A DNA stretch of 64,000 bases from a virus (lineage: Duplodnaviria; Heunggongvirae; Uroviricota; Caudoviricetes). Below are positions 1-64,000 of this stretch, in pieces. How positions within the stretch are numbered: position 1 is the first letter of the stretch; each line of letters opens with the position of its first letter. The stretch covers positions 64,001 to 128,000 of IMG/VR virus record IMGVR_UViG_3300028797_000099; one strand, 5' to 3'. Made by a program: the position numbers and the translations under genes. The notes under the pieces are model-generated. The model did not search any database. It worked only from the letters and a program-made list of their open reading frames with translations, and was not told the origin of the DNA.

Positions 1-852
1 TGCAACGAAGGACATATCTTCCGAACCAGAACCATCAAGACGCTTGGAGAGGCCAGCACTTGCGTTACGGGCCGTCTTCTTCGTCTGGGAATACTTTTCG
101 AGGAACATGCTTTCCTTCAACATGAACTCGCCACGGATTGAACCAGTGAAGTTCGGAATGCTATGGACAAGACCCTTCCATTTCAAGGCAGACTGCGTGA
201 TGTCCTCACCCTGGAAACCATCGCCACGGGAAATCGCCTGAACTACCTGGCCATCCTGATACATTACTTCACTTCCAGCTCCATCGCACTTGCCGTTCAG
301 CATGAGACGGTGCGTGCTTCCATACTGCGGGAACCATTCCTTCTCAAATTCTTCCATGTTGGCAAACTTCTGCTGAGTGCCAGTTACAAGGTAATGCGGG
401 TACTTCTTTCGCCCCGTATCGTCCGAGGCAGCCAAACCGCCCGCAGCCAACGGGTTCTTCGGGTTGATTTGGCGGAGTTCGAGAACAAGGGCGTCGTAAA
501 TTTCGTCGGACGCTTTTTCACGGCCATTGTAGTATTCCTTAGCGATGTAATCGATTACTTCACTCAGCAAGGCTTCACGGTCAAGCGCCTTGCCCTTCTT
601 CGAGTTCGCCGTGACCGCAATATCCGATGCGGCACTGACAGACATTTTAAGCTCGTCGGCAAACACCTCTGGGCGAAGACCCGCACCTCGCAGGAGTACG
701 GAATACTTGTAGTAGACATCGTCCTCATCGTTTCCGTATTTTGCGAAATCGGATTCGGCAAGGATGTTCATAACGACCATATCAATAGCCGTCTGCAAGC
801 CACCAGTAGGCAGCTTAGGGGCAAGATGTTCAATAAATTCAATGTTCTGCAT
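1..852 (-). CDS. ligA: NAD-dependent DNA ligase, N-terminal part (runs off window start); not in the supplied ORF track
   Basis: Manual translation from ATG 852: domain Ia YY..SDEIYDAL, adenylation motif GKCDG, SRGDGFQGEDIT, RGE, RNASAG; about 95-aa N-terminal extension. Confidence 0.88.
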   Translation of the reverse strand, partial: MQNIEFIEHLAPKLPTGGLQTAIDMVVMNILAESDFAKYGNDEDDVYYKYSVLLRGAGLRPEVFADELKMSVSAASDIAVTANSKKGKALDREALLSEVIDYIAKEYYNGREKASDEIYDALVLELRQINPKNPLAAGGLAASDDTGRKKYPHYLVTGTQQKFANMEEFEKEWFPQYGSTHRLMLNGKCDGAGSEVMYQDGQVVQAISRGDGFQGEDITQSALKWKGLVHSIPNFTGSIRGEFMLKESMFLEKYSQTKKTARNASAGLSKRLDGSGSEDMSFVA

Positions 853-856
853 ACTA

Positions 857-1171
857 TTACCTGCATTCTGGGCGACGGACGGTGGACTTGTTCGTCACAG
901 TGACCTTCAACTTAGAGAAATCGCCGTTAAAAAGCAGAGAACCCGGCTTCCAACGGTTCGACAGTTCGGAACCGACCGACTGGCTTTCCCAAAAGCTCTT
1001 TTCAACCGGGATGTTAAACTCGATTGCATTCATGCTGTTCTTGATATGCTCACTGATACTGAGCGTAAATGTCGATTGCTTGACTTTAAGAGTCAAAACG
1101 TAGTGATACGGGTCAGAGCATGCGGCAGAAATGCCAGCAGCAACAAGAATACCTAAGATGATTTTCTTCAT
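857..1171 (-). CDS. Putative lipoprotein
   Basis: MKKIILGILVAAGISAAC signal peptide with lipobox-like Cys; SD upstream. Confidence 0.6.
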   Translation of the reverse strand: MKKIILGILVAAGISAACSDPYHYVLTLKVKQSTFTLSISEHIKNSMNAIEFNIPVEKSFWESQSVGSELSNRWKPGSLLFNGDFSKLKVTVTNKSTVRRPECR

Positions 1172-1194
1172 GAAGTTTCCTTTTTATGTTAGAT

Positions 1195-1374
1195 TTACAT
1201 TTCACCAACACCCATGAGGTCAAGCTTATCCCTTGACTGGGTGGTAACTTGCGTCAACGGCACATGATGCGGCTCAAAATGTTCATGAGTCGTCAGATAC
1301 ACTTCGGCATCGGGTTTAACCTCGCCTGTCCACCTGATGTATGTAAGTTTGTTATACAGTTCTTCAAAAGTCAT
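1195..1374 (-). CDS. Small hypothetical protein (59 aa, MTFEELYNKL...)
   Basis: Manual translation; first ORF behind the 1401-1429 promoter. Confidence 0.5.
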   Translation of the reverse strand: MTFEELYNKLTYIRWTGEVKPDAEVYLTTHEHFEPHHVPLTQVTTQSRDKLDLMGVGEM

Positions 1375-1400
1375 TGAATACCCTTTGTATCCTTGACTAA

Positions 1401-1429
1401 AATATAGTAAAATAACTCTCGGCTGTCAA
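1401..1429 (-). promoter_or_regulatory. Sigma70-type promoter for the ligase operon
   Basis: TTGACA-N17-TATATT on minus strand. Confidence 0.7.
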
Positions 1430-1460
1430 CAAAAAAGGCCCTAGATTTCAGTCGGGACAA

Positions 1461-1469
1461 TATAAACTA
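1461..1469 (+). promoter_or_regulatory. Late-type promoter motif TATAAACTA
   Basis: Same motif precedes about 15 genes in the window. Confidence 0.6.
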
Positions 1470-1487
1470 GAGTTATACGTATTAGGA

Positions 1488-3179
1488 ATGAGAATGAACC
1501 CACTTTTTAACCATTACGCTTCCAAGCTAGATTTAACACTTCCGCAATACGAAGCGGTATGTGCATTGGCTAATTCCTTGTTTGAAGATGCGGCATCGAC
1601 AGCAAAGCACAAGACAAAAAGAGCCATACGTAATGCATTGCCCGCATTTAACATTTTTTTCGATGAAATCGCAAAAGACGACGAAAAAAATCCGATATTG
1701 ACTGAAAGAGGCAATACACAGACCGTACTCGAATATCTTGAAAATAATGTGAGGGCTACATTCTTCCACGACGGAACAACAAGTATAAAGTTCGAGCCAG
1801 GCGCCGCTAGAATTGCTTACGGCGAACTTGGCATGCAAGCCCACGAGGATACTAGAAAACTTACTCTCCTTGGAAAGATACTACAAGAAATTTCGATAGC
1901 TCATGAAACCGAATACGACTCAAACCTAAACGGCATGACGTTCAATGAACTTAAAGACCGATTCGGTGCATCAATAAATAAAGCCGACGCCGAAACCGAA
2001 GAAAAGTTAAAAACCAAGACCTACGATAAAAGTGATTACATAATCAAATGGATTCCAGATTTCAGTACAGCACAACAGTATAGTCAATACACTGACTATG
2101 GGCCAAACGAACACTGGTGTTTGACTCATGATAAAAGAATGTGGGACAACTACACAGGCTCGCATAACGAAAACAAAGTATATTTCTGTCATGTTCCTAA
2201 TTTCGAATCCGTTCCGAGAGAAATTGGACCTAATGCGCCGCTTGATGACTATGGACTTAGTTTGGTTTCCGTTATAGTAATGCCAGATAAGCACTTGCGA
2301 GCAGTAACATCTCGTTGGAATCATACTAACGGTGGTTCTGATGGCGTCATGAACAAGGAGCAATTATCCGATTTGCTTGGCGGATACGTATTTAACATTT
2401 GCCCCCCTTACAGCAGAGAAGAAGTCATCAAACGAGGATATATCTACCTGGACGAAGTTCAGCAAATGCTCGATGATGGTATTGACCTGAGTAAATATAT
2501 TGATGGTAAAGGGCGTATTAAGATTAATGACAAAATGAATATTCTGCACGGGCGGAAACTTTTGTCTGACCAATGGTTTGATTGGATAGATGACTTCAGG
2601 AATGGATTCGCCCTTGTTCAATTGAATGAAAAAGAAAACTACATCGACATAGAAGGAAATCTGGTGTCCGACCAATGGTTTGAGGAGGTAGAGGACTTCG
2701 TTAATGGATTCGCTAAGGTTTACTTGAATGGAAAAACGAACTTAATCAACACAGCGGGAAAGCTACTGTCTGACCAATGGTTTGATAGGATAGGTATTAT
2801 CAAAAATGGATTCACCCATGTTAAATTGAATGGAAAATACAACTTCATCGACACAGAAGGAAATCTGGTGTCCGACCAATGGTTTGATGCTGTCTCATTC
2901 GATAATGGATTCGCCCGTGTTCAATTGAATGGAAAATACAACTACATCGGCACAGAAGGAAATCTACTCTCTGGCCAATGGTTTGATGTGGTAGGGTGGT
3001 TCAGTGGTGGATTCGCCCGTGTTAAATTGAATGGAAAATACAACTTCATCGACACGAAAGGAAATCTTCTATCTGACCAATGGTTTGATGAGGTAGGTAG
3101 GTTCGATAATGGAGTCGCTGTTGTTCGATTGAATGAAAAATACGCCAACATCGATACAGAAGGAAATATAAGGCGGTAG
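1488..3179 (+). CDS. WG (KWG Leptospira-type) repeat protein with shared N-terminal leader
   Basis: C-terminal tandem repeats LSDQWFD..FxNGFAxVxLNGKYNxIDTEGN; N-terminus LFNHYASKLDLTLPQYEAV..LFE. Confidence 0.8.
   Translation: MRMNPLFNHYASKLDLTLPQYEAVCALANSLFEDAASTAKHKTKRAIRNALPAFNIFFDEIAKDDEKNPILTERGNTQTVLEYLENNVRATFFHDGTTSIKFEPGAARIAYGELGMQAHEDTRKLTLLGKILQEISIAHETEYDSNLNGMTFNELKDRFGASINKADAETEEKLKTKTYDKSDYIIKWIPDFSTAQQYSQYTDYGPNEHWCLTHDKRMWDNYTGSHNENKVYFCHVPNFESVPREIGPNAPLDDYGLSLVSVIVMPDKHLRAVTSRWNHTNGGSDGVMNKEQLSDLLGGYVFNICPPYSREEVIKRGYIYLDEVQQMLDDGIDLSKYIDGKGRIKINDKMNILHGRKLLSDQWFDWIDDFRNGFALVQLNEKENYIDIEGNLVSDQWFEEVEDFVNGFAKVYLNGKTNLINTAGKLLSDQWFDRIGIIKNGFTHVKLNGKYNFIDTEGNLVSDQWFDAVSFDNGFARVQLNGKYNYIGTEGNLLSGQWFDVVGWFSGGFARVKLNGKYNFIDTKGNLLSDQWFDEVGRFDNGVAVVRLNEKYANIDTEGNIRR
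2560..3175 (+). repeat. About six tandem ~100-bp coding repeats (WG repeats)
   Basis: Recurrent gaccaatggtttga and ggattcgc...aattgaatggaaaatacaac. Confidence 0.85.
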
Positions 3180-3224
3180 GGAAATACTCGACCCATCATC
3201 CTTTCTGAACGCTTTATAGCAAAC

Positions 3225-3265
3225 AAAAAAGGCCCGACTATTAAAGTCGGGCCCATATGTTTTAT
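3225..3265. terminator. Intrinsic terminator between convergent units
   Basis: aaaaaa-ggcccgac-tattaaa-gtcgggcc. Confidence 0.7.
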
Positions 3266-3284
3266 CTTTCGGCTTTGCAATTAG

Positions 3285-3358
3285 TACCCGAGACAGGGGT
3301 CGAACCTGTCACCAACGGTTTAGAAGACCGTCGCTCTAGTCCACTGAGCTACTCGGGC
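3285..3358 (-). tRNA. tRNA-Arg(TCT)
   Basis: Cloverleaf; ACGGT-CTTCTAA-ACCGT. Confidence 0.9.
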
Positions 3359-3369
3359 AAGTTCATTAG

Positions 3370-3443
3370 TCGGCAGAGTGGGACTCGAACCCACAAAATC
3401 TTGGGTTTGAACCAAGCACGTATACCAGTTCCATCACCTGCCG
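3370..3443 (-). tRNA. tRNA-Leu(CAA), short variable loop
   Basis: CTTGG-TTCAAAC-CCAAG; Leu-type D loop, 5-nt variable region. Confidence 0.8.
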
Positions 3444-3450
3444 AATTTAG

Positions 3451-3534
3451 TCGGTAAGGGGGGACTCGAACCCCCACGTCCTTACGGACACCAGCCCCTC
3501 AAGCTGATGCGCCTACCAGTTCCGCCACCTACCG
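3451..3534 (-). tRNA. tRNA-Leu(GAG)
   Basis: TCAGC-TTGAGGG-GCTGG; long variable arm. Confidence 0.9.
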
Positions 3535-3552
3535 AGATGGAAATAAAAGTAA

Positions 3553-3634
3553 TCGGAAAGGTGGGACTCGAACCCACACACCTTTCAGCACAAGAGCCTA
3601 AATCTTGCGTGTCTACCAGTTCCACCACAATCCG
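3553..3634 (-). tRNA. tRNA-Leu(TAG)
   Basis: CAAGA-TTTAGGC-TCTTG; long arm; two U-U mismatches in acceptor stem. Confidence 0.85.
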
Positions 3635-3648
3635 AAAAAAAGTTATAG

Positions 3649-3721
3649 CAGGACGTGATGGACTCGAACCACCGACTAACAGTTTTGGAGACTGCAGACC
3701 TACCAACTGGTCGAACGCCCT
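3649..3721 (-). tRNA. tRNA-Trp(CCA)
   Basis: GCAGT-CTCCAAA-ACTGT. Confidence 0.9.
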
Positions 3722-3754
3722 GTAATGGATGGCCTTTCGGCCACCCGAATGAAA

Positions 3755-5098
3755 CTACTCTTCGGTGTTTCCATTCATCTTTTCGTACTCAGCAATGTAC
3801 TTGAAGATACCGTCGCTGAATCCGTTGATGTGAATGAACTTACCGTATTCAATTCCGTTCTGGTACGTTGCTACGTTCACAATGTACTTGTGCGGAATTC
3901 TGAGTACTTCCTTGCTGAAGTAGCTACCAGAAGACTGTTCGTCCGTAATGATAATCAATCGGTCGAACGGTCTGTTGTTAGCCTTGACAGCATCGTTCGT
4001 GCTTCTCTGGATGTCAGTACCACCCATAGAACGAGCACAACGGTCAGCAAGAGAGAAACCCTTCTCCGTGCAAAGATGTGCAGTATTGTCAAAGGTGTAG
4101 ACCTTCGTGAACTCGCACACTTCGTTCATGATAGCAGCGATGGAAGCTGCTGCCTGAGCACGGGTGACTTCGCCCTTGCCGGACAACTGACAACTCATGG
4201 AACCCGACGTGTCAACCATGAAGAGAGTGTTCCCTTCAAGCTTGTCGAACGTTTCCCTGGCGGATTGAAGCATTGCTGCTTCAAGCTGCTTGGAGTATGT
4301 TCCAGCGCTGTACTTGTTGGCCGTATAGAAGTTGTACGGCATGACACCACGAACATTCATCTTCTCGATGCCATCCACGATTGCTCGTTGTGACACCTTT
4401 GCCTGCTCCATGTTGCGGAGGTTCCTCAACAGGGCAAGCGCACCGAGCCTGTTCTGGGAAAGAAGGTTCTCGAAGACTTCCTTCTTATCCTTGCCTGCGC
4501 TCAACTCAGTTTCCCAGGTAAGCGGTGTTGCAAGGCTGTCGTCCACAATCTTCTTGTAGAGAGCGTTCGTTTCGTCGTTCGGGGCCTTCGGGTGGCAAAG
4601 CATGACCGCATCCTTCAAGGAAACCGTCTTCTTCGTGCCCTTGTACTTACCGAACTGGTACTCGTCGAACTTGGCGAATGCCAATGCGAGACCCTTCTGC
4701 AACTGCTTCGGCAACGTCTTCTTGCCTTCCGCAAGGAACATTGCAAGCAACTCGGTGATGTCATCAACACGGGTTACGGTCGAATTGACAAGTTCCTTGG
4801 TAAGCTTGCCTTGCTGTGCAAGAACAGTCAGCATGAACAACGGGGTATGACGAAGGTGATATTCGTGTTTTACCTTGTTCAATGTTGCAATGGCGAACTC
4901 GGTGCTGACCTTGCCCATGTACTCCTTGATGCGGTCCTTGACCGACTGACCGTCCTCATAGAACGTATCCTCGTTCAAAAGACAGCTGAGCACGGTACGC
5001 TGCAGCTTCTCCTCGTAGCCAATGTGTGATGCCTTTCCACCCTCGTAAGTAGACACCGGGGTAGATACCTTTCTCTTGTTAATCGACGCCATAATCAT
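3755..5098 (-). CDS. rsr: TROVE-domain Ro60-like RNA-binding protein with C-terminal vWA domain
   Basis: TYEGG, L.RTVLSCLL.ED.FYE, LRHTPL, KFDEYQFGKY, TWETELS, ALLRNLRN; vWA DTSGSM, GGTD, IITDEQ. Confidence 0.92.
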   Translation of the reverse strand: MIMASINKRKVSTPVSTYEGGKASHIGYEEKLQRTVLSCLLNEDTFYEDGQSVKDRIKEYMGKVSTEFAIATLNKVKHEYHLRHTPLFMLTVLAQQGKLTKELVNSTVTRVDDITELLAMFLAEGKKTLPKQLQKGLALAFAKFDEYQFGKYKGTKKTVSLKDAVMLCHPKAPNDETNALYKKIVDDSLATPLTWETELSAGKDKKEVFENLLSQNRLGALALLRNLRNMEQAKVSQRAIVDGIEKMNVRGVMPYNFYTANKYSAGTYSKQLEAAMLQSARETFDKLEGNTLFMVDTSGSMSCQLSGKGEVTRAQAAASIAAIMNEVCEFTKVYTFDNTAHLCTEKGFSLADRCARSMGGTDIQRSTNDAVKANNRPFDRLIIITDEQSSGSYFSKEVLRIPHKYIVNVATYQNGIEYGKFIHINGFSDGIFKYIAEYEKMNGNTEE

Positions 5099-5138
5099 CT
5101 CCTTTGTTGATTAGGAATTGTTGATGTTGAAAAAATAT

Positions 5139-5277
5139 TGCCAGATGCCGGACTCGAACCGACAACTTCCTGCTTGGATTATCTAAGTAGCACATCCAAC
5201 GCCACAGACCATATGGACTGGGAAAAAGCGAACGTGAACATTGAGGGCTGGCGCTCTACCTATTGAGCTAATCTGAC
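5139..5277 (-). ncRNA. tRNA-shaped Y-like RNA A (tRNA-Gly-like body, ~65-nt insert in anticodon loop)
   Basis: Acceptor GTCAGAT/ATCTGGC, D arm, T arm TTCGAGT; insert CGCTTTTTCCC...GTGGCGTTGGA..TACTTAG. Confidence 0.75.
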
Positions 5278-5287
5278 ATAAATGTAG

Positions 5288-5432
5288 TGCCGATGGAAAG
5301 ATTCGAACTTTCAATAGTTTTTAGCTAAGTAACTCTCACTATCGCAGCGGTTTCCCGAGAAAAGCGCAAGAGGAACATTTCCCCTGCCAGTTATCAACCT
5401 GTGACACAGATTGACGGGGAAATAACATCGGC
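5288..5432 (-). ncRNA. tRNA-shaped Y-like RNA B (D arm replaced by long hairpin)
   Basis: Acceptor GCCGATG/CATCGGC, T arm GAAAG-TTCGAAT-CTTTC, module GCTTTTCTC...TGCGATAG..TTACTTAG. Confidence 0.65.
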
Positions 5433-5445
5433 ATAAAAATTGTAG

Positions 5446-5579
5446 TACCATAGGCTGGATTTGAACCAACGACCACAAGTTCCTCATCGAAGTAAGCCAT
5501 TCAAACGTCACCTTTTCAGGGAAAAAAGACGAAAGGCGATTTCATATACTCGTGCTCTACCAGACTGAGCTACTATGGT
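5446..5579 (-). ncRNA. tRNA-shaped Y-like RNA C
   Basis: Acceptor ACCATAG/CTATGGT, D and T arms; insert CTTTCGTCTTTTTTCCC-TGAAAA-GGTGACGTTTGAATGGCTTACTT. Confidence 0.75.
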
Positions 5580-5586
5580 ATTTTAG

Positions 5587-5670
5587 AGGAGAGAACAGGG
5601 TTCGAACCTGCGTGTCGTTTCCGACAAAGCTTTAGCAAAGCTCCGCTTTTACCAATTCAGCCATCTCTCC
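5587..5670 (-). tRNA. tRNA-Ser(GCT)
   Basis: GAGCT-TTGCTAA-AGCTT; long arm. Confidence 0.9.
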
Positions 5671-5674
5671 ATAA

Positions 5675-5748
5675 TGTGCTTGGCCAGAGTCGAACTGGCG
5701 ACCTACAGTTTAGGAAACTGTTGCTCTATCCAGCTGAGCTACAAGCAC
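5675..5748 (-). tRNA. tRNA-Arg(CCT)
   Basis: ACAGT-TTCCTAA-ACTGT. Confidence 0.9.
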
Positions 5749-5755
5749 AAGCGGA

Positions 5756-6037
5756 TTACTTCAATGTATCATCAGTGTATTCCAACGATACCTTGTCATT
5801 GCCGAAAAAGATTTCGACAGTAACAGTGTAAACCTTTTCAGTGTTGTACCTGTCCCAAACTCGCCACAACTTGGCACCAACGGAAGCTGCGGCACCCTGG
5901 AAGATGTCGCATACGCTATTAAGGACATCCTTCTTAGGCAAGGTCGTATCTTTGCTATCGACCGTTTTAAGCAACTTCGCCATCTTGTCAGCAACGGCTG
6001 CCTTTACAGCATTAACATCATTCAATGATGCACTCAT
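5756..6037 (-). CDS. Hypothetical protein inside tRNA array
   Basis: AAAGGAG SD before ATG 6037 (MSASLNDV...). Confidence 0.65.
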   Translation of the reverse strand: MSASLNDVNAVKAAVADKMAKLLKTVDSKDTTLPKKDVLNSVCDIFQGAAASVGAKLWRVWDRYNTEKVYTVTVEIFFGNDKVSLEYTDDTLK

Positions 6038-6065
6038 ATCATCTCCTTTACTGTTTAACATTTCG

Positions 6066-6150
6066 AGCGCACGGTAAGAGTCGAACTTACGTGGGCGTTC
6101 AGCCTAGAGGTGTTGCAGACCTCCCCCTTCGACCGCTTGGGTACGTGAGC
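6066..6150 (-). tRNA. tRNA-Cys(GCA) with long variable arm
   Basis: GAGGT-CTGCAAC-ACCTC; U73; Tyr-like D loop and long arm. Confidence 0.75.
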
Positions 6151-6154
6151 AAAA

Positions 6155-6755
6155 ATCGCCATTCTCTTTATAACAAACCGAATGGCGAAGGCCGTGTATC
6201 CTTATATAGACACAATCATCCACGCTTATGTACACTAACATGGCCAGTTTTTCGGATTCACCGCAGGGAACAGTACCTGATTGTAACAACGAAGACGTCT
6301 GTTATCTTGACTTAATGCACCTCTTGCAACAACATTGCTGTACCCGCCCTCATTAAGGACCTGCCTCTATTCGGAACGGCAGCTGCAATTCTTTGTCGGT
6401 ACACATGGGCTTTAATACCCACATTCCTTCGTGCAATATATCCTGTTAGAAAGAACAGGAACTTGTGCATCATCTTCTTCCCTTGGCTTCCACACCTTGA
6501 ATGAGAGCAGTCTGCCCTCACCGATTTGGGTTTAACTAATCGGGATGATGCATCGGGAATCACACGGATAGTAGCATGCCAGTCACGGTGAACTATCTGC
6601 GTCCTATCCATAACTACCGCCAACTGCATTGTGGCGAAGACGGCAGTCATTTTTTAGTGATTGTGGAAAATCTTGTCGGCACCCGTTATGTGGCTTTCGC
6701 CGCAACCTTTGGCTTTTATAACGTGTCTTGCAACACATGACCATCTTTCAGTGCC
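6155..6755 (-). ncRNA. Candidate ~600-nt structured RNA
   Basis: No convincing ORF; multiple perfect inverted repeats; sits between tRNAs. Confidence 0.35.
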
Positions 6756-6762
6756 TATTTAG

Positions 6763-6835
6763 TTGGGGTAGCTGGACTCGAACCAACGAATATGGGAATC
6801 AAAATCCCATGTCTTACCAACTTGACGATACCCCA
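6763..6835 (-). tRNA. tRNA-Gln(TTG)
   Basis: TGGGA-TTTTGAT-TCCCA. Confidence 0.9.
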
Positions 6836-6842
6836 GTAATAG

Positions 6843-6915
6843 TACCCCATCAAGGGTTCGAACCTTGGACCCGCTGATTAAGAGTCAGCTGCTCTTCCAA
6901 CTGAGCTAATGAGGC
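6843..6915 (-). tRNA. tRNA-Lys(CTT)
   Basis: GCTGA-CTCTTAA-TCAGC. Confidence 0.9.
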
Positions 6916-6924
6916 GAAACTTCG

Positions 6925-6997
<73 letters not shown>

Positions 6998-7001
6998 ATA
7001 G

Positions 7002-7074
7002 AGCGGATAATGGGGTTCGAACCCACAACAACCTGCTTGGAGGGCAGGAACTCTACCAGTTGAGCTACATCCGC
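7002..7074 (-). tRNA. tRNA-Gly(TCC), C at position 33
   Basis: CCTGC-CCTCCAA-GCAGG; U73. Confidence 0.85.
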
Positions 7075-7082
7075 AAAATTAG

Positions 7083-7152
7083 TTAACCTTCGTGAATTCG
7101 AACCACGACACAGAACGAACCGAAGCCCGTTGTGCGCCAAACCTGGAGGCTA
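7083..7152 (-). ncRNA. tRNA-like RNA with UUCG tetraloop in place of anticodon loop
   Basis: Acceptor TAGCCTC/AAGGTTA, T arm CGTGG-TTCGAAT-TCACG, AACGGGC-TTCG-GTTCGTT. Confidence 0.55.
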
Positions 7153-7404
7153 AGATTTGTGCACCAATCTATTGCACCATCAGCTCTTTGGGACGCTGAC
7201 ACCCCACCTTCATCTCGGGACGGTGCGAAACGCTATCTATTTGACACTCGCCAAGGCATAGAATTATCCTTATGTGAAGTTCACCCGCATTACCAGATAC
7301 GGTTTTCGACGCCATATCCTTCCTGCCCTTTTTACTTCCAACTTTAGAGGCCGTTTGATTTGCAATGTCATCACAGTAAATAAACGGTAAGAAAGCAAGA
7401 TTCG

Positions 7405-7480
7405 TGGGCCCCCCGAGACTTGAACTCGGAAAACCTTCGGGTTATGAGTCCGCTGCTCTGACCTATTGAGCTAGAGGCCC
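7405..7480 (-). tRNA. tRNA(CAT), probably Ile2 (lysidine type)
   Basis: GGGCCTC acceptor, CTCATAA loop; resembles bacterial Ile2; weak anticodon stem. Confidence 0.7.
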
Positions 7481-7491
7481 AGAAACAATTT

Positions 7492-7623
7492 GATTAGGAT
7501 AGCACCAATGAGCAGCACGTTGTATTACTACAACTCGGTCTCACAGCTACCATTTCCCTCCCTTGGAGGAGAGCGTATTAAGCACTCAGCATTACTACAT
7601 TGAGTTCATTTATACGACTAATC
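7492..7623 (-). ncRNA. Structured RNA H, closed by GATTAG/CTAATC, with anticodon-like hairpin (TAA)
   Basis: GAGTG-CTTAATA-CGCTC followed by TCCTCC-AAG-GGAGGG and GTTGTA-GTAA-TACAAC hairpins. Confidence 0.4.
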
Positions 7624-7627
7624 TTAG

Positions 7628-7758
7628 CGCCAGCGGCAGGACTCGAACCTACGACCCCGAGCTTCCTAATGCTAAGTAACCCATTCCAAAACGCCACCCT
7701 TGCGGGAGAAAATGCGGACAGGTGTTGTACGTGCTCTAACCAACTGAGCTACGCTGGC
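7628..7758 (-). ncRNA. tRNA-shaped Y-like RNA D (56-nt insert, 8-nt anticodon-position loop)
   Basis: GCCAGCG/CGCTGGC acceptor; CG[insert]AGC-ATTAGGAA-GCTCG; T arm. Confidence 0.78.
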
Positions 7759-7766
7759 AAAAAAAA

Positions 7767-7859
7767 TCCAGGTAAATGCAGAAACCGATGTGCCCATCGC
7801 AAGGCACTATACATTAAGAGTGTACAAGGTCTATGTATCGGTTATCTATCGACACTGGA
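7767..7859 (-). ncRNA. Permuted Y-like RNA G displaying a Lys(CTT) anticodon stem-loop
   Basis: TCCAG-TGTCGAT...TTTAC-CTGGA closing stem; GTACA-CTCTTAA-TGTAT. Confidence 0.62.
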
Positions 7860-7870
7860 TGAATTTCTAG

Positions 7871-7999
7871 TACCAGGGGCAGGACTCGAACCTACGACCA
7901 CGAGCTTAACAGGCTAAGTAACCCGTTCCAAACGCCACCCTTGCGGGAGAAAAACGGACAGGTATTTTTACGTGCTCTAACCAACTGAGCTACCCTGGA
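7871..7999 (-). ncRNA. tRNA-shaped Y-like RNA E (tRNA-Asn(GTT) plus 55-nt insert between nt 28 and 29)
   Basis: Removing the insert yields a 74-nt cloverleaf with CGAGC-CTGTTAA-GCTCG. Confidence 0.8.
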
Positions 8000-8008
8000 G
8001 AAAAATTA

Positions 8009-8095
8009 AAGTCAGGTAAAAGACGAAAGCGCATTGCCATAGGCGAACGGATTTGCAGTCTGTTTCTAAGTAACGCTTTCAAACGACACTGACTT
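8009..8095 (-). ncRNA. Permuted Y-like RNA F displaying a GCA anticodon stem-loop
   Basis: AAGTCAG-TGTCGTTTGAAAGCG-TTACTTAG...AACAGA-CTGCAAA-TCCGTT...CGCTTTC-GTCTTTTAC-CTGACTT. Confidence 0.68.
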
Positions 8096-8097
8096 AG

Positions 8098-8186
8098 TGG
8101 GTTGAATAGGAGTCGAACCTACAATGTTTACCCAGAGGGAACGGATTTACAGTCCGTTGCGAAACCACCATCCTCGCAGTCAACCC
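8098..8186 (-). tRNA. tRNA-Tyr(GTA)
   Basis: AACGGA-CTGTAAA-TCCGTT; long arm. Confidence 0.85.
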
Positions 8187-8201
8187 AAATAAAATTGTTA
8201 C

Positions 8202-8274
8202 TGGAGCATAGGAGATTCGAACTCCTGACCCCCTGCGTGCAAAGCAGGTGCTCTACCAACTGAGCTAATACCCC
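8202..8274 (-). tRNA. tRNA-Ala(TGC)
   Basis: CCTGC-TTTGCAC-GCAGG; G3.U70. Confidence 0.92.
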
Positions 8275-8335
8275 ATAAATTGCAAAGCCAAAATTTCAAT
8301 CAGCGGGCTAACAACTCGTGTCAACCACGGTCAGA

Positions 8336-8364
8336 AAGATAGAAACTAAGACATCGTTTGTCAA
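8336..8364 (-). promoter_or_regulatory. Internal sigma70-type promoter of the RNA array
   Basis: TTGACA-N17-TATCTT with AT-rich upstream tract. Confidence 0.7.
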
Positions 8365-8398
8365 GGGTTTCTACCAAAATTTTCAAACTTTTTTTTAG

Positions 8399-8480
8399 TC
8401 GGGTACGTGAGATTCGAACCCACACTCCTCGCAGAACATCGCCCTGAACGATGCGTGTCTACCAATTCCACCAGAACCCG
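8399..8480 (-). tRNA. tRNA-Leu(CAG)
   Basis: CATCG-TTCAGGG-CGATG; long arm. Confidence 0.9.
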
Positions 8481-8486
8481 AAGTAG

Positions 8487-8561
8487 TTGCGGAGAACGGA
8501 CTTGAACCGTTGACACACGGATTATGATTCCGTTGCTCTAAACCAACTGAGCTACACCGCA
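8487..8561 (-). tRNA. tRNA-Met(CAT), elongator
   Basis: ACGGA-ATCATAA-TCCGT. Confidence 0.8.
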
Positions 8562-8564
8562 TCG

Positions 8565-8855
8565 GTGATGACGCTTTTGGACTATCAGTCTACGGTCTTT
8601 CATAGCAGGTACGTCATCGTGGGCAACCTCAAACTTCTCCAGTTGTAGTCGTTTGCCACCTCGGGTTCGTAAGCACCTCGCATGCTTCAACCCGTCATTA
8701 GCTCTTTTACGAGAAGAACGCTAATGGCCTTTTAAATGGCGGCGTTTTAGCCTGTCACCGAGCAGGGGCCACGTTTCCCGTCCATCCCATGCCCGTCTCG
8801 GCATGATTGACTCAAATTGACGGGACCCGCCTTGCAAGCACAACAAAATCATAGA
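8565..8855 (-). ncRNA. Candidate structured RNA (~290 nt)
   Basis: Serial stems GATGACG/CGTCATC, GGCAA/TTGCC, CGGGTT/AACCCG, CATTAGC/GCTAATG. Confidence 0.35.
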
Positions 8856-8863
8856 ATAGTTAG

Positions 8864-8934
8864 TCCGCCAGTCGAGACTCGAACTCGAACTAAGGGAATC
8901 ACAATCCCTTGTGCTACCGTTACACCACTGAGGG
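8864..8934 (-). tRNA. tRNA-His(GTG), atypical (A73, no encoded G-1)
   Basis: AGGGA-TTGTGAT-TCCCT. Confidence 0.75.
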
Positions 8935-8939
8935 GGTAG

Positions 8940-9014
8940 TACTCCCAATAGGATTCGAACCTATGACCCCTTGCTTGTAAGGCAAGCGCTCTGAACCAAC
9001 TGAGCTATGGAAGT
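8940..9014 (-). tRNA. tRNA-Val(TAC)
   Basis: CTTGC-CTTACAA-GCAAG. Confidence 0.9.
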
Positions 9015-9022
9015 AAATTTAG

Positions 9023-9105
9023 CGCAACCAGCGAGACTTGAACTCGCACGCCCATAGGGCACCAGCGTGACAGGCTGGCCTGGCTACCAATTTCAGCATG
9101 GCTGC
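9023..9105 (-). tRNA. tRNA-Asp(GTC) with long variable arm
   Basis: CCAGC-CTGTCAC-GCTGG; arm TGCCC-TAT-GGGCG; G73. Confidence 0.78.
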
Positions 9106-9112
9106 ATACATA

Positions 9113-9186
9113 TAGCTCCAACGGGACTCGAACCCGTATTACCGCCTTGAGAGGGCGACGAACTAGGCCAGTTATTCGATAGAGCC
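9113..9186 (-). tRNA. tRNA-Glu(CTC)
   Basis: TCGCC-CTCTCAA-GGCGG. Confidence 0.9.
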
Positions 9187-9194
9187 AAAATACA

Positions 9195-9376
9195 ATGGAT
9201 AGGTGAATATGCGGAGTATCACCGTGACAGCTTCCCCGTACCGATGCGAAATCTGCTTATAACCTAAAACAAACCGTTTCGCTTTTACGCCTATCTTGTC
9301 GGCACGTATATCTGTCGTAGCTGGCATGTAGGTTGTTCCTTCAGGCAACCAGCCCGCTGAACAGAGTTCTATCCAA
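9195..9376 (-). ncRNA. Candidate ~180-nt long irregular hairpin RNA (6S-like shape)
   Basis: GGATAG/CTATCC ends; GACAG/CTGTC, CGTGCCGA/TCGGTACG, GCGAAA/TTTCGC stems separated by bubbles. Confidence 0.4.
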
Positions 9377-9382
9377 TGTTAG

Positions 9383-9459
9383 TGACACTAGCAGGACTCG
9401 AACCTGCGACCTTCTCGTTCGTAGCGAGACGCTCTAAATTCCGACTGAGCTATAATGCC
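9383..9459 (-). tRNA. tRNA-Arg(ACG)
   Basis: TCTCG-CTACGAA-CGAGA. Confidence 0.9.
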
Positions 9460-9468
9460 ATAAAAGTA

Positions 9469-9541
9469 AGCGTCATGTCGGACTCGAACCGACGACCTTC
9501 TCCATGGCAAGGAGACGCTCTACCAACTGAGCTAATGACGC
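9469..9541 (-). tRNA. tRNA-Gly(GCC)
   Basis: TCTCC-TTGCCAT-GGAGA; U73. Confidence 0.9.
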
Positions 9542-9549
9542 AGTAAAAG

Positions 9550-9642
9550 AAGCGAGGGTGGGATTCGAACCCACGGATGACAGGGCCACTGCCACCGACG
9601 GTTTTCAAGACCGCTGCAATAAGCCAGCTCTACCACCTCGCC
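9550..9642 (-). tRNA. tRNA-Ser(TGA)
   Basis: GCGGT-CTTGAAA-ACCGT; long arm. Confidence 0.9.
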
Positions 9643-9650
9643 ATATTTAG

Positions 9651-9724
9651 TCGGAATGGCAGGATTTGGACCTACGACCTCTTGCTCCCGAAGCAAGCGC
9701 TCTACCAGACTGAGCTATATTCCG
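9651..9724 (-). tRNA. tRNA-Pro(CGG)
   Basis: CTTGC-TTCGGGA-GCAAG. Confidence 0.88.
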
Positions 9725-9731
9725 AAATTTA

Positions 9732-10005
9732 TTTAAACACAAACTTACAGGCGTCCTAATTTCAAGGACGGATTAAGGAGCACACTTGGTGGTTAACCCA
9801 AAGTTTATCTCCCCCATTCTTATTTCAAATGGTCTCACGTGGCATATTTTAGTAGAGCCAATACTACACCTCTGCGACCATCATTCTGGTATTCATCTAA
9901 TTCGCAGAGACAGATTCCTCATCCCTGAGTTTTCCCCATCAGGGTTAGCCCGTTAGCATGAAATCAAGAACGATGCAACACGGGTTCTACTCATTTGTGT
10001 TTAAA
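9732..10005 (-). ncRNA. Candidate ~275-nt multi-hairpin RNA
   Basis: 12-bp terminal stem TTTAAACACAAA/TTTGTGTTTAAA enclosing at least 6 hairpins. Confidence 0.5.
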
Positions 10006-10019
10006 CAAAGTTTGATGAA

Positions 10020-10240
10020 TTCGAGGAGCTGCGGGGGTTACGGCATCCTTTCCGCTTGTCGCCGAGGCCATCGGTTTGTCATCTATGTTGCGAACGGGCT
10101 CACCTACTAGCCCTTACATAGACCGAAGATGGTTATCGTTACCATTTAATAGCAGGCTTCATCACGCCTCCCGTCCATCGATATCCGAACGAAACGGGTC
10201 TGGCCCTCAATGACGGACATTTAGCCAGATGTTTTCTAAC
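10020..10240 (-). ncRNA. Candidate structured RNA (~220 nt)
   Basis: Stems TCTGGC/GCCAGA, CCCGT/ACGGG, ATGGT/ACCAT, GGGCT/AGCCC. Confidence 0.3.
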
Positions 10241-10330
10241 TCCGACAGTAAGACTCGAACTTACGACCTGAGCTTTAGGTGACTACTTATGGCTACTGAG
10301 TGAACCATATTACACCTATAATTTAATTAG

Positions 10331-10403
10331 CTCCGATGGAGAGACTCGAACTCCCGACCAGCTCATTACGAATGAGCTGCTCTACCAACTGAGCTACAAC
10401 GGA
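10331..10403 (-). tRNA. tRNA-Thr(CGT)
   Basis: GCTCA-TTCGTAA-TGAGC. Confidence 0.88.
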
Positions 10404-10409
10404 ATGTAG

Positions 10410-10483
10410 TAGCGCCAACGGGACTCGAACCCGTATTGCCGCCTTGAAAGGGCGATGAACTAGGCCAGTTATTCGATAGCGCC
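10410..10483 (-). tRNA. tRNA-Glu(TTC)
   Basis: TCGCC-CTTTCAA-GGCGG; near-copy of tRNA-Glu(CTC). Confidence 0.9.
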
Positions 10484-10493
10484 AAAAATATAG

Positions 10494-10567
10494 TCCGCAA
10501 CCCTGGACTCGAACCAGGAACCTCCACCTTATCAGAGTGGCTATCTAACCAGTTGCTATAGCTGCGG
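10494..10567 (-). tRNA. tRNA-Ile(GAT)
   Basis: CCACT-CTGATAA-GGTGG. Confidence 0.85.
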
Positions 10568-10654
10568 ATAAAAACAATAGGTGGGTGGTTTATAACCACC
10601 AAAATCCCACCCCGTGGGCACCTACTTTGTTTCACCTATTGTTTAATACTTTCG

Positions 10655-10728
10655 TGCCAGCTTCTGGAGTCGAACCAGACTACTCGGATTTTCAGTCCGG
10701 CCCAATCACCGGGTTTGGGTTAGCTGGC
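10655..10728 (-). tRNA. tRNA-Phe(GAA)
   Basis: CCGGA-CTGAAAA-TCCGA. Confidence 0.85.
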
Positions 10729-10824
10729 AAAATGATTGACCAAGAATCACGAAGGAGTCCAACCTTCCACATGGACTGAGCCATCGCCAGCGGGAACATT
10801 GAGACCCTTGGCCAATCGAGTTAG

Positions 10825-10898
10825 TAGCGGGGGCAGGACTCGAACACTGCGACCTTTGGGTTATGAGCCCAACAAGCTACCAACTGCTCCACCCCGCA
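10825..10898 (-). tRNA. tRNA-fMet(CAT), initiator
   Basis: TTGGG-CTCATAA-CCCAA (three G-C pairs); 1:72 mismatch. Confidence 0.88.
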
Positions 10899-10911
10899 AA
10901 TTTCTTCATAG

Positions 10912-10984
10912 TTGCCGTTGAGCGGTTCGAACGCCCGAATACAGGAGTCAGAGTCCTGTGCCTTACCAGCTTGGCGAAACGGCA
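10912..10984 (-). tRNA. tRNA-Gln(CTG)
   Basis: CAGGA-CTCTGAC-TCCTG. Confidence 0.88.
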
Positions 10985-10992
10985 ATAAATAG

Positions 10993-11063
10993 CTCACGTT
11001 AAAGGAATCGAACCTTTGTTTCCCGCTGCAGACAGGCAACTCTTCCAGTTAAGCTAAACGTGA
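10993..11063 (-). pseudogene. Degenerate tRNA, anticodon undetermined (TGC?)
   Basis: Good acceptor TCACGTT/AACGTGA and T arm; irregular anticodon arm GCCTG-TCTGCAG-CGGGA. Confidence 0.5.
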
Positions 11064-11066
11064 ATA

Positions 11067-11139
11067 AGCCTGTGGAGAGGCTCGAACTCCCGACCAGATG
11101 CTTACAAAGCAACTGCTCTACCAACTGAGCTACACAGGC
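11067..11139 (-). tRNA. tRNA-Thr(TGT)
   Basis: GTTGC-TTTGTAA-GCATC. Confidence 0.88.
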
Positions 11140-11144
11140 GATAA

Positions 11145-11520
11145 AACAACTTCACCAATTCCACCATCATATCGGCCTACACCGATATTAACTTCTCCCG
11201 CTCCCGAAGCGAGTGTGTCTCCTGATTACAAAGCTAAAATGCTCAGGCTAATAGGCGGCCCTTTTCGGTTGGGTTCCCACAATGGAGCTACCATCACGAT
11301 TATCACAACCTATTAGGGGCCGCTTTTCACCTGCGGATGTTTCTGGGAGCTACCCAGAGGTCCATTCTAAACTTGGGGCGTCGTTTTGCTTTACCGTCCC
11401 TACCGTCCCGGCCAGACTTCCTGCGCACTCCGTACTAGCCTGCGAATTTCGTTTCAGCGGATGTATATGCGGTAGTTAACTACCACCTGGGAACTATGCC
11501 ATAACCTGTGTCAACATCCT
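11145..11520 (-). ncRNA. Candidate ~370-nt structured RNA
   Basis: Hairpins GGTAG-TTAA-CTACC, CTGGG-TAGCT-CCCAG, ATATCGG-TGTAGG-CCGATAT; no credible ORF. Confidence 0.35.
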
Positions 11521-11531
11521 TTTAAATTTAG

Positions 11532-11604
11532 CTGACATGACTGGACTCGAACCAGTGACCAGACGATTAACAGTCGCCGACTCTACCTACTGAGCTACAT
11601 GTCA
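11532..11604 (-). tRNA. tRNA-Asn(GTT)
   Basis: GGCGA-CTGTTAA-TCGTC; G73. Confidence 0.9.
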
Positions 11605-11610
11605 ATAATA

Positions 11611-11920
11611 TCCCTGGGCACCACCCCTTTCACATGTTGTCATGGGTGCGTCAGGATTGGACGCAGAAAGCTTTACTCAAAGCTAACGAACCTACCGCCT
11701 GTAACGATGGGTAAACACCGAATGGAGGAAATAGGACCAATTACCGATTACCTTTTACCATTTTAGACGGATTTGTTGTCGGTTGTGGCACCAAACCCCA
11801 ACGAACTGGCCGTCGCCAGACATAGAGTTTGCAAACCGTCAGAAAGCCACTTTACCATAAAGCATATACCGAAGTATATACCGATGGTTCTCGTCCATCC
11901 AACACAAACTGGAAGGACAA
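11611..11920 (-). ncRNA. Candidate ~310-nt structured RNA
   Basis: ATATAC-TTCG-GTATAT, CTGGC-GACG-GCCAG, AGCTTT-GAGT-AAAGCT, TGCGTC/GACGCA. Confidence 0.35.
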
Positions 11921-11923
11921 TAG

Positions 11924-11997
11924 TCGGGGTAGCCAGATTCGAACTGACGACATCCTGCTCCCAAAGCAGGCGCTCTACCAGACTGAGCTACACCCCG
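11924..11997 (-). tRNA. tRNA-Pro(TGG)
   Basis: CCTGC-TTTGGGA-GCAGG. Confidence 0.9.
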
Positions 11998-12004
11998 CAA
12001 GTTT

Positions 12005-12378
12005 TTAAGGTGCTTCCGGCACCACCGTTGAACGGCATAGCGGTTACTCACCGCTAGGAAACGCTGTCGTTCCCTTATTCGGAGACCTCCATATGAAGAC
12101 CCCCGAAAAAGAGAACGCAAGAACGATGCCTTCCGACCTGTATCGAACAAGGCGTTTTCAACATTGCTGCTGACGGTTCCCTCACCTACGGGTACACCGT
12201 TCTCAACGTCATGATTGTTTAAATCACCCAACACAGTCCATTGCCAAGACTATCATGTGTGAGTAAGGTTATCAACCTAGCAACTTTTGCAAAGCCGAAA
12301 TGTCAATCTTCTGAAAGGACTCACGGTCCAATCTGACGCAGGAAAGTAAGTTCGAAACCTTGACTGTTCCCGTTTACG
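12005..12378 (-). ncRNA. Candidate ~370-nt RNA at the 5' end of the array transcript
   Basis: Starts right after a consensus promoter; stems GAGAACG/CGTTCTC, TAGCGG/CCGCTA, GGTGC/GCACC. Confidence 0.35.
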
Positions 12379-12384
12379 TCGTCA

Positions 12385-12413
12385 ATTATAGAAATATTCA
12401 AAAGCTTTGTCAA
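12385..12413 (-). promoter_or_regulatory. Consensus sigma70 promoter driving the RNA array
   Basis: Perfect TTGACA-N17-TATAAT. Confidence 0.85.
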
Positions 12414-12442
12414 GGGGGAATTCGATATTTTTTTTAAATTTT

Positions 12443-13057
12443 TTATCGAATTTCTTCCGTCGCTCTGAAAGCTATTAGTTCGTAACTGTCTTTATCACAA
12501 TCTCGAACGTACTTTTTGAACGACTCAAAGGATTTGAACATCTCGCCAAGACTCAGGAACATATATTCTCCGACCTCGAAGTCGGGCGCCCTTAGCTTGG
12601 TCTTGCCGCAGATATCAATAATCTCTTCCATTGATAGCTGTCGGTTACTGTCCTTGTCCACCACGTTGATTACGTTGTAGTCATAGACTGGTTGTCGATA
12701 GGTACCCGTTACGGGGTTATCGAGTCTGATGAATTTCAACGTTGCCATTATGGTGATTTCGTAACCGCTTGGCAAGTGTTCTTCGATAAGATGTCCAAAC
12801 TGTTTGGCGATATCGGAGCACACGTTGTATTCATCTCCCTCTGGTGGTGTGAAGTTCGCCAGCTTCGCTGTTCGATTAAACTTCTTCCACCAAAGATGCC
12901 CTGTCTGTTCCAATATCGTACAATACTTCAATTCAAGGCCAATGTCTGCACGCTGGAACCAGAAATGCCTGTTCAAATTATTTGAATAAAATTCGAGCAG
13001 GGCAGCCTCATCCAGTACGGACAGGTTGATGACATTCATGTCTTCGTATACGCTCAT
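12443..13057 (-). CDS. Hypothetical protein
   Basis: Long ORF; GGAG SD before ATG 13057. Confidence 0.7.
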   Translation of the reverse strand: MSVYEDMNVINLSVLDEAALLEFYSNNLNRHFWFQRADIGLELKYCTILEQTGHLWWKKFNRTAKLANFTPPEGDEYNVCSDIAKQFGHLIEEHLPSGYEITIMATLKFIRLDNPVTGTYRQPVYDYNVINVVDKDSNRQLSMEEIIDICGKTKLRAPDFEVGEYMFLSLGEMFKSFESFKKYVRDCDKDSYELIAFRATEEIR

Positions 13058-13073
13058 AATGTCTCCCTCTCGG

Positions 13074-13730
13074 TTAATTGTTGAACATGTCAATCTGGTC
13101 TTTAGAATCAATCTCTTGCAGCAGCGATTCCATTGACTTTGATAATTGTTTATATGTTGACATTCCGTCCGAAATTTTTTTGAGTGCCTCTTTTGCAGTT
13201 TTTTCTGCCTTTTCTATGAGAAATTTGCTTTTATCCTGCTTTTTGGCATCATTTTCCGCCTGTTTTTTCTCTTCGGCAATCAACCGGGCCAACGATTCGA
13301 TGCCTTTCTTGGCTTGGTACATGACTAGACCATACTGCTTAATGCGTTCCTTTCCGTCGGGTTTCTTAATGAGGAGGGCTTTAAGAATGCTTGCATCAAT
13401 CGGTGAGAGCTTGTATTCCTCGATGATTTCATCGACTCGGGATTCGCTCGGCAGGGAAGATGATGTCGGCCACGTTACACCAGTCTCTATCTGGCGAACC
13501 CTCTCGGAGGAGATATGGATGATTTTCTCGTAGTCAAGCTTCCTAGCTTCCGACTTGGTCATGCCACCTTCGGCCTTCGTGCGGAGCGTCCTCTTGACGA
13601 GGTCTGCATCGAACGGGTTCAACTGGAACTCAATCCACACGTCCCACGGCTGGATTTTATGCTTTGCGTAGTCCGATTTTCCTACATTATGGTTTCTAAC
13701 ACTGTCCGTCGCATTGTTCACTTCTTGCAT
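13074..13730 (-). CDS. DUF3310-like protein
   Basis: VGKSDYAKHKIQPWD...FDADLVKRTLR resembles the DUF3310 core; AGGAG SD before ATG 13730. Confidence 0.5.
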   Translation of the reverse strand: MQEVNNATDSVRNHNVGKSDYAKHKIQPWDVWIEFQLNPFDADLVKRTLRTKAEGGMTKSEARKLDYEKIIHISSERVRQIETGVTWPTSSSLPSESRVDEIIEEYKLSPIDASILKALLIKKPDGKERIKQYGLVMYQAKKGIESLARLIAEEKKQAENDAKKQDKSKFLIEKAEKTAKEALKKISDGMSTYKQLSKSMESLLQEIDSKDQIDMFNN

Positions 13731-13753
13731 TTGGAGTCTCCTGTTTGAATACA

Positions 13754-14554
13754 CTAAAATAAATTATTTGGAACCAAGTCTATCACGAAATCTTCCTTTT
13801 TTAGAGAATTGTAATCATAGGGTTTCTCACTGGGGTATCCCATCGGGTTGATATAGAGGTGGCCGACCTGATATGCTGTATGGGTATGGCCAGCACACCA
13901 GATGGCGTCTGGTTTCAGCATGCCGATATATTCAGGAGAGAAATAGTAGTAGACCGAGTTGAACTTGTCATGCTCGTCCGGGACACGGAAATTGATAGGA
14001 GCGAAGTGGGTGACCATGACATCGGGCTTCTGTGCGAGGACGGACCTGCACTGCTGGTTCAACCTCTCACGAATCCGAACTATATCGTTGTCCATGTAGT
14101 TCCAATACTTGCCGTCATAGGTCTTCGACACCCAGTTGCTGTCCACTTCCTTCCTGGAATGCGGTATGTCGAGGTATTTCAGGAAGGTGTAATCCCATAT
14201 CCCAATGCAGCCACCGATATTGACACCGCCGACATTTTCCACATTCCCATCCAGCATGTGAAGGTTGTCTATGGAGTCTGCCAGCTTATGGAAACATTCA
14301 ATCTTGGCTTCCGTATTCCTGAACTTGCCGTTGTCGAGATGTACGCTCATGTCATGGTTTCCCATACAGAAAAGGACATGGCTATACATGTCACATAACC
14401 GAACAAGAATTTCACGGGCGGCATTAAACTTGCTTGCCATATCCCCAGGGATAATCAGTATATCCGCAGGAAGGAAACTGGATACGAAAGTATCCATCGA
14501 CATCTCCTTCTTGTAGTAGTCGTAGTGAAAATCCGAGAAAATAAAGGCCTTCAT
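13754..14554 (-). CDS. Calcineurin-like metallophosphoesterase
   Basis: SDFH, PGD, GNHD, VMVTHF, GHTH motifs. Confidence 0.88.
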   Translation of the reverse strand: MKAFIFSDFHYDYYKKEMSMDTFVSSFLPADILIIPGDMASKFNAAREILVRLCDMYSHVLFCMGNHDMSVHLDNGKFRNTEAKIECFHKLADSIDNLHMLDGNVENVGGVNIGGCIGIWDYTFLKYLDIPHSRKEVDSNWVSKTYDGKYWNYMDNDIVRIRERLNQQCRSVLAQKPDVMVTHFAPINFRVPDEHDKFNSVYYYFSPEYIGMLKPDAIWCAGHTHTAYQVGHLYINPMGYPSEKPYDYNSLKKEDFVIDLVPNNLF

Positions 14555-14613
14555 ACCACAAATATAGGATATGAAGGCCGATTTGTCAATGACACTTTAC
14601 ACTAGGCATCAAG

Positions 14614-15483
14614 TCAAAGCAAGTCATTTTCCTTAGGCGGTGCCTTCGAGAACAGGTCGGAATCTCGTCCAAAACGCTTCTTGGTAAACGCCCTTTGTCC
14701 ACCCGGCATATTGTGCCAACCGAACCACACCTTGTCACTATTGTCAAGATACATTGACGGAACACGACCATTGAACTTTACGTCTGCAATATACGCCATC
14801 CTGTTGGATAGGTCGGCATACTTTCTCTTGGTAGCTTCATTGTCTGCGGCTGACATACCTGCATTAAGCGGGTGCATGAGCGCCTTATCCAAGCAATACT
14901 GTCCGATAAGGTCAGCCGTTCCACCATGTGCCAAGGCATCATTTATTACGGGGTCGTTCTTGTAAGCAGCGATACCTGAACCACGGGTCAGGAACTTATG
15001 CTTCAAGCAGTCTCTTTCCCATTGGAGATATCGGCGGAAGTCAGTTCTATCCTTCCTGCTCTTATCAAACATCATATTGAGCCATGCCTTCGCCTGTGCA
15101 TCGGCATCGTATCTCTTTTCTTCGTCACTATATGTAGAATCCGCTGCGAAGTTCTTGATTCTCGGAATCCACGTTAGTTTGCTCAGGTCCACCTTATACC
15201 AGTCGTTCTCAGGCTCCCTTAGCTTATAGTGGTCTCTCACTTCCATCCACTTCTTGTTAAGCTCATCGTGTAATTCTTCATCAGTAGGGTGTTGAAGTTG
15301 TAGGAAATATGCGTACGCATCCATCCTCTCGTTGACTTCGTTGATGATGTCACCAATGTTCTCACCGTTAATCTTCGGCCTGTTCATGGTAATCTTATAC
15401 AGATTGCTGGTAGCTTCCAACTGAGCCGGGGTAAGTCCCAGCTGAGATATAGCTTCCATGAAAATTGCGTAGTTGTCCGTCAT
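14614..15483 (-). CDS. Hypothetical protein with shared N-terminal leader
   Basis: IFMEAISQLGLTPAQLEATSNLY; AATAAACTAT upstream. Confidence 0.7.
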   Translation of the reverse strand: MTDNYAIFMEAISQLGLTPAQLEATSNLYKITMNRPKINGENIGDIINEVNERMDAYAYFLQLQHPTDEELHDELNKKWMEVRDHYKLREPENDWYKVDLSKLTWIPRIKNFAADSTYSDEEKRYDADAQAKAWLNMMFDKSRKDRTDFRRYLQWERDCLKHKFLTRGSGIAAYKNDPVINDALAHGGTADLIGQYCLDKALMHPLNAGMSAADNEATKRKYADLSNRMAYIADVKFNGRVPSMYLDNSDKVWFGWHNMPGGQRAFTKKRFGRDSDLFSKAPPKENDLL

Positions 15484-15503
15484 AATCGTCCACCTAAATT
15501 CAA

Positions 15504-15860
15504 TTATAGTTTATTGTCCTTCGGTTCAAGCAACTGTTTCAAGTGTTCGTCAATAAATACGATTTCCCAATGATAGGAGTTGACGATACCGTTTGCAATC
15601 CCGGCAACAAGAGTTCCCGTACGGTTACGGTACACCGCAAAATGGCGTTTCATCCTGTCGGCCAAGATGGTGACTACGGAATCCTGATATGATATTCCAT
15701 GCATCTTCTTATGACCAAGCAGTTCAACTTCCTCTACGTTCTTGCCGAAGCGTTTAAGAACATCCACCGCACGCTGTATCATCTCAGCAACGTCATAGTT
15801 GATGAGCAACTTAGGTGCGTTCTGGTCGATTATCTGATTTGTTTGCATGATTGCTTGCAT
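15504..15860 (-). CDS. Hypothetical protein
   Basis: ORF with TATAAACTA immediately upstream. Confidence 0.65.
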   Translation of the reverse strand: MQAIMQTNQIIDQNAPKLLINYDVAEMIQRAVDVLKRFGKNVEEVELLGHKKMHGISYQDSVVTILADRMKRHFAVYRNRTGTLVAGIANGIVNSYHWEIVFIDEHLKQLLEPKDNKL

Positions 15861-15939
15861 ATCTCTAGTTTATAACGTCAGGAAAGACGTTTATTACACC
15901 GCATATTATAAACTGTTATTAAGTTTGCAAGGAACATCA

Positions 15940-16722
15940 ATGAAATCTCTTTTTGAGCGAATAGACAAGCTTGACACCAACCTTCGGATTTCAAGCGAGT
16001 GGGCCAAGCGCAAGTACAACGAGTTCAACTCTCGTTTCTTCGGAGGCAAGCTCCCGAAGGACATCAAGTTCGAGATGTCTGGCACGCAAAACGCTGTCGG
16101 CGACGCATCATGCATTGTCAGCAACCAGCCGTCACCCGGAAGCATTCCCGTAGGTGATAACTTCGTCAGCAAGCTCAAAATACGTCTATCGAGCTACTTC
16201 AACGACATTACCGAGACGGAAGCCGAGGAAGTCCTGCTCCATGAGATGATTCACATCTGGCAGTACGTCACCATTCCGAAGGCCCAGTGGGGTGCGAACA
16301 TGCATGGAACATCGTTCACCAACAAGATGAACGAAATCAACAGGATGTCCGGCGGAAAGTACAACGTGACCGCCACCAACGATTCCAGCATGAAGGCCCG
16401 CCACGCTGACGACCTCATGCGGAACAAGAAGGAATACGACGAACTCAGCGAATCAAGGCTCATGTTCATCAAGGACAAAAACAACAGCGCCAAGGTTGAT
16501 GTAATCCGATTCAAGAACGAATCAGATATGAACCAGTTTGCCGAACAGTTCGTCCCGATGCACGAGCTTGAAGTTACGGGAACCGCTGCCCCGCACGACA
16601 TCGACGCATACCGATACAGGTTCGGGGCGTTGAAGCCAAACACTGAAGAGAACCGCAACGGATATTACATCATGAACAAGAGGGACATCGAAGAGGCCAA
16701 GCGTCTCGGTGCGATATCCTAG
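15940..16722 (+). CDS. SprT-like zinc metalloprotease
   Basis: YNEFNSRFFGGKLP, LLHEMIHIWQY, HGTSF; AAGGA SD before ATG 15940. Confidence 0.85.
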   Translation: MKSLFERIDKLDTNLRISSEWAKRKYNEFNSRFFGGKLPKDIKFEMSGTQNAVGDASCIVSNQPSPGSIPVGDNFVSKLKIRLSSYFNDITETEAEEVLLHEMIHIWQYVTIPKAQWGANMHGTSFTNKMNEINRMSGGKYNVTATNDSSMKARHADDLMRNKKEYDELSESRLMFIKDKNNSAKVDVIRFKNESDMNQFAEQFVPMHELEVTGTAAPHDIDAYRYRFGALKPNTEENRNGYYIMNKRDIEEAKRLGAIS

Positions 16723-16733
16723 GAGAGAACACT

Positions 16734-16928
16734 ATGTCATTGAAGAAACACCTGTTCGAAGCAGAAATCAAGAAGCTGAACTTGCCGCCTGCAATGGAAG
16801 CGGCAATCGACGACCTTCACGACGCAACTTTTCCCGAGGATGGCGACGACCCCGAATTTGTCGAGAAGGACTGGAAGTCTGTGGACAAGGACCTTGGCGA
16901 CGGAACGTCGTCAGTCGAAACTACATGA
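16734..16928 (+). CDS. Small acidic protein consisting mostly of the shared leader
   Basis: AGGAG SD; LFEAEIKKLNLPPAMEAAIDDLHDATFPE. Confidence 0.65.
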   Translation: MSLKKHLFEAEIKKLNLPPAMEAAIDDLHDATFPEDGDDPEFVEKDWKSVDKDLGDGTSSVETT

Positions 16929-16993
16929 TTTGGCCAACGATAACTTTCGCAATCGTCGTCATAACAATTCTATTGATAACGGGCAAGGTATAA
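16925..16993 (+). CDS. Possible 22-aa membrane peptide
   Basis: ATGA stop/start overlap; MIWPTITFAIVVITILLITGKV. Confidence 0.3.
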   Translation: MIWPTITFAIVVITILLITGKV

Positions 16994-17027
16994 AGGAAAG
17001 TTCCATGGGTTAATCCATGGAACTTTA
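16994..17027. terminator. Hairpin between convergent genes
   Basis: aaagttccatgg-gttaat-ccatggaacttt. Confidence 0.7.
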
Positions 17028-17038
17028 TAATTCAACTC

Positions 17039-18658
17039 CTATACATCACTCAGTATAGCTCTCAGGTCATCCATAGTGAATGTCTTTGCTTTAGCCAAGG
17101 CAGTGCAAAACGCCCATTTAAACGTATATTTTTTATCTAATAGTTTTTTGATAGCATTTCGTTTTTCATCAGTGACATTTGTCCAACCAGCAAATAGGCC
17201 TTGGGTCATTTCGTTATATGCCTTATCCCATTTATCAGACAAGTCACTATTTTTAGCATTCACATAACAATCCTTCACAGCCTTCATATACCGTTTGTTA
17301 TTATCCGCTGTATTCCTCATCATTGATTTATAATCCAATCCCACTCTATGAGATAGTTCAATGTATGTATCATCAACCTTCTCTGGAATTAAGTCGAACA
17401 ACTTCTCAGCATCAACTTCAAGGAATGCATTAATGTTATTTATAACGGTAAGTAAGTCCGGGACTTGATATCTGTTGGTCATCGCATTTACGTCCAACAA
17501 GTGCCTTAGCATATCATCCTTATATTTCTTGTTTACATCACGAGTATCTTTAATAGCACGGGATATATGCCCTTCTTGTCCTTTAAACTTTGTGCTATCC
17601 TTTTGCATCCAAGGCCTATTGGATTTTGGCGGTATATAAGCCGCAGCAATCAATTCCTTAGGAGTATGCAAACGTCCGTCATTCTTCGCCGCATCATATT
17701 TCTCACTGCTTATTCTACAACTTTGATTTGCAATACACTTTGCTGTTTCATCCATTACCCATTTAAATTTGTCAATAGGAACTTCATTAAAGGCCATATA
17801 CTTATTAATATGAAGAGAACGAATTAAGCTGTCTATTGTATTCACCAGATACTTTGGCAAAAAATGTTGCGCCTCACTATACGTGGTCGAATAACTTGTA
17901 TTATTTTTCCATACTACCCATGGTATAAAATTGCTAATTTCTTCAAGAACATGTTCGTCTTCTTTTTGCATTAAAGATAAGTTTTCTTTACCAATATCTT
18001 CTCCAAACACATCAATCTGATATTCCCCTTCCCTCGAAATACTCGGTTCTCCCTCATTAACCTTAAACATGCTACTCGCACTTCTCCTTCCAGATGGAAG
18101 TTTTCGCCTATCCATTTTATTGTATTTATCTTTATCAAGTGTAATTTTCAATGTATCAATCTTGTCACGATGCTGTGCTGGTGGGTTATATGGAATTTCA
18201 TATTCATCATTAAAATTATCAGAGTTTCCAAAGTCACGCCCTTTACGAATCAATCTGGGCTTTTTCTTATTGAAATCTCTTAATACAGGAATCATGTATG
18301 GATTAAGGGCAGTCCATACTACATTGTCATATTCGTTAGTATCGCCCGTGTTGCGCCCATAATTCTTATTTTGAATGGTTATGCCATTATTCAGTATAGA
18401 GTCAACATTATCTGAATGCGTACGATGGAAACGCACCTTAACAGGATGTTGAGCTTTGTACCGTGCCAATTCGACATTTTTATCGGATTTACCCATGCGT
18501 GTATCTTTTGATGGCATATCTCCAGACCGCATGATAGATTTCATCTCGTATAACGGCTGTACACTTTCAAAACAAGCAGTGTACAAATCAGCACAACTTT
18601 TAACTTGATGAGGAGTCAAATCCATAGCTTTTAACGCTTCAATGAAATATTTTTTCAT
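17039..18658 (-). CDS. Leader-bearing protein with putative ADP-ribosyltransferase-like domain (paralog 2)
   Basis: FHRTHSDNVDSILNNGI...VWTALNP...EYQIDVF; paralog of 18668-20368. Confidence 0.6.
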   Translation of the reverse strand: MKKYFIEALKAMDLTPHQVKSCADLYTACFESVQPLYEMKSIMRSGDMPSKDTRMGKSDKNVELARYKAQHPVKVRFHRTHSDNVDSILNNGITIQNKNYGRNTGDTNEYDNVVWTALNPYMIPVLRDFNKKKPRLIRKGRDFGNSDNFNDEYEIPYNPPAQHRDKIDTLKITLDKDKYNKMDRRKLPSGRRSASSMFKVNEGEPSISREGEYQIDVFGEDIGKENLSLMQKEDEHVLEEISNFIPWVVWKNNTSYSTTYSEAQHFLPKYLVNTIDSLIRSLHINKYMAFNEVPIDKFKWVMDETAKCIANQSCRISSEKYDAAKNDGRLHTPKELIAAAYIPPKSNRPWMQKDSTKFKGQEGHISRAIKDTRDVNKKYKDDMLRHLLDVNAMTNRYQVPDLLTVINNINAFLEVDAEKLFDLIPEKVDDTYIELSHRVGLDYKSMMRNTADNNKRYMKAVKDCYVNAKNSDLSDKWDKAYNEMTQGLFAGWTNVTDEKRNAIKKLLDKKYTFKWAFCTALAKAKTFTMDDLRAILSDV

Positions 18659-18667
18659 AAGGTACCC

Positions 18668-20368
18668 CTATACATACTGCAATTTGGTTTGCAGCATATT
18701 AAACCATTTATTAGTAGCATCGCCTGTCATACCAACGCAAAACGCCCATTTAAACGTATATCTTTTATATAATATTTGTTTTAGAACATTGATTTTTTCA
18801 TCTGATGCCCTATCCTTAAACCTATCTTCAAACAATTCATCACGTAATTTATGCCATTCCTCATATACATCACTATTTTTAGTTCTTGTATAAAACTCCT
18901 CTATACCATCATATAAGGCATCATCACCCTGCCTACCATTATGCATACGTCGTGGTATGGATTCACGGATAAAACTTTCTAAACATGGCTTAAACATGTG
19001 AATCGACTCATCATACAGGTCTTCTATAAAACGACCAACAGACCAAAACAAACTGTTGTACTTCCTCATACCGCCGTGCGGCGTTTCTTGTATAGCGTCA
19101 TCCGAGTGTAGCACATTCATTATAGGGGCATCGTACATCTTATCAGTAAACGAACGTTTATCCCTGCTTATGTCACGAGTATCCCGCACCGAACGAGATA
19201 TATGACCTTTTGCCGCCTTGACATTAGACCTGCCTTCAAGCTCTTCCCCCATCCAAGGTCGATTAGATTTCGGCGGTACATAACCAATTTCCACAACCTC
19301 ATCAGGACTAATAGGATAATCAACACCTGACGTACGCTCTTTAAATCGTGAACTACTTATTCGATATGGGTGCTGGGCTATGCACTTTGAAGTTTCCTGC
19401 ATTACCCATTTTAATTTTTCGAATGGAACATGAAAGTTGCCACTATTCACTTTCAGTACATACGGCACTTCAGTTACCCGGAAAAATTTCCATTGTTCAA
19501 TCAAGCTAGATATTGAATTTAACAAATAAGATGGCAAAAACTTTTTTACTTGGTTAAAGGTAGTCGAGTATCTACGCCGATGACCATCTGCATCAACAAC
19601 CCATGCAATAAAATTTTCAATTTCTCGAATCACATTTTCATCTTCTTTTTTCATAAGAGATATATTCTCTTTGCCAATATCTTCGCCAAACACATCTATT
19701 TTGTAAGGTCCCTCATGAGAAACACTGGATTCACCTTCGCCAACTTTTTTCATATATTTTGCGCTTTTTCTTCCATCTGGAAGCCATCTTCTATCCATTT
19801 TATTGTATTTATCTTTATCAAAAGTAAGCTTTAACGTGTCAATATTCGAACGGTATCGTGCTGGAGGATTATATGGATATTCATATATATCCTCGTCATC
19901 TTCGTCGGGTTCAACCCAATTACCCTTTTCATCCCAATGCGGACGGATTGCTTTATGTAGCAATATAGGTTCTTTTTTGTCGAATTTTCTTAATACGGGT
20001 ATGTTATCTGGATTAAGAGAAGTCCAGACAACAGGGTCATACGCATTCGCATCTCCAGTATTACGTCCATAATTATCATTCTGGGTCTTTAATCCAGTAT
20101 TCAGTATTGAATCTACATTACCCGCAGCGGTACGATGGAACCGAACCGTAACAGGATGTTTCGACTTGTATCTTGCCAATTCGATATTTCTATCTGATTT
20201 ACCAACACGTTTACCTTTTGTATCTGCATCACCAAAGGTAAGCGTATCTTTCATTTCATATAACGGATGTACACTTTCAAAACAGGCCGTGTACAAATCG
20301 CCACAACTTTTAACTTGGCTAGGAGTCAAATCCATCGCTTGTAACGCTTCAATAAAATCCTTTTTCAT
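18668..20368 (-). CDS. Leader-bearing protein with putative ADP-ribosyltransferase-like domain (paralog 1)
   Basis: FHRTAAGNVDSILNTGL...VWTSLNP; shared C-terminal YTFKWAFC. Confidence 0.6.
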   Translation of the reverse strand: MKKDFIEALQAMDLTPSQVKSCGDLYTACFESVHPLYEMKDTLTFGDADTKGKRVGKSDRNIELARYKSKHPVTVRFHRTAAGNVDSILNTGLKTQNDNYGRNTGDANAYDPVVWTSLNPDNIPVLRKFDKKEPILLHKAIRPHWDEKGNWVEPDEDDEDIYEYPYNPPARYRSNIDTLKLTFDKDKYNKMDRRWLPDGRKSAKYMKKVGEGESSVSHEGPYKIDVFGEDIGKENISLMKKEDENVIREIENFIAWVVDADGHRRRYSTTFNQVKKFLPSYLLNSISSLIEQWKFFRVTEVPYVLKVNSGNFHVPFEKLKWVMQETSKCIAQHPYRISSSRFKERTSGVDYPISPDEVVEIGYVPPKSNRPWMGEELEGRSNVKAAKGHISRSVRDTRDISRDKRSFTDKMYDAPIMNVLHSDDAIQETPHGGMRKYNSLFWSVGRFIEDLYDESIHMFKPCLESFIRESIPRRMHNGRQGDDALYDGIEEFYTRTKNSDVYEEWHKLRDELFEDRFKDRASDEKINVLKQILYKRYTFKWAFCVGMTGDATNKWFNMLQTKLQYV

Positions 20369-21099
20369 AAGGCGCCTCTAGTTACATAGTTAAGTGAAAC
20401 CCACCCGTCAGTGGTTCGGCCCCATCCACGCCTTTCAGCATAGATATTTATCTGGGTGCCCTTCTCATATTTCGTGACAACATTTCCTACAATGGGAGCT
20501 TCACGGCAATTCAGATTTGCCGTTGTCATACCAGAATATAGAGGGTTCCTCGGTAGCTTCTCGGGAGCAAGGATTTTCAGGAAGTCATACCAGTTGGACA
20601 GACACTCCTCGTTTCTCACCCACGGCTGAGGGCATTGCTTACCGCTAATGCAGTGGTGCATGATGACATGGTCGAGAGGAATATCGTATTCCTTCATGAG
20701 CTTCTTTGCAAGCAATGCAGTACGCTCGACCACCTTGTCGGATATGCTCCAATCCGTGTCGGAAACTTTGAGGGACTTCGTATTCTTCTTGTCTGAACAC
20801 ATCTCGATTGAAATGCAGTTCACATTGCGGGCCTTGCCGTACAGGGTTCCACCAAGCGATGTAGAAATTTTTTTGTACAGCTTGTCGCCAACCGCCCAGC
20901 AATACTGGTTCCTAATGTCGGTGTTGAACTGGACCGCTTCTTCCTGGTCCACAATAAAGTCGGCACTTGCGTTTGTGCCCTGCTTCCCAAAATAGTTTGC
21001 GAAGCTCCTTGCCTTCCCTCCCTTCGAAGTCGTACCAGCGGTGAAGTGTATCACCAGGTATTCAATCGGGCGGTTCTTTTTGACGGTTACGTTGTACAT
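20365..21099 (-). CDS. N-acetylmuramoyl-L-alanine amidase (Amidase_2) with SH3b domain; probable endolysin
   Basis: YLVIHFTAG, SADFIVD, CWAVG, ISIEMC, HHCISGKQCP; C-terminal LNCREAP...GWGRTTDGWVSLNY. Confidence 0.88.
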   Translation of the reverse strand: MYNVTVKKNRPIEYLVIHFTAGTTSKGGKARSFANYFGKQGTNASADFIVDQEEAVQFNTDIRNQYCWAVGDKLYKKISTSLGGTLYGKARNVNCISIEMCSDKKNTKSLKVSDTDWSISDKVVERTALLAKKLMKEYDIPLDHVIMHHCISGKQCPQPWVRNEECLSNWYDFLKILAPEKLPRNPLYSGMTTANLNCREAPIVGNVVTKYEKGTQINIYAERRGWGRTTDGWVSLNYVTRGAL

Positions 21100-21100
21100 A

Positions 21101-21634
21101 CTACACCGTCGCTCCGCCACCAACGTCGGCACCACCGCCTCCGCCGCCATCGTAACAGCCTACTGCACATCCCTGCTTGTACGGCGAGTAGTTCATCCTG
21201 TTCGGGGATGCATATCCAGTCACCATCGGCTGAGCTGTCGTGTTAAAACAATTTACTGGATACTTGCTGGGCAGATGGTCCTGAGCCCTTTCCATCATCT
21301 CCCTGATTTTAGGGTCAGACTTAACCTTGCCACGCTTCCATTGAATCTTCCCTGGGAACAACTGTTTCATTTCTTCCTTCGGGTCACGGTTGGCGTTCGG
21401 ATTAGTGGATAGGGTCATCGGGTTCTTGTACGCACCCATGTCGTTGGAATGAGAACCGTTAGTTGCCATCGGCGCCTGAATTGCGTCATGGATGTTATGG
21501 TTCTCAGCCATCGGCAACGTCAGATGCTGTTCAAAGCCTTCAAAACAAGCCTTACACAGACCCGTGAGGGCTTCCATCTGGGCTTCGGAAAGACCTAGCT
21601 TTCCAATAGATTCAAAAAACAGTTTCGTGTTCAT
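21101..21634 (-). CDS. Hypothetical protein with shared leader and Gly-rich C-terminus
   Basis: MNTKLFFESIGKLGLSEAQMEALTGLCKACFEG. Confidence 0.7.
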   Translation of the reverse strand: MNTKLFFESIGKLGLSEAQMEALTGLCKACFEGFEQHLTLPMAENHNIHDAIQAPMATNGSHSNDMGAYKNPMTLSTNPNANRDPKEEMKQLFPGKIQWKRGKVKSDPKIREMMERAQDHLPSKYPVNCFNTTAQPMVTGYASPNRMNYSPYKQGCAVGCYDGGGGGGADVGGGATV

Positions 21635-21639
21635 ACCTA

Positions 21640-21655
21640 ATAGTTTATAAACTAT
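21640..21655. promoter_or_regulatory. Palindromic bidirectional late-type promoter
   Basis: ATAGTTTATAAACTAT carries TATAAACTA on both strands between divergent genes. Confidence 0.65.
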
Positions 21656-21659
21656 TTGC

Positions 21660-22685
21660 ATGAAGGTAAACGGATTCATCATACCCGTAAGGGGGAACTG
21701 CCGAGCTATGAACGAGGAGCGAAAGAACTTCTCGGTAATGACTCATGTTTCCGAACATCTTTGGAACGACAGGCTTGGAGCCTATGTCGAACGTTCGGAG
21801 AAGGCCCAGATTAACAACCCAGTCATGTCCCGTGACAGGAACCTCGGGGTGAGGTTCCACTACCGCAGGCACAATGCGTTCCTCGACCAGGAGCGCTACG
21901 ACAGGATGTCGGCTGACTTCGTGAAGCGTCAGGGAGTATTCATCAAGTATTACACAGTGACGATGGACGTAGACAGCAACTCGCTGTTCCACGAGGACAA
22001 CTTGCGTGTCGTGGACAGGGAGTTCGACTTCCAGGTGCTAATCGGGTTCCAGCCGCAGAAGGAACTTTACGACAGGTACGGAATCCAGTTCGACGGAAAG
22101 ATGGAACTCCAGTTCCTGATGACCTACTTCCTAGAATGCAACTACCAGTCCCTGAGGGAACACGGTATCAAGCCCCTGTGCGCCCCTTCTGAGCATAACC
22201 CAATCTGGTATCAGCGTGGCTACGAGGATTTCCGTTACTATGGTTACACCGCACAGCAGATTTTCCCCAAGGCTGGCGACATGCTCAAATTCGAGTTCAA
22301 CAACATCTTGTATCAGGTGACCAAGATTTCAGACGAGCAGCCTGAATACGAGTACAAGCAGAGAAAGTACTGGTGGAAGGTATTCGTGGATACGGCAGTG
22401 GATTCTGGGCAGAAGGTATCGGACGACGTTTTGAAGAAGCCCGAACAGGAAAACTTCATCAACAACCTCCTCGGGCAGACTACCTTCGAAAAGACCGAGA
22501 TGGAATCAGGTGCAGATGCGGCAAAGGCTACAACAACGGCAGAATACCCGTTTGCAGTCAACGCCACCGTGGACGAACTGAAAAAGGATGTCCTTTTCAG
22601 GCCACCCGAAGTTCCAGAATGCGTGGAAAATGTTACCGAATCCCCGTCTTACCAGCCGTGCGAAAAGCTGCTCGGCGGCTGGTAG
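21660..22685 (+). CDS. T4 gp14-like neck/head-completion protein
   Basis: GVFIKYY...LFHED...YGIQFDGKMEL...PKAGDMLKF..NNILYQV pattern. Confidence 0.65.
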   Translation: MKVNGFIIPVRGNCRAMNEERKNFSVMTHVSEHLWNDRLGAYVERSEKAQINNPVMSRDRNLGVRFHYRRHNAFLDQERYDRMSADFVKRQGVFIKYYTVTMDVDSNSLFHEDNLRVVDREFDFQVLIGFQPQKELYDRYGIQFDGKMELQFLMTYFLECNYQSLREHGIKPLCAPSEHNPIWYQRGYEDFRYYGYTAQQIFPKAGDMLKFEFNNILYQVTKISDEQPEYEYKQRKYWWKVFVDTAVDSGQKVSDDVLKKPEQENFINNLLGQTTFEKTEMESGADAAKATTTAEYPFAVNATVDELKKDVLFRPPEVPECVENVTESPSYQPCEKLLGGW

Positions 22686-22880
22686 CTACGTTTTACTACG
22701 TGCGCTCAATACGGCTTCACGAGCAAACCCTTTTAGGTCCCAGTATTCAGACAGATACTTAACCGTATCGACTTCCTTTGCACTAGCAATAATGCCTGGG
22801 CCTTTGCCTCGTTTCACCTCATTGCCAGACTTCATCGCAGAAGTCAATACTGCTTTCCATTTTTCGCTACTGCTTCTCAT
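22686..22880 (-). CDS. Small hypothetical protein
   Basis: ORF track; tightly packed. Confidence 0.45.
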   Translation of the reverse strand: MRSSSEKWKAVLTSAMKSGNEVKRGKGPGIIASAKEVDTVKYLSEYWDLKGFAREAVLSARSKT

Positions 22881-22883
22881 AGT

Positions 22884-23285
22884 CTATTCACCAATAGAAA
22901 GTGCTGTATTCAACCACTCGATTATAGGCGTGTTGTCCTCGCCTTCGAAGTATTTTCCGCCAATGTCTTCACCTTTCTGGATTATGCAATGAACGCAGTT
23001 AAGATTTTCGACATCAATGATGGCAGACACCCTGTATTCACCATGCATGAGGAGAAGTTCGACATCGTCGTTGGAAAACACAAACTTAATCGAATCGGGT
23101 TCAACCGATATTGATTTTAGAATCGTTTCCAACCGAGATGTGAACTTCTGCATCTTTAGCGTGTAAGCATACAGGTCAACAGGCCTACCCTTGGTCAGCA
23201 TAAGCTCAATGCGGCAGTACGAATTGAGCCCCTTACTTATGGCGGCTTCGATTAGGTCTTGTTCAACGACCGAGCAACTCATCAT
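22884..23285 (-). CDS. Hypothetical protein
   Basis: ORF track; overlaps upstream stop. Confidence 0.6.
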   Translation of the reverse strand: MMSCSVVEQDLIEAAISKGLNSYCRIELMLTKGRPVDLYAYTLKMQKFTSRLETILKSISVEPDSIKFVFSNDDVELLLMHGEYRVSAIIDVENLNCVHCIIQKGEDIGGKYFEGEDNTPIIEWLNTALSIGE

Positions 23286-23836
23286 TCCGCCTTTACGTGT
23301 CTGAAACCAAGTTCCATAGCTTCCGCAACGGTGATTTCATCCCCGTCCTTGTACACCTTGCCCGTCTTTTCGTTGGGTTCGCCAGCCTTGAATGTGGAAG
23401 CAGGCACCGGGTTACCGGGATGGAAGGTGTACATCACTTCACCCAAACCTTCTTCGGGTCCGATAATGAGAATGGTAAACCCGACATCCTTACGCATATC
23501 CGTATTTATGCAAAGCGAGAGGTAGCCCGTTTTCTTAAAGTCATTGAAATGACAGACATCGTCTGGCTTAAAATCGGCGAGGTCAAGCATGCCGTGATGG
23601 CCAGGAATGTCAGTCGTAATCACTGCCCTGCATCCAGGGGCGAGAACACCCGTGCTATCAACCCACGGAGACCAGTTTGCCGTCATCAGTGCGTTTTCAA
23701 GGGCTTCAACCGTGCTGTAATCGGTGGTAGAACCGATACCCGTGTCGAGTCGCTGTTCCAAACAGGACTTGAAGTAGTCAGGGAGTGCCTTCTTCGTCTT
23801 CTGGATTATATCATAGATTTGCTTGTTGAAATTCAT
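23282..23836 (-). CDS. Hypothetical protein
   Basis: GAGG SD before ATG 23836; YTFHPG motif. Confidence 0.65.
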   Translation of the reverse strand: MNFNKQIYDIIQKTKKALPDYFKSCLEQRLDTGIGSTTDYSTVEALENALMTANWSPWVDSTGVLAPGCRAVITTDIPGHHGMLDLADFKPDDVCHFNDFKKTGYLSLCINTDMRKDVGFTILIIGPEEGLGEVMYTFHPGNPVPASTFKAGEPNEKTGKVYKDGDEITVAEAMELGFRHVKAE

Positions 23837-23881
23837 TTTAAACCTCATACTAAAAACATTGTTTAACCACTTGTATCACAC

Positions 23882-24205
23882 CTACGGAGGAATGACAGAC
23901 TTATGGGAAGCACGAGCCCTCTGGTGCTGATGGGAAGGGTTTCTAGGGAACCTGAACCGCTTCCACACTTCCTTCGCTGCAATGTTTTCATCCACTATTG
24001 CCGACATCTGCAATCTGGTATCAGCCTCGACGCCCACCTTCTCGATTGACTGGTCGGCATGGTGCAGGTCGTGACCTAGCTCGATTGCCTGTTCCGAATA
24101 TCCCGAGGAGGAAGCGTTGGTAGATTGTTCATAGTTCCAGGCCGACACGGAGCCATAGAGGGCGCTAGCGGTCAAAAGGATAAGTGCAACTTTCTTGATA
24201 TTCAT
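23882..24205 (-). CDS. Putative secreted protein
   Basis: MNIKKVALILLTASALYGSVSA signal peptide. Confidence 0.5.
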   Translation of the reverse strand: MNIKKVALILLTASALYGSVSAWNYEQSTNASSSGYSEQAIELGHDLHHADQSIEKVGVEADTRLQMSAIVDENIAAKEVWKRFRFPRNPSHQHQRARASHKSVIPP

Positions 24206-24233
24206 GGTATCCCGTGTTAAAGTCAATTTACAT

Positions 24234-24653
24234 CTAATTGGATTCAGTTGTTTCTTGCTTAGGTGCTGGTATGAAAGCGATGTGGATATCGGTAATCTGG
24301 CCGTCATGCTGTCTTTCGACCTTGATGCCGTCGACGGAAACGAGGTTGATGCCGAGTTGGTTGACGATGAATTCGCCGAGCTTGTTGGCGGCAGGGTCTT
24401 CCTTCATGTCCTGCAAGAGGTTGTTCTGCTTCCGCTTCATGTACTTGTCTACATCGAAGGGGAGTTCAACATGGAGGGAGTAACCGTTGTTGATGACTCC
24501 GTATTTCACCCTGCAGTCTTCCTTGCAGCGTTTCATCGCTTCCCTAAGCTTTTCCCATGACTTCTGGGAGACATCGTATTCTAGGGTGCTGTCCGCTAAG
24601 TCGAGGAAATTGTAAAGTCTTTCCTCAAGATTTGTCAATTCACGTTTGAACAT
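24234..24653 (-). CDS. Hypothetical protein
   Basis: GAGG SD; host-like codon usage. Confidence 0.7.
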   Translation of the reverse strand: MFKRELTNLEERLYNFLDLADSTLEYDVSQKSWEKLREAMKRCKEDCRVKYGVINNGYSLHVELPFDVDKYMKRKQNNLLQDMKEDPAANKLGEFIVNQLGINLVSVDGIKVERQHDGQITDIHIAFIPAPKQETTESN

Positions 24654-24679
24654 AGTTGTTTACCTCTTGTAGCCTTTTG

Positions 24680-25036
24680 TTATTTGCAACCACCAAATAC
24701 CAGAAAGATAACAACGCCGAATATCATAAGTGGCATGGCGTTGATTGAAATAATGTACTGCCAGTAAAACCTAAGGTCGTTATACTCTGGGTGACAGTCC
24801 CGCATCTCTGGATAGACCACGAGGACCCAAAGAAACGTAACAGGAACCATACTGAATATGCCAAAGAGCGTACTCTTAAAGATTGGAAAGAATTCGACTA
24901 CCTGGTTGTACTTATCACTCCAGAAACCGAAGCCTATTCCTAGAAAGGCAACAACTAGCGGCCAAACAACCGAGAAGTTCAGCAGCTTCTCACGGAAATC
25001 TTCACCCTTTGTATGTGGAACCGTGCAGTCTCTCAT
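24680..25036 (-). CDS. Small membrane protein (about 3 TM)
   Basis: Three hydrophobic segments; AGGAGG SD. Confidence 0.7.
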   Translation of the reverse strand: MRDCTVPHTKGEDFREKLLNFSVVWPLVVAFLGIGFGFWSDKYNQVVEFFPIFKSTLFGIFSMVPVTFLWVLVVYPEMRDCHPEYNDLRFYWQYIISINAMPLMIFGVVIFLVFGGCK

Positions 25037-25141
25037 TAGCGAGCCTCCTTTTCTTCGTCATCGACGAGGTTAACACATGGAATTTTTAGACCGTCACCCA
25101 TGTCGATTACGCAGTTTCGGTGACTGCATATAAGACAGAGG

Positions 25142-25327
25142 TCACGGTTTTTGACTTTCTTGGTAGCAAGCTGTGTATTGTCCATTACGAATCCTTTTGT
25201 ATATGGTAGCATAGATTGCGTTTAGTAGTGCGAAAGCGACTGCAAAAATAGCAGCCGCTATCCTGAAACCAAGGAATATGTCATGCAGCCGTAGCTTTAA
25301 ACGGCGGTATGATTTCCTTGATATCAT
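25142..25327 (-). CDS. Small single-TM protein
   Basis: ATGA overlap with infC stop; hydrophobic core. Confidence 0.5.
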   Translation of the reverse strand: MISRKSYRRLKLRLHDIFLGFRIAAAIFAVAFALLNAIYATIYKRIRNGQYTACYQESQKP

Positions 25328-25920
25328 ACGGATGCCTTCGGCTGCGACTTGCCCTTCACATAGAAGAACACCCAGTCACGAGCATGATTCTGTTCAGTGA
25401 TAGGCAATTCCTTGGTGCAGACTGCGTTGGCCGCACTCATCTTGTTGACAATCATCGGTTTCAGCGTGGACATCGCAGCGTCCTTGTGGGAGAGTTCACG
25501 ACCATGGAACTGTACCGCAATCTTGACAGGATGACCAGCTTCAATGAACTCGGCTGCCTTGTTCATCTTGGTGTTGAAATCGTTTTCGCCAATGTTCGGG
25601 CCAAAAGTAATAGTCTTCTCTTCGGAACGACGAGCGTTTTCACGGTTCTTCTTGTCCTGTTCCTTTTGAGCCTTTTTCTTCAAGTATTCTTCCTTCTTGC
25701 GGTCACCGAGCTTGAAGATAGCAGCCTTTTCGTTAACAACGACAACGTCAAGACCCTGGTCTTTTGCCAGCGTTTCCGCCTGACCATAGGTCATCTGTTC
25801 GATTGTCCCATCATCTTTCTTCAAACGAATGGAAGCGTTACGGTCAAAGGTCTGGGTTTCGGTGGATTCCTTAGCACTACGCTTAAAACCGTAGTTGCCG
25901 TTGTTGTAGGATTTGTACAT
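25324..25920 (-). CDS. infC: Translation initiation factor IF-3
   Basis: IRL...A..LA...GLDVVVV; K.ITFGPNIGENDFNTK...FIEAGHPVKIAVQFHGRE. Confidence 0.88.
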   Translation of the reverse strand: MYKSYNNGNYGFKRSAKESTETQTFDRNASIRLKKDDGTIEQMTYGQAETLAKDQGLDVVVVNEKAAIFKLGDRKKEEYLKKKAQKEQDKKNRENARRSEEKTITFGPNIGENDFNTKMNKAAEFIEAGHPVKIAVQFHGRELSHKDAAMSTLKPMIVNKMSAANAVCTKELPITEQNHARDWVFFYVKGKSQPKASV

Positions 25921-25972
25921 TTAATTTCCTTGTTTTAATTGTTGATTAGGGATTGTTTATCCCGATGACAAG

Positions 25973-26001
25973 AATATAGATAAATAAATCCCCTCTGTCA
26001 A
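25973..26001 (-). promoter_or_regulatory. Sigma70-type promoter of infC
   Basis: TTGACA-N17-TATATT. Confidence 0.75.
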
Positions 26002-26042
26002 GGGGATTTAAACAATGTAATGTAAAAATATATTAACAAATC

Positions 26043-29000
26043 CTAATCCACGAAGTCTACGCAAGTCGGTTTAATTGCGTTATACAAATCGACAAACTCC
26101 TGCACCGATATCGGGGTGTCATAGAACCTGAAATCATAAGATTTAGGAATGCTGATTTTCGTACTGTTGGACTTGATTGTCCAGTTTTCCGTGATGGTTC
26201 TCCATGTAAGCTCGTTTCCGACAGCGACCCTGATAGGATAGCGTTTCTTCTCGACGACGGGCTTTATTTCCCCGTCCTCGTCCTCCTCATATCTCGTCAC
26301 CACGTCGTACGTCGGCACCTCATGCGAAAGGAAAGCGTCATAGGTTATAGACTTTTCGTCCTGCTTATCAACCGTGATAGTAAACGGTATCGGGCGGATT
26401 CGCCCCTTATCCGAATAGGCATAATAGGTATTGCCAACCGTGAGAGGGCTACTTGCAGGAACAACCAATGTATAGTAATCCTTACTTTCAACGGTGGATT
26501 TATACTTCATCGGATAGTCCGCAGTGCCGCTAAACACCCAGGACGGGTCGCTAATCTTTATTCCTTCACCGACCATCCGATGATGGTACAGTTCCACATG
26601 GTAGGCATCCTTGTCGAATCCTGCGGGGAGCGACACCAGCGCCGTCGCTTTATTATTGTCGATACGAGTAACCGTTGCCTTCAACTTATCTTCCAAGGCA
26701 TTTCCGTTAGACACATCGACCACGTCGCCGACCTGCAAATTATCGACCTTTCCGTCAGTAGGAACGTCGAATTTTATCATTGCCGCAGAGACACTCGCCT
26801 CGCTTATTGGAACTTCCCTGTAATATACTGGCTCATCGTCTTCTGTAGATGAAACGGCGAGAAGTTCAAACCAGTCGGTCACATAAACCATTTCCGTAGT
26901 AGCGGCACCGACTTGATGCAAGCGATATGCAACATACTCCTTAGGATTCTTCGAGGTGCGTCCCACCAAAGCATACATAGTCCATGAGCCGACACGGTCA
27001 TCGTCCATATCCGCCTGCCAGAACACGATGCTGAACCCGCTATAATCACTGCTGTTGTACTTGTCGTTTTCTCCCTTCGAGAACGCACCGTACTCGTGGT
27101 CGCATAGAACATCCTCATTGCAGTCCGGCAATACAGCACCCTCAATGCAGGTATCTTCCAGTACAATATCCTCCACATCAAACCTGTACTGCTTGTCGAA
27201 GGATTCCACATTCTTGACACAATCATCAATGAGCGGGTCGCCACTGCTACCCGGCATCAATTCCTTATCGACTTCCGTCTTTATCTGATAGTCCGTAATC
27301 CTGATTCGCTTACCCGGAACCAGAGTGCCTTCTTTCTCGCCGCACTTGCCGACAACCTTCACCGTCCTTGTAGCGGTATTCAATACGCACGAGCCGTTCA
27401 GGTAGTAATACCAGATGTGATAGATTCCACACTTGCAGAAGTCAATGTCATTGTATGTAACAATGTCGTTCGACATGTCGATTGAATTGCCACTGTACGG
27501 GCCAGCCTTACCCAGATACTTCCAGTCGCCGCACATGATGCGGTACAGGCCGTCCTGACCGTCTTCCTGATTCTGCAGGTTTACAATCATCCCGCTTCTG
27601 AGGTTGACACTTCCAATCCAGTAGTTTCCATACTTTCTTCCGACATTGGTGTCTATGGTTGCCGCTACGGTCTCGGTTACACGGGCGCCGAGGTCAATGA
27701 ACATATCATCCGTGACTGGACCGTAATATTCCCATGCCGTCTTCTTTACAACCCACAGGCCGTTTTCGCTTACAGCCTTTACTGATTCAGTATCATCTTC
27801 ATCATCAGGGGAATCCTTATCGAACTGCGACGTAAGCCATACCAAGTCGTTTTCCTGCAACTTGATTCCGTTAAGCGTAAGTTCACCGTACTTGTATTCA
27901 AGATACTCGTTATACTTCACCTTTACCGAAATGTATCTCATTTTACAGCAAGATTCTTTATCACGCAACTTGATATAAAGGTCCTTGCCGTAAGTCTTCA
28001 TCGGAGTGTTCACATTGTTGGGGTCGTCATCCGTGTTCAACTCGATTGGCGAAACATAGATGCAGTTCGCACCAGTCGTGTACTTTCCATCAAACTTAGA
28101 GCCGTCGTAGACATACCTTATGACCGGGAAATCGACACGATATGCAGCCTCAGTGCCATCGCAACCTTTGCCGCTCAATACTATCCTGCTCTTTCCGCAG
28201 ACTTCCCTTCCTTGTTCATCAACAGGGAACATGCCCTTCATCAGGTTTATCTTGATTTGATTGTTCTCCCAATCAATTTCATACACGGGCACGTCCGCCT
28301 TGCTTGAACCGTTATACAGTTGCAGTTCGGTGCAGGAAGACCTAGAAGCCTCGACGATGAAATCATTGTGGCACACATCAATCGGAAAACCCTGAGCGTT
28401 AATATCTACGGGGCTTTCCAATGTAAGCGTATTGTCGTTCTGAACGTACTTGACTTTTATTTTATCAGATTCCCGCCCACCGTCCATGTACTTCTTCGCC
28501 TTGTCGATGACATAGTAGGTGTCGTTGCCATAATCATCCACACCAACCTTGTATTTCAGGGTAAGGATATCGCCTGGGGCAAACAGTTCCTTTACCTTGT
28601 ATCTAGGTTGTATCTTTATGCTCTGGTAGAACATCTGACAGAACCGGGTCTCAAACGAAGAATGCTCGGCAACCACCTTGTCGCCTTCGTTCTCGAAAAG
28701 CACATGGAAATAGTCCAGCAGCTTATCAATGTCCGCAGTGGACGGGTCAAACCCCTCATGGCACGGGGTATTTCCATTCTCGTCAACCACTGGCAGCATG
28801 TTGAAGTCGAGAACCAGCTGTTTTCCGTAGGTATTCGCCTCGGTTGCCGCATTCTCGACATGGCCAGGTATAACGGTATAAATTGGAAGCGTGCATGTTT
28901 CTTCGGCGCCGTTCACACGCAGTTCAAGTTCATTGATGACAGGGCATTCGCACGCATGAGCATTGATAAGATTACACTTGTACAACGTCAGTTCGTAATA

Positions 29001-29192
29001 GGCGCCATCATACATCGGTTCCAGATGGAACAGGCCGTCATCATCGGCCAAATCCAAACTTTTGATATCATCAGCGACGAGTATACGAGAGACGAACTGA
29101 CCTGTATAGTTACGGCCATAGATTATAAACGGTGTTTCTATCTTAATCTTCTCTGTATCGCACAACGCCATCGAGGTAAACCACTGATTCAA
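26043..29192 (-). CDS. Large Cys/Asp-rich protein, probably virion (tail/baseplate); start may be ATG 29171
   Basis: 1049-aa ORF; TATAAACTA upstream; internally repeated V.L..Q....ENGLW/QDGLY motif. Confidence 0.65.
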   Translation of the reverse strand: MNQWFTSMALCDTEKIKIETPFIIYGRNYTGQFVSRILVADDIKSLDLADDDGLFHLEPMYDGAYYELTLYKCNLINAHACECPVINELELRVNGAEETCTLPIYTVIPGHVENAATEANTYGKQLVLDFNMLPVVDENGNTPCHEGFDPSTADIDKLLDYFHVLFENEGDKVVAEHSSFETRFCQMFYQSIKIQPRYKVKELFAPGDILTLKYKVGVDDYGNDTYYVIDKAKKYMDGGRESDKIKVKYVQNDNTLTLESPVDINAQGFPIDVCHNDFIVEASRSSCTELQLYNGSSKADVPVYEIDWENNQIKINLMKGMFPVDEQGREVCGKSRIVLSGKGCDGTEAAYRVDFPVIRYVYDGSKFDGKYTTGANCIYVSPIELNTDDDPNNVNTPMKTYGKDLYIKLRDKESCCKMRYISVKVKYNEYLEYKYGELTLNGIKLQENDLVWLTSQFDKDSPDDEDDTESVKAVSENGLWVVKKTAWEYYGPVTDDMFIDLGARVTETVAATIDTNVGRKYGNYWIGSVNLRSGMIVNLQNQEDGQDGLYRIMCGDWKYLGKAGPYSGNSIDMSNDIVTYNDIDFCKCGIYHIWYYYLNGSCVLNTATRTVKVVGKCGEKEGTLVPGKRIRITDYQIKTEVDKELMPGSSGDPLIDDCVKNVESFDKQYRFDVEDIVLEDTCIEGAVLPDCNEDVLCDHEYGAFSKGENDKYNSSDYSGFSIVFWQADMDDDRVGSWTMYALVGRTSKNPKEYVAYRLHQVGAATTEMVYVTDWFELLAVSSTEDDEPVYYREVPISEASVSAAMIKFDVPTDGKVDNLQVGDVVDVSNGNALEDKLKATVTRIDNNKATALVSLPAGFDKDAYHVELYHHRMVGEGIKISDPSWVFSGTADYPMKYKSTVESKDYYTLVVPASSPLTVGNTYYAYSDKGRIRPIPFTITVDKQDEKSITYDAFLSHEVPTYDVVTRYEEDEDGEIKPVVEKKRYPIRVAVGNELTWRTITENWTIKSNSTKISIPKSYDFRFYDTPISVQEFVDLYNAIKPTCVDFVD

Positions 29193-29203
29193 TCATCAAT
29201 AGT

Positions 29204-29758
29204 TTATACCCCGTCCAGCTCGGAAAACGACAGGTCGGGCACCGATGCGACCGTCGGGTCTTGTTTCTTCCCGACATCCTTAAACGCTTGCTCGCAAGGA
29301 TACATCAGGATATTCTTGTATATCTCCCATAACAAATCGGGAACCTCGACAGCATGAGAAGGGGAAACAGAAAGCCAACACCTACCGTCCTCGACAAGTC
29401 CAAAACCAACCCACTTCTTACATTTCAGTTTCGAGAACAGGAAGTCCATCCGCATCTTATACATAGATTTGTCTCCCCTAAATGTATGCCTTCCCTTGCT
29501 GTATTCACTCTTGAAGGTCAAGCAAAGCTGGACTACCCCTCTATCAAGTACATTGACGATGATTCCTATTGTACAGTCACGCAATTTCTTTTCGGATTTT
29601 ACCGACACGACTTCCATCAGTGCGATTCCCTTCCATTCATCTACGGACGCATACCGTTTAAACCCCGATGCCGTAGTCTTCTTGTTCCACTGGTCGAGCT
29701 TGTATCCGCTGATATCAGCCAATAAGTCAGAAAAGTTGTATTCTTCCAAAGTTCGCAT
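29204..29758 (-). CDS. Hypothetical protein
   Basis: ORF track; ATG 29758 chosen as start. Confidence 0.6.
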   Translation of the reverse strand: MRTLEEYNFSDLLADISGYKLDQWNKKTTASGFKRYASVDEWKGIALMEVVSVKSEKKLRDCTIGIIVNVLDRGVVQLCLTFKSEYSKGRHTFRGDKSMYKMRMDFLFSKLKCKKWVGFGLVEDGRCWLSVSPSHAVEVPDLLWEIYKNILMYPCEQAFKDVGKKQDPTVASVPDLSFSELDGV

Positions 29759-29843
29759 AAAAGTAAATATAATTCGCCAAATGAAATTTGGCAAGGCTTT
29801 GTTGAAGCTATAAACTAAATGAGAAGTCATAAAAGGATTCTTT

Positions 29844-30326
29844 ATGGGTACGCTAAAATCTTCCGAATACGCTTATCGCAGTGCTGGTGACAACTTCGAC
29901 ACCCACCCGGACTACAGACACGACATGTTCACGATGTGCCAGGAATACGCCAAGAACGTGAGCGACATTTCAAGCGGCAAGGCTAAGAAGTTCCTCGACC
30001 GTGCATATAGCCAGAACTACTGGCATACCGCAGACCGACTCGCAGCCGAGCAGGATAAATTCCTTGAAGACGACATGGTAAACAACACCCCAGGTCGTGG
30101 CTACCGCAATTACCGCCGCATGGAGTACGACATCCCCAAGGACGCCAGCAACATTGGCAAGTCCGCACAGAGGGACCGTGAAGCCGCAGAGGAACGTGGC
30201 GTATGGGACAAGGACGAACTGCTTAAAGCTCTCAGGCAGAACAGGTTCGCCATCTGCTCTACCGCATCGGCAACTTCCGACAAACCGATTACCCAGAAGG
30301 ACTACAAGGACCAGATTAAGCTTTAG
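29844..30326 (+). CDS. Hypothetical protein
   Basis: TATAAAC at 29809 and AAAGGA SD. Confidence 0.75.
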   Translation: MGTLKSSEYAYRSAGDNFDTHPDYRHDMFTMCQEYAKNVSDISSGKAKKFLDRAYSQNYWHTADRLAAEQDKFLEDDMVNNTPGRGYRNYRRMEYDIPKDASNIGKSAQRDREAAEERGVWDKDELLKALRQNRFAICSTASATSDKPITQKDYKDQIKL

Positions 30327-30355
30327 TTGTGGTGAATTGCCTCCTTATAGCCACA

Positions 30356-30392
30356 ACAAAGGAGCCTCCCTGCAAAGGGAGGCTTTCTTGTT
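30356..30392. terminator. Bidirectional terminator
   Basis: aaaggagcctccc-tgcaaa-gggaggctttctt. Confidence 0.75.
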
Positions 30393-30407
30393 ATATGAAA
30401 CGAACCT

Positions 30408-30878
30408 CTAGTTCTGGTGTTTCTTCTTGTACTCGGCATACAGCGTTTCGAGGAACTTTACCGCCTTGTCTGTCGGCATCCTCCCCGTCGCCTTGCGCTG
30501 TGACGTGAAGTACCGTTTGAACTTCTTCGGTTCAATCTGGGCAATAGGTATCGCATCAACCACATGCCAGCCATAGTCCTGAAATGGGATGAAACCAGCC
30601 ATTTGCAGCATTACGGTGAAATGAATGTACCTGTCGCTCATCGGATTGCCATCGGCATCACGTAGAGGCATCTTGCGACCAACCCACCTCAGAAGTTTGT
30701 TGAACGGAGTGCAGATGAAATTCCACGGTCTACGGAACAACCTGAAATAAAGGCTAGGCTTTATCAGCAGGGCGTTAGTGCCGTATGTCGCTTTGACAAA
30801 TGCAACGAGCTGGCTCCTAGGTAGGCAAACGAGCTCACCCATTTCAGCAAGCGTATCGACATATTCTTGCATGGTCAT
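30408..30878 (-). CDS. Hypothetical protein
   Basis: GAGG SD; ORF track. Confidence 0.7.
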   Translation of the reverse strand: MTMQEYVDTLAEMGELVCLPRSQLVAFVKATYGTNALLIKPSLYFRLFRRPWNFICTPFNKLLRWVGRKMPLRDADGNPMSDRYIHFTVMLQMAGFIPFQDYGWHVVDAIPIAQIEPKKFKRYFTSQRKATGRMPTDKAVKFLETLYAEYKKKHQN

Positions 30879-30926
30879 AATATGTACCTCATTTCTTGTG
30901 AACCGAACGAGTTTTCCAGCCGTCCA

Positions 30927-31526
30927 TTAGGCTTCCTTCTTGGTTTTCTTGGCACCCTTCTTCACGGTCTTCTTGAAACCAACGTACTCCACTTCGACTT
31001 TCTTTTCTTTCTTGGCAGTTTTACCAGCCTTCTTCTTTGCCTTGGGCTTGTCGGCAATCGGTTGGAGAAGCTTCGGGGCAGCTACGTTATCGGCGTTCCA
31101 CAGACGCTCATGGCAGAAAGCCTTCATGCCTTCGAAGAGAAGGACTACGATATTGTGAAGGCTCGGCACGTCGCAAACGACTTCCGTCGGTTCGCTGTTC
31201 TTGAGGTTCGTGTCAATCTTCACCTTGTCGACCTCGTCGAGCGTGGTCCTTGATGTATTCATCAGGTCACGGGCGACACGGCAGAAACCTTCCCTCATGG
31301 AATTTTCTACGGCATCGAGGAAGTCATATATCTTGCCGTAATCTTCCGTATTGAGTTCGGTATTCAGTCTTGTGTTGCGGGCGTGCCAAAGGGTATCAAA
31401 ATCGGAGATTTTGTATTCGTTTTCGGGACGGTCAAGACCCCTGCCGAACGCACGGTCGAAAAGACTCTTCTGTTCGTCAAGTGTGATGTTGAGGTCTTTA
31501 GAATGGAGGGTAAGTGTATGTTTCAT
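30927..31526 (-). CDS. Hypothetical protein with Lys-rich C-terminal tail
   Basis: KPKAKKKAGKTAKKEKK...KKGAKKTKKEA. Confidence 0.75.
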   Translation of the reverse strand: MKHTLTLHSKDLNITLDEQKSLFDRAFGRGLDRPENEYKISDFDTLWHARNTRLNTELNTEDYGKIYDFLDAVENSMREGFCRVARDLMNTSRTTLDEVDKVKIDTNLKNSEPTEVVCDVPSLHNIVVLLFEGMKAFCHERLWNADNVAAPKLLQPIADKPKAKKKAGKTAKKEKKVEVEYVGFKKTVKKGAKKTKKEA

Positions 31527-31640
31527 TGGGATATCCCCTAAGTTAAACTAATCTTAAAATACATTTTTCGAAATATATTTTTATACCGAAACAGTTCTAT
31601 TCCACCGTGATAAACTATAAACGAAAATACGTGAGCCAAT

Positions 31641-34600
31641 ATGTTCGATTTCAGCAAATACTTCAAAAAGATGTCCGCAAAGACGGACGCCAAAATAGAG
31701 CTAAAAGACGTGCCCATAAAGGCAGACTCGTCCGTCGCAACAGATGACGGAGACAACTCTCTGAACGAATATGTTACCCGCAACATCGACTACATCGTTA
31801 CGGGCATAACCCTCGATGACACCACCCGTTACTACGGAACCGACCGTTATTTCGACGGAAGCACTAACGACAAGAAGGACATGCTGGTGCAAAGCTGTTC
31901 AGTAATTGGCGAGGACGGAAAAGAAAGCGACGACAGGTACGCTTTCAGGGTAGGCTCCTCTCTCGGGGATGCCGAATACGAGGTTCCACGACCAGGTGGC
32001 ACCCTGATTTCGACCGTCAATGGGTACGCCCATTACGACGACGATGCCAATGTAGACCAGAAAGTCGGACTTAAACTGAGTGTCGTGCCGAAATACGCCC
32101 TCATAAAGAACCCGCAGCCAGTAGCCGACGATGCCAGCGTGTATGCACACGCAATGGCCATGTTCGGCCTGTTCGGAAGCGGATGCGAAACGTACAAGTG
32201 GGCTACATCCGACAAGTACGAAAAGAAGAACTGCTCCCTTTCCCACTCCACGCTTCAACGCCGCATGAGCAAGGTAGCGAGGGATGTTCAGGAAAACAAG
32301 TTCGAGGTCGAAGTGTCTACCTATTATGACCTCGTGGACCCGAACGCCGCACCTCCGCCACCAGGAAAAAATGCGGAAGATGTTACAGTCGTCGACCTTT
32401 CAAGGCGCATGACAGCCTCCGATGTAGCCAAGGCGGATACGGCTGGGTTCTGCAAAAAGATGCAGAACTATGGCTATATGATTGACTGCACGGGAGACAA
32501 CCAGACTCCGTTCTTGCCTTCTCTCCGTGATGCATTCGAGGCGTACTTCCCGAAGGAAGAAGTCGCCGAAGATTTCGAAGACCAGTTCAGCGATGTCCTT
32601 GCCGGAATAAAGAGCCTTTGGTCATTGAAGAAGCACCTCAAAAAATCTACACGGCAAAAGATTGAGAAGGTCTCGGCAGCAGACTTCCGTAACGCCAGCC
32701 CAGATGAAATAAATTACACAGCCGAGGGAGAAACATTCCTGATTGATGTCGAATCGCTGAAATGCAGTTTTGCTAATGATGAGAGTTCTGACTTGAATAG
32801 TTTCGTTACTATCGTCACTCCATACTTCTCCATTGACAAATACAAACGATTCCAGTTTAAGAGGCAAATTAATGGAATATACATCTATACCAAAATGGAC
32901 TCGCCTGTCGTATTGAAGGACCTGTATGACGCCTACTCTGGCTCATCAGTTGCTAATGCATTGATATCATACACCGAGTATAAGTTACCCGATTTTTACT
33001 CTATGCTGGAAGGCATTTTTGATACCTATGTCGCACCAAGAATACCGAATATCAAAAAATATGAATGGCTCAGCAATCTGTTGAACCACGCCGTCATCGG
33101 TACAAAGACTCCGATATCAAAAGCAAATGACCCGTCATTTACTTCCCCATTCCTATTCGGGCAGACAGCCGAAGAGATTGAGGCCTATGTGAACGCAAAT
33201 TCGGAGATGACGATAAAGGTGGTCGACTGGTACAATGGCGCCAAATATGATACCGAAACCAACGTGGCGTCGACTGCACGCAAGGAGCTCATCCCGTTGT
33301 TCCAGGCGGATTCATCCATCACGTCATCGCACTTGCACGACAAGATAGACATTGTCGATGACATCGACGACATCGTAGATACTTTCGACTCCGTCATCAC
33401 GGCACTGGCATTTCTGCACCCATCGGCTGCTGCCATCTTGAAGATAAGGCTGAACTCGTTGAAGCGTGAAGTTGACGACTTCAACCGTGTAATCAACCGC
33501 ATAAAATACTTCGAGTATTACACTGCCGATTCAGTGTTTGAAAGCAAGGAACGCCTCCTCTCCGATGCGCAGTGCTATCGTGTTACCAACGGAATTCCAA
33601 TCACGGCCAATTACCCGGCAAGACTGCTGATTCCTACCCGCCTGTACAAAAAGGTCAAGAAGAAGATTCGTTTCCTCTACTTCTGGAAAACCATAACCAG
33701 AACAAAGTACATCGGCACACGCTGGACGGAAATCAGGTTCATCAATGTCGGGCTGTACAGCAAGTATCCGAAGGACATGAGGATACCCAAGCGCATGATA
33801 CCGTTCGAGTCCAGTTACACATACGGAACCAGCATTATTGTCAACAGGGAAATTCCTAGCGACCTCGAACCGGGAAAGAAGGTATCGCTCAAAGTCGAGA
33901 ACTTCGCAGATGAACTTTCCGCCACGATAACCGATGCCCATACGATAACTCTCGATTCTATCGCAGCAATACCGAAGACTGGAAATACCCAATACTTCAT
34001 GGTGGGCCTCGACGACACCAAGAGCGGCGACGAGACATCCCAGGTGAATATCGAGTACAACCTTCCATACTTCCCGTATGACGAGGAAATACGTGGATAC
34101 GCATTCGGTTCCTACGGCCCGTTCGACCAGTCGAGATATGCAATCAAGGACCGCAGCGGTAGCTTCGGTTCCGGCAAGGACGGCTGGAAAATCTTCTACG
34201 ATACCAGCAAGGAAATTTCCGCACTGAGGAAGGGAATAAACATATATCCATGTGTAGCCCACCTTGTCAAAATCTTGAAGGACGAGTTCGGAAAGGAAAA
34301 GGTCGAACTGGTAGAGACCACACGCTCTGTCGATGACCAGAGGGCAAGGTGCCTAGGCGGAAGCGAGAGCGCTTTCCTCTCATGGCACAACTACGGACTT
34401 GCTGCCAAAATAATGATTTATCAGGATGACAAGAAGACCCCAATCAAGGACGGAAGCGACGACATGATGAAGCTCGTCGATATCGCCCGTACGTTCACCG
34501 ACGATTGCCTGAACGGCAAGTACGGTACAAGGTTCAATGTTGTCTGGTGCGGTCGCCTTACTGTCGGTGCCGACCTGTTCGACTGGGAGTTTCTACCGAT

Positions 34601-35861
34601 AGGAGTGAACCACAAGGACGCACCCAAGTTCCGTGACAGCCTGATTTCCCAGAGAGACCCGGTAGTAGATTTCTCCTATGTTCAGGCAAGTAAATATGCG
34701 AAAGCCCCTACTCCCGAATTACAGAAATCAAAGACAATCCAATGGATTTCAAACAAGTCGTCCGTTTATCAAAACGCCGACACTTTTGGTGGTGTAAGGT
34801 ACGTAAGTCCCAAGTCTATTCGTAACTTCAATTTCCCTAAGAACCTCCCGCTTATCAACCTGATTGAATATCTAAGGATGATTCAGTTGAAGATGGACGC
34901 TTACGGAACGAAGATGCCGAACAAGGGCGACATGTACGAATGGCTCAACAAGAACAAGATGGCATACCAGCAGTTGCTCGTGTATTTCGGCATGATGGGC
35001 AACCTGCAGTCATTCCGAGCCCTTCTCGCTGGCGAATACATCAGCCGATACAAGCCAATCGTTCTAAGCTATTATTCGACAGACCCGATTGCATTCGTCA
35101 AGAACTTCCTCGGAGATGAATACTACAAAATTCAACTCCGGGCTGACGACATGATTGATGCGTCGTACATTACACTATCAGACGGAAGACTACACATCCC
35201 GTGCGGAGACGGCAGGCCCAACCTTCCTCTGTCAGTAGACAACATGTTCGACCAGAAACAGGTCACGAAAGATAATTACCAACGGGGTCGCTGGGTTGAC
35301 GGAATCTTCGTTCCGGCAACAAAGGAAGACGAATATGTTTCCAAGACATCAGTCATCGGTGGTTACAACAACTTTGTTGCAGTCGGCGGGGATGCCTATA
35401 TCCTGCATGCATTCATCGGAGACCAGATTAAACAAGAGTTCGATGCAATAGTCAAGATGTTCGAAGGATACAACGGAGAACTGATGTTCGACTCGTTCTA
35501 CAACGGACCGTATGCAGACAAGTACGAGCAGCTCGAAAACGAGTTCGGCATCATCGCAAAGCAAGACCTCATTGATTTCGACAAGTTGAAGGGAATGCTT
35601 ACCGTCGCCAACATAAACGACCAGAAAACTGAATCTGGTACAACTCCAATCAGCACTGACGAAGAAACTGGGTACAAGGATATATATGAAAAGGTGGTAT
35701 CGAACGCCGAAGTCGCTGGAATGAAACTAGCATCACTTAGCTCAGAACACCTTGAAGTCAACCCTCCGAAAGCAGAGACCGTAACAATAGAAGATGTCTA
35801 TAAGATAATCAACAACGGCATTGCCCCAACGGCAAACGACATAATTAAATCAACGCATTAA
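31641..35861 (+). CDS. Large virion-type protein with degenerate peptidase M15-like domain
   Basis: ETTRSVDDQ...SWHNYGLAAK; TATAAAC upstream. Confidence 0.65.
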   Translation: MFDFSKYFKKMSAKTDAKIELKDVPIKADSSVATDDGDNSLNEYVTRNIDYIVTGITLDDTTRYYGTDRYFDGSTNDKKDMLVQSCSVIGEDGKESDDRYAFRVGSSLGDAEYEVPRPGGTLISTVNGYAHYDDDANVDQKVGLKLSVVPKYALIKNPQPVADDASVYAHAMAMFGLFGSGCETYKWATSDKYEKKNCSLSHSTLQRRMSKVARDVQENKFEVEVSTYYDLVDPNAAPPPPGKNAEDVTVVDLSRRMTASDVAKADTAGFCKKMQNYGYMIDCTGDNQTPFLPSLRDAFEAYFPKEEVAEDFEDQFSDVLAGIKSLWSLKKHLKKSTRQKIEKVSAADFRNASPDEINYTAEGETFLIDVESLKCSFANDESSDLNSFVTIVTPYFSIDKYKRFQFKRQINGIYIYTKMDSPVVLKDLYDAYSGSSVANALISYTEYKLPDFYSMLEGIFDTYVAPRIPNIKKYEWLSNLLNHAVIGTKTPISKANDPSFTSPFLFGQTAEEIEAYVNANSEMTIKVVDWYNGAKYDTETNVASTARKELIPLFQADSSITSSHLHDKIDIVDDIDDIVDTFDSVITALAFLHPSAAAILKIRLNSLKREVDDFNRVINRIKYFEYYTADSVFESKERLLSDAQCYRVTNGIPITANYPARLLIPTRLYKKVKKKIRFLYFWKTITRTKYIGTRWTEIRFINVGLYSKYPKDMRIPKRMIPFESSYTYGTSIIVNREIPSDLEPGKKVSLKVENFADELSATITDAHTITLDSIAAIPKTGNTQYFMVGLDDTKSGDETSQVNIEYNLPYFPYDEEIRGYAFGSYGPFDQSRYAIKDRSGSFGSGKDGWKIFYDTSKEISALRKGINIYPCVAHLVKILKDEFGKEKVELVETTRSVDDQRARCLGGSESAFLSWHNYGLAAKIMIYQDDKKTPIKDGSDDMMKLVDIARTFTDDCLNGKYGTRFNVVWCGRLTVGADLFDWEFLPIGVNHKDAPKFRDSLISQRDPVVDFSYVQASKYAKAPTPELQKSKTIQWISNKSSVYQNADTFGGVRYVSPKSIRNFNFPKNLPLINLIEYLRMIQLKMDAYGTKMPNKGDMYEWLNKNKMAYQQLLVYFGMMGNLQSFRALLAGEYISRYKPIVLSYYSTDPIAFVKNFLGDEYYKIQLRADDMIDASYITLSDGRLHIPCGDGRPNLPLSVDNMFDQKQVTKDNYQRGRWVDGIFVPATKEDEYVSKTSVIGGYNNFVAVGGDAYILHAFIGDQIKQEFDAIVKMFEGYNGELMFDSFYNGPYADKYEQLENEFGIIAKQDLIDFDKLKGMLTVANINDQKTESGTTPISTDEETGYKDIYEKVVSNAEVAGMKLASLSSEHLEVNPPKAETVTIEDVYKIINNGIAPTANDIIKSTH

Positions 35862-36945
35862 ACTGGCCTGCCTTTTCCTTGGCCTTTCTGCGTTCTTCCT
35901 TTTCTATGGCACGCATCTTTGCGTTTACTTCCTGCCTGTGCTTCACGTTGGCCTGGTGGATGCTACGTCTTACCGCACGGTTGTATTCAAGCCTTTTCTG
36001 TGATACATGGCCATTTTCAACGAAGTCTTCTGGGTTCATTCCAAGGACTTCACCCACCATGATTTCTTCGTCAGACATCGTACATAGTGCATTCTTTCTT
36101 GCCGTAGCATTTACACGGGCCTCGTCCACCCTCTTCTTGATGTTGTCGAAGATTCCGTACATGACATTGAAGTTCTTTTTCAAATACTGCACAAGACGGG
36201 CACCCGTCATCGGAGTCCTCGAAATCAAACCTTCGGGAACAACCCTGCGGTTCATCCACAGTTTCTTCTTCACTTCACATGGGACGATGATAAATAGTCC
36301 GTCAGCCGTGATTTTCACAAGGGTGATATGTTCAGGGTTTGCCGCCCAGCAAATGCTCCTTTCTTCCATTTGCCCGTTGGAGTCATACTTGATACTTACC
36401 GTTTCGTCGCATGTGAATATAACACCCCAGTAGTAACCATGGGTGTCTCTCGGTCTGACCGTACCCAGCTTCCTTGCATAGATATATCCATTACGGCGAC
36501 CGCCGACTTCTTCAGGCTTGGAGTTAGTCTCAATTTTCATGAACGAGTTAAGGTTCGGATTCCCGTGATATACCTGAGTTTCCACAATGTTCCTCGCCTT
36601 CACCTCCGACTTCATCAGGTCTATGTACCAAACATTCGGGGGTTCCTCATGGTAGCCGCTAGTATGGTAGAAAATGTTAAGAGTACCGTTTACAAAGTCT
36701 ATCCAGTTCTGGTCCGTGCTTGTCTGGAAATCAAACTTTTTAAACCAGTCTTCATATTCCTTCTGCACTGCGGTCGGAAGCGATTCCACCGTAACGAACC
36801 CCTGCAACTTGTCTGGTGAACGATTGTACTGCGGAGCGACTTTCTTTATCCAATAATCAAGAACGATATCCTTATGGTCCTTCCAGTTGATACCATCATT
36901 CAAATAGTTAAACAAACGGATTCCGGCAAGCTTCTTCGACTTCAT
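35845..36945 (-). CDS. Hypothetical protein
   Basis: 366-aa ORF; TATAAACTA upstream. Confidence 0.75.
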   Translation of the reverse strand: MKSKKLAGIRLFNYLNDGINWKDHKDIVLDYWIKKVAPQYNRSPDKLQGFVTVESLPTAVQKEYEDWFKKFDFQTSTDQNWIDFVNGTLNIFYHTSGYHEEPPNVWYIDLMKSEVKARNIVETQVYHGNPNLNSFMKIETNSKPEEVGGRRNGYIYARKLGTVRPRDTHGYYWGVIFTCDETVSIKYDSNGQMEERSICWAANPEHITLVKITADGLFIIVPCEVKKKLWMNRRVVPEGLISRTPMTGARLVQYLKKNFNVMYGIFDNIKKRVDEARVNATARKNALCTMSDEEIMVGEVLGMNPEDFVENGHVSQKRLEYNRAVRRSIHQANVKHRQEVNAKMRAIEKEERRKAKEKAGQFNALI

Positions 36946-37031
36946 AAACTACCTATCTTTACCAAATAGTTTATACTTCCGCCCAACCCAGAACTATATA
37001 AACTATATGTGAATTCAATCGGAATACAACA

Positions 37032-37979
37032 ATGCAGAACGAAGAACTTTCCATTTTTGAATCACAGTCCTTGTTTGAGGAGATAAACCAGCAGTGCAAG
37101 GCCATTGCCAATCTGCCCCCAGACGAAGATGACACACCGAATGACGAAGAGGACATTGCGGTTGTCGTCAGGGCCAGCCCGCATGAGAATGAAAACGCAC
37201 CCCTATATAGGGCATACGGGATTTCCGGCGAACAAATAAACACCAAGAAAGGACCGATTTTCAGTGCAACAGACGACCATGAACTTACCACCAAAGACAA
37301 GGAAACCATCTGTGAGTGCGGTCTTGGTCTGAACACCATGAATGCCATCCATGCGATGAAGAACATCAACGCTCTCGAATCGCTTGGTTACGAAGCACCG
37401 TACAATGTTGGCGATACCGTCCACTTGAAGAACCAGGACATGCCGCACATCTTCGTCATTGTATCGACCGACGGTGACGGATATGAGCTCGCAAAGCCGA
37501 CAAACAACTGTGCCGAAATGCGTACCTGCGGTGACGGCTGCTGGCCAAGAATGCACTGTTCCGCCGACGAAATCGACAAGAAGACGATGTACGACCTCAT
37601 GGCAATCGTGAACATTCTCAAGGAGAACGAGGCGTGTGACAAACAGATGAAGGAAAAGCTCTGCCCGACCCTCATCCCGGAGTATGACACTACTCGACTC
37701 GGAATGCATCAGCTCCATGAAGCCCAGATTTCTACGGTGGATAGCCGGGGCCAAAAGCTGGCAAAGCAAAACCGCAACGCAATAATGCACCAGGACCTGA
37801 AAACCCTCCACAATAACCAAATGATGGACGAGCAAGGCCACCTAAAACCGAACAACAAGGAACTATTCAAAGGCATATCGGAACGCATGGACGAAATCTT
37901 CGGCACTGGATACAAGGATAAGTTCACTTATGACGGTGGCCCGGAAGTTCAATGGTCTGACGAACCTATTCAGGCTTAG
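37032..37979 (+). CDS. Hypothetical acidic protein
   Basis: TATAAACTA upstream; 315-aa ORF. Confidence 0.75.
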   Translation: MQNEELSIFESQSLFEEINQQCKAIANLPPDEDDTPNDEEDIAVVVRASPHENENAPLYRAYGISGEQINTKKGPIFSATDDHELTTKDKETICECGLGLNTMNAIHAMKNINALESLGYEAPYNVGDTVHLKNQDMPHIFVIVSTDGDGYELAKPTNNCAEMRTCGDGCWPRMHCSADEIDKKTMYDLMAIVNILKENEACDKQMKEKLCPTLIPEYDTTRLGMHQLHEAQISTVDSRGQKLAKQNRNAIMHQDLKTLHNNQMMDEQGHLKPNNKELFKGISERMDEIFGTGYKDKFTYDGGPEVQWSDEPIQA

Positions 37980-37999
37980 TTCAATTCAAAGGAGATGCT

Positions 38000-38338
38000 A
38001 TGACATTGAAACCCAAAATCTACTACGATGCAAGCTGCCCAGTATGCAGCAGCTACATCCGCCTGATTAAGAAGAAGGTGAGCGAAGAAGTTGTAGACTA
38101 TCTCGATGCAGGTTCCGAAGCAAAGGACTTCAAGTACACCGATGCCAACGGAAACACCTACACAGGAACAACAGCAATCGACCGCATGGCCAAGGACTTC
38201 CCGGAAATCCTCGACTTCATGTGGGTTCTTCCTCCATCACTCAGATTGAAAGGTCTAAAAACGGTTTACAAAGCTAGCGGTGTCGCAAGACGCACAATAG
38301 CAAAGGTAACTAAACGACCGTGTAACTGCGGACATTAA
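38000..38338 (+). CDS. DCC-family (DUF393) thiol-disulfide oxidoreductase-like protein
   Basis: IYYDASCPVC motif; AAAGGAG SD. Confidence 0.75.
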   Translation: MTLKPKIYYDASCPVCSSYIRLIKKKVSEEVVDYLDAGSEAKDFKYTDANGNTYTGTTAIDRMAKDFPEILDFMWVLPPSLRLKGLKTVYKASGVARRTIAKVTKRPCNCGH

Positions 38339-38341
38339 ATT

Positions 38342-38372
38342 TAAAACCCACTGAGAAATCAGTGGGTTTTTA
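38342..38372. terminator. Bidirectional terminator
   Basis: aaaacccactga-gaaa-tcagtgggtttt. Confidence 0.85.
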
Positions 38373-38376
38373 GTAT

Positions 38377-38814
38377 TTAGTTCGTTCCGTCGGTTACCTC
38401 AATGGTCTTAGCCTCGCCGCTATCAGGTCTTTTCTTCACAGCGATAGTACAGAGACCATCCTTGACGGTAGCGGCAGCATTCGCCACATCGTATGCACAT
38501 GGATATGTCCACGAGAACGTGAAGTTCGGCCTCTTGATGTAATCGTAGAAAGGCACATAACCCTCAGGGTCTTTCGGGGAGGTCGCAGTAACCTTAATCA
38601 CGTTACCCTTAGCCTCTACTTGAACATCCGATGCGGAACAACCAACAACGGCAATCTCAAGAATAAGGACTTCCTCGTTCTCCTGGGTCTCTGGATTCTG
38701 GATGACAGCCTTCTTAAATGCGTAAGGGAAAATCGGGCGTCCGTATTTCTTCGGCTCGAATATGTCGAATACCGTTTCATACATAGCGTTCAATGCAGGA
38801 AGTGTTCCCACCAT
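38377..38814 (-). CDS. Small heat-shock protein (Hsp20/alpha-crystallin domain)
   Basis: LEIAVVG...DVQVEAKGNVIKV...F.F....DVANAAATVKDGLCTI; AGGAG SD before ATG 38814. Confidence 0.8.
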   Translation of the reverse strand: MVGTLPALNAMYETVFDIFEPKKYGRPIFPYAFKKAVIQNPETQENEEVLILEIAVVGCSASDVQVEAKGNVIKVTATSPKDPEGYVPFYDYIKRPNFTFSWTYPCAYDVANAAATVKDGLCTIAVKKRPDSGEAKTIEVTDGTN

Positions 38815-38914
38815 AGTTATTCTCCTGTCGGCAGTTTGCCGACCGTTGAGTGAACCGAGGCCCCGACAGTTTGTCAAGACCCCATGCCATCAGGAGTTTC
38901 CGTCAGGCAAATGA

Positions 38915-38940
38915 AAAAGGGAGCCAGTGCGGCCCCCTTT
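38915..38940 (-). terminator. Intrinsic terminator
   Basis: GGGGGCC-GCACT-GGCTCCC-TTTTT on minus strand. Confidence 0.65.
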
Positions 38941-38968
38941 CCATATTCTAGTTTATACACTCAACGAG

Positions 38969-39325
38969 TTAGAGTTCTTCGTCGTTGACCGAAGCTGTCG
39001 GTTCGGCTTCCGTTTCGTATTCCTTTACCCTCAGGTCGTTTGCGGCACCCGTTCCTACCAGTGCAGCATCAAGGCCTTCGGCATTCAGGAATTCGACAAC
39101 CGACAATAGTCCACGGCGTATTTCAGCCGGAGTCTTCTTCGTCATTACCTTGCTGGACATAATCTGCTTGACAGTCTTGAGTTCAGCCGCCCTGCGCCAT
39201 ACTCTCCATTCGTAGTCGCTCATGTCTCCACGCTCGGTAATCATGTAGCCCATGTTGGTATCTCTCAGAAGAGGGACTAGAACATAGTTGGCGTTAATGA
39301 TTTCTGCAATCGTCTTCATGGCCAC
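38969..39325 (-). CDS. Hypothetical protein
   Basis: AGGAGG SD. Confidence 0.75.
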   Translation of the reverse strand: MAMKTIAEIINANYVLVPLLRDTNMGYMITERGDMSDYEWRVWRRAAELKTVKQIMSSKVMTKKTPAEIRRGLLSVVEFLNAEGLDAALVGTGAANDLRVKEYETEAEPTASVNDEEL

Positions 39326-39328
39326 CTC

Positions 39329-40231
39329 CTAGATGCTAACACTCACACACACTCCCTTTTCGCTAGACAGTATGGCGATAGTAACATGCAACTGGCCGTT
39401 TTCAAATGCAGCCTTAACATTGTCCTCGTCAACAGGCTTCGCAAACGGGAATGTAAACTTAAAGTGATTCAACAAGTATGCCGGAACACTGGACTGTGCG
39501 GCCAACACCTTGATTCTCTTATTCTTCTTGCCAGCAGCAGGAGATTCAGAATGAAGCTTACGGATACCGCTTACTTCGAGGCTGTTCTGAACAACCCTTA
39601 CCTTGATGTCACTCGGGTTAACTCCCGGCAGGTCGATGTAACATTCATAGTTCTGGTCGCTGGTTACATACATTTCAGAGAACGGCGCCCCAAACCCGTC
39701 ACTCATTTGCGGAACCTGCGGAACAGGCTGCATCTGCATCGGCTGTTGCGGGTAGTACTGCGGCGGCTGAGGATATCCTTGTTGCGGATAACCCTGCTGC
39801 GGATAATACTGCGGTTGAGGCGGGTAGTACGGCTGTTGCTGCATCGGTTGTTGCGGCATCGGCTGTGGTTGCTGAGGAATCGGCTGTGGAGCCTGCGGTT
39901 GAGGCAACGGCTGGGCCACCATCTGTGCCGGAGCCACACGCTGTACGTTATTCACAGGCGGCTGCTGGTAATTGTTGTACTGGGCAACAGGACCTTGCTG
40001 TCTGGGTACTGGACGTTGCGGTTGCTTACGGTTAATCTGCCCAGGGATAATACCGAGCGGGCTCTTGTTGGCCAACTCAGCCGCTTCCTGAATCTGCCTT
40101 GCCGCTTCACTGTTTGACATAGTCGGTTCACCGTTGGGAACATCGCCAACAGACTGACCAGACGTTGCTATTGTTGGTTCTTCTAACATTTTTTTCTCTC
40201 CATTAAAAAATCGTGTAATGAATTTGAACAT
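39329..40231 (-). CDS. Hsp20-domain protein with Pro/Gln/Tyr-rich low-complexity N-terminal region
   Basis: YIDLPGVNPSDIKV...F.FPFAKPVDEDNVKAAFENGQL; PQQGYPQQGYPQ repeats. Confidence 0.8.
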   Translation of the reverse strand: MFKFITRFFNGEKKMLEEPTIATSGQSVGDVPNGEPTMSNSEAARQIQEAAELANKSPLGIIPGQINRKQPQRPVPRQQGPVAQYNNYQQPPVNNVQRVAPAQMVAQPLPQPQAPQPIPQQPQPMPQQPMQQQPYYPPQPQYYPQQGYPQQGYPQPPQYYPQQPMQMQPVPQVPQMSDGFGAPFSEMYVTSDQNYECYIDLPGVNPSDIKVRVVQNSLEVSGIRKLHSESPAAGKKNKRIKVLAAQSSVPAYLLNHFKFTFPFAKPVDEDNVKAAFENGQLHVTIAILSSEKGVCVSVSI

Positions 40232-41025
40232 TATGAATTCACCGTCTCTTTAAGAAGACTATAAAATTCCTTGTTCTTGGCTATTTTTTCATAGGCAGCC
40301 TTCTTAATCTTCTGAAACTCTGCCTTCTTCATATTGAGGTTTGCCGCAATATCCGCCGCAGGAAGGACCACATCATCCTTCAATCCAAACGAATATCGCA
40401 TTATGTAGAGTTCCTTGCTGTCCAAACTGGTTTCGAGCATCTTCCAGAGAGCATCCTTCATATTATCGTGTTCAAGCTCTTCGATGCCATCGGAGTTCAG
40501 GTCAGGGGCCTCATTATAGATACTATCCGGGTTGTCATCCTTCGAAGTCCTGATAGACTGCTTCAAGTTGCTCATTACTTCGTTGGCATGCCCCTCACGT
40601 TCCGTATAATCAGTCTGGTTTAAACGACGCTTCTTTGAGACGTTCGACTTCAATGCGATAGGAATACGGATTAGGTCGTCGTCAGACACAAAGGTATTCA
40701 ACGCACGGCGTACATACCACACGACAAACGAGATGAATTTGGTGCCTACATGGGGGTCATACTTGTTGAAAGCTTCAATCAAGCCAATTTTCGCCTCGGC
40801 AAACAAGTCATCTATGGACTTGTCACATTCCTTGGCTTTATCACTTGCCATCTTGAACGCAAACTTCAAGTTGGCTATGATGATTTTGTCGAAGATTTCC
40901 TTCTTACGGGACTCATCCGTGCTGTTGGCATACTCCTCGAACAGCCGACGTTCCTCTTCCCGACTCATTGTAACTGATTTGTTAAGTTCTGCCTTTATGC
41001 ATGGTGTAATCTTACAGTAGTCCAC
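40231..41025 (-). CDS. RNA polymerase sigma factor (sigma-70 family)
   Basis: ANLKFAFKMA, DDLFAEAKIGLIEAFNKYDP..GTKFISFVVWYVR, LIRIP, region-4 HTH. Confidence 0.9.
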   Translation of the reverse strand: MDYCKITPCIKAELNKSVTMSREEERRLFEEYANSTDESRKKEIFDKIIIANLKFAFKMASDKAKECDKSIDDLFAEAKIGLIEAFNKYDPHVGTKFISFVVWYVRRALNTFVSDDDLIRIPIALKSNVSKKRRLNQTDYTEREGHANEVMSNLKQSIRTSKDDNPDSIYNEAPDLNSDGIEELEHDNMKDALWKMLETSLDSKELYIMRYSFGLKDDVVLPAADIAANLNMKKAEFQKIKKAAYEKIAKNKEFYSLLKETVNS

Positions 41026-41111
41026 AAAACAACCATTTGTTTCGAGTATATCCTAATATATATTATTTGACAGCAATTCCCTCAAACTATTTTGAGGGAA
41101 CCGCTTTTTCA

Positions 41112-44100
41112 TCACATTTGACGTTTTCTCGGGTCTGGAACACCCAGTCGGAGAAAGTCGTTCAGTGTAGCCTCCCTTGCCAGAAGACCTTCACGGTGAA
41201 CCATTGGCGAGCGAGTATCACTCCTCAGTCTAACAGGACCGATATATGTCTTGCCAAATCCTAGACCCTTCTCTGGAGAGTAGGTTATCTGCTGATAACG
41301 CATCTTAGTGTTTCCTGCGTTCTCATAGAACTCCCTCTCAGAGCTATCCACATAGCCGACCTTACTGCACTTTGCAAGGACGCTATACGGCATTCCATCA
41401 TGTCTAGCATCTCTACCCCTGAGGAAATACACCTTTTCGTTACTCTTCAAATTCAACTGAGCTAGAATCTGGTTGTACGGGTCCACCAGAGACTCATCGA
41501 CATCATTTGACTTCATCGCATTTCCACGTAGCATATTCAGTTGATATGCAAGACTGTTTTTCTGTTTCAATCCTTCGGTATTTCCTGAAATAGCCCTAGC
41601 AATGATATCAAGCGCATGTCTGTTTGCAGATGTTCCAGAATCAAGCAGGTATTTATAACCCGCCCTATACATGGCATCAGACTTGCAATCTACCTTATAT
41701 GGAGTCGGATAGTGCCAAACGTCATCATCGTCACGCCACTGCTTCGAACATGTACTCTGAATAACTTTTCCTTCATCGTCAACAACCGGGGAGCTGTATT
41801 CGTAGTGGGCACGTTCAGTATCTATCATCATACGACCGTCAATGTCGGTGTATGCATTCATGATAGTATCATAATTATCAATCTTACCGATATGGTTCGG
41901 GCTATCAATCACGTCATCACGGAACTGATTGACACGGCTCTGGGAATTTTTTTCAACAATTTTCATCTGGTCTGCGGTAAGACTAAGCGGAGTCTTGTGG
42001 TCCTTTCCGTTGATGAGGAAAATCTGCACAAAATCCTTTTCGCTTACATATCTGAAACAATCATTATAGCCGTTCTCTTCAAGGAACTTCAGATACTCTC
42101 TCAGAGTAATCTTGCCTGCCGCATACATGTCGAAATCCATATTCTGAACAAACAGTTTCCTTTTCCTAAGAATTGCATCATGGTTCAGAACAACGTTCGG
42201 ACACTTCAGCATCACAATCTGTCGAGCTACATTTACAGGTTTTCCAGATGCATCAGGCTTCTGGTTTATCACACCTATAAAGAAAGCACCTGTATGGTCC
42301 CAGATAGTAGTCTTCAACCGCTCGTTAGGGATAATGTTGCCATCCGGGTCAATATCCAGGAACACACTCTTATTCATGTGGACTGACGACGGATTATTTG
42401 CGACGAAATCCTTGACAAGAAACTTGGTTGGGAATAATGTCAACCCGGCCACCGACATGTCTCCTGCCTTGAATTTGGCATACTTCACCAACGGATTTTC
42501 ACCCTTAGCCGAACCGCCAAACGTATTTTGCCCAAGTTGCAACCTATTTGCTACACTAATAGCATCAGTGCAGTCGCCCTTCAATATGGCGTCATTATTA
42601 AGGAATACACTAAGCATTGCTGAATCAGTTTCGTTGAGGCTATACGGAGAACAGCCCTCCAAGTGCATGTTTCCACGAACTACGACTTCATCATCAGACC
42701 CCTGCGGGCTGGATATTTCAGAGCCGAACACATGAGCACCGCCCTCGACATACACTCTTCCGGCAAGTTCGATGAGTCCGGCACTCCTGTCTTCCCTTGA
42801 TTTTCCAAACACAGTTCCACGGCGACGACCGTGGTCGATGCGGATACACTTGGCGATATTCTCTGCTGGTGTCGTATTGACACCGCTTATTTCAGTCCTT
42901 GCAAACTGTCCACCACCTTCGGCATTAGCACCAACAGTAGTTCCTTTAAGAGTACATGTGCGGATGCTGCATGGGCCATTGGCAACCACATTGTTCAAGT
43001 AACAGCCGCTACATGCCACTGAACCCGCACTCGAATCCAATGTGACATCACCGACAAGCTGGGTAACAACCTCACCCTTCTCGAACAATTTATGTCCTTT
43101 GGAACCGTTAGCAGCACTCTTTATGAATCCAGTTTCATAACTTGCCGTTCCGAAGATGCTAATCAAGTTGTCTCCCTTGAACGTGACATTTGCTGCATCT
43201 ACCGGGTCAAGTCCACGCTTCCATCCATTAAATGTCTTGTCGCCAGCGTTACTCATGTGTAGATTCACAAGGTTACAATCATCGATTGTGGCATAGCCAT
43301 TTTCGATAGTCGAACTGCGTATCTTTGATTTGATTATGGTTACGCCACGAAGGCCTTTCTTGGAGATTTCCCCATATATACGGTTATTGGGCAACATCTC
43401 GTTAGCGCCATTGTTTCCAACAGCAATGGTCGTATCCACAAGAGAAGAGCCATAACCAATGTTCACAAATCCTGTACTTTGCGAGATGTCCACCTTGCTC
43501 AGCTCGCACTTGCCGATAACAAATTCTCCATCCTTTGCAAGATTACATCCGTCCACGATTATAGCAAATCCCCGTATAGTCGGGACACCACCTTTAAGAC
43601 CAGTCTTTCCGACAATCCTTTCCAGCGATTCACCCGGCTTGCAGCTGCTATCATCAAACATGGCAACAACCTTTGCCGACAAATAGCCATTAGGCGTTCT
43701 ACCGAGCAGAATCAACGGATGGCATGGAGTTCCTTCGGAAACAACATTTCCCTCGGCATCCTTCGTTCCGCCAATCATGACCGTATTCTTTCCGGCAACG
43801 TAATTATTAAGGTTGGACGACACCCCCTTTCCATACGCTTGCCTAATCTTGGCTTCAACCCCTTCTTGCAATGTGTAGTCGCCGTTCTTGTCAAGAGCAC
43901 ATTCGATGTTCTCGACCCAGCCGTTTTCATCATATCCATAAGCATTAGAAGCCGCCGTGGACGTAAGGCTCCTTCCCTCGTACTCCGTCTTGACAATAGT
44001 GTTCAACATGTCGACGCCATATCGCTTAACCTGACTCTGGTCAAAGTTCGGGTTATTCTTGACATAGCTATCGTAATTGTCATCATCCATATAGACATAC

Positions 44101-45185
44101 GGCGTTGCTGACGTAATATTCTCAATTCCACCATTGTTCGGAACCTGATATATCGTCTCGGTGAATACACGCCCTGGAGCCATAGCCGCACTCGGCTTGA
44201 ACAACAGCCTGAACATATCCTGGCGCTTCGCCCATTCGTTCATCTTTTTGTTCTGACCAAGAGTGTTTTCTTTTTTCCGCTTCGGTTTGTCCAGAGGAGC
44301 GATACTATTCGTCGAAGCAGCCAGCGTATTGTTTACGTCCTTGGAGATGTCATAGACCACGCCAGTGGTTTCATCCATGCGATACTTATCGCTTGCGTCC
44401 GTCCATTCCTTGAGCATCACCCGGTAAAGACTTTGCACTGGCAATCCGTATTCGTCTTCCAGCTTTTTCTTTGCCGCCTCGTTAGTAGTGGTCACATCAG
44501 TCCTAATATCACGGTCGTCGATAGATGTAGACAAAACTACTGCATTCGGGTTGATTTGAACCCTGCAAGGAATACCGATGTTAGCAGCTTCCTCACCCGT
44601 CCTGTGTAAGCCAATTCCAAGCACTAAACGCTTAATATCGATAAACGGGATACTTTCTAGGCTATCCACACCATAATGCTGCAATATCCTGTTATGGACA
44701 TCATCACTCATCATAACCGGGTTAGTCGCCGTCTCGTAAGTTCTCTTTCTGGCACCATCTTCCCCTTCCGCAATGATTTCATACATCACTCGTTCAGCAC
44801 TGAAATACACGTTTTTACCGTCAAGACCAGGAACCATGAACGAGATTTTGTCAATAGCATTATTTTCATTCCACAGAAGGTCGAATCTATTTACCTTACG
44901 AGCCCATTTCCTTGCCATCGGGAAGGCTTCCTGGAACGGAATACGCAATTTGTAGTCGAGTTCATCTGGGCTGAGTTCCACTCTCTTTTCTGATGTGAGA
45001 ACGGTATTTTCTTCTCCAGGAACAGGCTCGGCAACAGGTGAAATATCAAGTCCATCAGCATCGTCAAACAAGTCCTGAACACCTTCAAACAAGACTCCGT
45101 TTATTTCCTTGACCGCTTCAAGAACAGTCTTTTTCAGCCTCATCTGGCCAAGATATTTTTCAAAAACCTCTTTCCTACTAGACAT
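41112..45185 (-). CDS. Very large hypothetical protein with leader-like N-terminus and probable beta-helical central region
   Basis: VFEKYLGQMRLKKTVLEAVKEINGVLFEG; TATAAACTA at 45218-45224. Confidence 0.7.
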   Translation of the reverse strand: MSSRKEVFEKYLGQMRLKKTVLEAVKEINGVLFEGVQDLFDDADGLDISPVAEPVPGEENTVLTSEKRVELSPDELDYKLRIPFQEAFPMARKWARKVNRFDLLWNENNAIDKISFMVPGLDGKNVYFSAERVMYEIIAEGEDGARKRTYETATNPVMMSDDVHNRILQHYGVDSLESIPFIDIKRLVLGIGLHRTGEEAANIGIPCRVQINPNAVVLSTSIDDRDIRTDVTTTNEAAKKKLEDEYGLPVQSLYRVMLKEWTDASDKYRMDETTGVVYDISKDVNNTLAASTNSIAPLDKPKRKKENTLGQNKKMNEWAKRQDMFRLLFKPSAAMAPGRVFTETIYQVPNNGGIENITSATPYVYMDDDNYDSYVKNNPNFDQSQVKRYGVDMLNTIVKTEYEGRSLTSTAASNAYGYDENGWVENIECALDKNGDYTLQEGVEAKIRQAYGKGVSSNLNNYVAGKNTVMIGGTKDAEGNVVSEGTPCHPLILLGRTPNGYLSAKVVAMFDDSSCKPGESLERIVGKTGLKGGVPTIRGFAIIVDGCNLAKDGEFVIGKCELSKVDISQSTGFVNIGYGSSLVDTTIAVGNNGANEMLPNNRIYGEISKKGLRGVTIIKSKIRSSTIENGYATIDDCNLVNLHMSNAGDKTFNGWKRGLDPVDAANVTFKGDNLISIFGTASYETGFIKSAANGSKGHKLFEKGEVVTQLVGDVTLDSSAGSVACSGCYLNNVVANGPCSIRTCTLKGTTVGANAEGGGQFARTEISGVNTTPAENIAKCIRIDHGRRRGTVFGKSREDRSAGLIELAGRVYVEGGAHVFGSEISSPQGSDDEVVVRGNMHLEGCSPYSLNETDSAMLSVFLNNDAILKGDCTDAISVANRLQLGQNTFGGSAKGENPLVKYAKFKAGDMSVAGLTLFPTKFLVKDFVANNPSSVHMNKSVFLDIDPDGNIIPNERLKTTIWDHTGAFFIGVINQKPDASGKPVNVARQIVMLKCPNVVLNHDAILRKRKLFVQNMDFDMYAAGKITLREYLKFLEENGYNDCFRYVSEKDFVQIFLINGKDHKTPLSLTADQMKIVEKNSQSRVNQFRDDVIDSPNHIGKIDNYDTIMNAYTDIDGRMMIDTERAHYEYSSPVVDDEGKVIQSTCSKQWRDDDDVWHYPTPYKVDCKSDAMYRAGYKYLLDSGTSANRHALDIIARAISGNTEGLKQKNSLAYQLNMLRGNAMKSNDVDESLVDPYNQILAQLNLKSNEKVYFLRGRDARHDGMPYSVLAKCSKVGYVDSSEREFYENAGNTKMRYQQITYSPEKGLGFGKTYIGPVRLRSDTRSPMVHREGLLAREATLNDFLRLGVPDPRKRQM

Positions 45186-45235
45186 GATAACCCATAATTG
45201 GTTAATTTTCATGTATAGTTTATAACCTATCAAAG

Positions 45236-45268
45236 CAAAAAACCCGTCCAACCAAATGGACGGGCCAC
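45236..45268 (-). terminator. Intrinsic terminator
   Basis: CCCGTCCA-TTTGGT-TGGACGGG-TTTTTT. Confidence 0.75.
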
Positions 45269-45309
45269 ATTTTCAGGCTATCTTCTCACTCTTCGGATGG
45301 TTCGTCGGC

Positions 45310-45957
45310 CTATACCCGCTCATCCGCCTCGAAGATAAGCTCATCATCGGAAGCATACTCGATTGCATCAGCCGCATCGAGCATGTCTATGTACTTCTGC
45401 TTGCGCTCCTCCGTAAGGAACGGGTCAGGTTCTAACCCTTGGATTATGCTCTTGGCCTCCCTGAACGAACCCGTCATAATTAGCGAGTAGGCATTGCCAA
45501 GCTTGACTCCGATTTCAAGCGGGGTGATTCCCGTGAACTTTGTCAGGCGGCACTCTTCCTTGAAGAGGGCAATCATCTCGTAGCCAACGTCGATGTTATA
45601 CATGACTTCACCAAGGTTTCCGTCCATCGACCGAATACGGTTAAGATTACTATTCAATTCGTCAACATACCTGTCGTAAGTAACCTTTTTCCCTAGAAAG
45701 TCAAACACCTCATGCTCGGCATAGTTTTCCTGGGTAAGCGGGTTATCTACGGCAGTCTTAGACCAGTAATCCTTGTTGTTATAGACGCACTTGCCGTCGA
45801 CGTGGGTAATGCGTGAAACATATTTCATGTCAAACTCCTGTAAGATTAAGTAATCTTTTATATCTTGTCCAGATTGTTCCATCATTATATCCAAATTCTG
45901 CTTATTCGGACACATAAAATGAATCTTATAGTCTTCTTTCCCTACGGCGTAAAGCAT
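45310..45957 (-). CDS. Hypothetical protein, possibly fibre assembly/chaperone
   Basis: Directly downstream of fibre-like genes. Confidence 0.55.
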   Translation of the reverse strand: MLYAVGKEDYKIHFMCPNKQNLDIMMEQSGQDIKDYLILQEFDMKYVSRITHVDGKCVYNNKDYWSKTAVDNPLTQENYAEHEVFDFLGKKVTYDRYVDELNSNLNRIRSMDGNLGEVMYNIDVGYEMIALFKEECRLTKFTGITPLEIGVKLGNAYSLIMTGSFREAKSIIQGLEPDPFLTEERKQKYIDMLDAADAIEYASDDELIFEADERV

Positions 45958-47162
45958 TATATATCACTCCCATTTATTCTAACAAAATATTTGTCTCCTG
46001 ACTGAACAGCGACAAGATTAAAGTCCTTTGCATAATTATCAGTTACCATTTCGCAATAGTTTGTCGCATTATATGTGTCGTCTACATTAACTATTGCTTC
46101 GTAATTTGTAGCAACTTCCCACTGACTGCCCGTCCATATAACAACAGCACGATAATTTATTCCACCAGTCCAAGTATTTGCGTTTGATTTATAATATATG
46201 TCAAACTGAGATTTGTTAGACGGCTCATTATCTACTGGAGTCATAGAGCGAATTTTATTATTACTCCAAGGCCATTTGGTCGTATAAATCTTGTGCTTGC
46301 AATTAGTAAACACCTTCGTTCCGTTCCCTGCATTAAATCCAGCACCATAGCCATCACCAACATTCATTATAAACTCATCGCCGTCGTTAGTTCCCATTGT
46401 ATAGAACATGAACGCATATCTATCTATATCATCATTAAAAGAACCACCAGTACTACCAAAATCAGAATCAGTAAATACATGAGTAACTCTACTCATATTC
46501 CTATGCAAAAGATAAGGGTATGGGTTTCCTTGACCACCATTTGAAGGCTGCAAGCCATTTGTTAGTCCAGCACCTCTCCAAATGAAATAGCTATCAACAG
46601 GATTTTGTAGCTGAGTTATTTCGGCGAATGTTGCAGCTTCGCCACTACAACGATGGTTTGACGCTCCTGAATAGACAGAATTTACATTTTGTATGTTACT
46701 GAACGATTTATAATTACCAGTCAGTCCAACATACTGAGGAACATACATTCCATCGTTTTGGCCACGCATGCTTATGTAATACTTGTTCCCGGCATACAAC
46801 GTGATTGTTCCCAGACTTGTCCACGTCCTCAATATACCCGTCTTGTTATAGATGGTCACGTCACTCTGTGCGCCATTACCATTTTGATATGCGACACATA
46901 GACCGACTTCATTCAATATGCGAAGTATACATTCCGTGTTATAATGCTCACCCAACGTAGAGACCGAGTCGAGTGTTATGTCGGTAGAAGGGATAATCTC
47001 AATCAACTTATCTGTTGTATTATAATACCCATCTTTAAAAAGATATTTAATTTTCGCCCATACCAGAACATTACCGTAATATACATAGTCAACAGACATA
47101 TCCCCAAAGTACATATCTTCGGTATTAGCTCCGTTGAACATTATGTATCCATCTGCTGCCAT
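45957..47162 (-). CDS. Tail fibre/receptor-binding-like protein
   Basis: N-terminal MYFGDMSVDYVYYGNVLVW motif typical of fibre-associated proteins; N/G/Y-rich; AT-rich DNA. Confidence 0.5.
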   Translation of the reverse strand: MAADGYIMFNGANTEDMYFGDMSVDYVYYGNVLVWAKIKYLFKDGYYNTTDKLIEIIPSTDITLDSVSTLGEHYNTECILRILNEVGLCVAYQNGNGAQSDVTIYNKTGILRTWTSLGTITLYAGNKYYISMRGQNDGMYVPQYVGLTGNYKSFSNIQNVNSVYSGASNHRCSGEAATFAEITQLQNPVDSYFIWRGAGLTNGLQPSNGGQGNPYPYLLHRNMSRVTHVFTDSDFGSTGGSFNDDIDRYAFMFYTMGTNDGDEFIMNVGDGYGAGFNAGNGTKVFTNCKHKIYTTKWPWSNNKIRSMTPVDNEPSNKSQFDIYYKSNANTWTGGINYRAVVIWTGSQWEVATNYEAIVNVDDTYNATNYCEMVTDNYAKDFNLVAVQSGDKYFVRINGSDI

Positions 47163-47189
47163 TAGATTACTCCTTCAGTCAACCCATCT

Positions 47190-48770
47190 TTAAGCCACCG
47201 TTCCTGTACTCAGAACAAAGTGAAGAATACCGTCATTTGCCCACTGAGTCGGGTCTGCACCTGCATTTTCAATCTTGGCCTTGATGTAGTAGAACGTATT
47301 TCCCTCAGCTCTCTGATAAGAATTATTCGTAAGGGTATACTGAGTTCCCGTAGGACCCGTCGGGCCAGGAGCTCCATTAGTACCATTCGTGCCATTCGTA
47401 CCCGTTGCTCCCCGAGGGCCTGCTGGGCCTGTCGCACCTTTTTGACCGACAAGGCTAGCTAAGAAGTCTTCCTCGGTTCCAGTATGCCCCTTTTCTAGCC
47501 AAATCTCATATGCGGATTTTCCGTCATCGCCTGTTGCCCCGGTCGGGCCTGCTGGGCCCGCTTCACCGTCCTGTCCATCAACGCCTGATGCACCTGTCGG
47601 ACCTCTTGGGCCCGGTTCACCGTCTTCACCCTTTTCACCCTGCGGAGCGCTAAATTCAACCCACCTTGAATCATCCGCATATGGATGCGTTGTAGACATA
47701 AACGGGCTGCTCGCTTGGCAAATCCACATGGAGTTATCTTGACTGTCTTGCGACTTCTGGTCAAACACATAATCATTGCCAGCATAAGTCGTTCCAGATA
47801 CCCAAGCTCCTTTATTATTCAGACCTACGCCAGCCGGACCCTGAGGTCCCTCTGGGCCTGTCTGTCCCTGTGGTCCCTCTGGCCCGACCAAGGCATTCAA
47901 GAAGTCAGCCTCCGTTCCAGTATTTCCCGCATCTATCCATACTTCATATGCGGATTTTCCGTCACTTCCCGTTGCGCCAGTAGGTCCCGTTACACCACCA
48001 GTGACTCCTGTAATTCCCGGAGGGGTTGCCCATTCCAGGCCAGAACCGTCTTCTTTTACCCTGAGGTAGTCACCATTGTGCCAGTCGTAGCGGTAATACG
48101 GGAGCCTTTCCTGATACTCGGCCATCCATATGGATTCACCAGGCTTTATTTCATAGAGCCTCATGTAGTCTTCGTCCTTGTACCTGATGTAGGCAATCAG
48201 CCCACCACGATAAGGAGTGGAATACATGCCCATGCGGAAAAACTCTATGCGGACAGCCTTGCCAGGATTAGGTGCATACTGGCTCCACCATTCAGACTGG
48301 TCCTGCCATGTCACCATGCGGTAAACAGCACTCCAACCTTCCTTTCCATTGCGTCCGTCAACTTCGTACAGCTCGAAAATCTGACCGTCTTCATACCATT
48401 CGAAAAGCTGGTCGGCTGTAACCCTCGGATATCCACTAGGGTCATCAGGGTCTTCTGCCTCAAGGTCATGCAACCAGTCGCCAGCAGGGTGCTGCGCATC
48501 ATCGCTCGCATTGGTATACCACCTGAGAAGACGGTGAACGCTAGTACGTCCTTCACCCGTCGCACCCCGTGGGCCTATCGGGCCTGTTGGGCCTGTTGGG
48601 CCTATTTGTCCACGGGCCGCTTCACGCAATGCGTCTAAGCTAAAACCGACAGTCTGACGGCCTACACCACCCCGTTTCTTCATTGTAGCAAGAAAGTAGG
48701 CATCATCGACAGTTCCTGTGTAGCTTCCTGTATATAACGGCAATCCAATTATTTTCTTTCCTTTAAACAT
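47190..48770 (-). CDS. Collagen-like (Gly-X-Y) fibre protein
   Basis: Several GPTG/GPEG/GATG blocks; duplicated DGKSAYE.W...G.TGTE.DFL..LVG unit. Confidence 0.85.
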   Translation of the reverse strand: MFKGKKIIGLPLYTGSYTGTVDDAYFLATMKKRGGVGRQTVGFSLDALREAARGQIGPTGPTGPIGPRGATGEGRTSVHRLLRWYTNASDDAQHPAGDWLHDLEAEDPDDPSGYPRVTADQLFEWYEDGQIFELYEVDGRNGKEGWSAVYRMVTWQDQSEWWSQYAPNPGKAVRIEFFRMGMYSTPYRGGLIAYIRYKDEDYMRLYEIKPGESIWMAEYQERLPYYRYDWHNGDYLRVKEDGSGLEWATPPGITGVTGGVTGPTGATGSDGKSAYEVWIDAGNTGTEADFLNALVGPEGPQGQTGPEGPQGPAGVGLNNKGAWVSGTTYAGNDYVFDQKSQDSQDNSMWICQASSPFMSTTHPYADDSRWVEFSAPQGEKGEDGEPGPRGPTGASGVDGQDGEAGPAGPTGATGDDGKSAYEIWLEKGHTGTEEDFLASLVGQKGATGPAGPRGATGTNGTNGTNGAPGPTGPTGTQYTLTNNSYQRAEGNTFYYIKAKIENAGADPTQWANDGILHFVLSTGTVA

Positions 48771-48834
48771 AGCGTGACCAGCAAAACTTTACAAATAGTT
48801 TATAACACCACGATAGTTTTAATGCTAAAAGGAA

Positions 48835-48858
48835 AGGCGACCTTGTCGGGTCGCCTTG
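48835..48858. terminator. Terminator-like hairpin
   Basis: aaggcgacc-ttgtc-gggtcgcctt. Confidence 0.55.
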
Positions 48859-48882
48859 TTATATGATGCGTAAGTTTATAAA

Positions 48883-49539
48883 TTATTTCAGCATATTCAG
48901 CTTTCCGATGTAGTTCCGCAAGCCTGCGGCAAGCTTGTCAAGGTTCGGCTTGAATTTCGGAACCTGGTCCTGGCTTCCTTGTGGGAACCAAGAAGCCGGG
49001 TCGGAAACAATCTGTGCCAACTGTTCCATGGAATTCAGGACAGCGATAAGGTGTTGTCTGTCATTGATGCCAGCGTTACCCTTGATTGACGCCATCTTCT
49101 GATTCATCGCATTGATGTTTCCCTCGACTCCAGAATTTTCCGTTCCGTTAATCAAGTCAAGAGCATTGTTCAACTCTTCGAGTCTTCCGTCGGCATCAAT
49201 AGCGTTGCAATAATCCCTTGTTGCAGAATCAGTGTCGTTTCCATACGGAGTTTCAACGATTCGCTGGCCACCGGGAAGCTTGTTCGGCCTGCCCTGCTGC
49301 TGTCCATAGCCCTGTCCATAACCCTGTCCTTCAAACTGAGGACGTTGCTGGTATGCACCCGGCGGCATGATGCCGGGATTTCCCATCGGCTGTTGATATC
49401 CCTGCTGGGGATAGCCCTGTTGAGGATAGCCCTGTTGAGGATAGCCCTGCTGAGGGTAATACTGAGGCTGCTGAGGATATCCCTGTTGCGGTGCGTACTG
49501 CGGTTGCTGAGGCTGTCCAAAGTATTCGTTATTGTTCAT
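48883..49539 (-). CDS. Protein with PQQGY low-complexity N-terminus and helical C-terminus
   Basis: PQQGYPQQPQYYPQQGYPQQGYPQQGYPQQGYQQ. Confidence 0.8.
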   Translation of the reverse strand: MNNNEYFGQPQQPQYAPQQGYPQQPQYYPQQGYPQQGYPQQGYPQQGYQQPMGNPGIMPPGAYQQRPQFEGQGYGQGYGQQQGRPNKLPGGQRIVETPYGNDTDSATRDYCNAIDADGRLEELNNALDLINGTENSGVEGNINAMNQKMASIKGNAGINDRQHLIAVLNSMEQLAQIVSDPASWFPQGSQDQVPKFKPNLDKLAAGLRNYIGKLNMLK

Positions 49540-49579
49540 AATCTACCTAGTAGACGTTTCCATCCTTAAATTATATTTT

Positions 49580-50242
49580 TTATTCCCTGTTCACATACAG
49601 GTTGATGTCATACTTTACGGCATCAATCCTAAACGTTTTTACATACTTGTAGTGGACTTTCCTCATCAGCTCGTTCGTAGTCACATCATCGGCTGGACAT
49701 ACTAGGAAGGTCGCAATCTTCTGTTCAAGCAGATGATTTACCAGCTCTTGGGCGATAGGATACTCATTCATCTCGGAAGATACAACGAAATACTCGATTT
49801 CAAGCCGATTGTCAAGGTTGTATGCGCTGTGGAGAGAATATGTCTCGGCGGGGACGATATTCATGTAGTTTTCCTTGGTCGGGTCAGAAACGGTAAGAAC
49901 GCCTACCGGGACGTCTTCGTATGTGATGTACTCAACCAGGTCAGAGTTTTTTATTTGTTCCACAGTATCCGGCTGAGCAACAATACGTTTCAGATTACGG
50001 AAATCATCACTGTACTTACCATCGATTAGTTTTCCAAGCTCACTCAGAGTGGCATCATCGATGTCGCTCGGGTTCTTTATATACAGCTTGAAGTTTTCAT
50101 CAAACGGTCCAGCGTTGGTCTGACCATCAATCTCGAAACCGTCGATTACGCCGCCATCATCTTCCGGCTGGTATTCCTCAATCAGTGATTCACCACTGAT
50201 AGCCTCGAAGAGCTCATGTTCAGGAACATCTTTGAAATCCAT
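49580..50242 (-). CDS. Hypothetical protein, possible degenerate GNAT fold
   Basis: VPVGVLTV...LEIEYFVVS...IAQELV...ELMRKVHYK; GGAGG SD before ATG 50242. Confidence 0.45.
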   Translation of the reverse strand: MDFKDVPEHELFEAISGESLIEEYQPEDDGGVIDGFEIDGQTNAGPFDENFKLYIKNPSDIDDATLSELGKLIDGKYSDDFRNLKRIVAQPDTVEQIKNSDLVEYITYEDVPVGVLTVSDPTKENYMNIVPAETYSLHSAYNLDNRLEIEYFVVSSEMNEYPIAQELVNHLLEQKIATFLVCPADDVTTNELMRKVHYKYVKTFRIDAVKYDINLYVNRE

Positions 50243-50252
50243 ATAGGCCTCC

Positions 50253-50867
50253 CTAGATTCCATCACCTGCCGATTCCGACGGGTCTTCCTCGCCTTCTGC
50301 CACTTCGCCAGTTTCATCAACGGGTTCCGTGTCATCGGCATTTGGGACCACGTCAACTTCCGGGCCGGGTTGTTCTGGAGTCGGCTCGATTGAGTTAATG
50401 AAGTCAAGCGACTGGTTGGTCATGTCTGAATCTCCATTTACCGAGCTAGCATCAGCCTGCTCATTCATGGCAATGCTCGCACCAGTCAGGTCATTGTTTT
50501 CCGGGTTCATTGAATTAGCCCAGTCAGCAACCTCATCCCAATTATTCATATCCATAGCACTGAACTCATTTGCCCCAGGTGCCTGTTCGGTTGTAGACGG
50601 ATTGACATCATCCGAAAACTCGACTTCTGGATGCATCAGTTCAGCCTTCACTTTCTCGGCAGCATATTTCACTACATCGTACGGTTCATTCATGTTATCA
50701 TAGGAACCCGGCGACATCATGCGTTTGTCCTGTTCAGAACGAATCTCTGCATCCAACTTTGCGGCAACCGTTCCCTGGTCTACACCCGATAAACCAGCCA
50801 AGTCAGAAACCACGGGCGTTCCACTGCTAAGTGGATTCGCCTTGATAACTATATCCTCACCTCTCAT
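50253..50867 (-). CDS. Highly acidic hypothetical protein (possible prohead core component)
   Basis: D/E-rich; in late operon. Confidence 0.65.
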   Translation of the reverse strand: MRGEDIVIKANPLSSGTPVVSDLAGLSGVDQGTVAAKLDAEIRSEQDKRMMSPGSYDNMNEPYDVVKYAAEKVKAELMHPEVEFSDDVNPSTTEQAPGANEFSAMDMNNWDEVADWANSMNPENNDLTGASIAMNEQADASSVNGDSDMTNQSLDFINSIEPTPEQPGPEVDVVPNADDTEPVDETGEVAEGEEDPSESAGDGI

Positions 50868-50877
50868 GGCTTACCTC

Positions 50878-52440
50878 TTAAAACGGTTGATTTTCATCCG
50901 TTTGGCTAGTGTCACTATTGCCACCAAGATTTGGCAATTCTTCGCTCGTATTTTCACTAATCTTGTCTACTTGGCCAATGTCGTTGATGTCCGGCCCAGT
51001 ACCAAGGTCGGCGCCAGCCATGCCTGTATCCAGGCCGCCCGTGCCGTCATCCATACCAGGCATTCCTGTATCCATACCAGCCATGCCTGTATCCATACCG
51101 CCAACGCCGCCTCCAATGCCGCCTCCAATGCCGCCCGTGCCTGCATCCATACCGCCAGCGCCTGCACCTCCCATTCCAGTTGCAGCAGTACCATCGTCAG
51201 GAAGACCCATGCCTGAATCCATATTTTCTTCACTGTTCGTAGTCTCACGGCCTTCACCCTTACGAGCAGCCATTTCCTGCATCATTTTGTCGCTATACAG
51301 CCATGACTCAAACTCCAACGCAGAGTTTACATCGTTAGATTCAAGGAACCGACAGAATGCTTCGGCTTCCTTTTCATAAACCATTCCTTTGAATTGCTTA
51401 TAGAAGGTCTGGAATTCTTCAAGCTTTTTCACAGGCGACCAGTCCGTCATAATTCCCTGCGTACCCTTGCTAATCTGTTTTCCCGTCGGCATCAATCCTT
51501 GGTGATTCTGTCTCGCCTCATTAGCCATTTTGTCCGCCAGAATGTTTGTCAGTCTAGTAAAACTTCCGTTTTGTGAACTATCCTGAGACACAGTCGTGCT
51601 TAGCTTCTCTAGACAGTAGTCGACAAAGTTTACCTCTTTGTTAGGACCTTCAAGGTCGCCTCCAAGGCCCGCATTCCCACCAGTGGCACCACCAGCAGCG
51701 TTGCCGCCCATTCCTCCTGACATGTCAGGAGCCATGCCAGTTCCATTATCCGCAGGAGCGGCAAAATCGGCTTCGCCAAACCCTCCGTCAGCACCACCCA
51801 TGTCAGATTCCATGATAGCATTAGCGATATTCAGTAGACCACGCATATCAGCATCCATTATAGGCTGATATCCGTTTTCGTCCGTAGAATAGATATTATC
51901 TTCCTCAGCCATTTCGTTGGCTTCCTTAATCGCATCATCGCAACACTGCAGAATAGTCTGTCCAAACCCGTCTATATAGTGTTCTGAATCCAACGAGAGT
52001 TCAAACATTTTTTCAACGAAATCATCGACATTATACTTAATCGTTATGTTTCCGTTATCGTTAGGATATAGCATATCAACGACAACAGAGTGGTTTTTCC
52101 TATTCATCTTGAACTTAGCATGTGCAGAGTCACATACTACATTTCCTAGGTCAAGACGGAACAAAGACTGACCAACAGACTGTGCGACCGCCTCTGTCAG
52201 AGCCTTGTTCAAAATTGTCTGTATCGTCGTGTATCCGTGAGGGTTACAATCCTTGTTCACCTTCTTTGCGAGGTCTCCCCAATTAACACCCTTTTCGCCA
52301 CGGACATGTTTGCCCTGAATTGATGCAACAATATTCTTCATCGTCTCGATTGGCACAGCTTTGGCGGGTTTTACCGGGCCGCTTTCAGTGTGGACGTATG
52401 CAAACGTGCTGTTGTTATTCATACTTATGAACTCCGACAT
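50878..52440 (-). CDS. Hypothetical protein with Gly/Met/Asp-rich repeats
   Basis: GGMDTGMAGMDTGMPGMDDG; TATAAACTA upstream. Confidence 0.75.
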   Translation of the reverse strand: MSEFISMNNNSTFAYVHTESGPVKPAKAVPIETMKNIVASIQGKHVRGEKGVNWGDLAKKVNKDCNPHGYTTIQTILNKALTEAVAQSVGQSLFRLDLGNVVCDSAHAKFKMNRKNHSVVVDMLYPNDNGNITIKYNVDDFVEKMFELSLDSEHYIDGFGQTILQCCDDAIKEANEMAEEDNIYSTDENGYQPIMDADMRGLLNIANAIMESDMGGADGGFGEADFAAPADNGTGMAPDMSGGMGGNAAGGATGGNAGLGGDLEGPNKEVNFVDYCLEKLSTTVSQDSSQNGSFTRLTNILADKMANEARQNHQGLMPTGKQISKGTQGIMTDWSPVKKLEEFQTFYKQFKGMVYEKEAEAFCRFLESNDVNSALEFESWLYSDKMMQEMAARKGEGRETTNSEENMDSGMGLPDDGTAATGMGGAGAGGMDAGTGGIGGGIGGGVGGMDTGMAGMDTGMPGMDDGTGGLDTGMAGADLGTGPDINDIGQVDKISENTSEELPNLGGNSDTSQTDENQPF

Positions 52441-52460
52441 GTAGTCTAATCATTCATAGT

Positions 52461-54800
52461 TTATAACGTCTTGGTACCCAAAAGCATCGGCAAACGGTGT
52501 TGCCAACGCAACACGAAATTGATTTGGTCCTCGTCCCAGTCATCACCCCCGACATAATCCATGTAGTCGATACAGGTTACGACATTCGTGTCCATCACAC
52601 ACACCCGCTGTCGGCACTCATGGCAGAACATCGAGAGTTCCGCAGCAATATGGTCATCGCCGATTATATAACCATTCAGTATTCGTACACGAAGAATATC
52701 TGGTATCATACTCGCCCTGATTGCAAATACGGGCCCGCCAAGAATCGCCACATCGGTAAGCTCGCCAAATCCTAGTTCCCCGATGATTTTCTTCGTACTG
52801 TTGTCCTTAATCGACAATCCCTCATAGCAACCGTAGGAGTCGTGACTGTCATGCCAGTTGAACGTGTTAGGAATAGTTTTCCAGCCATATGTTCCAACCA
52901 TACCCACATCAGTTGGAAGCTTGTCAAGTTTTTCCTTCCAGAATATGTCAGAAATACAGGTAGAACTGTCCATGAACATGAACCAGTCAGGAGGAACGCT
53001 GAATGTCACTTCCTCCATCTTGAACATGCCGGAGAACAACGCCTTTACACTAAGGGAAACCCTATCCGCACTGTTTTTCTTTGTGAAGAAATGGTTCGGA
53101 TGATACACATAATCGTATGTCTTGTATCCGCCATCAAATCTCTTGTACAGGTCAACCTCTCCCCTCTTGTAAATGCAACGGAAAATCTGCGGTGATGTCA
53201 ACGACTTGACCACATCATTGTTCGTAACGGCACTGCACTTAACGGGAGTCAACCCAAGGATATTCCTCATCTTGTTGTCATGGTCGATTTCCTGCTGTCT
53301 AATCCTCTTCAACAGACGCTTCTTTTCCGACATGACAAGACGGGGTTCGTTAATCTTCGTGTCAAGTGCAAGGGTAACATCATCGTCCGTAACTTCGTGG
53401 TACTGATACGGACTCTTCTTACGCATATCGACATACTTCTTGTGCATCATGAGGATTGAGAACTTTCCCTTCTTATAGCGTTTGGCATTCTCCTCCTTGT
53501 CAATCTTCAATTTCTTCCTGATAAATTCATGGGTGATGTCGATAAAGTTCCCGCCCTTGATTAGGGCCTCGATATCGACATAGTTGATGCCGACCATGAC
53601 TTCCTTAATCTTCTGAGAATGATAGGTATACCACGTCATTATATTGCCCGAAGCAAGCTTGACATGAACTTTCTCACTGTTCTTTGCGTATGTATCAATC
53701 CACTTGTCGTTAACACCGTATCTGTTCTTGATATGCTTCCTTGTTATGAACTCCTTTCCAAGTCCATACAGTATTCCGCAATCCCTGTCATAAATGTACT
53801 TGTCAAGGTCTTCCACAAGGAACATGGCAAACCCTTTTCCTGAACGGCTCAACTTGGCGCCATTGGCTTTTCGCACAGGCTTTATCAGTTTCTTTTCATA
53901 CCTCGCCCGCAGCCATTCCTTCTTCGATGCACCGACATATATCCTAGCCATATCGCTGGAAATAATGTCCTTCAACGGGTTGTAAATAGCGATATCACCA
54001 GCATGTGATGCAATGAACTTTCGTATATCATCGGACGAGTAGCGGTCTGTAACATAACCATCCATCGTCTTCATCTTACGTGGCTTATACACTGCAAAGA
54101 ATTCGTTAGATTTCGCCGTATTTCCAATAATGTCAAGAACATCCTCGAAGGAAATCGTTGCGTTAGCCTTTGCCACAATATCAAGAAAACGGTTATGACG
54201 ATAGTACACGTCAAGGTCTTTCTTGTAGTAAACGACGTGCTTCTCTCCGTCTGTAGACATCTGTTCCTTGAATGGAATGTCCTTAACAATCGACTCAAAC
54301 TGTCCCTGGGACATGCCGAGGTATTCTGCGGCTTCCATCCTACCGAACGTGGAGAACGGAAGGTCTTTCCTTCTAAACTCTATGGACAGAAGTTTGCACC
54401 GTTCCACCACCTCTGGTTCACGGTAAAGCCTGTCCCCATTACTATCGAGAATGTAGAATAAGTTGTGAAGGATATCCCTGTCGATAACCCATTCTACCGT
54501 GCGGTTGAGGTTTCGGCAAATGTATTTCAAACTGATATACTTTACATTGTCCTTCAACACACGGTCAGCTTCCGAAAGTTCGTACAGCCCGTACTCAACA
54601 TTCGCTTGGAGTATCTTTTTAGTGTCCGTCGGTATCTCGTACTTTATCTCGTCATAGTTAACCTTTCCTTCGGATTCATTCCGAAGAAAGTCCATGGCAG
54701 CAATCTCCTCGTCATTGACAACGGGAGATATGTCGTAGTCAGATGCAAGAGCAAGAGTGTCTTGCGGTAATTTCCAAAGTTCGTCGTGTTTAGGATTCAT
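52461..54800 (-). CDS. Fusion of tandem HTH-like region and C-terminal glycosyltransferase-2-like domain
   Basis: GRMEAAEYLGMSQ, ISFEDVLDIIG, SSDMARIYVG; C-terminal VGMVG...VAILGGPVFAI...W..DQINF..RW..RLP. Confidence 0.55.
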   Translation of the reverse strand: MNPKHDELWKLPQDTLALASDYDISPVVNDEEIAAMDFLRNESEGKVNYDEIKYEIPTDTKKILQANVEYGLYELSEADRVLKDNVKYISLKYICRNLNRTVEWVIDRDILHNLFYILDSNGDRLYREPEVVERCKLLSIEFRRKDLPFSTFGRMEAAEYLGMSQGQFESIVKDIPFKEQMSTDGEKHVVYYKKDLDVYYRHNRFLDIVAKANATISFEDVLDIIGNTAKSNEFFAVYKPRKMKTMDGYVTDRYSSDDIRKFIASHAGDIAIYNPLKDIISSDMARIYVGASKKEWLRARYEKKLIKPVRKANGAKLSRSGKGFAMFLVEDLDKYIYDRDCGILYGLGKEFITRKHIKNRYGVNDKWIDTYAKNSEKVHVKLASGNIMTWYTYHSQKIKEVMVGINYVDIEALIKGGNFIDITHEFIRKKLKIDKEENAKRYKKGKFSILMMHKKYVDMRKKSPYQYHEVTDDDVTLALDTKINEPRLVMSEKKRLLKRIRQQEIDHDNKMRNILGLTPVKCSAVTNNDVVKSLTSPQIFRCIYKRGEVDLYKRFDGGYKTYDYVYHPNHFFTKKNSADRVSLSVKALFSGMFKMEEVTFSVPPDWFMFMDSSTCISDIFWKEKLDKLPTDVGMVGTYGWKTIPNTFNWHDSHDSYGCYEGLSIKDNSTKKIIGELGFGELTDVAILGGPVFAIRASMIPDILRVRILNGYIIGDDHIAAELSMFCHECRQRVCVMDTNVVTCIDYMDYVGGDDWDEDQINFVLRWQHRLPMLLGTKTL

Positions 54801-54821
54801 CGTAGTTAAAATACAATATTT

Positions 54822-54856
54822 GAATGGGGGTCCCCGTGAGATAGGACCCCCATTCG
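54822..54856 (-). terminator. Terminator after the prohead operon
   Basis: gaatgggggtcc-ccgtgagata-ggacccccattc. Confidence 0.7.
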
Positions 54857-54879
54857 TTTGGTGTATAGTGGAAACTTGG

Positions 54880-55833
54880 TTACGAGAACACGTTCATTCC
54901 AGCGTTCAGGGCTAGCCTAACGTCATCGTCAGCAACACCGTTGTCCAGCGAACTGGGCTGGGACAGCATTTCCTTGGTAACGTCAGGGCTGTTGTACACC
55001 TTGTTCTGGGACAGTCCCTGCCCAAGGGCTTCAAACGCAGCAGACTTGCTGCCGAAGCCGACGGAGGCTAGTTTGGGCGCAGGACGCATCCTTTTGCTGA
55101 CAGCAGCGCTTCCACCAGCAGGATACCTGACCTCGTTAACTGCGAGGTTATTCTTCCGATAGTTCGTCAACCCGTTGTCCATGATGTCGTCATGCATCAG
55201 GCCGTCGGCTATCTCGTTCAATTCGTTCATGTCAATTTGGTTGGGAGCCTTTATTTCACCGATTCCGCTAAACTCCCTGCTAGAAGTCTTCTCGTCTTCA
55301 ATCCCGTTTATGTACTTGAAAATGTCTTCACGTTTAAGGTCATCAAGAGAAACATCTCGGTTCGGGTCAGTGAAGTATTCAACCGCCTTCTGCTGGAGGT
55401 CTGGACGGTAACCGTTGGTTTCACGGAGAACCTTGTCTTCAATCTTCGCATACATGAGCTGCTTCATAGCACGCTTGTATTCGACCACTTTCTCTTGAAG
55501 TTCCGCCTTCAACTGTGCAACCGCTTTCTTCGCTTCTCTTTCCCGTGTAGTTTCTATCTGACACTCTTCGAGGACATTCACAATCTTTTGCAACGCCTCA
55601 AACAAATGTCCGTTGACGGCGTTGTCGCCCATGTTGTCAACCTTTTTCTGAACAGCTGGTTTTACCAACGCATCGAATTGTCCAGATACCGCCTCGACCA
55701 AGGACTTGAACTGTCGGTCGCCCTTCGCCTCGTAGTCGGATATAGCCTTGCTATACCCACCCTCAATCTTCGATGCAATCTCGGGGGATATAGTACCAAG
55801 TTCTTCTTTTGTTAAGATGTCTGACAGTTGCAT
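54880..55833 (-). CDS. T4 gp22-like prohead core scaffold protein
   Basis: Follows the gp21-like gene; coiled-coil; HLFEALQKIVNVLEE resembles the gp22 ELFES..GLK.LF.E block. Confidence 0.6.
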   Translation of the reverse strand: MQLSDILTKEELGTISPEIASKIEGGYSKAISDYEAKGDRQFKSLVEAVSGQFDALVKPAVQKKVDNMGDNAVNGHLFEALQKIVNVLEECQIETTREREAKKAVAQLKAELQEKVVEYKRAMKQLMYAKIEDKVLRETNGYRPDLQQKAVEYFTDPNRDVSLDDLKREDIFKYINGIEDEKTSSREFSGIGEIKAPNQIDMNELNEIADGLMHDDIMDNGLTNYRKNNLAVNEVRYPAGGSAAVSKRMRPAPKLASVGFGSKSAAFEALGQGLSQNKVYNSPDVTKEMLSQPSSLDNGVADDDVRLALNAGMNVFS

Positions 55834-55842
55834 ATTGTCACC

Positions 55843-56568
55843 TTATCCACGCAAATTGTTGAGTAGAGCAATCCTGTTATAGCAATGACACTTATTAGTG
55901 CGGAAATCAATGTTGCGGTTCATAACAACTTCCTTGCGGCAACGGTCAATAGATTCTGTAAGAATCTTGTGAGCCTTCCTCTTGCCTGCATCGCTTTCGA
56001 AGTGGCTAGTGATTAGGGCCTTATTGTCGAAGCTCGGGTTTCCTACAACGTCAACAGTAATCAAAGTGTACTCAGGGTCAATTTCTTCATAACCTGTGGG
56101 AAGTTCGATGGTATCGCCTGCTCCACGCAGAGAGTAGCCGGGAGTATATCCCGCCTTGATGAGGCCAGCAAGATTTCGACCCGCATCAGTATCCTCTGCG
56201 ACAACCATTCGGCAGTAAAGATTCTTTCCGTCCATACGGAGTTCCTCGATTACTGCACAGGTCTTCCACAAGTTCATTTCGAAAATCGGGTAATCTTTCG
56301 GGTTTCCTTCCATGTCTACACGAGGGTGGTTCAATTCAGCCGCCAATCGTCCAAGAGGAATCTTCGTCTTGTTCAGCTTCGCAACTTCCCTGGCGATGAT
56401 TGCACGAGGATATGAACGACCGTTGATACCCGGTTCGTCACAGACAATAGCCGTGCCTTCCAGGATAAGTCTCTTAACCTTATTTCCATAAATGTCGGTA
56501 CGTTCGGCGACAGACACCTTGCTGTCATCGAAATTAGGTACGCTAATGATTTCCCGCATCTTTCCCAT
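55843..56568 (-). CDS. T4 gp21-like prohead core protease
   Basis: LILEG...NGRSYPR, AELNHP, AGRNLAGLIKAGYTPGYSLRGAG, LITVDVVGNPS. Confidence 0.9.
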   Translation of the reverse strand: MGKMREIISVPNFDDSKVSVAERTDIYGNKVKRLILEGTAIVCDEPGINGRSYPRAIIAREVAKLNKTKIPLGRLAAELNHPRVDMEGNPKDYPIFEMNLWKTCAVIEELRMDGKNLYCRMVVAEDTDAGRNLAGLIKAGYTPGYSLRGAGDTIELPTGYEEIDPEYTLITVDVVGNPSFDNKALITSHFESDAGKRKAHKILTESIDRCRKEVVMNRNIDFRTNKCHCYNRIALLNNLRG

Positions 56569-56581
56569 GACGCTCCCCTAC

Positions 56582-56761
56582 TCACACTTTCTTGGGTGAG
56601 TTAATACTTTCCATGACTATCTTGGTTTTTTCCTTCATGCACATACTATACACGGACTCCATATAGGCATTGACCATTTTTTCCACATTGGTGGAGTCGC
56701 CGTTAAGCAGATAGCTTATCAGCGAGCGTGCGTCATTGTCTTTAAGTCCTGGTATGGCCAT
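56582..56761 (-). CDS. Small gp67-like prohead core protein (59 aa); not in the ORF track
   Basis: MAIPGLKDNDARSLISYLLNGDSTNVEKMVNAYMESV...; directly upstream of the protease, behind TATAAACTA. Confidence 0.5.
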   Translation of the reverse strand: MAIPGLKDNDARSLISYLLNGDSTNVEKMVNAYMESVYSMCMKEKTKIVMESINSPKKV

Positions 56762-56864
56762 TACTGAAAACCAATAATCATTACATTCGTATATAGTTTA
56801 TAATAGAGAGCGTCGGGCCAATATCTCTCGATACTGACCCATACCCTAAAATACGTTTTTTCTA

Positions 56865-57611
56865 CTAAATTCCGTTCTCGTCAGGTGAAATATTCTCATC
56901 GGGAACAGGAGGCAACATAGGCTCCTCCACTGGATTCTCCTGAACAGGCGCCTGAGCCGGAGTAGCAGGCTCTTGTTTCGGTGTCACTTCTGCCGGAACG
57001 TGGTATGTCCTTGCCGCTTTTAGTATAGTCATCCAGTTTGTCATCACTGCGGTAAATGCCGCCAGCAAATGTTTGCATACCCGATTCTTGTGCTGCGGGT
57101 CCCTTACCTTAGGCGCAATGTCTTCACCTCCCGAAGGGACTCCATCGATAGATTCGTAGCCAGAAAGGTAGCTGTCGTAAATATGTTTTAGGTTGTACTT
57201 CATGCCGCTCCAGTTGAAGTCCGGGCACGTACAGAATACCTTGACATCACATGAACGAAGCAACGCAATCTTCTTTGCAGGCGCCATCGCACCTTGCGCC
57301 TGACTGAACAACGTCCCCTGCTTCGGTATGAACTCGATGTATACATCATAGTTCTTCTCGTTGCTTGCCGAAGGAACAACAAAGTGAACGACCGCATGAC
57401 CACTTTTCGGGTCTCTTGTCAGGTCGTTATAGTGGAATGTAAGGGTCTTGCTCCTGTATTTCCTTAGGTTATCCGCCGCCCCCGAAAGGTCTGCCATAGT
57501 AGCCTCGAAGCACGCATCGTACAGACGAGATACGCTCTCATACTGACGCATACTTAGACCTAGATTGCCTACGGCTTCCATAAAGATTTTCTTCTCGTTC
57601 ATATATTCCAC
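56865..57611 (-). CDS. SWIM-type zinc-finger protein with shared leader
   Basis: FCTCPDF...VCKHLLA; N-terminus IFMEAVGNLGLSMRQYESVSRLYDACFEA. Confidence 0.75.
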   Translation of the reverse strand: MEYMNEKKIFMEAVGNLGLSMRQYESVSRLYDACFEATMADLSGAADNLRKYRSKTLTFHYNDLTRDPKSGHAVVHFVVPSASNEKNYDVYIEFIPKQGTLFSQAQGAMAPAKKIALLRSCDVKVFCTCPDFNWSGMKYNLKHIYDSYLSGYESIDGVPSGGEDIAPKVRDPQHKNRVCKHLLAAFTAVMTNWMTILKAARTYHVPAEVTPKQEPATPAQAPVQENPVEEPMLPPVPDENISPDENGI

Positions 57612-60212
57612 CTAGCTAAACAGCACTTCCGCATCATGGTTTTCCATGATGAAAACTCCATCCATACCAGCCTTCTTGACGTGTATGGCAACAAGGTCAA
57701 CATCAAGCCTAATCAGGTCGCCAAGGAAATTATTGTTGCGAGCTATCCTATAAACCTCGTTATTGGTCCCCGTAAACTGGTCGGTCAGAACGTAAGTGTA
57801 AGGATATCCGTCATGTTCCATAATATCCTGGCGGAACACTGTTATAGCAGCATCGGAAACAGAGCTCGGGTCAATAGTACCGCTCGATACGGTATCCATC
57901 TGAGCCTGGAACATTCCATTTCCACCAGCACCCAACGGAAGGTTGCTAGAAAAGGCACCGCATGCAATATACTCGTCAGCATTTTCCAACGGGTTTACAA
58001 TGTCATAGAATTGTTTCAAATATTTCTTAGAAACCGCCGCACTCTTCTCCGGCTTGACCGGGTTGATAACCCTGACGTTTGCAAACTGGTCGTTCTCGTA
58101 GTTAGAAACAATCGGATTCCTGTCATAGGCGTTATTCTGGTTAGTCGCAACAACCAGGGTATTCCTCGAGACCGGGGTTTCCTCACCGTCCAAAGCCATC
58201 TTGATTAACTTCAAGATGTTCTTGATGAGCAACGTATTGGATGCAAACGAAGTTATCCGGCGTAGGCTTTTCTCGATAGATGATACCAACCCAAGACCTT
58301 CTCCGGCAACCTGAGTGTCCTTCCTGGTATCACCCACAAGGAATTTCGACATCAGGCTGCCTTGCTTGATTTCCTTTATAAGCTGACGTTCTGCCCTATC
58401 CGCATTCGCTTCTATGTCACGAACACGCTTCTCGGCCAGCTTGTCCATTGCGTTTTTCTTTCCACCAGATTTCTTTGCGTTTTTATATTTGTTACTGTAC
58501 CTCATCGCTATCGTCTTGAACAGAGGATGGCGTATGTTGATAAACGGAATTCCGAACACTTCCGTATACGGTTTGCTTATCTCGATATGAGACTTGCTCA
58601 GACCATATCCTGCTGGGATATATGCCCTCGTCGCAATGTTTTGCCCATGGTCGATGCTTACCCTATCCCTTTCCTCACGAGATTCAATCTCTTTCTTAGG
58701 ATTAAACAATTCATCACAGTAATACTCTATGGCATTCGTTTGCGATGCCCTGTAACCACGACTTACCAAGCTATCGACGACACGCTCGACATCCTCGTTG
58801 TCATAGTTTCGGTTATACCTTACAGCAAACTCATCCATCTTCGCAATTACAGCAGCATAAAGAGAAGCCGCCTCTCCCGGAGAGTACGATTCCATGTTGA
58901 GGTCGATATCCCTCATGTCTATTCCTACCGTACCATAGCCACCAAAAGTCTTTAACATCTTGTAGAATGCGTCGTAATCACCTTCTTCGATAACATGAAG
59001 CATCTCTGGCTTTTCTGTCTCTATCCTCCTATAGGCGATTTCGTACTTTTCCAAAGTGTCACCAAGCATGTGTGCGTAGCTACGATAAGCGACAGCCACT
59101 GCCAGTTGAACCGCAGCATCAACCGATTCATCTACATTGTTCGCTACCTTCAAGTCATCGGAAACACCCATTGTGGTCAGATAAGAAATGATAAACGCAT
59201 TCTCTACCATGACCCTCATCTTGGTATAACCAACGCCATCGAGCAACATAATGTAATTATTATTAGAATCATATGCCGCAAGTTCATTACAGTAATTGAT
59301 GATATCGCTTGCCGTAATCACAGCACTTGCATTCTTCTTGATGTACGATACTACTTCGGAAACTATGGCACATAGAGGTCGCTGGCAATCCTGACCTAAA
59401 ACCGTAGACATGAACTTGACAAAATTGACACAATCATTCATGTAAGCACGGGAATCATATTTAGTTGAAAGCGTCTTCGTTACAGTAGGGTCAACCTCAG
59501 TAAGGAAATGCAAAACACCTGCATAATCCACATTGTTGTCTTGGGCAGCCTTATTCAATATGTCATTGAGCGGCAAGTTAACGGGAGGAAGGTTATCCTT
59601 TCTACCATTACCCTTATCGTCTTTCTTATCATCAATAATTTCAGGCTTCTTGTTTTCTTTAGGAGGCTCCATAGGAGGAACTCCTTTGAATGGATTTTCT
59701 TCCTCACCCTTCCCTTTGCCCGCTTTTTTGACCGTGGGTTTACCTTTCGCTTTCTTCGCTTCTTCGACTTGGGAGTCACCGTTTCCGTTGTTCTCAGTAG
59801 ACTTTGCTCGTTTACCACCTCGTTTTTTCTTTGCAGGCGCACCCGTTCCGTCAGCAGAGGCTGATTCAGCATCCTTCTTTTTATGTGAGCCTTTCGGGTT
59901 TTTTGGATTAGTATCTTTTGTATCGTTCACTTTACTTTCAGCGTTGCCATCTCCAAACAATACATTATCCATAGCTGTCGGCTCGGTTGGTTTTGGGTTT
60001 TCCTCGTTTTTTTTCTTATTGTCCTTCAATTCAGCCGTAGATACAGTCTCGTCAGGGGAGTTCATGAACGCTGCAACATCCCCTTCAAGACTCGCAAGGT
60101 CAATATAGTTGGCTGAATCGTCGCCAACATTCCCTACGGCGAAATCATCATCGTCTGGCAAATCGTTAACGTTAATTCCTTCAATCAAAACCCTCGTATC
60201 ACCTTTCATCAT
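57612..60212 (-). CDS. Large hypothetical late protein with charged low-complexity N-terminus
   Basis: 866-aa ORF; TATAAACTA at 60238-60244. Confidence 0.75.
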   Translation of the reverse strand: MMKGDTRVLIEGINVNDLPDDDDFAVGNVGDDSANYIDLASLEGDVAAFMNSPDETVSTAELKDNKKKNEENPKPTEPTAMDNVLFGDGNAESKVNDTKDTNPKNPKGSHKKKDAESASADGTGAPAKKKRGGKRAKSTENNGNGDSQVEEAKKAKGKPTVKKAGKGKGEEENPFKGVPPMEPPKENKKPEIIDDKKDDKGNGRKDNLPPVNLPLNDILNKAAQDNNVDYAGVLHFLTEVDPTVTKTLSTKYDSRAYMNDCVNFVKFMSTVLGQDCQRPLCAIVSEVVSYIKKNASAVITASDIINYCNELAAYDSNNNYIMLLDGVGYTKMRVMVENAFIISYLTTMGVSDDLKVANNVDESVDAAVQLAVAVAYRSYAHMLGDTLEKYEIAYRRIETEKPEMLHVIEEGDYDAFYKMLKTFGGYGTVGIDMRDIDLNMESYSPGEAASLYAAVIAKMDEFAVRYNRNYDNEDVERVVDSLVSRGYRASQTNAIEYYCDELFNPKKEIESREERDRVSIDHGQNIATRAYIPAGYGLSKSHIEISKPYTEVFGIPFINIRHPLFKTIAMRYSNKYKNAKKSGGKKNAMDKLAEKRVRDIEANADRAERQLIKEIKQGSLMSKFLVGDTRKDTQVAGEGLGLVSSIEKSLRRITSFASNTLLIKNILKLIKMALDGEETPVSRNTLVVATNQNNAYDRNPIVSNYENDQFANVRVINPVKPEKSAAVSKKYLKQFYDIVNPLENADEYIACGAFSSNLPLGAGGNGMFQAQMDTVSSGTIDPSSVSDAAITVFRQDIMEHDGYPYTYVLTDQFTGTNNEVYRIARNNNFLGDLIRLDVDLVAIHVKKAGMDGVFIMENHDAEVLFS

Positions 60213-60280
60213 GCACTCACGATAAAATTCATCTATAGTTTATATTGCAGAACCAACGTCATTTTTGGTACCGTACAAAA

Positions 60281-60310
60281 AGAGCCACCATCACATAGAC
60301 GGTGGCCCTT
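60281..60310 (-). terminator. Terminator-like hairpin
   Basis: GGGCCACC-GTCTATGTGAT-GGTGGCTC-TTTT. Confidence 0.55.
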
Positions 60311-60328
60311 AATATTATTTACGCTATA

Positions 60329-63300
60329 CTAGGATACCCCAAGTGTAGTCTTAATTTTTCCCTTGCAAGTATCACTAATACACTTGGCGAATTTAGCCCC
60401 GCTCAACTTACTATTTGGGGCAGGTGCCTTGTAATTTTCTTCCAAGTATTTTATAGCTCCATCGTATGTCGGGTTATCAGTTGACTGCTGATATTCGAGT
60501 ACAAGAGGCTTAGCGAACACCCAGTTCCGTGCCATGATAATATCGGCAAGTTCATCTTTGTATACACCCTGCATTGTATTAACGATATCATTGACATCTT
60601 TCGGGGTAAGGCTGTATTCCTTCTGAGTATCAGCGCTATTCAGGCTATACGCAATCCATGAAGGCCTTACACATCCATGGGCACTGATAAATTTATCAAC
60701 CAACTCCTCCAGGATTTTCTTGGTTTTCACATCACTACTGGTCGCTTTCAAAATTTGAGCATTGCCCATAGCCTTCAACTTGGATGCGAGTGCAGTATTG
60801 ATGGAAATGCCAAGGCTTCCGGCAAGGTCAACAAAGTCGTCTGGCAGCAAATCAACAATCCTGCGACCGAGAGCACTATCAGGACCGTATTTAATCAAGT
60901 CGCTTGCTACTGTGGTAACAAGGTCTCTTACACACTGCCCGTTAATCGGCTCGCCGCCAAAATCAATCTTCGTTTTCGGCCTGAGACTTTCATCATTGAA
61001 GTTGCTTACACGCCATGCACAGTATGCGATGGCAGATTTCATCACAGCAGAGACCTGAGAACCACCGTACAACAGCTTCAAGTAATGAAGTTTTTTCATA
61101 ACCTGTGCCGGGACTACTTTATTCTCGTAGTCCTCATGCCATTGGCCAAGCTTCCGCATGACATCATCAAATCTATTCTCCAATGCAATGCAGCCCAATG
61201 CGTTTCTTATCTGGAAACGACCGAAAGGAATATCCTTATCACCTTCGTTAAGCCAGTACACTCTTGTCACGATGTAATCCTTAGCCCTTTGCTTAGTCTC
61301 TCCTTTCTCGTTAACGTAAGTTTCGTAGTTGACCGTCTTTACATCAGATACTCGGGTAGTTCCATTGACATGCACCAGAAGCGTATCACCCTCATGCAAG
61401 ATGGTGCTCGCAGTAATGCGCATCGTGCCATCGTCATTCACTCCAATGACATCCATCGTTTCGTTAAAGTTTATGGCACTACCTTCCTTTAGGTCAGGGT
61501 TTCCTTCCCTATCCATATCAGCAAGAATATCTTGCAGCTTATTATCGTCAGCAGCGTCATCACTGATAACGTTTTGAATCAAGTCATCTACACTGTTCGT
61601 CGGATAACCAGTTTTTCCACGCAGGAAATTCCTAGCGCTTGTAGCAGGGTTGTTATTAGACGACTTGTTGAACACACCTGTTGCCAATGCGAGTTCCGCA
61701 TCAACATTTACAAGCTCGTCCAGAAGGGCGTCATCGACAAGATGGATTCGACCAGATTTAACTCCCTCAGAGCTCAAAGCCTTCGCCTGCGAAGCGAGAA
61801 GCTCGATAAACTCCTTACGGTTATTTCCGAATCCACGGCTGCCTGCCGCATTGAGGATTTCTCTTGCAAGCCTGTACTCCAGCAGTTTCAGCTCGGATAT
61901 ACGATACCTTGCAAGCGTATCACCCTTAAAGGTATTCATCACCTTTCCGTTTTTATCCCTTACAGGATAGTCCTTGAAGAATTTCTTATTTGCAGTTTCC
62001 TTATCAAGCGTGTCTTGGTCACTCGACTTATTCATGATGTCAACGGCGGTCGGGTACCTACTTCCATATTCATCAAGATAACGCTCAAAGTCAGCCTTAG
62101 CCTTTTCGAAAGTAATGTTTATTTGTCCAACTTCCAATGCCAGAGTTTCATCGTCTCGAATATCAAAGGCCAATGTACCAGCATGTACCGCCTTAGCAAC
62201 ATTCTTGTTAAGGCCGATAACTTCACGGTCCCTACCTGTTTCCTTTGCGACATCACGACGACCATAAGCAGCGCCAGACGGAGAGGCATCACGGGCTCTA
62301 GCCTTAAGTCCTTCTTCGTAATAAGCGAATGCCGTGATAAGTCTTGCGTTGTTATTCACTAGCACGGTCATCGGATTCATTACGACCTCTCTCATAACCG
62401 TATTAAGAATACGGACATCAAGCGCTTGCAGAGGCTCGCCATTAGACAATTTGTTCACCGTGTTAGTGAACGCACTGTACAATGTTGCAAAATGCTCGTT
62501 TACGACAGTCTTTTTTCTCTGTTCTTCATTGTTCAGCGTCTGCTGACGATAAGTCATCTTGGTATTACGCTTACTGTGGCCAACAGTGTTGTATTCTTCG
62601 GTAAGGTCCATAAGAGACTTGAAGAAGCTATGCACCTTATCCAAGTTAATATTATCGCCATCAAACGTATAAGGCGACTTGACACCCTCAGCTTCGACAA
62701 AGCGGCCAATACCATTCGAATAAACATCTTTAATGTCATCAGCAACCTGAGCATATTTACCTTTCAAATCCGCTTTATTGAAATACGACTCCAACGCAGA
62801 GAGTTCATTTTCGGAAATACTCTTATACGGCATCGCATCAATACGAGAAACATCACCTATACCGTTACGATAGTCAATAGATAGGCTGTCTTCTGGAACA
62901 GTCTGTCTCAGTCTATTCATCATAACACGAAGAGCGTTGCTCTCACGGAACGCATCGGTAAGCTTACCCAGTTCCTCAGACGCATTGCTTTCGAAGTTAT
63001 AGACGCAAAAGTCAATAATAGCGTTTCCGGGACTGTCAAAACCTTTAACAGTTGAAGCGACAAAAGGAACTATCATTCCCCCGGCATCAACCTTCATGCC
63101 CAATGCATCCCTACGAATGGCATCTCCATTCTTCACAACGATATCGGCAACCTTAGCCACATAATCGGTATCATTATGAATTTTCTTGTTTATTGCCGCA
63201 TAGATTTTAACCTCATCTTTAAGCTGTTTCTGAACACTATCCTGTCTAGCATTATCCATACCACCCAAGGCACTCTTGCTAACAGCATTCAGCGCATCGA

Positions 63301-64000
63301 TTTTTTCCTGCAATTCATTTGCGAAATTATCATTGAACGAATCAACAAGAGTATCACGGTCGAACGCAGGGTTGACATCATTCTTTGATGCATCCTCGGC
63401 GGCATATTTAACCATCAAGGCACCCATTGTCGGAATAATCTTCTTGTCGATATCATCATATTGACCCGTGCCAAGATATCCACGCAACACTTGCTTGGTA
63501 AAGTACATCGGTGCCGGAGATGCATCGGCATCATCCCCAAGGAGACTATCCATTCTGATAGTATTGTCGTCAACATCCGGGCTAGCCGCAACCGCATCGT
63601 TCACGATTCTCAAGAACTGACGGTTAAAGTCAAACTTATTACGAACATTGATGTCATTCTTGACAAGATGCGCTATTTTGATGCCAAGTTCACCATTGTT
63701 TTGCAGGTAGAGCAACTTCTCTGCGAGCTTATCTTTAAGCGAGTTGACCTCGTCCGCAGTAAGAATAGCATTTCTTTTGCCACGAGTAACTTCATCCAAA
63801 GCTTCCTGGTACGCTTGCTTTGCTACCATCTCATCCTTATTACCCGGCGTCGTGGTATCTACAGGCTCCCCTTGCATGTCATCGGCATCGGTTTTCCTTC
63901 CGTTGATTTCTTCACTATCACCAGTTTCTATCGGATAGTCTTCAACCTCAACCTTGGTAAACCTATCTTTCAACCGATTAATGAAGTCATCGAAATCACG
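60329..64000 (-). CDS. Very large hypothetical protein, 5' end outside the window
   Basis: Frame open to the window edge (RDFDDFINRLKDR...), so the TTG at 63973 is not the true start. Confidence 0.75.
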   Translation of the reverse strand, partial: RDFDDFINRLKDRFTKVEVEDYPIETGDSEEINGRKTDADDMQGEPVDTTTPGNKDEMVAKQAYQEALDEVTRGKRNAILTADEVNSLKDKLAEKLLYLQNNGELGIKIAHLVKNDINVRNKFDFNRQFLRIVNDAVAASPDVDDNTIRMDSLLGDDADASPAPMYFTKQVLRGYLGTGQYDDIDKKIIPTMGALMVKYAAEDASKNDVNPAFDRDTLVDSFNDNFANELQEKIDALNAVSKSALGGMDNARQDSVQKQLKDEVKIYAAINKKIHNDTDYVAKVADIVVKNGDAIRRDALGMKVDAGGMIVPFVASTVKGFDSPGNAIIDFCVYNFESNASEELGKLTDAFRESNALRVMMNRLRQTVPEDSLSIDYRNGIGDVSRIDAMPYKSISENELSALESYFNKADLKGKYAQVADDIKDVYSNGIGRFVEAEGVKSPYTFDGDNINLDKVHSFFKSLMDLTEEYNTVGHSKRNTKMTYRQQTLNNEEQRKKTVVNEHFATLYSAFTNTVNKLSNGEPLQALDVRILNTVMREVVMNPMTVLVNNNARLITAFAYYEEGLKARARDASPSGAAYGRRDVAKETGRDREVIGLNKNVAKAVHAGTLAFDIRDDETLALEVGQINITFEKAKADFERYLDEYGSRYPTAVDIMNKSSDQDTLDKETANKKFFKDYPVRDKNGKVMNTFKGDTLARYRISELKLLEYRLAREILNAAGSRGFGNNRKEFIELLASQAKALSSEGVKSGRIHLVDDALLDELVNVDAELALATGVFNKSSNNNPATSARNFLRGKTGYPTNSVDDLIQNVISDDAADDNKLQDILADMDREGNPDLKEGSAINFNETMDVIGVNDDGTMRITASTILHEGDTLLVHVNGTTRVSDVKTVNYETYVNEKGETKQRAKDYIVTRVYWLNEGDKDIPFGRFQIRNALGCIALENRFDDVMRKLGQWHEDYENKVVPAQVMKKLHYLKLLYGGSQVSAVMKSAIAYCAWRVSNFNDESLRPKTKIDFGGEPINGQCVRDLVTTVASDLIKYGPDSALGRRIVDLLPDDFVDLAGSLGISINTALASKLKAMGNAQILKATSSDVKTKKILEELVDKFISAHGCVRPSWIAYSLNSADTQKEYSLTPKDVNDIVNTMQGVYKDELADIIMARNWVFAKPLVLEYQQSTDNPTYDGAIKYLEENYKAPAPNSKLSGAKFAKCISDTCKGKIKTTLGVS

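Follow-up and report, generated by a model that had tools for sequence, protein, structure and literature searches.

A common N-terminal leader on otherwise unrelated proteins of an uncultured rumen giant phage: a probable long variant of the capsid-targeting sequence

The window analysed here, a stretch of 64,000 nucleotides within a phage contig of 175,176 bases, contains eight genes whose translated products align without gaps over ca. 33 N-terminal residues, together with genes for a prohead protease, a candidate scaffolding protein and a candidate endolysin (Table 1). The source phage is represented by metagenome records only. All eight N-termini translate as described in the initial annotation, and the common leader proposed there was confirmed on each of the proteins. 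The SWIM-type gene, which had been taken to start at a GTG at 57611, most likely starts at the ATG at 57602; at 21634 and 45185, the assigned starts are ATGs inside longer ORFs, and were retained as they agree with the leader alignment and have the promoter box upstream. The gene at 21101-21634 is the first of four genes in a late operon behind TATAAACTA at 21641-21649. The SWIM-type gene sits between a large gene (57612-60212) and the protease gene, a place conserved in all related clades, and the gene at 14614-15483 is missing at the syntenic place of a complete 419-kb relative.

Table 1. Leader genes and associated features of the window, with coordinates in window positions.
Feature	Position (strand)	Leader	Other properties
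WG-repeat gene	1488..3179 (+)	1488-1586, ends L-F-E	563-aa cargo, C-terminal WG repeats; TATAAACTA at 1461-1469
Leader gene, unassigned family	14614..15483 (-)	15382-15483, no terminal Glu	289-aa cargo
Small leader gene	16734..16928 (+)	16734-16838, ends F-P-E	29-residue acidic tail; 64 aa in total
Paralogue 1	17039..18658 (-)	18566-18658, ends A-C-F-E	539-aa cargo
Paralogue 2 of the 17039-18658 gene	18668..20368 (-)	20276-20368	566-aa cargo
Candidate endolysin, leaderless Amidase_2 with SH3-like tail	20365..21150 (-)		Inside leader-gene operon
Late-operon leader gene	21101..21634 (-)	21539-21634, ends A-C-F-E	177-aa cargo
Large leader gene, unassigned family	41112..45185 (-)	45084-45185, ends V-L-F-E	1357-aa cargo; TATAAACTA at 45216-45224
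Candidate scaffolding protein	54880..55833 (-)		317 aa, helical, directly downstream of protease
Prohead protease, T4 gp21 type (Peptidase_S77)	55843..56568 (-)		Pfam, phrog_207
Small ORF	56582..56761 (-)		59 aa; behind TATAAACTA at 56794-56802; two M-E-S sites
SWIM-type zinc-finger gene	56865..57602 (-)	57504-57602, ends A-C-F-E	245 aa

The profile scan of the genome and its relatives that had been suggested earlier recovered 12 leader proteins from all six-frame ORFs of the contig, i.e. the eight of the window and four further ones at contig positions 57745(-), 59157(-), 136587(+) and 26622(-). With the iterated profile, E-values of the leader matches ranged from 5e-17 to 3e-7 with the next match among the contig ORFs at 0.48, and reversed and shuffled ORF sets returned no match below E = 1. 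Every match in the contig started within a few residues of the in-frame ATG that opens its ORF, and the leader was found at the N-terminus only (12/12). The complete 419-kb relative encodes ca. 21 leader proteins (18 strong and 3–4 marginal), all but one with an N-terminal leader, and a profile search of 1.84 billion database representatives gave 142 protein clusters (50% identity) with the leader, which was N-terminal in 108 and internal in 26 of them. The description as an N-terminal label thus holds throughout the contig, but not strictly, because the leader is internal in one polyprotein-like family of relatives.

Pairwise identity between leaders is only 14–49%, yet 62 distinct leaders and the 142 clusters retain the same positions, which argues that the peptide is under purifying selection. 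All-against-all BLASTP resolved 11 or more unrelated mature families among the leader proteins of the contig; the downstream domains are unrelated, as had been claimed, with the single exception of the paralogous pair 17039-18658/18668-20368, 44% identical by this comparison. Taken separately, the leaders of the pair are 88% and the mature parts 48% identical. The twelve leader proteins of the contig, otherwise unrelated, appear to be late proteins of an uncultured rumen giant phage.

The word TATAAACTA occurs in 26 copies in the contig, against ca. 1.3 expected from length alone. It lies 15–39 nt upstream of six of the twelve leader genes, and most of the six without a directly upstream copy are found within late operons; the TATAAAC of the initial annotation, with most leader genes behind it or in operons driven by it, is to be read as TATAAACTA. 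The word also stands ahead of baseplate-wedge, collagen-like fibre and protease-operon genes, and is a putative structural-gene promoter shared by the leader genes. Half of the leaders stand directly behind the same promoter and leaders are exchanged between genes, as would fit a functionless leftover of common descent or repeated 5′-end gene conversion, spread along with the promoter. This explanation is hardly credible, in view of the purifying selection on positions kept at such low identity and of the six leader genes that have no directly upstream promoter copy.

The leader is 31–35 residues long and comprises two helices. In the AlphaFold2 model of the 539-aa cargo protein, a helix at residues 2–11, a turn and a helix at 16–31 (pLDDT 70–84) are followed by a disordered linker at 33–58; in that of the SWIM-type protein, the helices span 3–12 and 18–40, and confidence falls below 50 exactly at residues 34–36, just past F-E. 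The leader is accordingly modelled as a helix-turn-helix followed by a disordered linker, and the hairpin has a conserved hydrophobic face. Alignment of 62 distinct leaders revealed a near-invariant Phe in helix 1 (61/61) and the end motif [A/V/I]-C-[F/L/Y/M]-E, followed by Ala or Ser. P3 is Cys in 44 of 61 leaders and otherwise Ile or Leu (56/61 for the three residues together), Glu occupies P1 in 54/57, and Ala or Ser occupies P1′ in 42/44. The family has the hydrophobic-x-Glu ending of T4-type tags, with one window member lacking the Glu. The initial annotation is amended in that the protein starting at 15483 carries the leader but has no terminal Glu (...K-I-T-M-N), and that starting at 16734 ends F-P-E. 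The eight window leaders carry a net charge of −3 to +2 with no apolar run above six residues, in place of the positive N-region and apolar core of at least 7 residues of export signals, which rules out that they are Sec, Tat or signal-anchor sequences. RiPP precursor leaders, which precede a short core peptide beside the maturase that recognises them, were ruled out as well, as the cargo is 64–1357 aa long and dispersed across the genome.

Most of the cargo returned no family in Pfam and PHROGs. The domains that were recognised are SLT, Amidase_2, PG_binding_1/3 and WG repeats, and PG_binding_3 was present in 80 of the best 120 database matches. The WG-repeat assignment was upheld (PF14903 at 2.6e-25). 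The SWIM assignment held in part: its match (E 0.013) is below the Pfam threshold, and the C-x-C...C-x-H motif is invariant; the folded model matched SWIM-type proteins of jumbo phages (BFVD), and nothing in the PDB below E 0.5. Many cargo proteins are strongly acidic, and inspection of one SLT cargo sequence revealed an apolar stretch immediately after the leader. The AlphaFold2 model of the 539-aa cargo protein had a mean pLDDT of 57, with the putative enzyme domain below 50. Likeness of this protein to DarT, PARP and Tpt1 consists of Atlas rows with TM below 0.5, a DarT1 profile match at E 0.25 and an invariant R-F-H-R-T...D-S-I...G block, and a DarT/PARP-like ADP-ribosyltransferase fold is put forward as a lead only. 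The cargo resembles ejected proteins already described, and the label of effector is one that we infer.

Dominance of peptidoglycan-binding, SLT and amidase domains in the annotated cargo, with PG_binding_3 at the frequency given above, would also suit a sorting signal to another late destination, e.g. envelope export for lysis or superinfection exclusion. Such a signal is very improbable, as the charge and apolar runs of the leader are unlike those of Sec, Tat and signal-anchor sequences, most of the cargo has no wall-related domain, one leader protein is the product of a conserved gene adjoining the head protease gene, and the candidate endolysin has no leader. This leaderless protein is an internal negative control for the leader; Phage_lysozyme and Glyco_hydro_25 were absent from both genomes searched. 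It likewise bears on the notion of a pro-domain, by which the leader would keep dangerous enzymes (wall hydrolases, possibly an ADP-ribosyltransferase) inactive or soluble in the producing cell until its removal by a protease, with no part in targeting. Several cargo proteins are indeed peptidoglycan hydrolases and the leader does end in a cleavage-type motif, but the enzyme most in need of restraint is the one without a leader, a disordered linker separates leader and cargo, and one and the same 33-residue stretch would be required to inhibit 11 or more unrelated folds, among them an acidic peptide of 64 aa and a protein of 1357 aa, which makes the pro-domain improbable.

The gp21 homologue reported at 55843-56568 was corroborated by PF03420 (2.8e-13, 50.2 bits against a cut-off of 27) and phrog_207 (1.9e-30), and its nearest cultured matches were gp21 of T4-like phages, 28–33% identical. 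The C-terminal tail of the protease contains a conserved H-F-E-S and an invariant L-T-E-S/C. Two F-E-A sites are found in the scaffold candidate, at residues 78 and 267, the second of which is kept in position in distant relatives; enrichment of F-E-A/S is modest, with 2 sites against 0.2 expected in the scaffold candidate and 1 against 0.15 in the protease. The N-terminus of the scaffold candidate was dropped as a leader-like sequence, as the leader profile had no match there, and complex prediction of leader and scaffold candidate, run without controls, scored 0.00 in both runs and says nothing either way. The small ORF at 56582-56761 occupies the position of T4 genes 67/68, and the 779-aa gene after the scaffold candidate looks glycosyltransferase-like, not capsid-like, by its Atlas features. 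No cultured phage matched the head region in a megablast search. Neither phmmer searches of the PDB nor a scan of the contig with the Pfam families Gp23 and Portal_T4 revealed major capsid or portal proteins, and because they were not found by sequence, the term head module rests on the protease and the gene order.

Identities of leaders and of cargo are discordant, with one pairing at 88% against 48% and another at 44% against 84%, and three leader-cargo genes are indels within an otherwise collinear region. Leaders and cargo recombine independently, and whole cassettes are gained and lost between close relatives. The junction Glu is invariant across clades in the SWIM-type orthologues, those of distant clades having a quite different N-terminus of only 17–20 residues that ends (I/V/L)-(I/V/L)-E. 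An equally uniform leader of its own was sought in the 355-kb record of a distant clade, which gave only small sets, i.e. a Cys-rich variant with the ending F/M-C-E-S/A in three genes and one shortened variant, and no family around the short SWIM-type N-terminus. In the polyprotein-like family of relatives, which had no match in Pfam and PHROGs, a C-M-E-G/S word recurs between modules without the other parts of the leader, and an (L/I)-G-E-S/T word lies 8 residues ahead of the internal leader.

N-terminal anchors common to varied tail fibres are frequent in phages, and the leader could similarly be a permanent docking domain, in which the hairpin anchors diverse proteins to one virion structure that they share (the inner head body, the portal or the tail) and C-F-E belongs to a binding surface that stays uncut. 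The folding of the hairpin as a unit, its conserved hydrophobic face, the two window members without a clean Glu site, and a leader that seems to work internally in relatives would all agree with this. Nevertheless, permanent docking is considered unlikely: the P1 Glu and P1′ Ala/Ser are the best conserved positions after the Phe and stand at the module end before the disordered linker, the Glu is retained without exception, also where all else in the N-terminus has been replaced, the C-M-E-G word recurs between modules that have no hairpin, and the cargo is not fibre-like.

The leader is best explained, with a probability of roughly 0.65, as a variant of the capsid-targeting sequence (CTS) of T4, long and structured, that would be removed by the head protease. 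Late in infection, ca. 12 proteins of the contig (ca. 21 in the complete relative) would be made with an N-terminal helix-turn-helix of 31–35 residues, the hairpin would dock the cargo onto the assembling prohead core, and the shell would close around it. The gp21-type protease would cut between the Glu that ends [A/V/I]-C-[F/L/Y/M]-E and the Ala or Ser that follows, and so free the cargo within the head, from which it would exit together with the DNA when the phage next infects a cell; the delivered cargo would include peptidoglycan-binding and peptidoglycan-cutting proteins. Capsid targeting and cleavage had been proposed in the initial annotation, and all predictions that can be tested on sequence agree with it, i.e. 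the N-terminal position, promoter, helical module, Glu, protease, F-E-A/S sites, cargo and leaderless endolysin, which together support the proposal in part; docking to the core, packaging and presence in the virion, cleavage after the Glu, and ejection and injection of the cargo are what we infer. Counted against the targeting and cleavage reading are the missing Glu of the 14614-15483 product and the F-P-E ending of the 16734 protein, the P3 Cys, which differs from the T4 preference, the acidic cargo as opposed to the basic internal proteins of T4, the internal leader in 26 of 142 clusters, the modest F-E-A/S enrichment, and the capsid and portal that were not found.

A broader interpretation, held at somewhat less than even odds, is that the hairpin of 33 residues folds on its own as a docking domain, and that it arose when a second helix was inserted into a short CTS of the T4 type. 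It would mark out upwards of 20 injected proteins in each megaphage genome, with wall hydrolases and a DarT/PARP-like enzyme among them, would be traded between genes as a cassette, and in one family would be internal to a polyprotein cut into modules by the head protease. Such a docking domain would serve as a packaging tag that can be carried from protein to protein, and would allow the delivered proteome of uncultured giant phages to be read by sequence straight from metagenomes. If the CTS explanation is right, the leader profile lists the head-carried, host-delivered proteins of rumen giant phages from sequence alone. The delivered set would be much larger and more varied than the three internal proteins plus Alt of T4 (ca. 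21 per genome, 142 clusters), would include cell-wall enzymes and many proteins without an assigned fold, and its cargo would turn over fast between close relatives, as expected for arms-race genes. A capsid-targeting signal could then be a small folded domain, not a ten-residue peptide.

[quoted passage not shown] The protease cuts after (I/L)-x-E, and the CTS ends I-A-E (PMC9026906, PMC8442874); within the CTS M-K-T-Y-Q-E-F-I-A-E, residues 4 and 7 matter for targeting (PMC9026906). Here too, an N-terminal tag is common to proteins with unrelated mature parts, it ends in hydrophobic-x-Glu in a genome with a gp21-type protease, the cargo set differs between close relatives, and the single near-invariant residue of the leader is a Phe at ca. 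position 7. Differences are the length (31–35 against 10–19 residues in T4), the helix-turn-helix in place of a short peptide, the mostly Cys P3, the ca. 21 cargo proteins per genome against a handful in T4, and a frequently acidic cargo with wall hydrolases among its members. At this length, homology with the CTS of T4 is not demonstrable, the resemblance being confined to the Phe near position 7 and the later hydrophobic-Glu.

Long N-terminal propeptides occur on head and ejection proteins of phiKZ, 201phi2-1 and SPN3US, where they are thought to target proteins into the prohead and are longer than those of T4 (PMC5694885, PMC10052503). As here, these are giant phages with a gp21-related protease. 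The SPN3US paralogues gp53 and gp54 have an identical 15-residue N-terminus, similar in this to the common leader (PMC5694885, PMC10052503), and the ejection protein gp47 has a transmembrane segment directly after the propeptide, which one SLT cargo of the present phage appears to parallel (PMC5694885). Their propeptides are, however, mostly 80–160 residues long and cut at A/S/G-x-E (PMC5694885), in contrast to the 31–35 residues and mostly Cys P3 of the leader. They are common to paralogues only, whereas the compact 33-residue leader extends across at least 11 unrelated families. Classification of the leader as a long propeptide of this type was ruled out by its length and its P3.

The peptides that load cargo into encapsulins, and the helix-loop-helix domain by which the P22 scaffolding protein binds coat, are further short, portable elements that suffice to place a protein inside an HK97-fold shell. 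The likeness to the leader would be one of the mode of working only, as both lie at the C-terminus, escape proteolytic removal and are unrelated to the leader in sequence. The principle is textbook T4 biology, to which the leader adds breadth and detail, not a new kind.

The shared N-terminal leader described in the initial annotation, a tag of 31-35 residues ending in Cys-Phe-Glu, was confirmed and extended to 12 genes in the contig and 142 database clusters. The eight N-termini named at that stage agree with their translations and align free of gaps, and a leader profile run over the six-frame ORFs of the contig recovered all eight together with four new ones, each of the 12 matches sitting at an ORF start. 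With the profile iterated with relatives, the E-values of the twelve ranged from 5e-17 to 3e-7 and that of the next ORF was 0.48, and reversed and shuffled contig ORFs gave zero matches below E = 1. The 142 clusters came from an exhaustive profile search (E ≤ 0.001) among 1.84 billion representative proteins, and the leader was N-terminal in 108 and internal in 26 of them; a word-indexed search of a larger collection returned at least 415 leader proteins. No model in Pfam or PHROGs spans the leader, and our literature search found no paper describing such leaders in metagenomic giant phages.

The 64-kb window lies within a 175,176-base virus contig with an estimated completeness of 42% (CheckV). 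Its close relatives are IMG/VR contigs, one of them complete at 419,423 bases and bearing terminal repeats, and a nucleotide search with the head region gave zero DNA-level matches to cultured phages. Leader copies numbered 18 strong and 3-4 marginal in the complete relative, and 13 in a 277-kb relative.

Coordinates of the features discussed (window positions unless stated otherwise)
Feature	Position	Strand	Remarks
Array of 36 tRNA genes	3284-11997	-	one strand; all 20 amino acids covered
260-aa protein	15940-16722	+	behind TATAAACTG box
539-aa cargo protein	17039-18658	-	
566-aa paralogue	18668-20368	-	
Endolysin candidate	20365-21150	-	Amidase_2 with SH3-like tail
Collagen-repeat tail-fibre-like protein and neighbour	47190-48770, 48883-49539	-	PF01391, several tail-fibre PHROGs
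779-aa gene	52461-54800	-	directly past scaffold candidate
Candidate scaffold, helical 317 aa	54880-55833	-	two F-E-A words; directly downstream of protease
gp21-type protease	55843-56568		Peptidase_S77 above Pfam cut-off; PHROG match
SWIM-type protein	56865-57602	-	conserved next to protease in every related clade
Polyprotein-like family member	L078:3194-4651 (63194-64651 of the 419-kb relative)	+	also P0141-P0219
Three-cysteine variant leader genes	81602, 115269, 265754 of a 355-kb distant relative (G004)	-	three unrelated proteins

Among 62 distinct leaders compared, the Phe of helix 1 was invariant (61/61), Leu/Ile positions repeated at helical spacing, and the end read [A/V/I]-C-[F/L/Y/M]-E followed by A/S (Cys 44/61, Glu 54/57, Ala/Ser 42/44). 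Helix 1 frequently contains F-(x)-E-S/A as well, a word similar in type to that at the leader's end. Both AlphaFold2 models placed a helix, a short turn and a helix in the leader: in the 539-aa cargo protein the helices span residues 2-11 and 16-31 (pLDDT 70-84) and residues 33-58 are disordered, and in the SWIM-type protein they span 3-12 and 18-40, and residues 34-36, which come right behind F-E, fall below a confidence of 50. Since the net charge of the eight window leaders is -3 to +2 and their longest apolar run at most six residues, they are not export signals.

The variant leader of the 355-kb relative follows the pattern V-C-x-K-x-x-C ... F/M-C-E-S/A, possibly a version of the hairpin stapled by metal or disulfide. 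The 260-aa protein of the window starts M-K-S-L-F-E-R-I-D-K-L, which resembles leader helix 1 only, and was not matched by the leader profile; its following F-N-x-x-F-F-G-G-x-L-P looks SprT-like.

The downstream domains had been called unrelated, and this holds in that no similarity was detectable among the mature parts, with the exception of one paralogue pair, the 539- and 566-aa proteins. These share an invariant R-F-H-R-T...D-S-I...G block as well as N-Y-G and E-D-I blocks, and weak pointers lead from them to ADP-ribosyltransferases of DarT/PARP/Tpt1 type (Atlas rows at TM <0.5; DarT1 8baq at E 0.25; a poor AlphaFold model of the 539-aa protein). Other cargo domains in the contig are WG repeats and a weak peptidoglycan-binding domain, and the SWIM-type protein has a fold match to SWIM-type proteins of other jumbo phages. 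In relatives the cargo includes SLT, PG_binding_1/3 and Amidase_2 domains, and in one SLT cargo an apolar segment was seen by inspection directly past the leader.

The gp21-type protease proposed earlier was corroborated by both Pfam and PHROGs; its nearest cultured matches are the gp21 proteins of T4-like phages, at 28-33% identity. T4-type and giant-phage proteases trim their own C-termini (PMC5694885), and the C-terminal tail here reads H-F-E-S in the own clade, with an L/I-T-E-S/C word invariant across all clades. F-E-A/S words are modestly enriched in the scaffold candidate (2 vs 0.2 expected) and the protease (1 vs 0.15); the position of the second F-E-A in the former is kept in distant relatives as x-F-x-E-A/S. 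A 59-aa ORF, flanked by the SWIM-type and protease genes, contains two M-E-S words. Capsid and portal proteins were not identified by phmmer against the PDB or by the Pfam models Gp23 and Portal_T4 over the contig. The 779-aa gene resembles glycosyltransferase clusters (language-model features 0.89-0.90) and does not look like a capsid gene.

Most of the internal leaders, 18 of the 26 clusters (50% identity), belong to one polyprotein-like family, present in the 419-kb relative and absent from the own contig, in which a Pfam scan found nothing. A constant N-terminal module is followed by a variable middle (zinc ribbon, H-E-x-x-H, other motifs), past which a conserved Y-K-L-(L/I)-G-E-S/T stands eight residues before the conserved Met opening the leader, and further C-M-E-G words lie between later modules. 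The arrangement shows that either the hairpin need not be N-terminal or the internal Met would be a second start. Recurrence of the terminal word in places that lack the hairpin points to recognition of the word as such, for which the protease is the simplest candidate.

Most leader genes had been placed behind a promoter word or in operons driven by it; a word is indeed present upstream, in the form TATAAACTA rather than the exact one first given. It has 26 copies in the contig, at window positions including 1461, 21646/21649, 36975/36997, 56802 and 60244, with several back-to-back divergent pairs. Six of the 12 leader genes have it 15-39 nt upstream, and most others come after a co-oriented gene that has its own copy of the promoter, tracing being incomplete for 59157 and 15483. 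The copy at 21649 is only 15 nt before the ATG, and the mRNA would therefore be almost leaderless. TATAAACTA also stands ahead of the protease operon and of the genes for the baseplate wedge and the collagen-like fibre; its resemblance to TATAAATA of T4 makes it the probable late promoter. The first 90 residues of the 218-aa protein adjoining the collagen-repeat gene consist of Q/P/G/Y-rich repeats.

The best available reading, drawn by analogy and given a probability of about 0.65, is that the leader would be a packaging tag cut off by the head protease, the cargo being ejected. Comparisons of the endolysin, the junction and the modularity could each have opposed packaging and cleavage, and none did. 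The late operon holding three leader genes also holds a leaderless Amidase_2 protein, likely the endolysin, and the complete 419-kb relative has an additional second amidase that bears the leader; the leader is hence no general tag of wall enzymes. Regarding the junction of leader and cargo, SWIM-type orthologues of distant clades have the N-terminus swapped for 17-20 unrelated residues, while the junction Glu is invariant, with two aliphatic residues before it. This Glu fits a cut site, and the comparison suggests that the long leader derives from a short T4-like one. As to modularity, identity between the window paralogues is 88% for the leader vs 48% for the mature part, whereas for a database orthologue the order is inverted, at 84% for the mature part vs 44% for the leader. 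Along a stretch where the own contig and the 419-kb relative are collinear, three leader-cargo genes occur only in the former; such behaviour is reported for T4 internal-protein genes (PMC9026906).

The capsid targeting sequence (CTS) of T4 internal proteins is M-K-T-Y-Q-E-F-I-A-E (PMC8442874), in which residues 4 and 7 are important to targeting, residues 8 and 10 to processing (PMC9026906). The Phe of the leader near position 7 and the F-(x)-E-S/A of helix 1 recall this sequence, a likeness over ten residues, too few for statistics, that we regard as a lead. Of the defining properties of the CTS (reviewed in PMC9026906, PMC3012670, PMC5694885), the leader has the sequence-level features except length and sequence; because these two differ, we describe it as CTS-like in its proposed mode of action, as a new variant and not a homologue. 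The apolar segment of the SLT cargo has its counterpart directly past the propeptide of the SPN3US ejection protein gp47 (PMC5694885). Whereas phiKZ-like phages have long propeptides, the leader here is short, compact and common to unrelated families.

Follow-up and report, generated by a model that had tools for sequence, protein, structure and literature searches.

Which RNAs accompany a Ro60 gene embedded in a phage tRNA array, and how are they related to the bacterial Y RNAs of the YrlA type? These questions arise from a 64,000-nt stretch of DNA (the window) from an uncultured phage with a genome of ~420 kb, for which a sequence-only reading had proposed a phage Ro60 accompanied by a family of Y-like RNAs in two circularly permuted architectures.

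A Ro60 gene and seven Y-like RNAs in a tRNA array

The open reading frame at 3755-5098 (-) gave a Pfam TROVE match of 58 bits (E 1.3e-15; cut-off 23) and a weak vWA_Ro60 match of 24.9 bits, slightly below the cut-off of 27.7. Its best solved homolog was the Ro60 of Thermus phage phiLo (9KOP/9L5Y, E 1.4e-26), with a full-length match that covered residues 12-437, and phage relatives with 33-42% identity carry TROVE or RNA-binding annotation. Judged by its sequence, with a TROVE and a C-terminal vWA domain, the product is a Ro60 ring protein. As proposed, the gene lies directly downstream of three tRNA-shaped RNAs on the same strand (A, B and C; A and C are matched by the Rfam tRNA model), and 41 nt separate the end of RNA A from the Ro60 start codon. 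Four further related RNAs (D-G), in which the motifs described for them were found, lie ~2.5-3 kb upstream of the Ro60 gene, again on the same strand. In the direction of the array, the features are:

12385-12413 (-): sigma-70-type promoter-like site, TTGACA-17-TATAAT, 12/12 positions, a consensus match only; upstream of the array's first tRNA
8009-8095 (-): RNA F, a small Y-like RNA of canonical topology whose own ends close the module
7871-7999 (-): RNA D, tRNA-topology; GCAA-capped module branching between nt 28 and 29
7766-7860 (-): RNA G, canonical topology; module built from its own ends, AUCCAG-U-GUCGAUAG.../...UUUAC-CUGGAU
7628-7758 (-): RNA E, tRNA-topology; GCAA-capped module branching between nt 28 and 29
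5446-5579 (-): RNA C, tRNA-topology, acceptor ACCAUAG/CUAUGGU; module within a closed 5-bp anticodon stem
5288-5432 (-): RNA B, acceptor GCCGAUG/CAUCGGC and T arm; long hairpin in place of the D arm
5139-5277 (-): RNA A, open acceptor GUCAGAU/AUCUGGC, D arm and T arm; capped module in the anticodon arm
3755-5098 (-): Ro60/TROVE-vWA protein gene, 447 aa, with Pfam and structure-homolog matches
3230-3254 (-): intrinsic-terminator-like hairpin, 10 bp (7 GC) with a T run, right after the array's last tRNA

The promoter-like and terminator-like sites enclose 35 tRNAs, the seven Y-like RNAs and the Ro60 gene, all of which, from their arrangement, look like one tRNA-array transcription unit. Around the small RNAs the units follow the order tRNA-Tyr/F/D/G/E, and RNAs A-E share an N73-C-U-A trailer with the ordinary tRNAs of the array. 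Orthologs of all seven RNAs were present in six related viral contigs (alignments A1-A6). RtcB is encoded elsewhere in the same genome record.

One bulged helix in two topologies

All seven RNAs contain one bulged helix of ~45 nt, in which a U-GNCG strand is partnered by a pyrimidine-rich strand containing CG, with UUACUU as the exit (AUACAU in RNA G), in agreement with the shared module of a GUG-N-CG strand, a pyrimidine strand and a UAC(U/A)U exit that had been claimed. U-GNCG is present in A and C-G and reads UGCG in B; GTTACTTAG occurs in four copies versus 0.31 expected, a count reached in 0 of 100 shuffles. The RNAs match the bacterial motif GNCGAAN0-1G from the literature only in part, with UUUGAA, UUGGA or AUAG after GNCG.

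In RNAs A-E, the acceptor strands form both gene ends and the helix is capped by a loop. Each combines an open acceptor stem of 7 bp with a T arm and, in all except B, the usual D arm, and none has the continuous 5-bp anticodon stem with 7-nt anticodon loop of the tRNA family (RF00005). The sequence-only reading had the module embedded in a tRNA with free acceptor ends; the open acceptors stand, but in D and E the module branches off at the nt 28/29 boundary, leaving an anticodon-like hairpin in place. The GCAA capping loop described for these two RNAs is seen in the sequence. RNA D retains the anticodon arm CG/AGC-CUGUUAA-GCU/CG (Asn GUU; R1 score 168 bits), and part of it (7870-7944) is mis-called as tRNA-Asn by ARAGORN. 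RNA E (R1 156 bits; alignment A4 with pair counts) retains AGC-AUUAGGAA-GCU with an 8-nt loop, and its L002-type orthologs carry the hairpin AGU-CUGCAAA-ACU (Cys GCA) together with U73. The cloverleaf pairs were 100% paired in the D/E orthologs. RNAs A and C show no anticodon-like loop; the Rfam tRNA model gave A a score of 43.5 bits over 139 nt (R1 57 bits), whereas C reached 48 bits over 134 nt (R1 82 bits). Compensatory changes were found in the anticodon stem and cap hairpin of A (alignment A2) and, for C, in the acceptor stem, in the anticodon stem and as GCC/GGC to GUC/GAC (alignment A1). RNA B, with the module CUGCGAUAG...GAG-UUACUUAG and a fold z of -3.4, was aligned with its orthologs in A3, and its D-arm-less variant also occurs in crAss001 (L131 4333-4488) and in the contigs L034, L059 and L102.

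In RNAs F and G the helix is instead closed by the RNA's own ends. F is closed by strands that match those of the module in C almost exactly, in reversed order: as had been pointed out, CTTTCGTCTTTT is identical in both, and its position relative to GTG[A/T]CGTTTGAA is swapped. The interior of F, ACAGA-CUGCAAA-UCCGU, agrees at 15/17 positions with the anticodon arm of the adjacent tRNA-Tyr. Inside G (fold z -2.2) lie a GC hairpin and GUACA-CUCUUAA-UGUAU, whose loop is of the Lys CUU type; in alignment A6 of G, the closing strands are conserved and the interior varies.

In a wide alignment of 35-40 diverse members (A7), the module helices were 83-94% paired compared to 39-46% in slid controls, counts that are biased toward this structure by fitting to a model that we built ourselves. 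Compensatory changes occurred at every module pair of this alignment. The GNCG/CG core pairs are mostly invariant and hence uninformative for covariation, and among the members of the close family only four pairs covary.

Circular permutation of YrlA and distribution among phages

The Rfam YrlA model matched none of the seven native RNAs; its matches in the window (at most 27 bits) all ran across tandem ordinary tRNAs, and none of the seven reached the gathering threshold. Canonical phage YrlA-like RNAs score only 30-43 bits on this model, versus a gathering score of 69 bits. One of these, at L010 5841-5955 (42 bits; E 7e-8 for that search), has the layout GUGGCG...GG-UUACUU followed by an anticodon-like hairpin, and the YrlA-like RNA of CcrColossus has the same layout with a CUGUUAA loop; a passage of PMC12135203, citing Chen 2014, lists this phage as having Y-like RNAs. 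We re-permuted RNA D in silico by cutting it in the GCAA cap and joining the acceptor ends. Re-permuted RNA D aligned end to end with the CcrColossus RNA (score 143.5, z 14.8, versus 82, z 5.0, in native order) and likewise scored higher with the L010 RNA (116.5, z 10.7, versus 70, z 3.0), with shuffles at ~51 +/- 6. The proposed permutation thus holds, re-permuted D being collinear with both closed-acceptor RNAs, and at the level of sequence the topology of A-E is an exact circular permutation of YrlA. The three-way junction of D and E is also present in canonical phage YrlAs.

YrlAs (RF02553; Salmonella, M. smegmatis and phages such as CcrColossus; Chen et al. 2014, PMC4201824; Wang et al. 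2018, bioRxiv 10.1101/312249) share with the window RNAs their adjacency to a Ro60/TROVE gene, a bulged stem of the Ro type that includes a GNCG strand, and the T arm, D arm, acceptor stem and tRNA-like conserved nucleotides; their element order is that of RNA D once circularly permuted, and phage YrlAs carry an anticodon-like hairpin after UUACUU, as do D and E. In contrast, the Rfam YrlA consensus structure has a loop-closed acceptor hairpin, with the termini of the RNA at the Ro stem, whereas A-E have an open acceptor and a capped Ro-type stem, and the YrlA motif GNCGAAN0-1G is replaced by GNCG with U-rich/GAA sequence. The nearest precedent is M. smegmatis YrlA opened by RNase P, which, in a 2014 account, is likewise a Y RNA with a tRNA-like domain whose 7-bp acceptor stem is open and carries CCA at a free 3' end; that form is made by cleaving a closed YrlA and consists of two pieces with an open Ro stem, whereas the open acceptor of A-E is gene-encoded and part of one chain. 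We found no description of a single-chain, acceptor-open YrlA in the literature. Circularly permuted tRNA genes (Cyanidioschyzon, some archaea), as cited in Wang et al. 2018, are a precedent for one tRNA body in two orders. By that citation, they are precursors of working tRNAs matured by splicing endonuclease and ligase, unlike the window case, in which the permuted partner is a Ro60-associated non-coding RNA. RNAs F and G resemble D. radiodurans Yrn1 and the phiLo RNAs Yrl1 and Yrl2 with phiRo60 (PMC12135203; 9L5Y), whose Ro60 is the closest solved relative of the window protein: the ends form the Ro stem around an internal effector region, and Yrn1 is modelled with an anticodon-like arm. 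However, a T arm is absent from F and G, close relatives differ in the interiors of these two RNAs, and the CGAA motif by which the phiLo RNAs were chosen is not in the window RNAs.

The open form was also found in ~20 other viral records. A TROVE gene was present in 17 of 22 open-form records, mostly within 0.1-3 kb of the RNA, compared to 79 of 50,697 phage records (~0.16%) in the background, and the Ro60 lineages of these records share only 25-55% identity. Both the covariation of the module and its linkage to TROVE, proposed beforehand as checks, were thus seen in other phages. Four of the five records with no TROVE in the available sequence are fragments estimated at 12-14% completeness; the fifth, estimated at 70%, gave no TROVE match. 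In crAss001, where the open form lies 270 nt downstream of the TROVE gene, the copies are unannotated; an 8-nt loop, as in window E, occurs in this phage. Open- and closed-form lineages interleave in the Ro60 tree, and one contig carries both forms together; the permutation may have run from YrlA to the phage form, as the sequence-only reading proposed, or in the reverse direction.

A putative Ro60/Y-RNA system

We consider it likely that the locus encodes a phage Ro60/Y-RNA system in which Ro60 acts with seven module-bearing RNAs in two topologies. The bulged helix is most likely the Ro60 docking site, since it is homologous to the closing stem of canonical YrlA-type RNAs beside phage Ro60 genes. 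In A-E, the helix carries a capping loop and is built into the anticodon arm of a tRNA-like body whose acceptor ends are free (B without a D arm), D and E keeping an anticodon-like hairpin next to the branch; F and G have the classical Y-RNA topology, with an isolated anticodon-arm look-alike in the interior. RNase P, tRNA 3' processing and CCA enzymes would excise A-E from a polycistronic precursor like the neighbouring tRNAs, and cuts at flanking tRNA-like units would also free F and G. Ro60 would bind the helix, and the tRNA-like parts may serve as effector modules in a tRNA damage/repair conflict, either guiding Ro60 to tRNA-recognising factors or competing for these factors. More tentatively, A-E might mature by RNase P, 3' trimming and CCA addition, might even be aminoacylated, and might act as Ro60-clamped decoys, sensors or delivery vehicles, with F and G as bare anticodon-arm baits; of the two tRNA-Cys identity marks, GCA and U73, neither is missing from L002-type E. 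Candidate targets of Ro60-clamped RNAs include tRNA-targeting factors such as anticodon nucleases.

Other explanations bear on the same features. The helix could be real but independent of Ro60, acting in the processing or stability of the tRNA operon or as a site for another protein, its linkage to TROVE reflecting shared tRNA/RNA-repair islands. The five TROVE-less records, one of them estimated at 70% completeness, and the deviation from the published GNCGAA fit this explanation, but the incompleteness of the other four, the frequency of TROVE over background among divergent Ro60 lineages, and the identity of the module with the stem of RNAs that the Rfam YrlA model recognises beside Ro60 argue against it, and we regard it as unlikely. 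Decaying tRNA pseudogenes, or a functionless repeat that landed in tRNA genes, would account for the location in a tRNA array and the partial tRNA calls by ARAGORN and Rfam; this is highly improbable and largely refuted by the present data, namely the compensatory changes in every helix, the conservation across distant phages and the retention of all tRNA tertiary-contact nucleotides.

Alternatively, D, E and their relatives could be interrupted tRNA genes, in which a 55-nt intron-like hairpin is removed and the ends are rejoined, the phage RtcB being one possible ligase, to yield functional tRNA-Asn and tRNA-Cys; Ro60, in case it binds, would then do no more than chaperone or gate maturation. 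Without the insert between nt 28 and 29, the anticodon stems indeed become perfect 5-bp helices closing canonical 7-nt loops (CUGUUAA in D; CUGCAAA, together with U73, in L002-type E), and RtcB is in the genome. However, the known self-splicing introns of bacterial tRNA genes are far longer than this insert, A, B and C lack any anticodon loop that splicing could bring back, the loops of window E and crAss001 have 8 nt, F and G bear the module without a tRNA body, ordinary tRNA-Asn and tRNA-Cys are already present in the array, and homology links the insert with the stem that closes canonical YrlAs. Even with the suggestion by Wang et al. (bioRxiv 10.1101/312249) that some YrlAs might be processed toward canonical tRNAs, we find this explanation quite unlikely.

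The open form is relevant to the evolution of YrlA, which, on the more tentative reading, may have arisen from an ordinary tRNA with a Ro-binding hairpin at nt 28/29, later permuted in tandem arrays, and not from a tRNA dimer. That known YrlAs have no free CCA end has been an argument against tRNA-like activities such as charging; a free-acceptor form that is gene-encoded, widespread and often endowed with an intact anticodon-type hairpin reopens the question of what the tRNA-like domain does in bacterial Y RNAs. Annotation pipelines miss or mis-call such genes, as ARAGORN does with D and as the unannotated copies in crAss001 show, and this cultured phage, with its host Bacteroides intestinalis, offers a tractable system for open-form RNAs. 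Together, the Y-like RNAs, the tRNA array and RtcB connect phage Ro60 with the conflict over tRNA damage and repair.

The Ro60 gene and its seven neighbouring RNAs

The sequence-only reading had described a TROVE/vWA gene close to a family of at least seven Y-like RNAs that share one module in two strand orders, and this description proved accurate. The record containing the window is 175 kb long and 42% complete (CheckV); its relative L003 is a 419-kb contig, and the window phage genome is therefore roughly 420 kb. Megablast found no close relative among cultured phages. ARAGORN called 36 tRNAs in the region 3284-11997, every one on the minus strand; because the tRNA-Asn at 7870-7944 is a mis-call within RNA D, 35 ordinary tRNAs remain. 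Long extra arms occupy the variable regions of tRNA-Cys 6065-6150(-) (86 nt) and tRNA-Asp 9022-9105(-) (84 nt), which is unusual for these tRNA types.

The seven RNAs and the Ro60 gene
8095-8009, minus strand: RNA F, first after tRNA-Tyr (order tRNA-Tyr, F, D, G, E)
7999-7871, minus strand: RNA D, between F and G
7860-7766, minus strand: RNA G, between D and E
7758-7628, minus strand: RNA E, after G
5579-5446, minus strand: RNA C, after tRNA-Ser, downstream of the F/D/G/E group
5432-5288, minus strand: RNA B, between C and A
5277-5139, minus strand: RNA A, last, with the Ro60 start codon 41 nt further on
3755-5098, minus strand: gene for a Ro60/TROVE protein of 447 aa, within the tRNA array (Pfam TROVE 58 bits, cut-off 23)

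The vWA domain match of the Ro60 protein falls just under the Pfam cut-off, and residues 12-437 align with the Thermus phage phiLo Ro60, whose structure is solved (E 1.4e-26). Phage relatives at 33-42% identity, including proteins of CcrColossus and crAss001, are annotated as TROVE or RNA-binding.

RNAs A-E have tRNA topology. The gene ends of A, C, D and E pair as a 7-bp acceptor stem, and a D arm, variable loop and T arm are also present; RNA B shares the acceptor stem and the T arm but has a long hairpin in place of the D arm. The Rfam tRNA model covers A (43.5 bits) and C (48 bits), each with one large insertion. Common to all seven RNAs is one module, whose G strand reads (helix)-U-G-N-C-G-(U-rich or AUAG)-(helix)-UUACUU, with AUACAU in RNA G and UGCG for GNCG in RNA B, and whose partner strand reads (helix)-CG-N-Y-UUUU(A/C)-(helix). 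In A-E the pyrimidine strand precedes the G strand, and a loop (GCAA in D/E) caps the helix; F and G have the reverse order, with the G strand 5'-terminal and the pyrimidine strand 3'-terminal, and the module thereby closes the RNA. The near-identical strands previously noticed in opposite order in C and F were recovered as identical 12-mers, and GTTACTTAG occurs 4 times against 0.31 expected. A loose regular expression, TGNYG...TACWT, was unspecific (44 matches versus 28.6 in shuffles) and revealed no further module members. Candidate H at 7485-7625(-), 132 nt, between E and tRNA-Met, has a closing stem GAUUAG/CUAAUC and an MFE of -40.5 kcal/mol; it was not counted, having neither GNCG nor UUACUU and no ortholog in the six close contigs L001-L006. 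The single-sequence MFE z-scores of A, C, D and E were weak, ranging from -0.9 to +0.6, and the structure of these RNAs rests on comparative data, not on energies.

After its D arm, RNA D continues with CG and the capped module of ~55 nt ending in UUACUU, followed by AGC-CUGUUAA-GCU-CG. The branch point of the module thus falls between nt 28 and nt 29, in the 5' strand of an anticodon stem that has five perfect pairs and keeps a 7-nt loop of tRNA-Asn type. RNAalifold gave an alternative junction for D/E (ACU with GGU); the CG/CG closure was preferred to it because strong covariation supports both of its pairs in the wide set. RNA E has an 8-nt loop in the window, and its L002-type orthologs carry the hairpin AGU-CUGCAAA-ACU, in which the stem change is compensated, together with discriminator U; this GCA-type loop and discriminator are both marks of tRNA-Cys. 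The anticodon-like hairpin is absent from A and C. An arm within RNA F shares 15/17 positions with the anticodon arm of tRNA-Tyr next to it, but has GCA, and RNA G has a 5-bp stem bearing a CUCUUAA loop.

Circular permutation relative to YrlA

Related loci were found on six contigs with Ro60 proteins 84-93% identical to that of the window and on five further contigs at 26-38%. Orthologs of all seven RNAs are present in the six close contigs and show compensatory changes in the acceptor, anticodon, T and cap helices. The Rfam model of YrlA, the tRNA-mimicking bacterial Y RNA, gave no match on A-G in the native sequence. The distant contig L010 carries four or five tandem Y-like RNAs immediately upstream of its Ro60 gene. 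Scored with the Rfam YrlA model, the final one (5841-5955) reaches 42 bits against a gathering score of 69; the E-value in that search was 7e-8. Its order is GUGGCG...GG-UUACUU-CGC-CUUGUAA-GCG-AG, T arm, closed acceptor hairpin, D arm and pyrimidine strand. Y-like RNAs are also attributed to Caulobacter phage CcrColossus in a passage of PMC12135203, citing Chen et al. 2014, and those of CcrColossus have the same layout, one unit having a CUGUUAA hairpin; they score 30-43 bits with the Rfam YrlA model. The CcrColossus stretch 1673-1740, labelled 'tRNA-Gln' in GenBank, sits within a closed YrlA-like unit (GUGGCG...CUUACUU, CUG-type hairpin, T arm, long closed acceptor, D arm), and the label is probably a mis-annotation.

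RNA D was re-permuted in silico by cutting it in the GCAA cap and joining its acceptor ends, and was aligned pairwise to these canonical phage YrlA-like RNAs, with the native order and shuffles as controls. Against the CcrColossus unit, re-permuted D aligned end to end with a score of 143.5, compared to 82 for the native order and 50.9 +/- 6.3 for shuffles (z 14.8 versus 5.0); against the L010 unit the z-scores were 10.7 and 3.0. D thus corresponds exactly, by circular permutation, to a canonical phage YrlA, down to the three-way junction, and the module is homologous to the stem that closes the YrlA-type RNAs linked to Ro60. This bears out the permutation that had been proposed.

An open acceptor could also appear if the sequence were misread across two tandem closed units. 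Such reading across does occur, as low-scoring matches to R1, a covariance model built from D/E, in CcrColossus and contig L044. For the window this explanation was rejected, because C, A and the copy in Bacteroides phage crAss001 stand alone among ordinary genes and because acceptor pairs compensate within each unit.

Distribution in phages and linkage to TROVE

The open form, as a permuted variant of YrlA, was sought in viral contigs by an ordered pattern of D stem, UUACUU and T loop, which gave 20 matches with correct acceptor and T stems; these and other matches scored 30-116 bits with R1. The anticodon-like hairpins among them include those listed below.

Anticodon-like hairpins of open-form matches, by viral contig
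Asn GUU: L016, L085
Thr UGU: L035, L044, L082, L108
Lys UUU: L019, L034
Ile GAU: L112

The Y-like RNAs are linked to TROVE: a TROVE gene is found in 17 of the 22 open-form records, mostly within the local DNA and once via the full record, and the five records without one comprise four fragments estimated to be 12-14% complete and one estimated at 70%. By comparison, a match to the window Ro60 occurs in 79 of 50,697 deposited phage records. In an alignment of all matches, every pair of the module helices shows compensatory changes, and the helices are 83-94% paired versus 39-46% with slid partners, although this alignment was fitted to a model built in the present analysis, which biases the values upward. 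Both the TROVE co-occurrence and the module covariation that the sequence-only reading had proposed as checks were thus obtained; its observation is confirmed and its interpretation supported.

In crAss001 (L131, MH675552.1), a phage cultured on Bacteroides intestinalis, two R1 matches (60.7 and 30.8 bits) lie in an unannotated gap (3900-4560) downstream of the TROVE gene gp96.

Y-like RNAs in the crAss001 gap
4078-4238: tRNA-wired Y-like RNA
4333-4488: variant lacking the D arm
about 3910-3990 and 4490-4560: apparent small F/G-like candidates closed by their ends, with UUACUUC

Contig L085 carries both forms beside its TROVE gene, at 6458-6569(-) and 6887-7010(-): the first RNA is closed and YrlA-like (Rfam 36 bits), the second open and tRNA-wired (R1 54.9 bits, CUGUUAA hairpin). 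In the Ro60 tree, whose form labels come from a crude script and whose deep branches are unresolved, open and closed forms are interleaved. The open variant of YrlA/Ro60 is widespread in phages.

Transcription, processing and relation to known systems

Two candidate signals bracket the whole ~9.2-kb block of tRNAs, Y-like RNAs and Ro60.

12413-12385, minus strand: promoter-like site of sigma-70 type, TTGACA-17-TATAAT (12/12 consensus match)
3254-3230, minus strand: strong terminator-like hairpin, at the other end of the array

This arrangement suggests that the block is one transcription unit, and the Y-like RNAs and Ro60 mRNA may therefore share one precursor. A discriminator-C-U-A trailer (e.g. 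...A-C-UAA) follows nearly all array tRNAs and RNAs B-E, at none of which CCA is encoded, and may be a common 3' processing signal. The N73-C-U-A trailer that A-E have in common with almost all ordinary array tRNAs fits a proposed maturation in which RNase P cuts these RNAs, their 3' ends are trimmed and CCA is added. F and G lie precisely between tRNA-like units, so the cuts that free their neighbours would release them too.

Wang et al. (bioRxiv 10.1101/312249) liken YrlA to a tRNA in circularly permuted form whose acceptor stem is closed; in M. smegmatis, as they also note, RNase P opens the RNA and CCA is added to it (also Chen et al. 2014, PMC4201824). A-E are the un-permuted counterpart, in one encoded chain with a capped putative Ro stem. 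A literature search outside the two main reviews and the Chen et al. 2014 supplements found no paper on such a single-chain counterpart. The Salmonella rsr-yrlBA-rtcBA operon responds to damaged tRNAs (PMC7790460), and the window phage likewise encodes an RtcB RNA ligase alongside Ro60 and the Y-like RNAs (G000:C1:28808-29875, locus L135, outside the window; Pfam RtcB 205 bits), ~38 kb away from the Ro60 gene in the same record.

The open-acceptor RNAs are a variant of the known YrlA/Ro60 system. Their binding, processing and function can be proposed from sequence: the module would be the docking site of Ro60, and the tRNA-like bodies and bare anticodon arms would be effector parts, either guiding Ro60 to factors that recognise tRNAs or competing for those factors.

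What the first reader, a model, noticed from the sequence alone, without database searches (positions are those of the whole stretch)
7492..8095. Small RNAs that display isolated anticodon stem-loops on the shared module (possible nuclease decoys)
Seen: F (8009-8095) carries AACAGA-CUGCAAA-UCCGUU plus a small hairpin, almost a copy of the adjacent tRNA-Tyr anticodon arm (AACGGA-CUGUAAA-UCCGUU) but with GCA. G (7767-7859) carries GUACA-CUCUUAA-UGUAU, whose loop is identical to this phage's tRNA-Lys(CUU) loop, plus a hairpin. H (7492-7623, weaker) has GAGUG-CUUAAUA-CGCUC; UAA is a Leu anticodon with no tRNA gene found in this array. None has D, T or acceptor arms. Established: several anti-phage systems cleave anticodon loops, notably tRNA-Lys (PrrC, PARIS). 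Inference: these are Ro-stabilised anticodon decoys or sensors, complementary to the D/T-bearing RNAs.
Basis: partly seen in the sequence, partly recalled or inferred. Interest (0 to 1): 0.85.

Follow-up and report, generated by a model that had tools for sequence, protein, structure and literature searches.

The report
Short phage Y RNAs with tRNA remnants
Two of the three small RNAs are real partner RNAs (Y RNAs) of a Ro60 protein encoded by a huge rumen phage, and one carries a copied piece of a tRNA, but relatives do not keep these anticodon-like hairpins, so the "nuclease decoy" idea stays untested and is weakened.

Summary
F (8095-8009) and G (7859-7767), both on the minus strand, are real. 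They lie in a tRNA operon 2.7-3 kb upstream of a phage Ro60 gene, and both recur in nine related megaphage genomes.

**Docking module.** Both carry one module: a terminal helix, an internal loop holding GUCG, a second helix and a UUACUUAG exit. The tRNA-shaped RNAs beside Ro60 carry the same module. So do Y-RNA arrays beside distant phage Ro60 genes.

**F.** Its hairpin matches tRNA-Tyr nt 28-55 at 24 of 28 positions. It has an A-C mismatch and is marginally stable. Five distinct more distant relatives lack that arm.

**G.** Its hairpin is kept in all relatives, with a fully replaced stem. Its pyrimidine-rich loop varies from 7 to 9 nt. This resembles published short Y RNAs (YrlB, Yrn2) more than a strict tRNA-Lys mimic.

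**H.** It is a structured RNA found in only two genomes. The proposed hairpin has a pair probability of 0.004 and no tRNA likeness.

**Verdict.** F and G are short Ro60-docking Y RNAs with tRNA-derived or pyrimidine-rich tips. A decoy role is not excluded (about 0.12), and a competitive-inhibitor idea is already published for YrlA. This scan has noted Ro-like proteins with handle-RNA arrays on other phage DNA before.

The parts
8009..8095 (-). F: 87-nt short Y-RNA-type sRNA (docking module plus two distal hairpins)
   Evidence: Covariance model R1: 77.7 bits, E 1e-15. Orthologues in nine related genomes. The 5' strand matches the module of A, C, D and E at 18/22 to 21/28, with at most 1 of 300 shuffles reaching the score (0 for A, D, E). 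The 3' strand matches A at 12/12.
8081..8095 (-). F terminal helix, 5' strand (8095-8089, pairs with 8015-8009), and the 5' side of the internal loop with GUCG (8088-8081): proposed Ro60 docking site
   Evidence: Helix 100% paired across 11 F and G sequences, with 2 pairs changed on both sides. The GNCG core resembles the GNCGAAN0-1G motif of bacterial Y RNAs (PMC4201824) and the family consensus GGUGG(C/U)G-NAG.
8066..8080 (-). F second helix, 5' strand (8080-8074, pairs with 8031-8025), and exit motif UUACUUAG (8073-8066)
   Evidence: Helix 89.9% paired with both-side changes. L041 has a GCG/CGC to GUG/CAC compensatory change. GNUACUU[CA] occurs 49 times in 31.7 kb upstream of distant Ro genes, against a chance rate elsewhere.
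8046..8064 (-). F distal hairpin 1: tRNA-Tyr-like anticodon arm with a GCA 'anticodon' and an A-C mismatch
   Evidence: 2 mismatches to the tRNA-Tyr arm. 24/28 identity to tRNA-Tyr nt 28-55. Pair probability 0.34-0.50. Present only in the window, L041, L002 and L005; absent in the 84-85% clade.
8036..8044 (-). F distal hairpin 2: GCC-UAU-GGC, resembling the start of the tRNA-Tyr variable arm
   Evidence: Included in the 24/28 alignment to tRNA-Tyr.
8009..8031 (-). F 3' strand of the module: helix strand, pyrimidine-rich internal-loop strand ending UUUUAC, terminal helix strand
   Evidence: UUUACCUG is exact in F and G. 12/12 match to RNA A.
7767..7859 (-). G: 93-nt short Y-RNA-type sRNA
   Evidence: R1: 77.9 bits, E 1e-15. 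Fold z-score -2.76. Orthologues in all nine related genomes. In L007 its 5' strand matches the E module at 17/21, 0 of 500 shuffles.
7809..7825 (-). G distal hairpin 1: 5-bp stem with pyrimidine-rich 7-nt loop CUCUUAA
   Evidence: Pair probability 0.77-0.89. Predicted in the MFE of all nine distinct orthologues. The stem is fully replaced between clades (GUACA/UGUAU, UCUGU/ACAGA, UCUGA/UCAGA). Loops are 7, 8 or 9 nt.
7790..7807 (-). G distal hairpin 2: G+C-rich 5-bp stem
   Evidence: Kept in all orthologues, with the loop changed from 8 nt to a tetraloop.
7492..7623 (-). H: 132-nt structured RNA of uncertain class (possibly a divergent Y RNA)
   Evidence: Fold z-score -3.22. Found only in the window and L041. 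A clean indel relative to L002 and L005. Of 8 substitutions against L041, 7 fall in unpaired positions and 1 turns G-U into G-C. Not hit by R1 or Rfam.
8097..8186 (-). tRNA-Tyr(GUA), directly 5' of F: likely source of F's distal domain, and the tRNA whose 3' processing would define F's 5' end
   Evidence: ARAGORN; alignment.
7870..7998 (-). E: tRNA-Asn-like RNA with the 55-nt docking module inside its anticodon stem, between F and G
   Evidence: Removing the module leaves a 74-nt cloverleaf with loop CUGUUAA. Top window hit of the distant-family model R2.
7626..7757 (-). D: second tRNA-like RNA with a 56-nt module, between G and H
8336..8364 (-). Promoter-like site TTGACA-17-TATCTT upstream of tRNA-Ala. 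The likely transcription unit is Ala-Tyr-F-E-G-D-H-Met
   Evidence: No terminator-like site occurs between the promoter and H.
3755..5098 (-). Phage Ro60 homologue (TROVE plus vWA, 447 aa), the proposed protein partner
   Evidence: Pfam TROVE 1.3e-15. Full-length match to phiLo Ro60 (9KOP, 9L5Y), E 1.4e-26.
5139..5579 (-). A, B and C: three tRNA-shaped RNAs carrying the same module, directly upstream of Ro60

Best explanation
F and G are short Y RNAs, that is, partner RNAs of the phage's own Ro60 protein. They are of the YrlB/Yrn2 kind, which lacks a tRNA body.

Inferred mechanism:
1. They are transcribed from the promoter-like site upstream of tRNA-Ala, as part of the precursor Ala-Tyr-F-E-G-D-H-Met.
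2. RNase P and tRNA 3'-end processing of the neighbouring tRNA and tRNA-like units set them free.
3. Each folds into a rod: a terminal helix from the 5' and 3' ends, a conserved asymmetric internal loop (5' side UGUCG(A/U)U(A/U), 3' side pyrimidine-rich and ending UUUAC), a second helix, and the exit sequence UUACUUAG (ACAUAG in G).
4. This module docks on the outer face of the Ro60 ring, as in other Y RNAs, and thereby gates or tunes Ro60.

What the comparison shows about the tips:
- F's tip is a lineage-specific copy or conversion of the anticodon arm plus variable arm of the adjacent tRNA-Tyr.

I read the anticodon likeness mainly as ancestry. Y RNAs of this family are repeatedly built from tRNA pieces. 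I do not read it as a conserved mimic of one tRNA.

H is a separate structured RNA of unknown class. Its proposed anticodon hairpin probably does not form.
For: Genes and conservation:
- F and G are on the same strand as Ro60 and 2.7-3.0 kb upstream of it.
- Model R1 finds exactly two hits per genome in the window, in its 175-kb record and in nine relatives.
- Module helices are 93.6% paired, with 4 pairs changed on both sides. Slid controls give 25-53%.

The module is shared:
- F against A, C, D, E: 18/22 to 21/28 identity, at most 1 of 300 shuffles reaching the score (0 for A, D, E).
- G against E in L007: 17/21, 0 of 500 shuffles.

Family context:
- GNUACUU[CA] occurs 49 times in the 31.7 kb just upstream of distant Ro genes, against 53 times in 434 kb elsewhere, which is the chance rate.
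- These loci hold 2-5 tandem RNAs, a mix of T-arm-bearing and short ones.
- One of them scores 42 bits, E 4e-8, against Rfam YrlA.
- A model built only from distant loci ranks E, B and D among the top four hits in the window.

Protein partner: a full-length homologue of phiLo Ro60, which binds stem-bulge-stem Yrl RNAs (PMC12135203).

Tips are labile:
- E and D are 84-92% identical between clades. F aligns only over its first 30 nt, and G gives no BLAST hit.
- The tRNA-Tyr-like arm of F is absent from the 84-85% clade. G's loops are 7-9 nt.

Against: - No binding data exist.
- Rfam YrlA does not hit F, G or H even at E 10. The distant-family sequence model R2 also misses F and G, so their link to the family runs through paralogy with A-E.
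- The published CGAA core is CGAU in G and CGUU in F.

Hints that the tips are not mere leftovers:
- F's 34-nt distal domain has 0 changes between the window and L041, while about 7 changes fall in the other 53 nt. My hand count gives a hypergeometric p of about 0.03.
- Every genome of the clade keeps a CUGCAAA loop next to UUACUUAG, on either F or D.
- G's loop equals the Lys(CUU) loop exactly (null 0.24%).
- In a rough scan of distant arrays, 17 of 35 hairpins with 7-nt loops after the exit motif have U at loop position 2 and a purine at position 6, against 13% in controls. The figure is about 11 of 24 after I removed T arms by eye.
Confidence: 0.6

Rival explanations
1. Decoy or sensor. F and G, held by Ro60, present isolated anticodon arms (Tyr/Cys-like and Lys-like). 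These either soak up host anticodon nucleases or are cut by them. A cut would release or activate Ro60, in a phage that also carries the repair ligase RtcB.
For: - F's arm is truly tRNA-derived.
- G's loop equals the Lys(CUU) loop.
- F's distal domain is invariant within its own subclade.
- The genome encodes RtcB.
- tRNA-targeting defences and phage tRNA counter-measures are established (PMC12409363).
- Hughes et al. [quoted passage not shown]
Against: - F's arm is missing from the 84-85% clade.
- G's loop is 7, 8 or 9 nt, and its 'anticodon' drifts (CUU, UUU, UUC).
- F's stem has a conserved A-C mismatch and is marginally stable.
- H's hairpin does not form.
- Most short Y RNAs in distant Ro loci have no such hairpin.
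- The full tRNA-plus-module RNAs E and D would be better decoys.
Confidence: 0.12
2. Specific tether. The distal hairpins are binding sites for a defined protein, such as host PNPase or another exonuclease, a tRNA-modifying enzyme that recognises anticodon arms, or a phage protein. F and G would then direct Ro60 to different partners.
For: - Y RNAs tether Ro60 to PNPase in Deinococcus, and phiLo Yrl RNAs bind host PNPase (PMC4201824, PMC12135203).
- G's two hairpins are kept as structures in all nine orthologues.
- Pyrimidine-rich loops recur in short Y RNAs.
Against: - The stem sequence of G's hairpin 1 is entirely replaced between clades, and its loop length varies.
- F's tip is replaced by an unstructured loop in relatives. 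A sequence-specific site should be better conserved.
Confidence: 0.15
3. Not independent RNAs. F, G and H would be structured spacers of the tRNA precursor that only guide processing or are degraded after it, with no Ro60 role.
For: - They sit exactly between tRNA or tRNA-like units, with 1-11-nt linkers.
- No expression data exist.
- Rfam does not recognise them.
Against: - Both module strands are far better conserved than the tips.
- The same module occurs in RNAs next to Ro60 here and in distant phages.
- Most other gaps between tRNAs in the array are only a few nt long.
Confidence: 0.08

Closest known systems
Short bacterial Y RNAs: S. Typhimurium and M. smegmatis YrlB, D. radiodurans Yrn2 (Chen et al. 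2014, PMC4201824)
   Same: - A second, shorter Ro60-bound RNA encoded near Ro60 on the same strand.
- A rod-like fold closed by the 5' and 3' ends.
- A GNCG-type motif near the 5' end.
- A small pyrimidine-rich loop at the tip (as in G).
- Co-transcribed with the tRNA-like Y RNA.
   Different: - The motif here is GUCG(A/U)U(A/U)G rather than GNCGAAN0-1G.
- The RNAs are interleaved with tRNA genes and are probably released by tRNA processing.
- F's tip is a recognisable copy of a tRNA anticodon arm plus variable arm.
- No binding data.
YrlA (Rfam RF02553), the tRNA-like Y RNA
   Same: - Same docking module and the UUACUU exit sequence as YrlA-type RNAs in distant phage Ro loci. One of these scores 42 bits against RF02553.
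- F and G are paralogues of the tRNA-shaped RNAs A-E in this phage.
   Different: - F and G have no T, D or acceptor arms.
- RF02553 gives no hit at E 10.
Thermus phage phiLo Ro60 with Yrl1 and Yrl2 (PMC12135203; PDB 9KOP, 9L5Y)
   Same: - The phage Ro60 is homologous over its full length (E 1.4e-26).
- The partner RNAs are stem-bulge-stem molecules with a CG-containing motif in the bulge near the 5' end, encoded upstream of Ro60.
   Different: - The phiLo RNAs have a CGAA core and lie directly upstream of the gene.
- Here there are at least 7 RNAs, spread through a tRNA array, with tRNA-derived tips.
Phage tRNAs that counter tRNA-cleaving defences (T5 tRNAs against PARIS AriB, PMC12409363) and the published suggestion that YrlA could competitively inhibit an anticodon nuclease (PMC7790460)
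   Same: Phage-encoded RNA with anticodon-arm features in a tRNA array. The conceptual basis of the decoy reading.
   Different: - Those are complete, functional tRNAs that replace cleaved ones.
- F and G cannot be aminoacylated.
- AriB cuts the stem at positions 40/41.
- No evidence of cleavage or protection here.
Small stable RNAs inside the phage T4 tRNA gene cluster (species 1 and 2; recalled from memory, not checked here)
   Same: Non-tRNA small RNAs that are co-transcribed and co-processed with phage tRNAs.
   Different: No known Ro60 link in T4. No sequence comparison was made.

Membership tests
Bacterial/phage Y RNA (Ro60 partner RNA) | Encoded within a few kb of a Ro60/TROVE gene, on the same strand | tested here: met
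   F, G and H lie 2.4-3.0 kb upstream of the TROVE/vWA gene 5098-3755, all on the minus strand.
Bacterial/phage Y RNA (Ro60 partner RNA) | 5' and 3' ends pair into a stem that is interrupted by a bulge or internal loop | tested here: met
   Two helices flank an 8 x 9-nt internal loop. They are 93.6% paired, with 4 pairs covarying across F and G orthologues. For H only a 6-bp terminal stem is seen.
Bacterial/phage Y RNA (Ro60 partner RNA) | GNCGAAN0-1G / CGAA motif near the 5' end | tested here: inconclusive
   F has GUCGUUUG and G has GUCGAUAG, so GNCG and the closing G are kept but AA is not. The family consensus in distant phage loci is GG(C/U)G-NAG, and L054 has GGCGAAGG.
Bacterial/phage Y RNA (Ro60 partner RNA) | Physical binding to, and stabilisation by, Ro60 | not testable with these tools
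   Needs RIP-seq or EMSA.
YrlA (Rfam RF02553) | Covariance-model score at or above the gathering threshold (69 bits), and a T/D/acceptor tRNA-like domain | tested here: not met
   No RF02553 hit on F, G or H at E up to 10. No T, D or acceptor arms.
YrlB/Yrn2-type short Y RNA | [quoted passage not shown] | tested here: met
   G: loops CUCUUAA, CUUUUAC, CUUUCAC, CUUUUCAC and CUUUUUACU in its orthologues, next to D and E. F meets the rod shape but its loop is not pyrimidine-rich.
tRNA anticodon stem-loop mimic | 5-bp stem and 7-nt loop with U at position 33 and a purine at position 37, in this genome | tested here: met
   F (6 pairs including one A-C mismatch; loop CUGCAAA) and G (loop CUCUUAA) fit. 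H (CUUAAUA, with U at position 37; pair probability 0.004) does not.
   F: the tRNA-Tyr-like arm is absent in the five distinct sequences of the 84-85% clade. L004 and L007 (L003 and L044 are identical) have only a 19-nt loop. L006 has a 4-bp stem with an 8-nt loop. L039 has a 4-bp stem with the 7-nt loop UAGCAAA, which lacks U33. G: the stem is kept but loops are 7, 8 or 9 nt. H: only one near-identical homologue.
Anticodon-nuclease decoy or sensor | Is cleaved by, or inhibits, a tRNA-targeting nuclease and protects the phage | not testable with these tools
   No computational proxy exists. The literature holds only a suggestion for YrlA (PMC7790460).

The most novel reading that the evidence does not exclude
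Ro60-docked short Y RNAs in megaphages carry free-standing anticodon arms that act as competitive inhibitors or cleavable sensors for host anticodon nucleases (or other enzymes that read anticodon arms). The fast turnover of the tips in F and G would then reflect an arms race with such enzymes rather than drift. The Ro60 / Y RNA / RtcB set would form a phage system that protects and repairs tRNA.
Probability: 0.12. Interest if true: 0.8.

Novelty: new variant of a known kind. Interest (0 to 1): 0.42.

Why it matters
- Ro60 and Y RNAs are conserved from bacteria to humans, but what bacterial and phage Y RNAs do is still unclear.
- This roughly 420-kb rumen phage carries an unusually rich set: at least five tRNA-shaped Y-like RNAs and two short ones, all inside a tRNA operon.
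- F shows directly how a Y RNA tip can be made from a piece of a neighbouring tRNA.
- The set gives a compact, testable panel (one docking module, different tips) for asking what the tips bind, and whether Ro60 particles take part in the phage-host conflict over tRNAs.

Tried and rejected
- **Rfam 15**, at gathering and at E up to 10: only tRNAs and noise on F, G and H.
- **blastn of the region against 50,697 phage records:** only tRNA matches, so no cultured relative.
- **IUPAC pattern for the F/G 5' strand in IMG/VR:** 21 stretches, but only the six known relatives are real. The 15 single matches score no better than E 0.2 with R1.
- **Exact 25-mer of H in IMG/VR:** none.
- **R1 on distant Ro loci:** only a weak hit, L047 at E 0.005.
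- **R2, a sequence model from distant loci only:** it finds E, B and D but not F or G. It therefore cannot serve as an independent membership test for F and G.
- **My first structure string for the second helix** was one column out of register. It was corrected. R1 was built with the wrong register, yet it still separates F and G cleanly.
- **MAFFT alignments of G's hairpin 1** split the stem. I therefore made no formal pair count for that hairpin. The evidence is the per-sequence MFE.
- **My guessed second helix in H** (AAUGA/UCAUU) is broken in L041 and was dropped.
- **Similarity of G's distal domain and of H to any tRNA:** at chance level.
- **Automated scan for anticodon-like loops:** confounded by T arms, so it is only a rough figure.
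- **RNA ligase PF09414 in the genome:** no hit, but the record is only 42% complete.
Full report
**1. Setting**

The window is part of a 175-kb IMG/VR virus record with a CheckV completeness of 42%. A relative sits on a 419-kb contig. Earlier notes of this scan call it a roughly 420-kb rumen phage.

Window positions 3284-11997 hold 36 tRNA genes on the minus strand. Inside this array lies a 447-aa gene, 5098-3755 on the minus strand, with TROVE and Ro60-vWA domains. It aligns over its full length to the Ro60 of Thermus phage phiLo (PDB 9KOP and 9L5Y, E 1.4e-26). That protein binds two Y-like RNAs in vitro (PMC12135203). The same genome encodes an RtcB RNA ligase about 38 kb away.

**2. What is at 7492-8095**

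Read on the minus strand, the order is: tRNA-Tyr, F, E, G, D, H, tRNA-Met. The linkers are 1-11 nt long. A promoter-like site, TTGACA-17-TATCTT, lies upstream of tRNA-Ala at 8364-8336, and no terminator-like site follows it before H.

E and D are tRNA-shaped. Removing a 55- or 56-nt insert leaves complete 74- and 76-nt tRNA-like sequences with their own anticodon arms. E's arm is canonical, with loop CUGUUAA. D's has an 8-nt loop. This agrees with another first-reader note (e1-5440302).

**3. The shared module is real**

F and G both start with CAGUGUCG and end with UUUACCUG.

- *Covariance model.* A model built from F and G orthologues finds exactly two hits per genome. This holds for the window, the whole 175-kb record and nine related genomes (E 1e-14 to 5e-20).
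- *Helices.* With the correct register, the two helices are 93.6% paired across 11 sequences, and four pairs change on both sides. Slid controls reach only 25-53%. The closest relative, L041 (Ro60 96% identical), adds a GCG/CGC to GUG/CAC compensatory change in F.
- *Shared with the tRNA-shaped RNAs.* F's 5' strand matches the module strand of A, C, D and E at 18/22 to 21/28. At most 1 of 300 shuffles reaches the score, and none does for A, D and E. F's 3' strand matches A at 12/12. In L007, G's 5' strand matches E at 17/21, with 0 of 500 shuffles.

**4. The module is a Ro60-linked family trait**

In loci found through distant Ro60 homologues (26-44% identity), the 8-mer GNUACUU[CA] occurs 49 times in the 31.7 kb just upstream of Ro60 on its strand. 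About 4 would be expected by chance. Elsewhere it occurs 53 times in 434 kb, which is the chance rate.

These sites mark arrays of 2-5 tandem RNAs. Their common 5' strand is GGUGG(C/U)G-NAG, then 5-6 nt, then G(U)UACUUC. Some carry T, acceptor and D arms, and others are short. One T-arm-bearing member scores 42 bits (E 4e-8) against Rfam YrlA.

The motif is a variant of the GNCGAAN0-1G that Chen et al. tie to Ro60 binding (PMC4201824). L054 even has GGCGAAGG. A sequence model built only from these distant loci ranks E, B and D among the top four hits in the window, but it does not reach F or G. F and G therefore join the family through their paralogy with A-E. Rfam itself does not recognise F, G or H.

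**5. The anticodon-like hairpins**

*F*
- Its 17-nt arm is 2 mismatches from this phage's tRNA-Tyr arm (null 3.8e-4).
- Its distal domain aligns to tRNA-Tyr nt 28-55, the anticodon arm plus the start of the variable arm, with 24/28 identity. That is the best hit in the array, and 0 of 500 shuffles reach it. F's tip is therefore tRNA-derived.
- It is weak. An A-C mismatch sits in the stem, the isolated hairpin is unfolded, and pair probabilities are 0.34-0.50.

*G*
- The hairpin is well predicted (pair probabilities 0.77-0.89).
- Its loop equals the Lys(CUU) loop (null 0.24% per hairpin).
- The stem and the rest of the distal domain are at chance level.

*H*
- The proposed hairpin has a pair probability of 0.004.
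- It has U at position 37.
- It resembles no tRNA.

**6.

*F.* The window, L041, L002 and L005 share an identical tip.
- L004 and L007 (L003 and L044 are identical to L007) keep both module strands, with the first 30 nt 100% identical. Their tip is only a 19-nt A-rich loop.
- L006 and L039 have a 4-bp stem with an 8- or 7-nt loop.

*G.* All nine distinct orthologues keep two hairpins. The 5-bp stem of hairpin 1 is entirely replaced between clades:

| Genomes | Stem | Loop |
|---|---|---|
| Window, L041 | GUACA/UGUAU | CUCUUAA |
| L002, L005 | GUACA/UGUAU | AUCUUAA |
| L007 | UCUGU/ACAGA | CUUUUAC |
| L006, L039 | UCUGU/ACAGA | CUUUCAC |
| L004 | UCUGU/ACAGA | CUUUUCAC (8 nt) |
| L003 | UCUGA/UCAGA | CUUUUUACU (9 nt) |

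This is a kept hairpin with a drifting, pyrimidine-rich loop. It is not a fixed 7-nt anticodon loop. [quoted passage not shown]

*H.* It exists only in the window and L041. It is a clean indel relative to L002 and L005. In the 84% clade an unrelated element of about 270 nt takes its place.

H is nonetheless a structured RNA (z-score -3.2). Of its 8 differences from L041, 7 fall in unpaired positions and 1 turns G-U into G-C.

**7. Reading**

F and G are best explained as short Y RNAs of the phage Ro60 particle. The docking module is the conserved, functional part. The tips are labile. F's is a recent copy of a tRNA piece, and G's is a generic pyrimidine-rich hairpin.

The family as a whole is built from tRNA parts attached to the module at different places: the anticodon stem at 28/29, the anticodon loop, or the acceptor position. 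Anticodon-like loops are therefore expected from ancestry alone.

**8. What keeps the decoy reading alive**

- F's tip has no change between the window and L041, while about 7 changes fall elsewhere in F. This is my hand count, with p of about 0.03.
- Every genome of the clade keeps one CUGCAAA loop, on F or on D.
- 7-nt loops with U at position 2 and a purine at position 6 are enriched after the exit motif in distant arrays. The rough count is 17 of 35, against 13% in controls, and T arms inflate it.
- The genome has RtcB.

The idea also has a published precedent. [quoted passage not shown] I found no paper that links Y RNAs to decoys experimentally, and none on Y RNAs in jumbo or mega phages.

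**9. Earlier notes of this scan**

The scan has already recorded Ro60-like proteins with arrays of 'handle' RNAs that display tRNA bodies or anticodon hairpins in many other phage genomes. Those are unchecked notes, and several concern a different handle (ACAGCAA). I did not use them as evidence.

**10. Verdict**

- The Ro60 link is supported by inference.
- This is a new variant of a known kind, of moderate interest.

Noticed in passing
window 7870-7998 and 7626-7757 (minus strand): E and D become complete 74- and 76-nt tRNA-like sequences once a 55-56-nt docking module is removed from between nt 28 and 29 of the anticodon stem. E keeps an Asn-like loop, CUGUUAA, in all relatives. D has AUUAGGAA here but CUGCAAA in the 84% clade.
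   Followed up: partly
L008-L012, L045-L067 (regions next to Ro60): Distant phage Ro60 loci hold 2-5 tandem Y-like RNAs with one module. The module is attached to tRNA parts at different places: inside the anticodon stem (L011, L047, L050, L054), in the anticodon loop (L008, L057), or at the acceptor position (L012 at -1145). Rfam's gathering threshold misses all of them.
   Followed up: partly
L004:6917-7186 (and the same place in L003, L006, L007): Where the window has H, the 84% clade has an unrelated element of about 270 nt that contains GGUGGCGAAAG, an exact GNCGAAN0-1G motif. It may be a further Y-like RNA. Models R1 and R2 do not hit it.
   Followed up: no
own genome G000:C1:28808-29875 (minus strand), about 38 kb before the Ro60 gene: An RtcB RNA ligase gene (205 bits). 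Ro60, Y RNAs and RtcB, which share one operon in Salmonella, are all present in this phage but unlinked.
   Followed up: no
window F 8052-8058; L004, L007, L003, L006 D RNAs; L006 F: The 7-mer CUGCAAA, a Cys-like anticodon loop, sits just after UUACUUAG in at least one Y-like RNA of every genome in the clade. It is on F in the window subclade and on D in the 84% subclade. This could be selection or gene conversion between paralogues.
   Followed up: partly
window 8097-8186, 6924-6997, 8486-8561: tRNA-Tyr, tRNA-Lys(UUU) and one tRNA-Met share the same anticodon stem, ACGGA/UCCGU. The tRNA-Tyr stem differs between relatives through compensatory changes (L041 CUGGA/UCCAG; L003 and L006 CCAGU/ACUGG).
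   Followed up: no
distant loci and window, loops after the UACUU exit motif: By eye, several of the anticodon-like loops carry G-U-N anticodons: GUU in E and L059, GUG in L050, GUC in L047, and the GUA-derived loop in F. This is the set read by queuosine-modified tRNAs and cut by colicin E5-type nucleases.
   Followed up: no
window 7075-7403, 8562-8862, 9188-9381, 9725-10329, 11140-11530, 11605-11922: Long gaps in the array (190-600 nt) with no tRNA, no ORF of 80 aa or more on the minus strand, and no Rfam hit. They may hold further unclassified RNAs.
   Followed up: no
window 5756-6061 and 6312-6650 (minus strand): Two small ORFs (101 and 112 aa) inside the tRNA / Y-RNA array, with no Pfam or NCBIfam match.
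   Followed up: no
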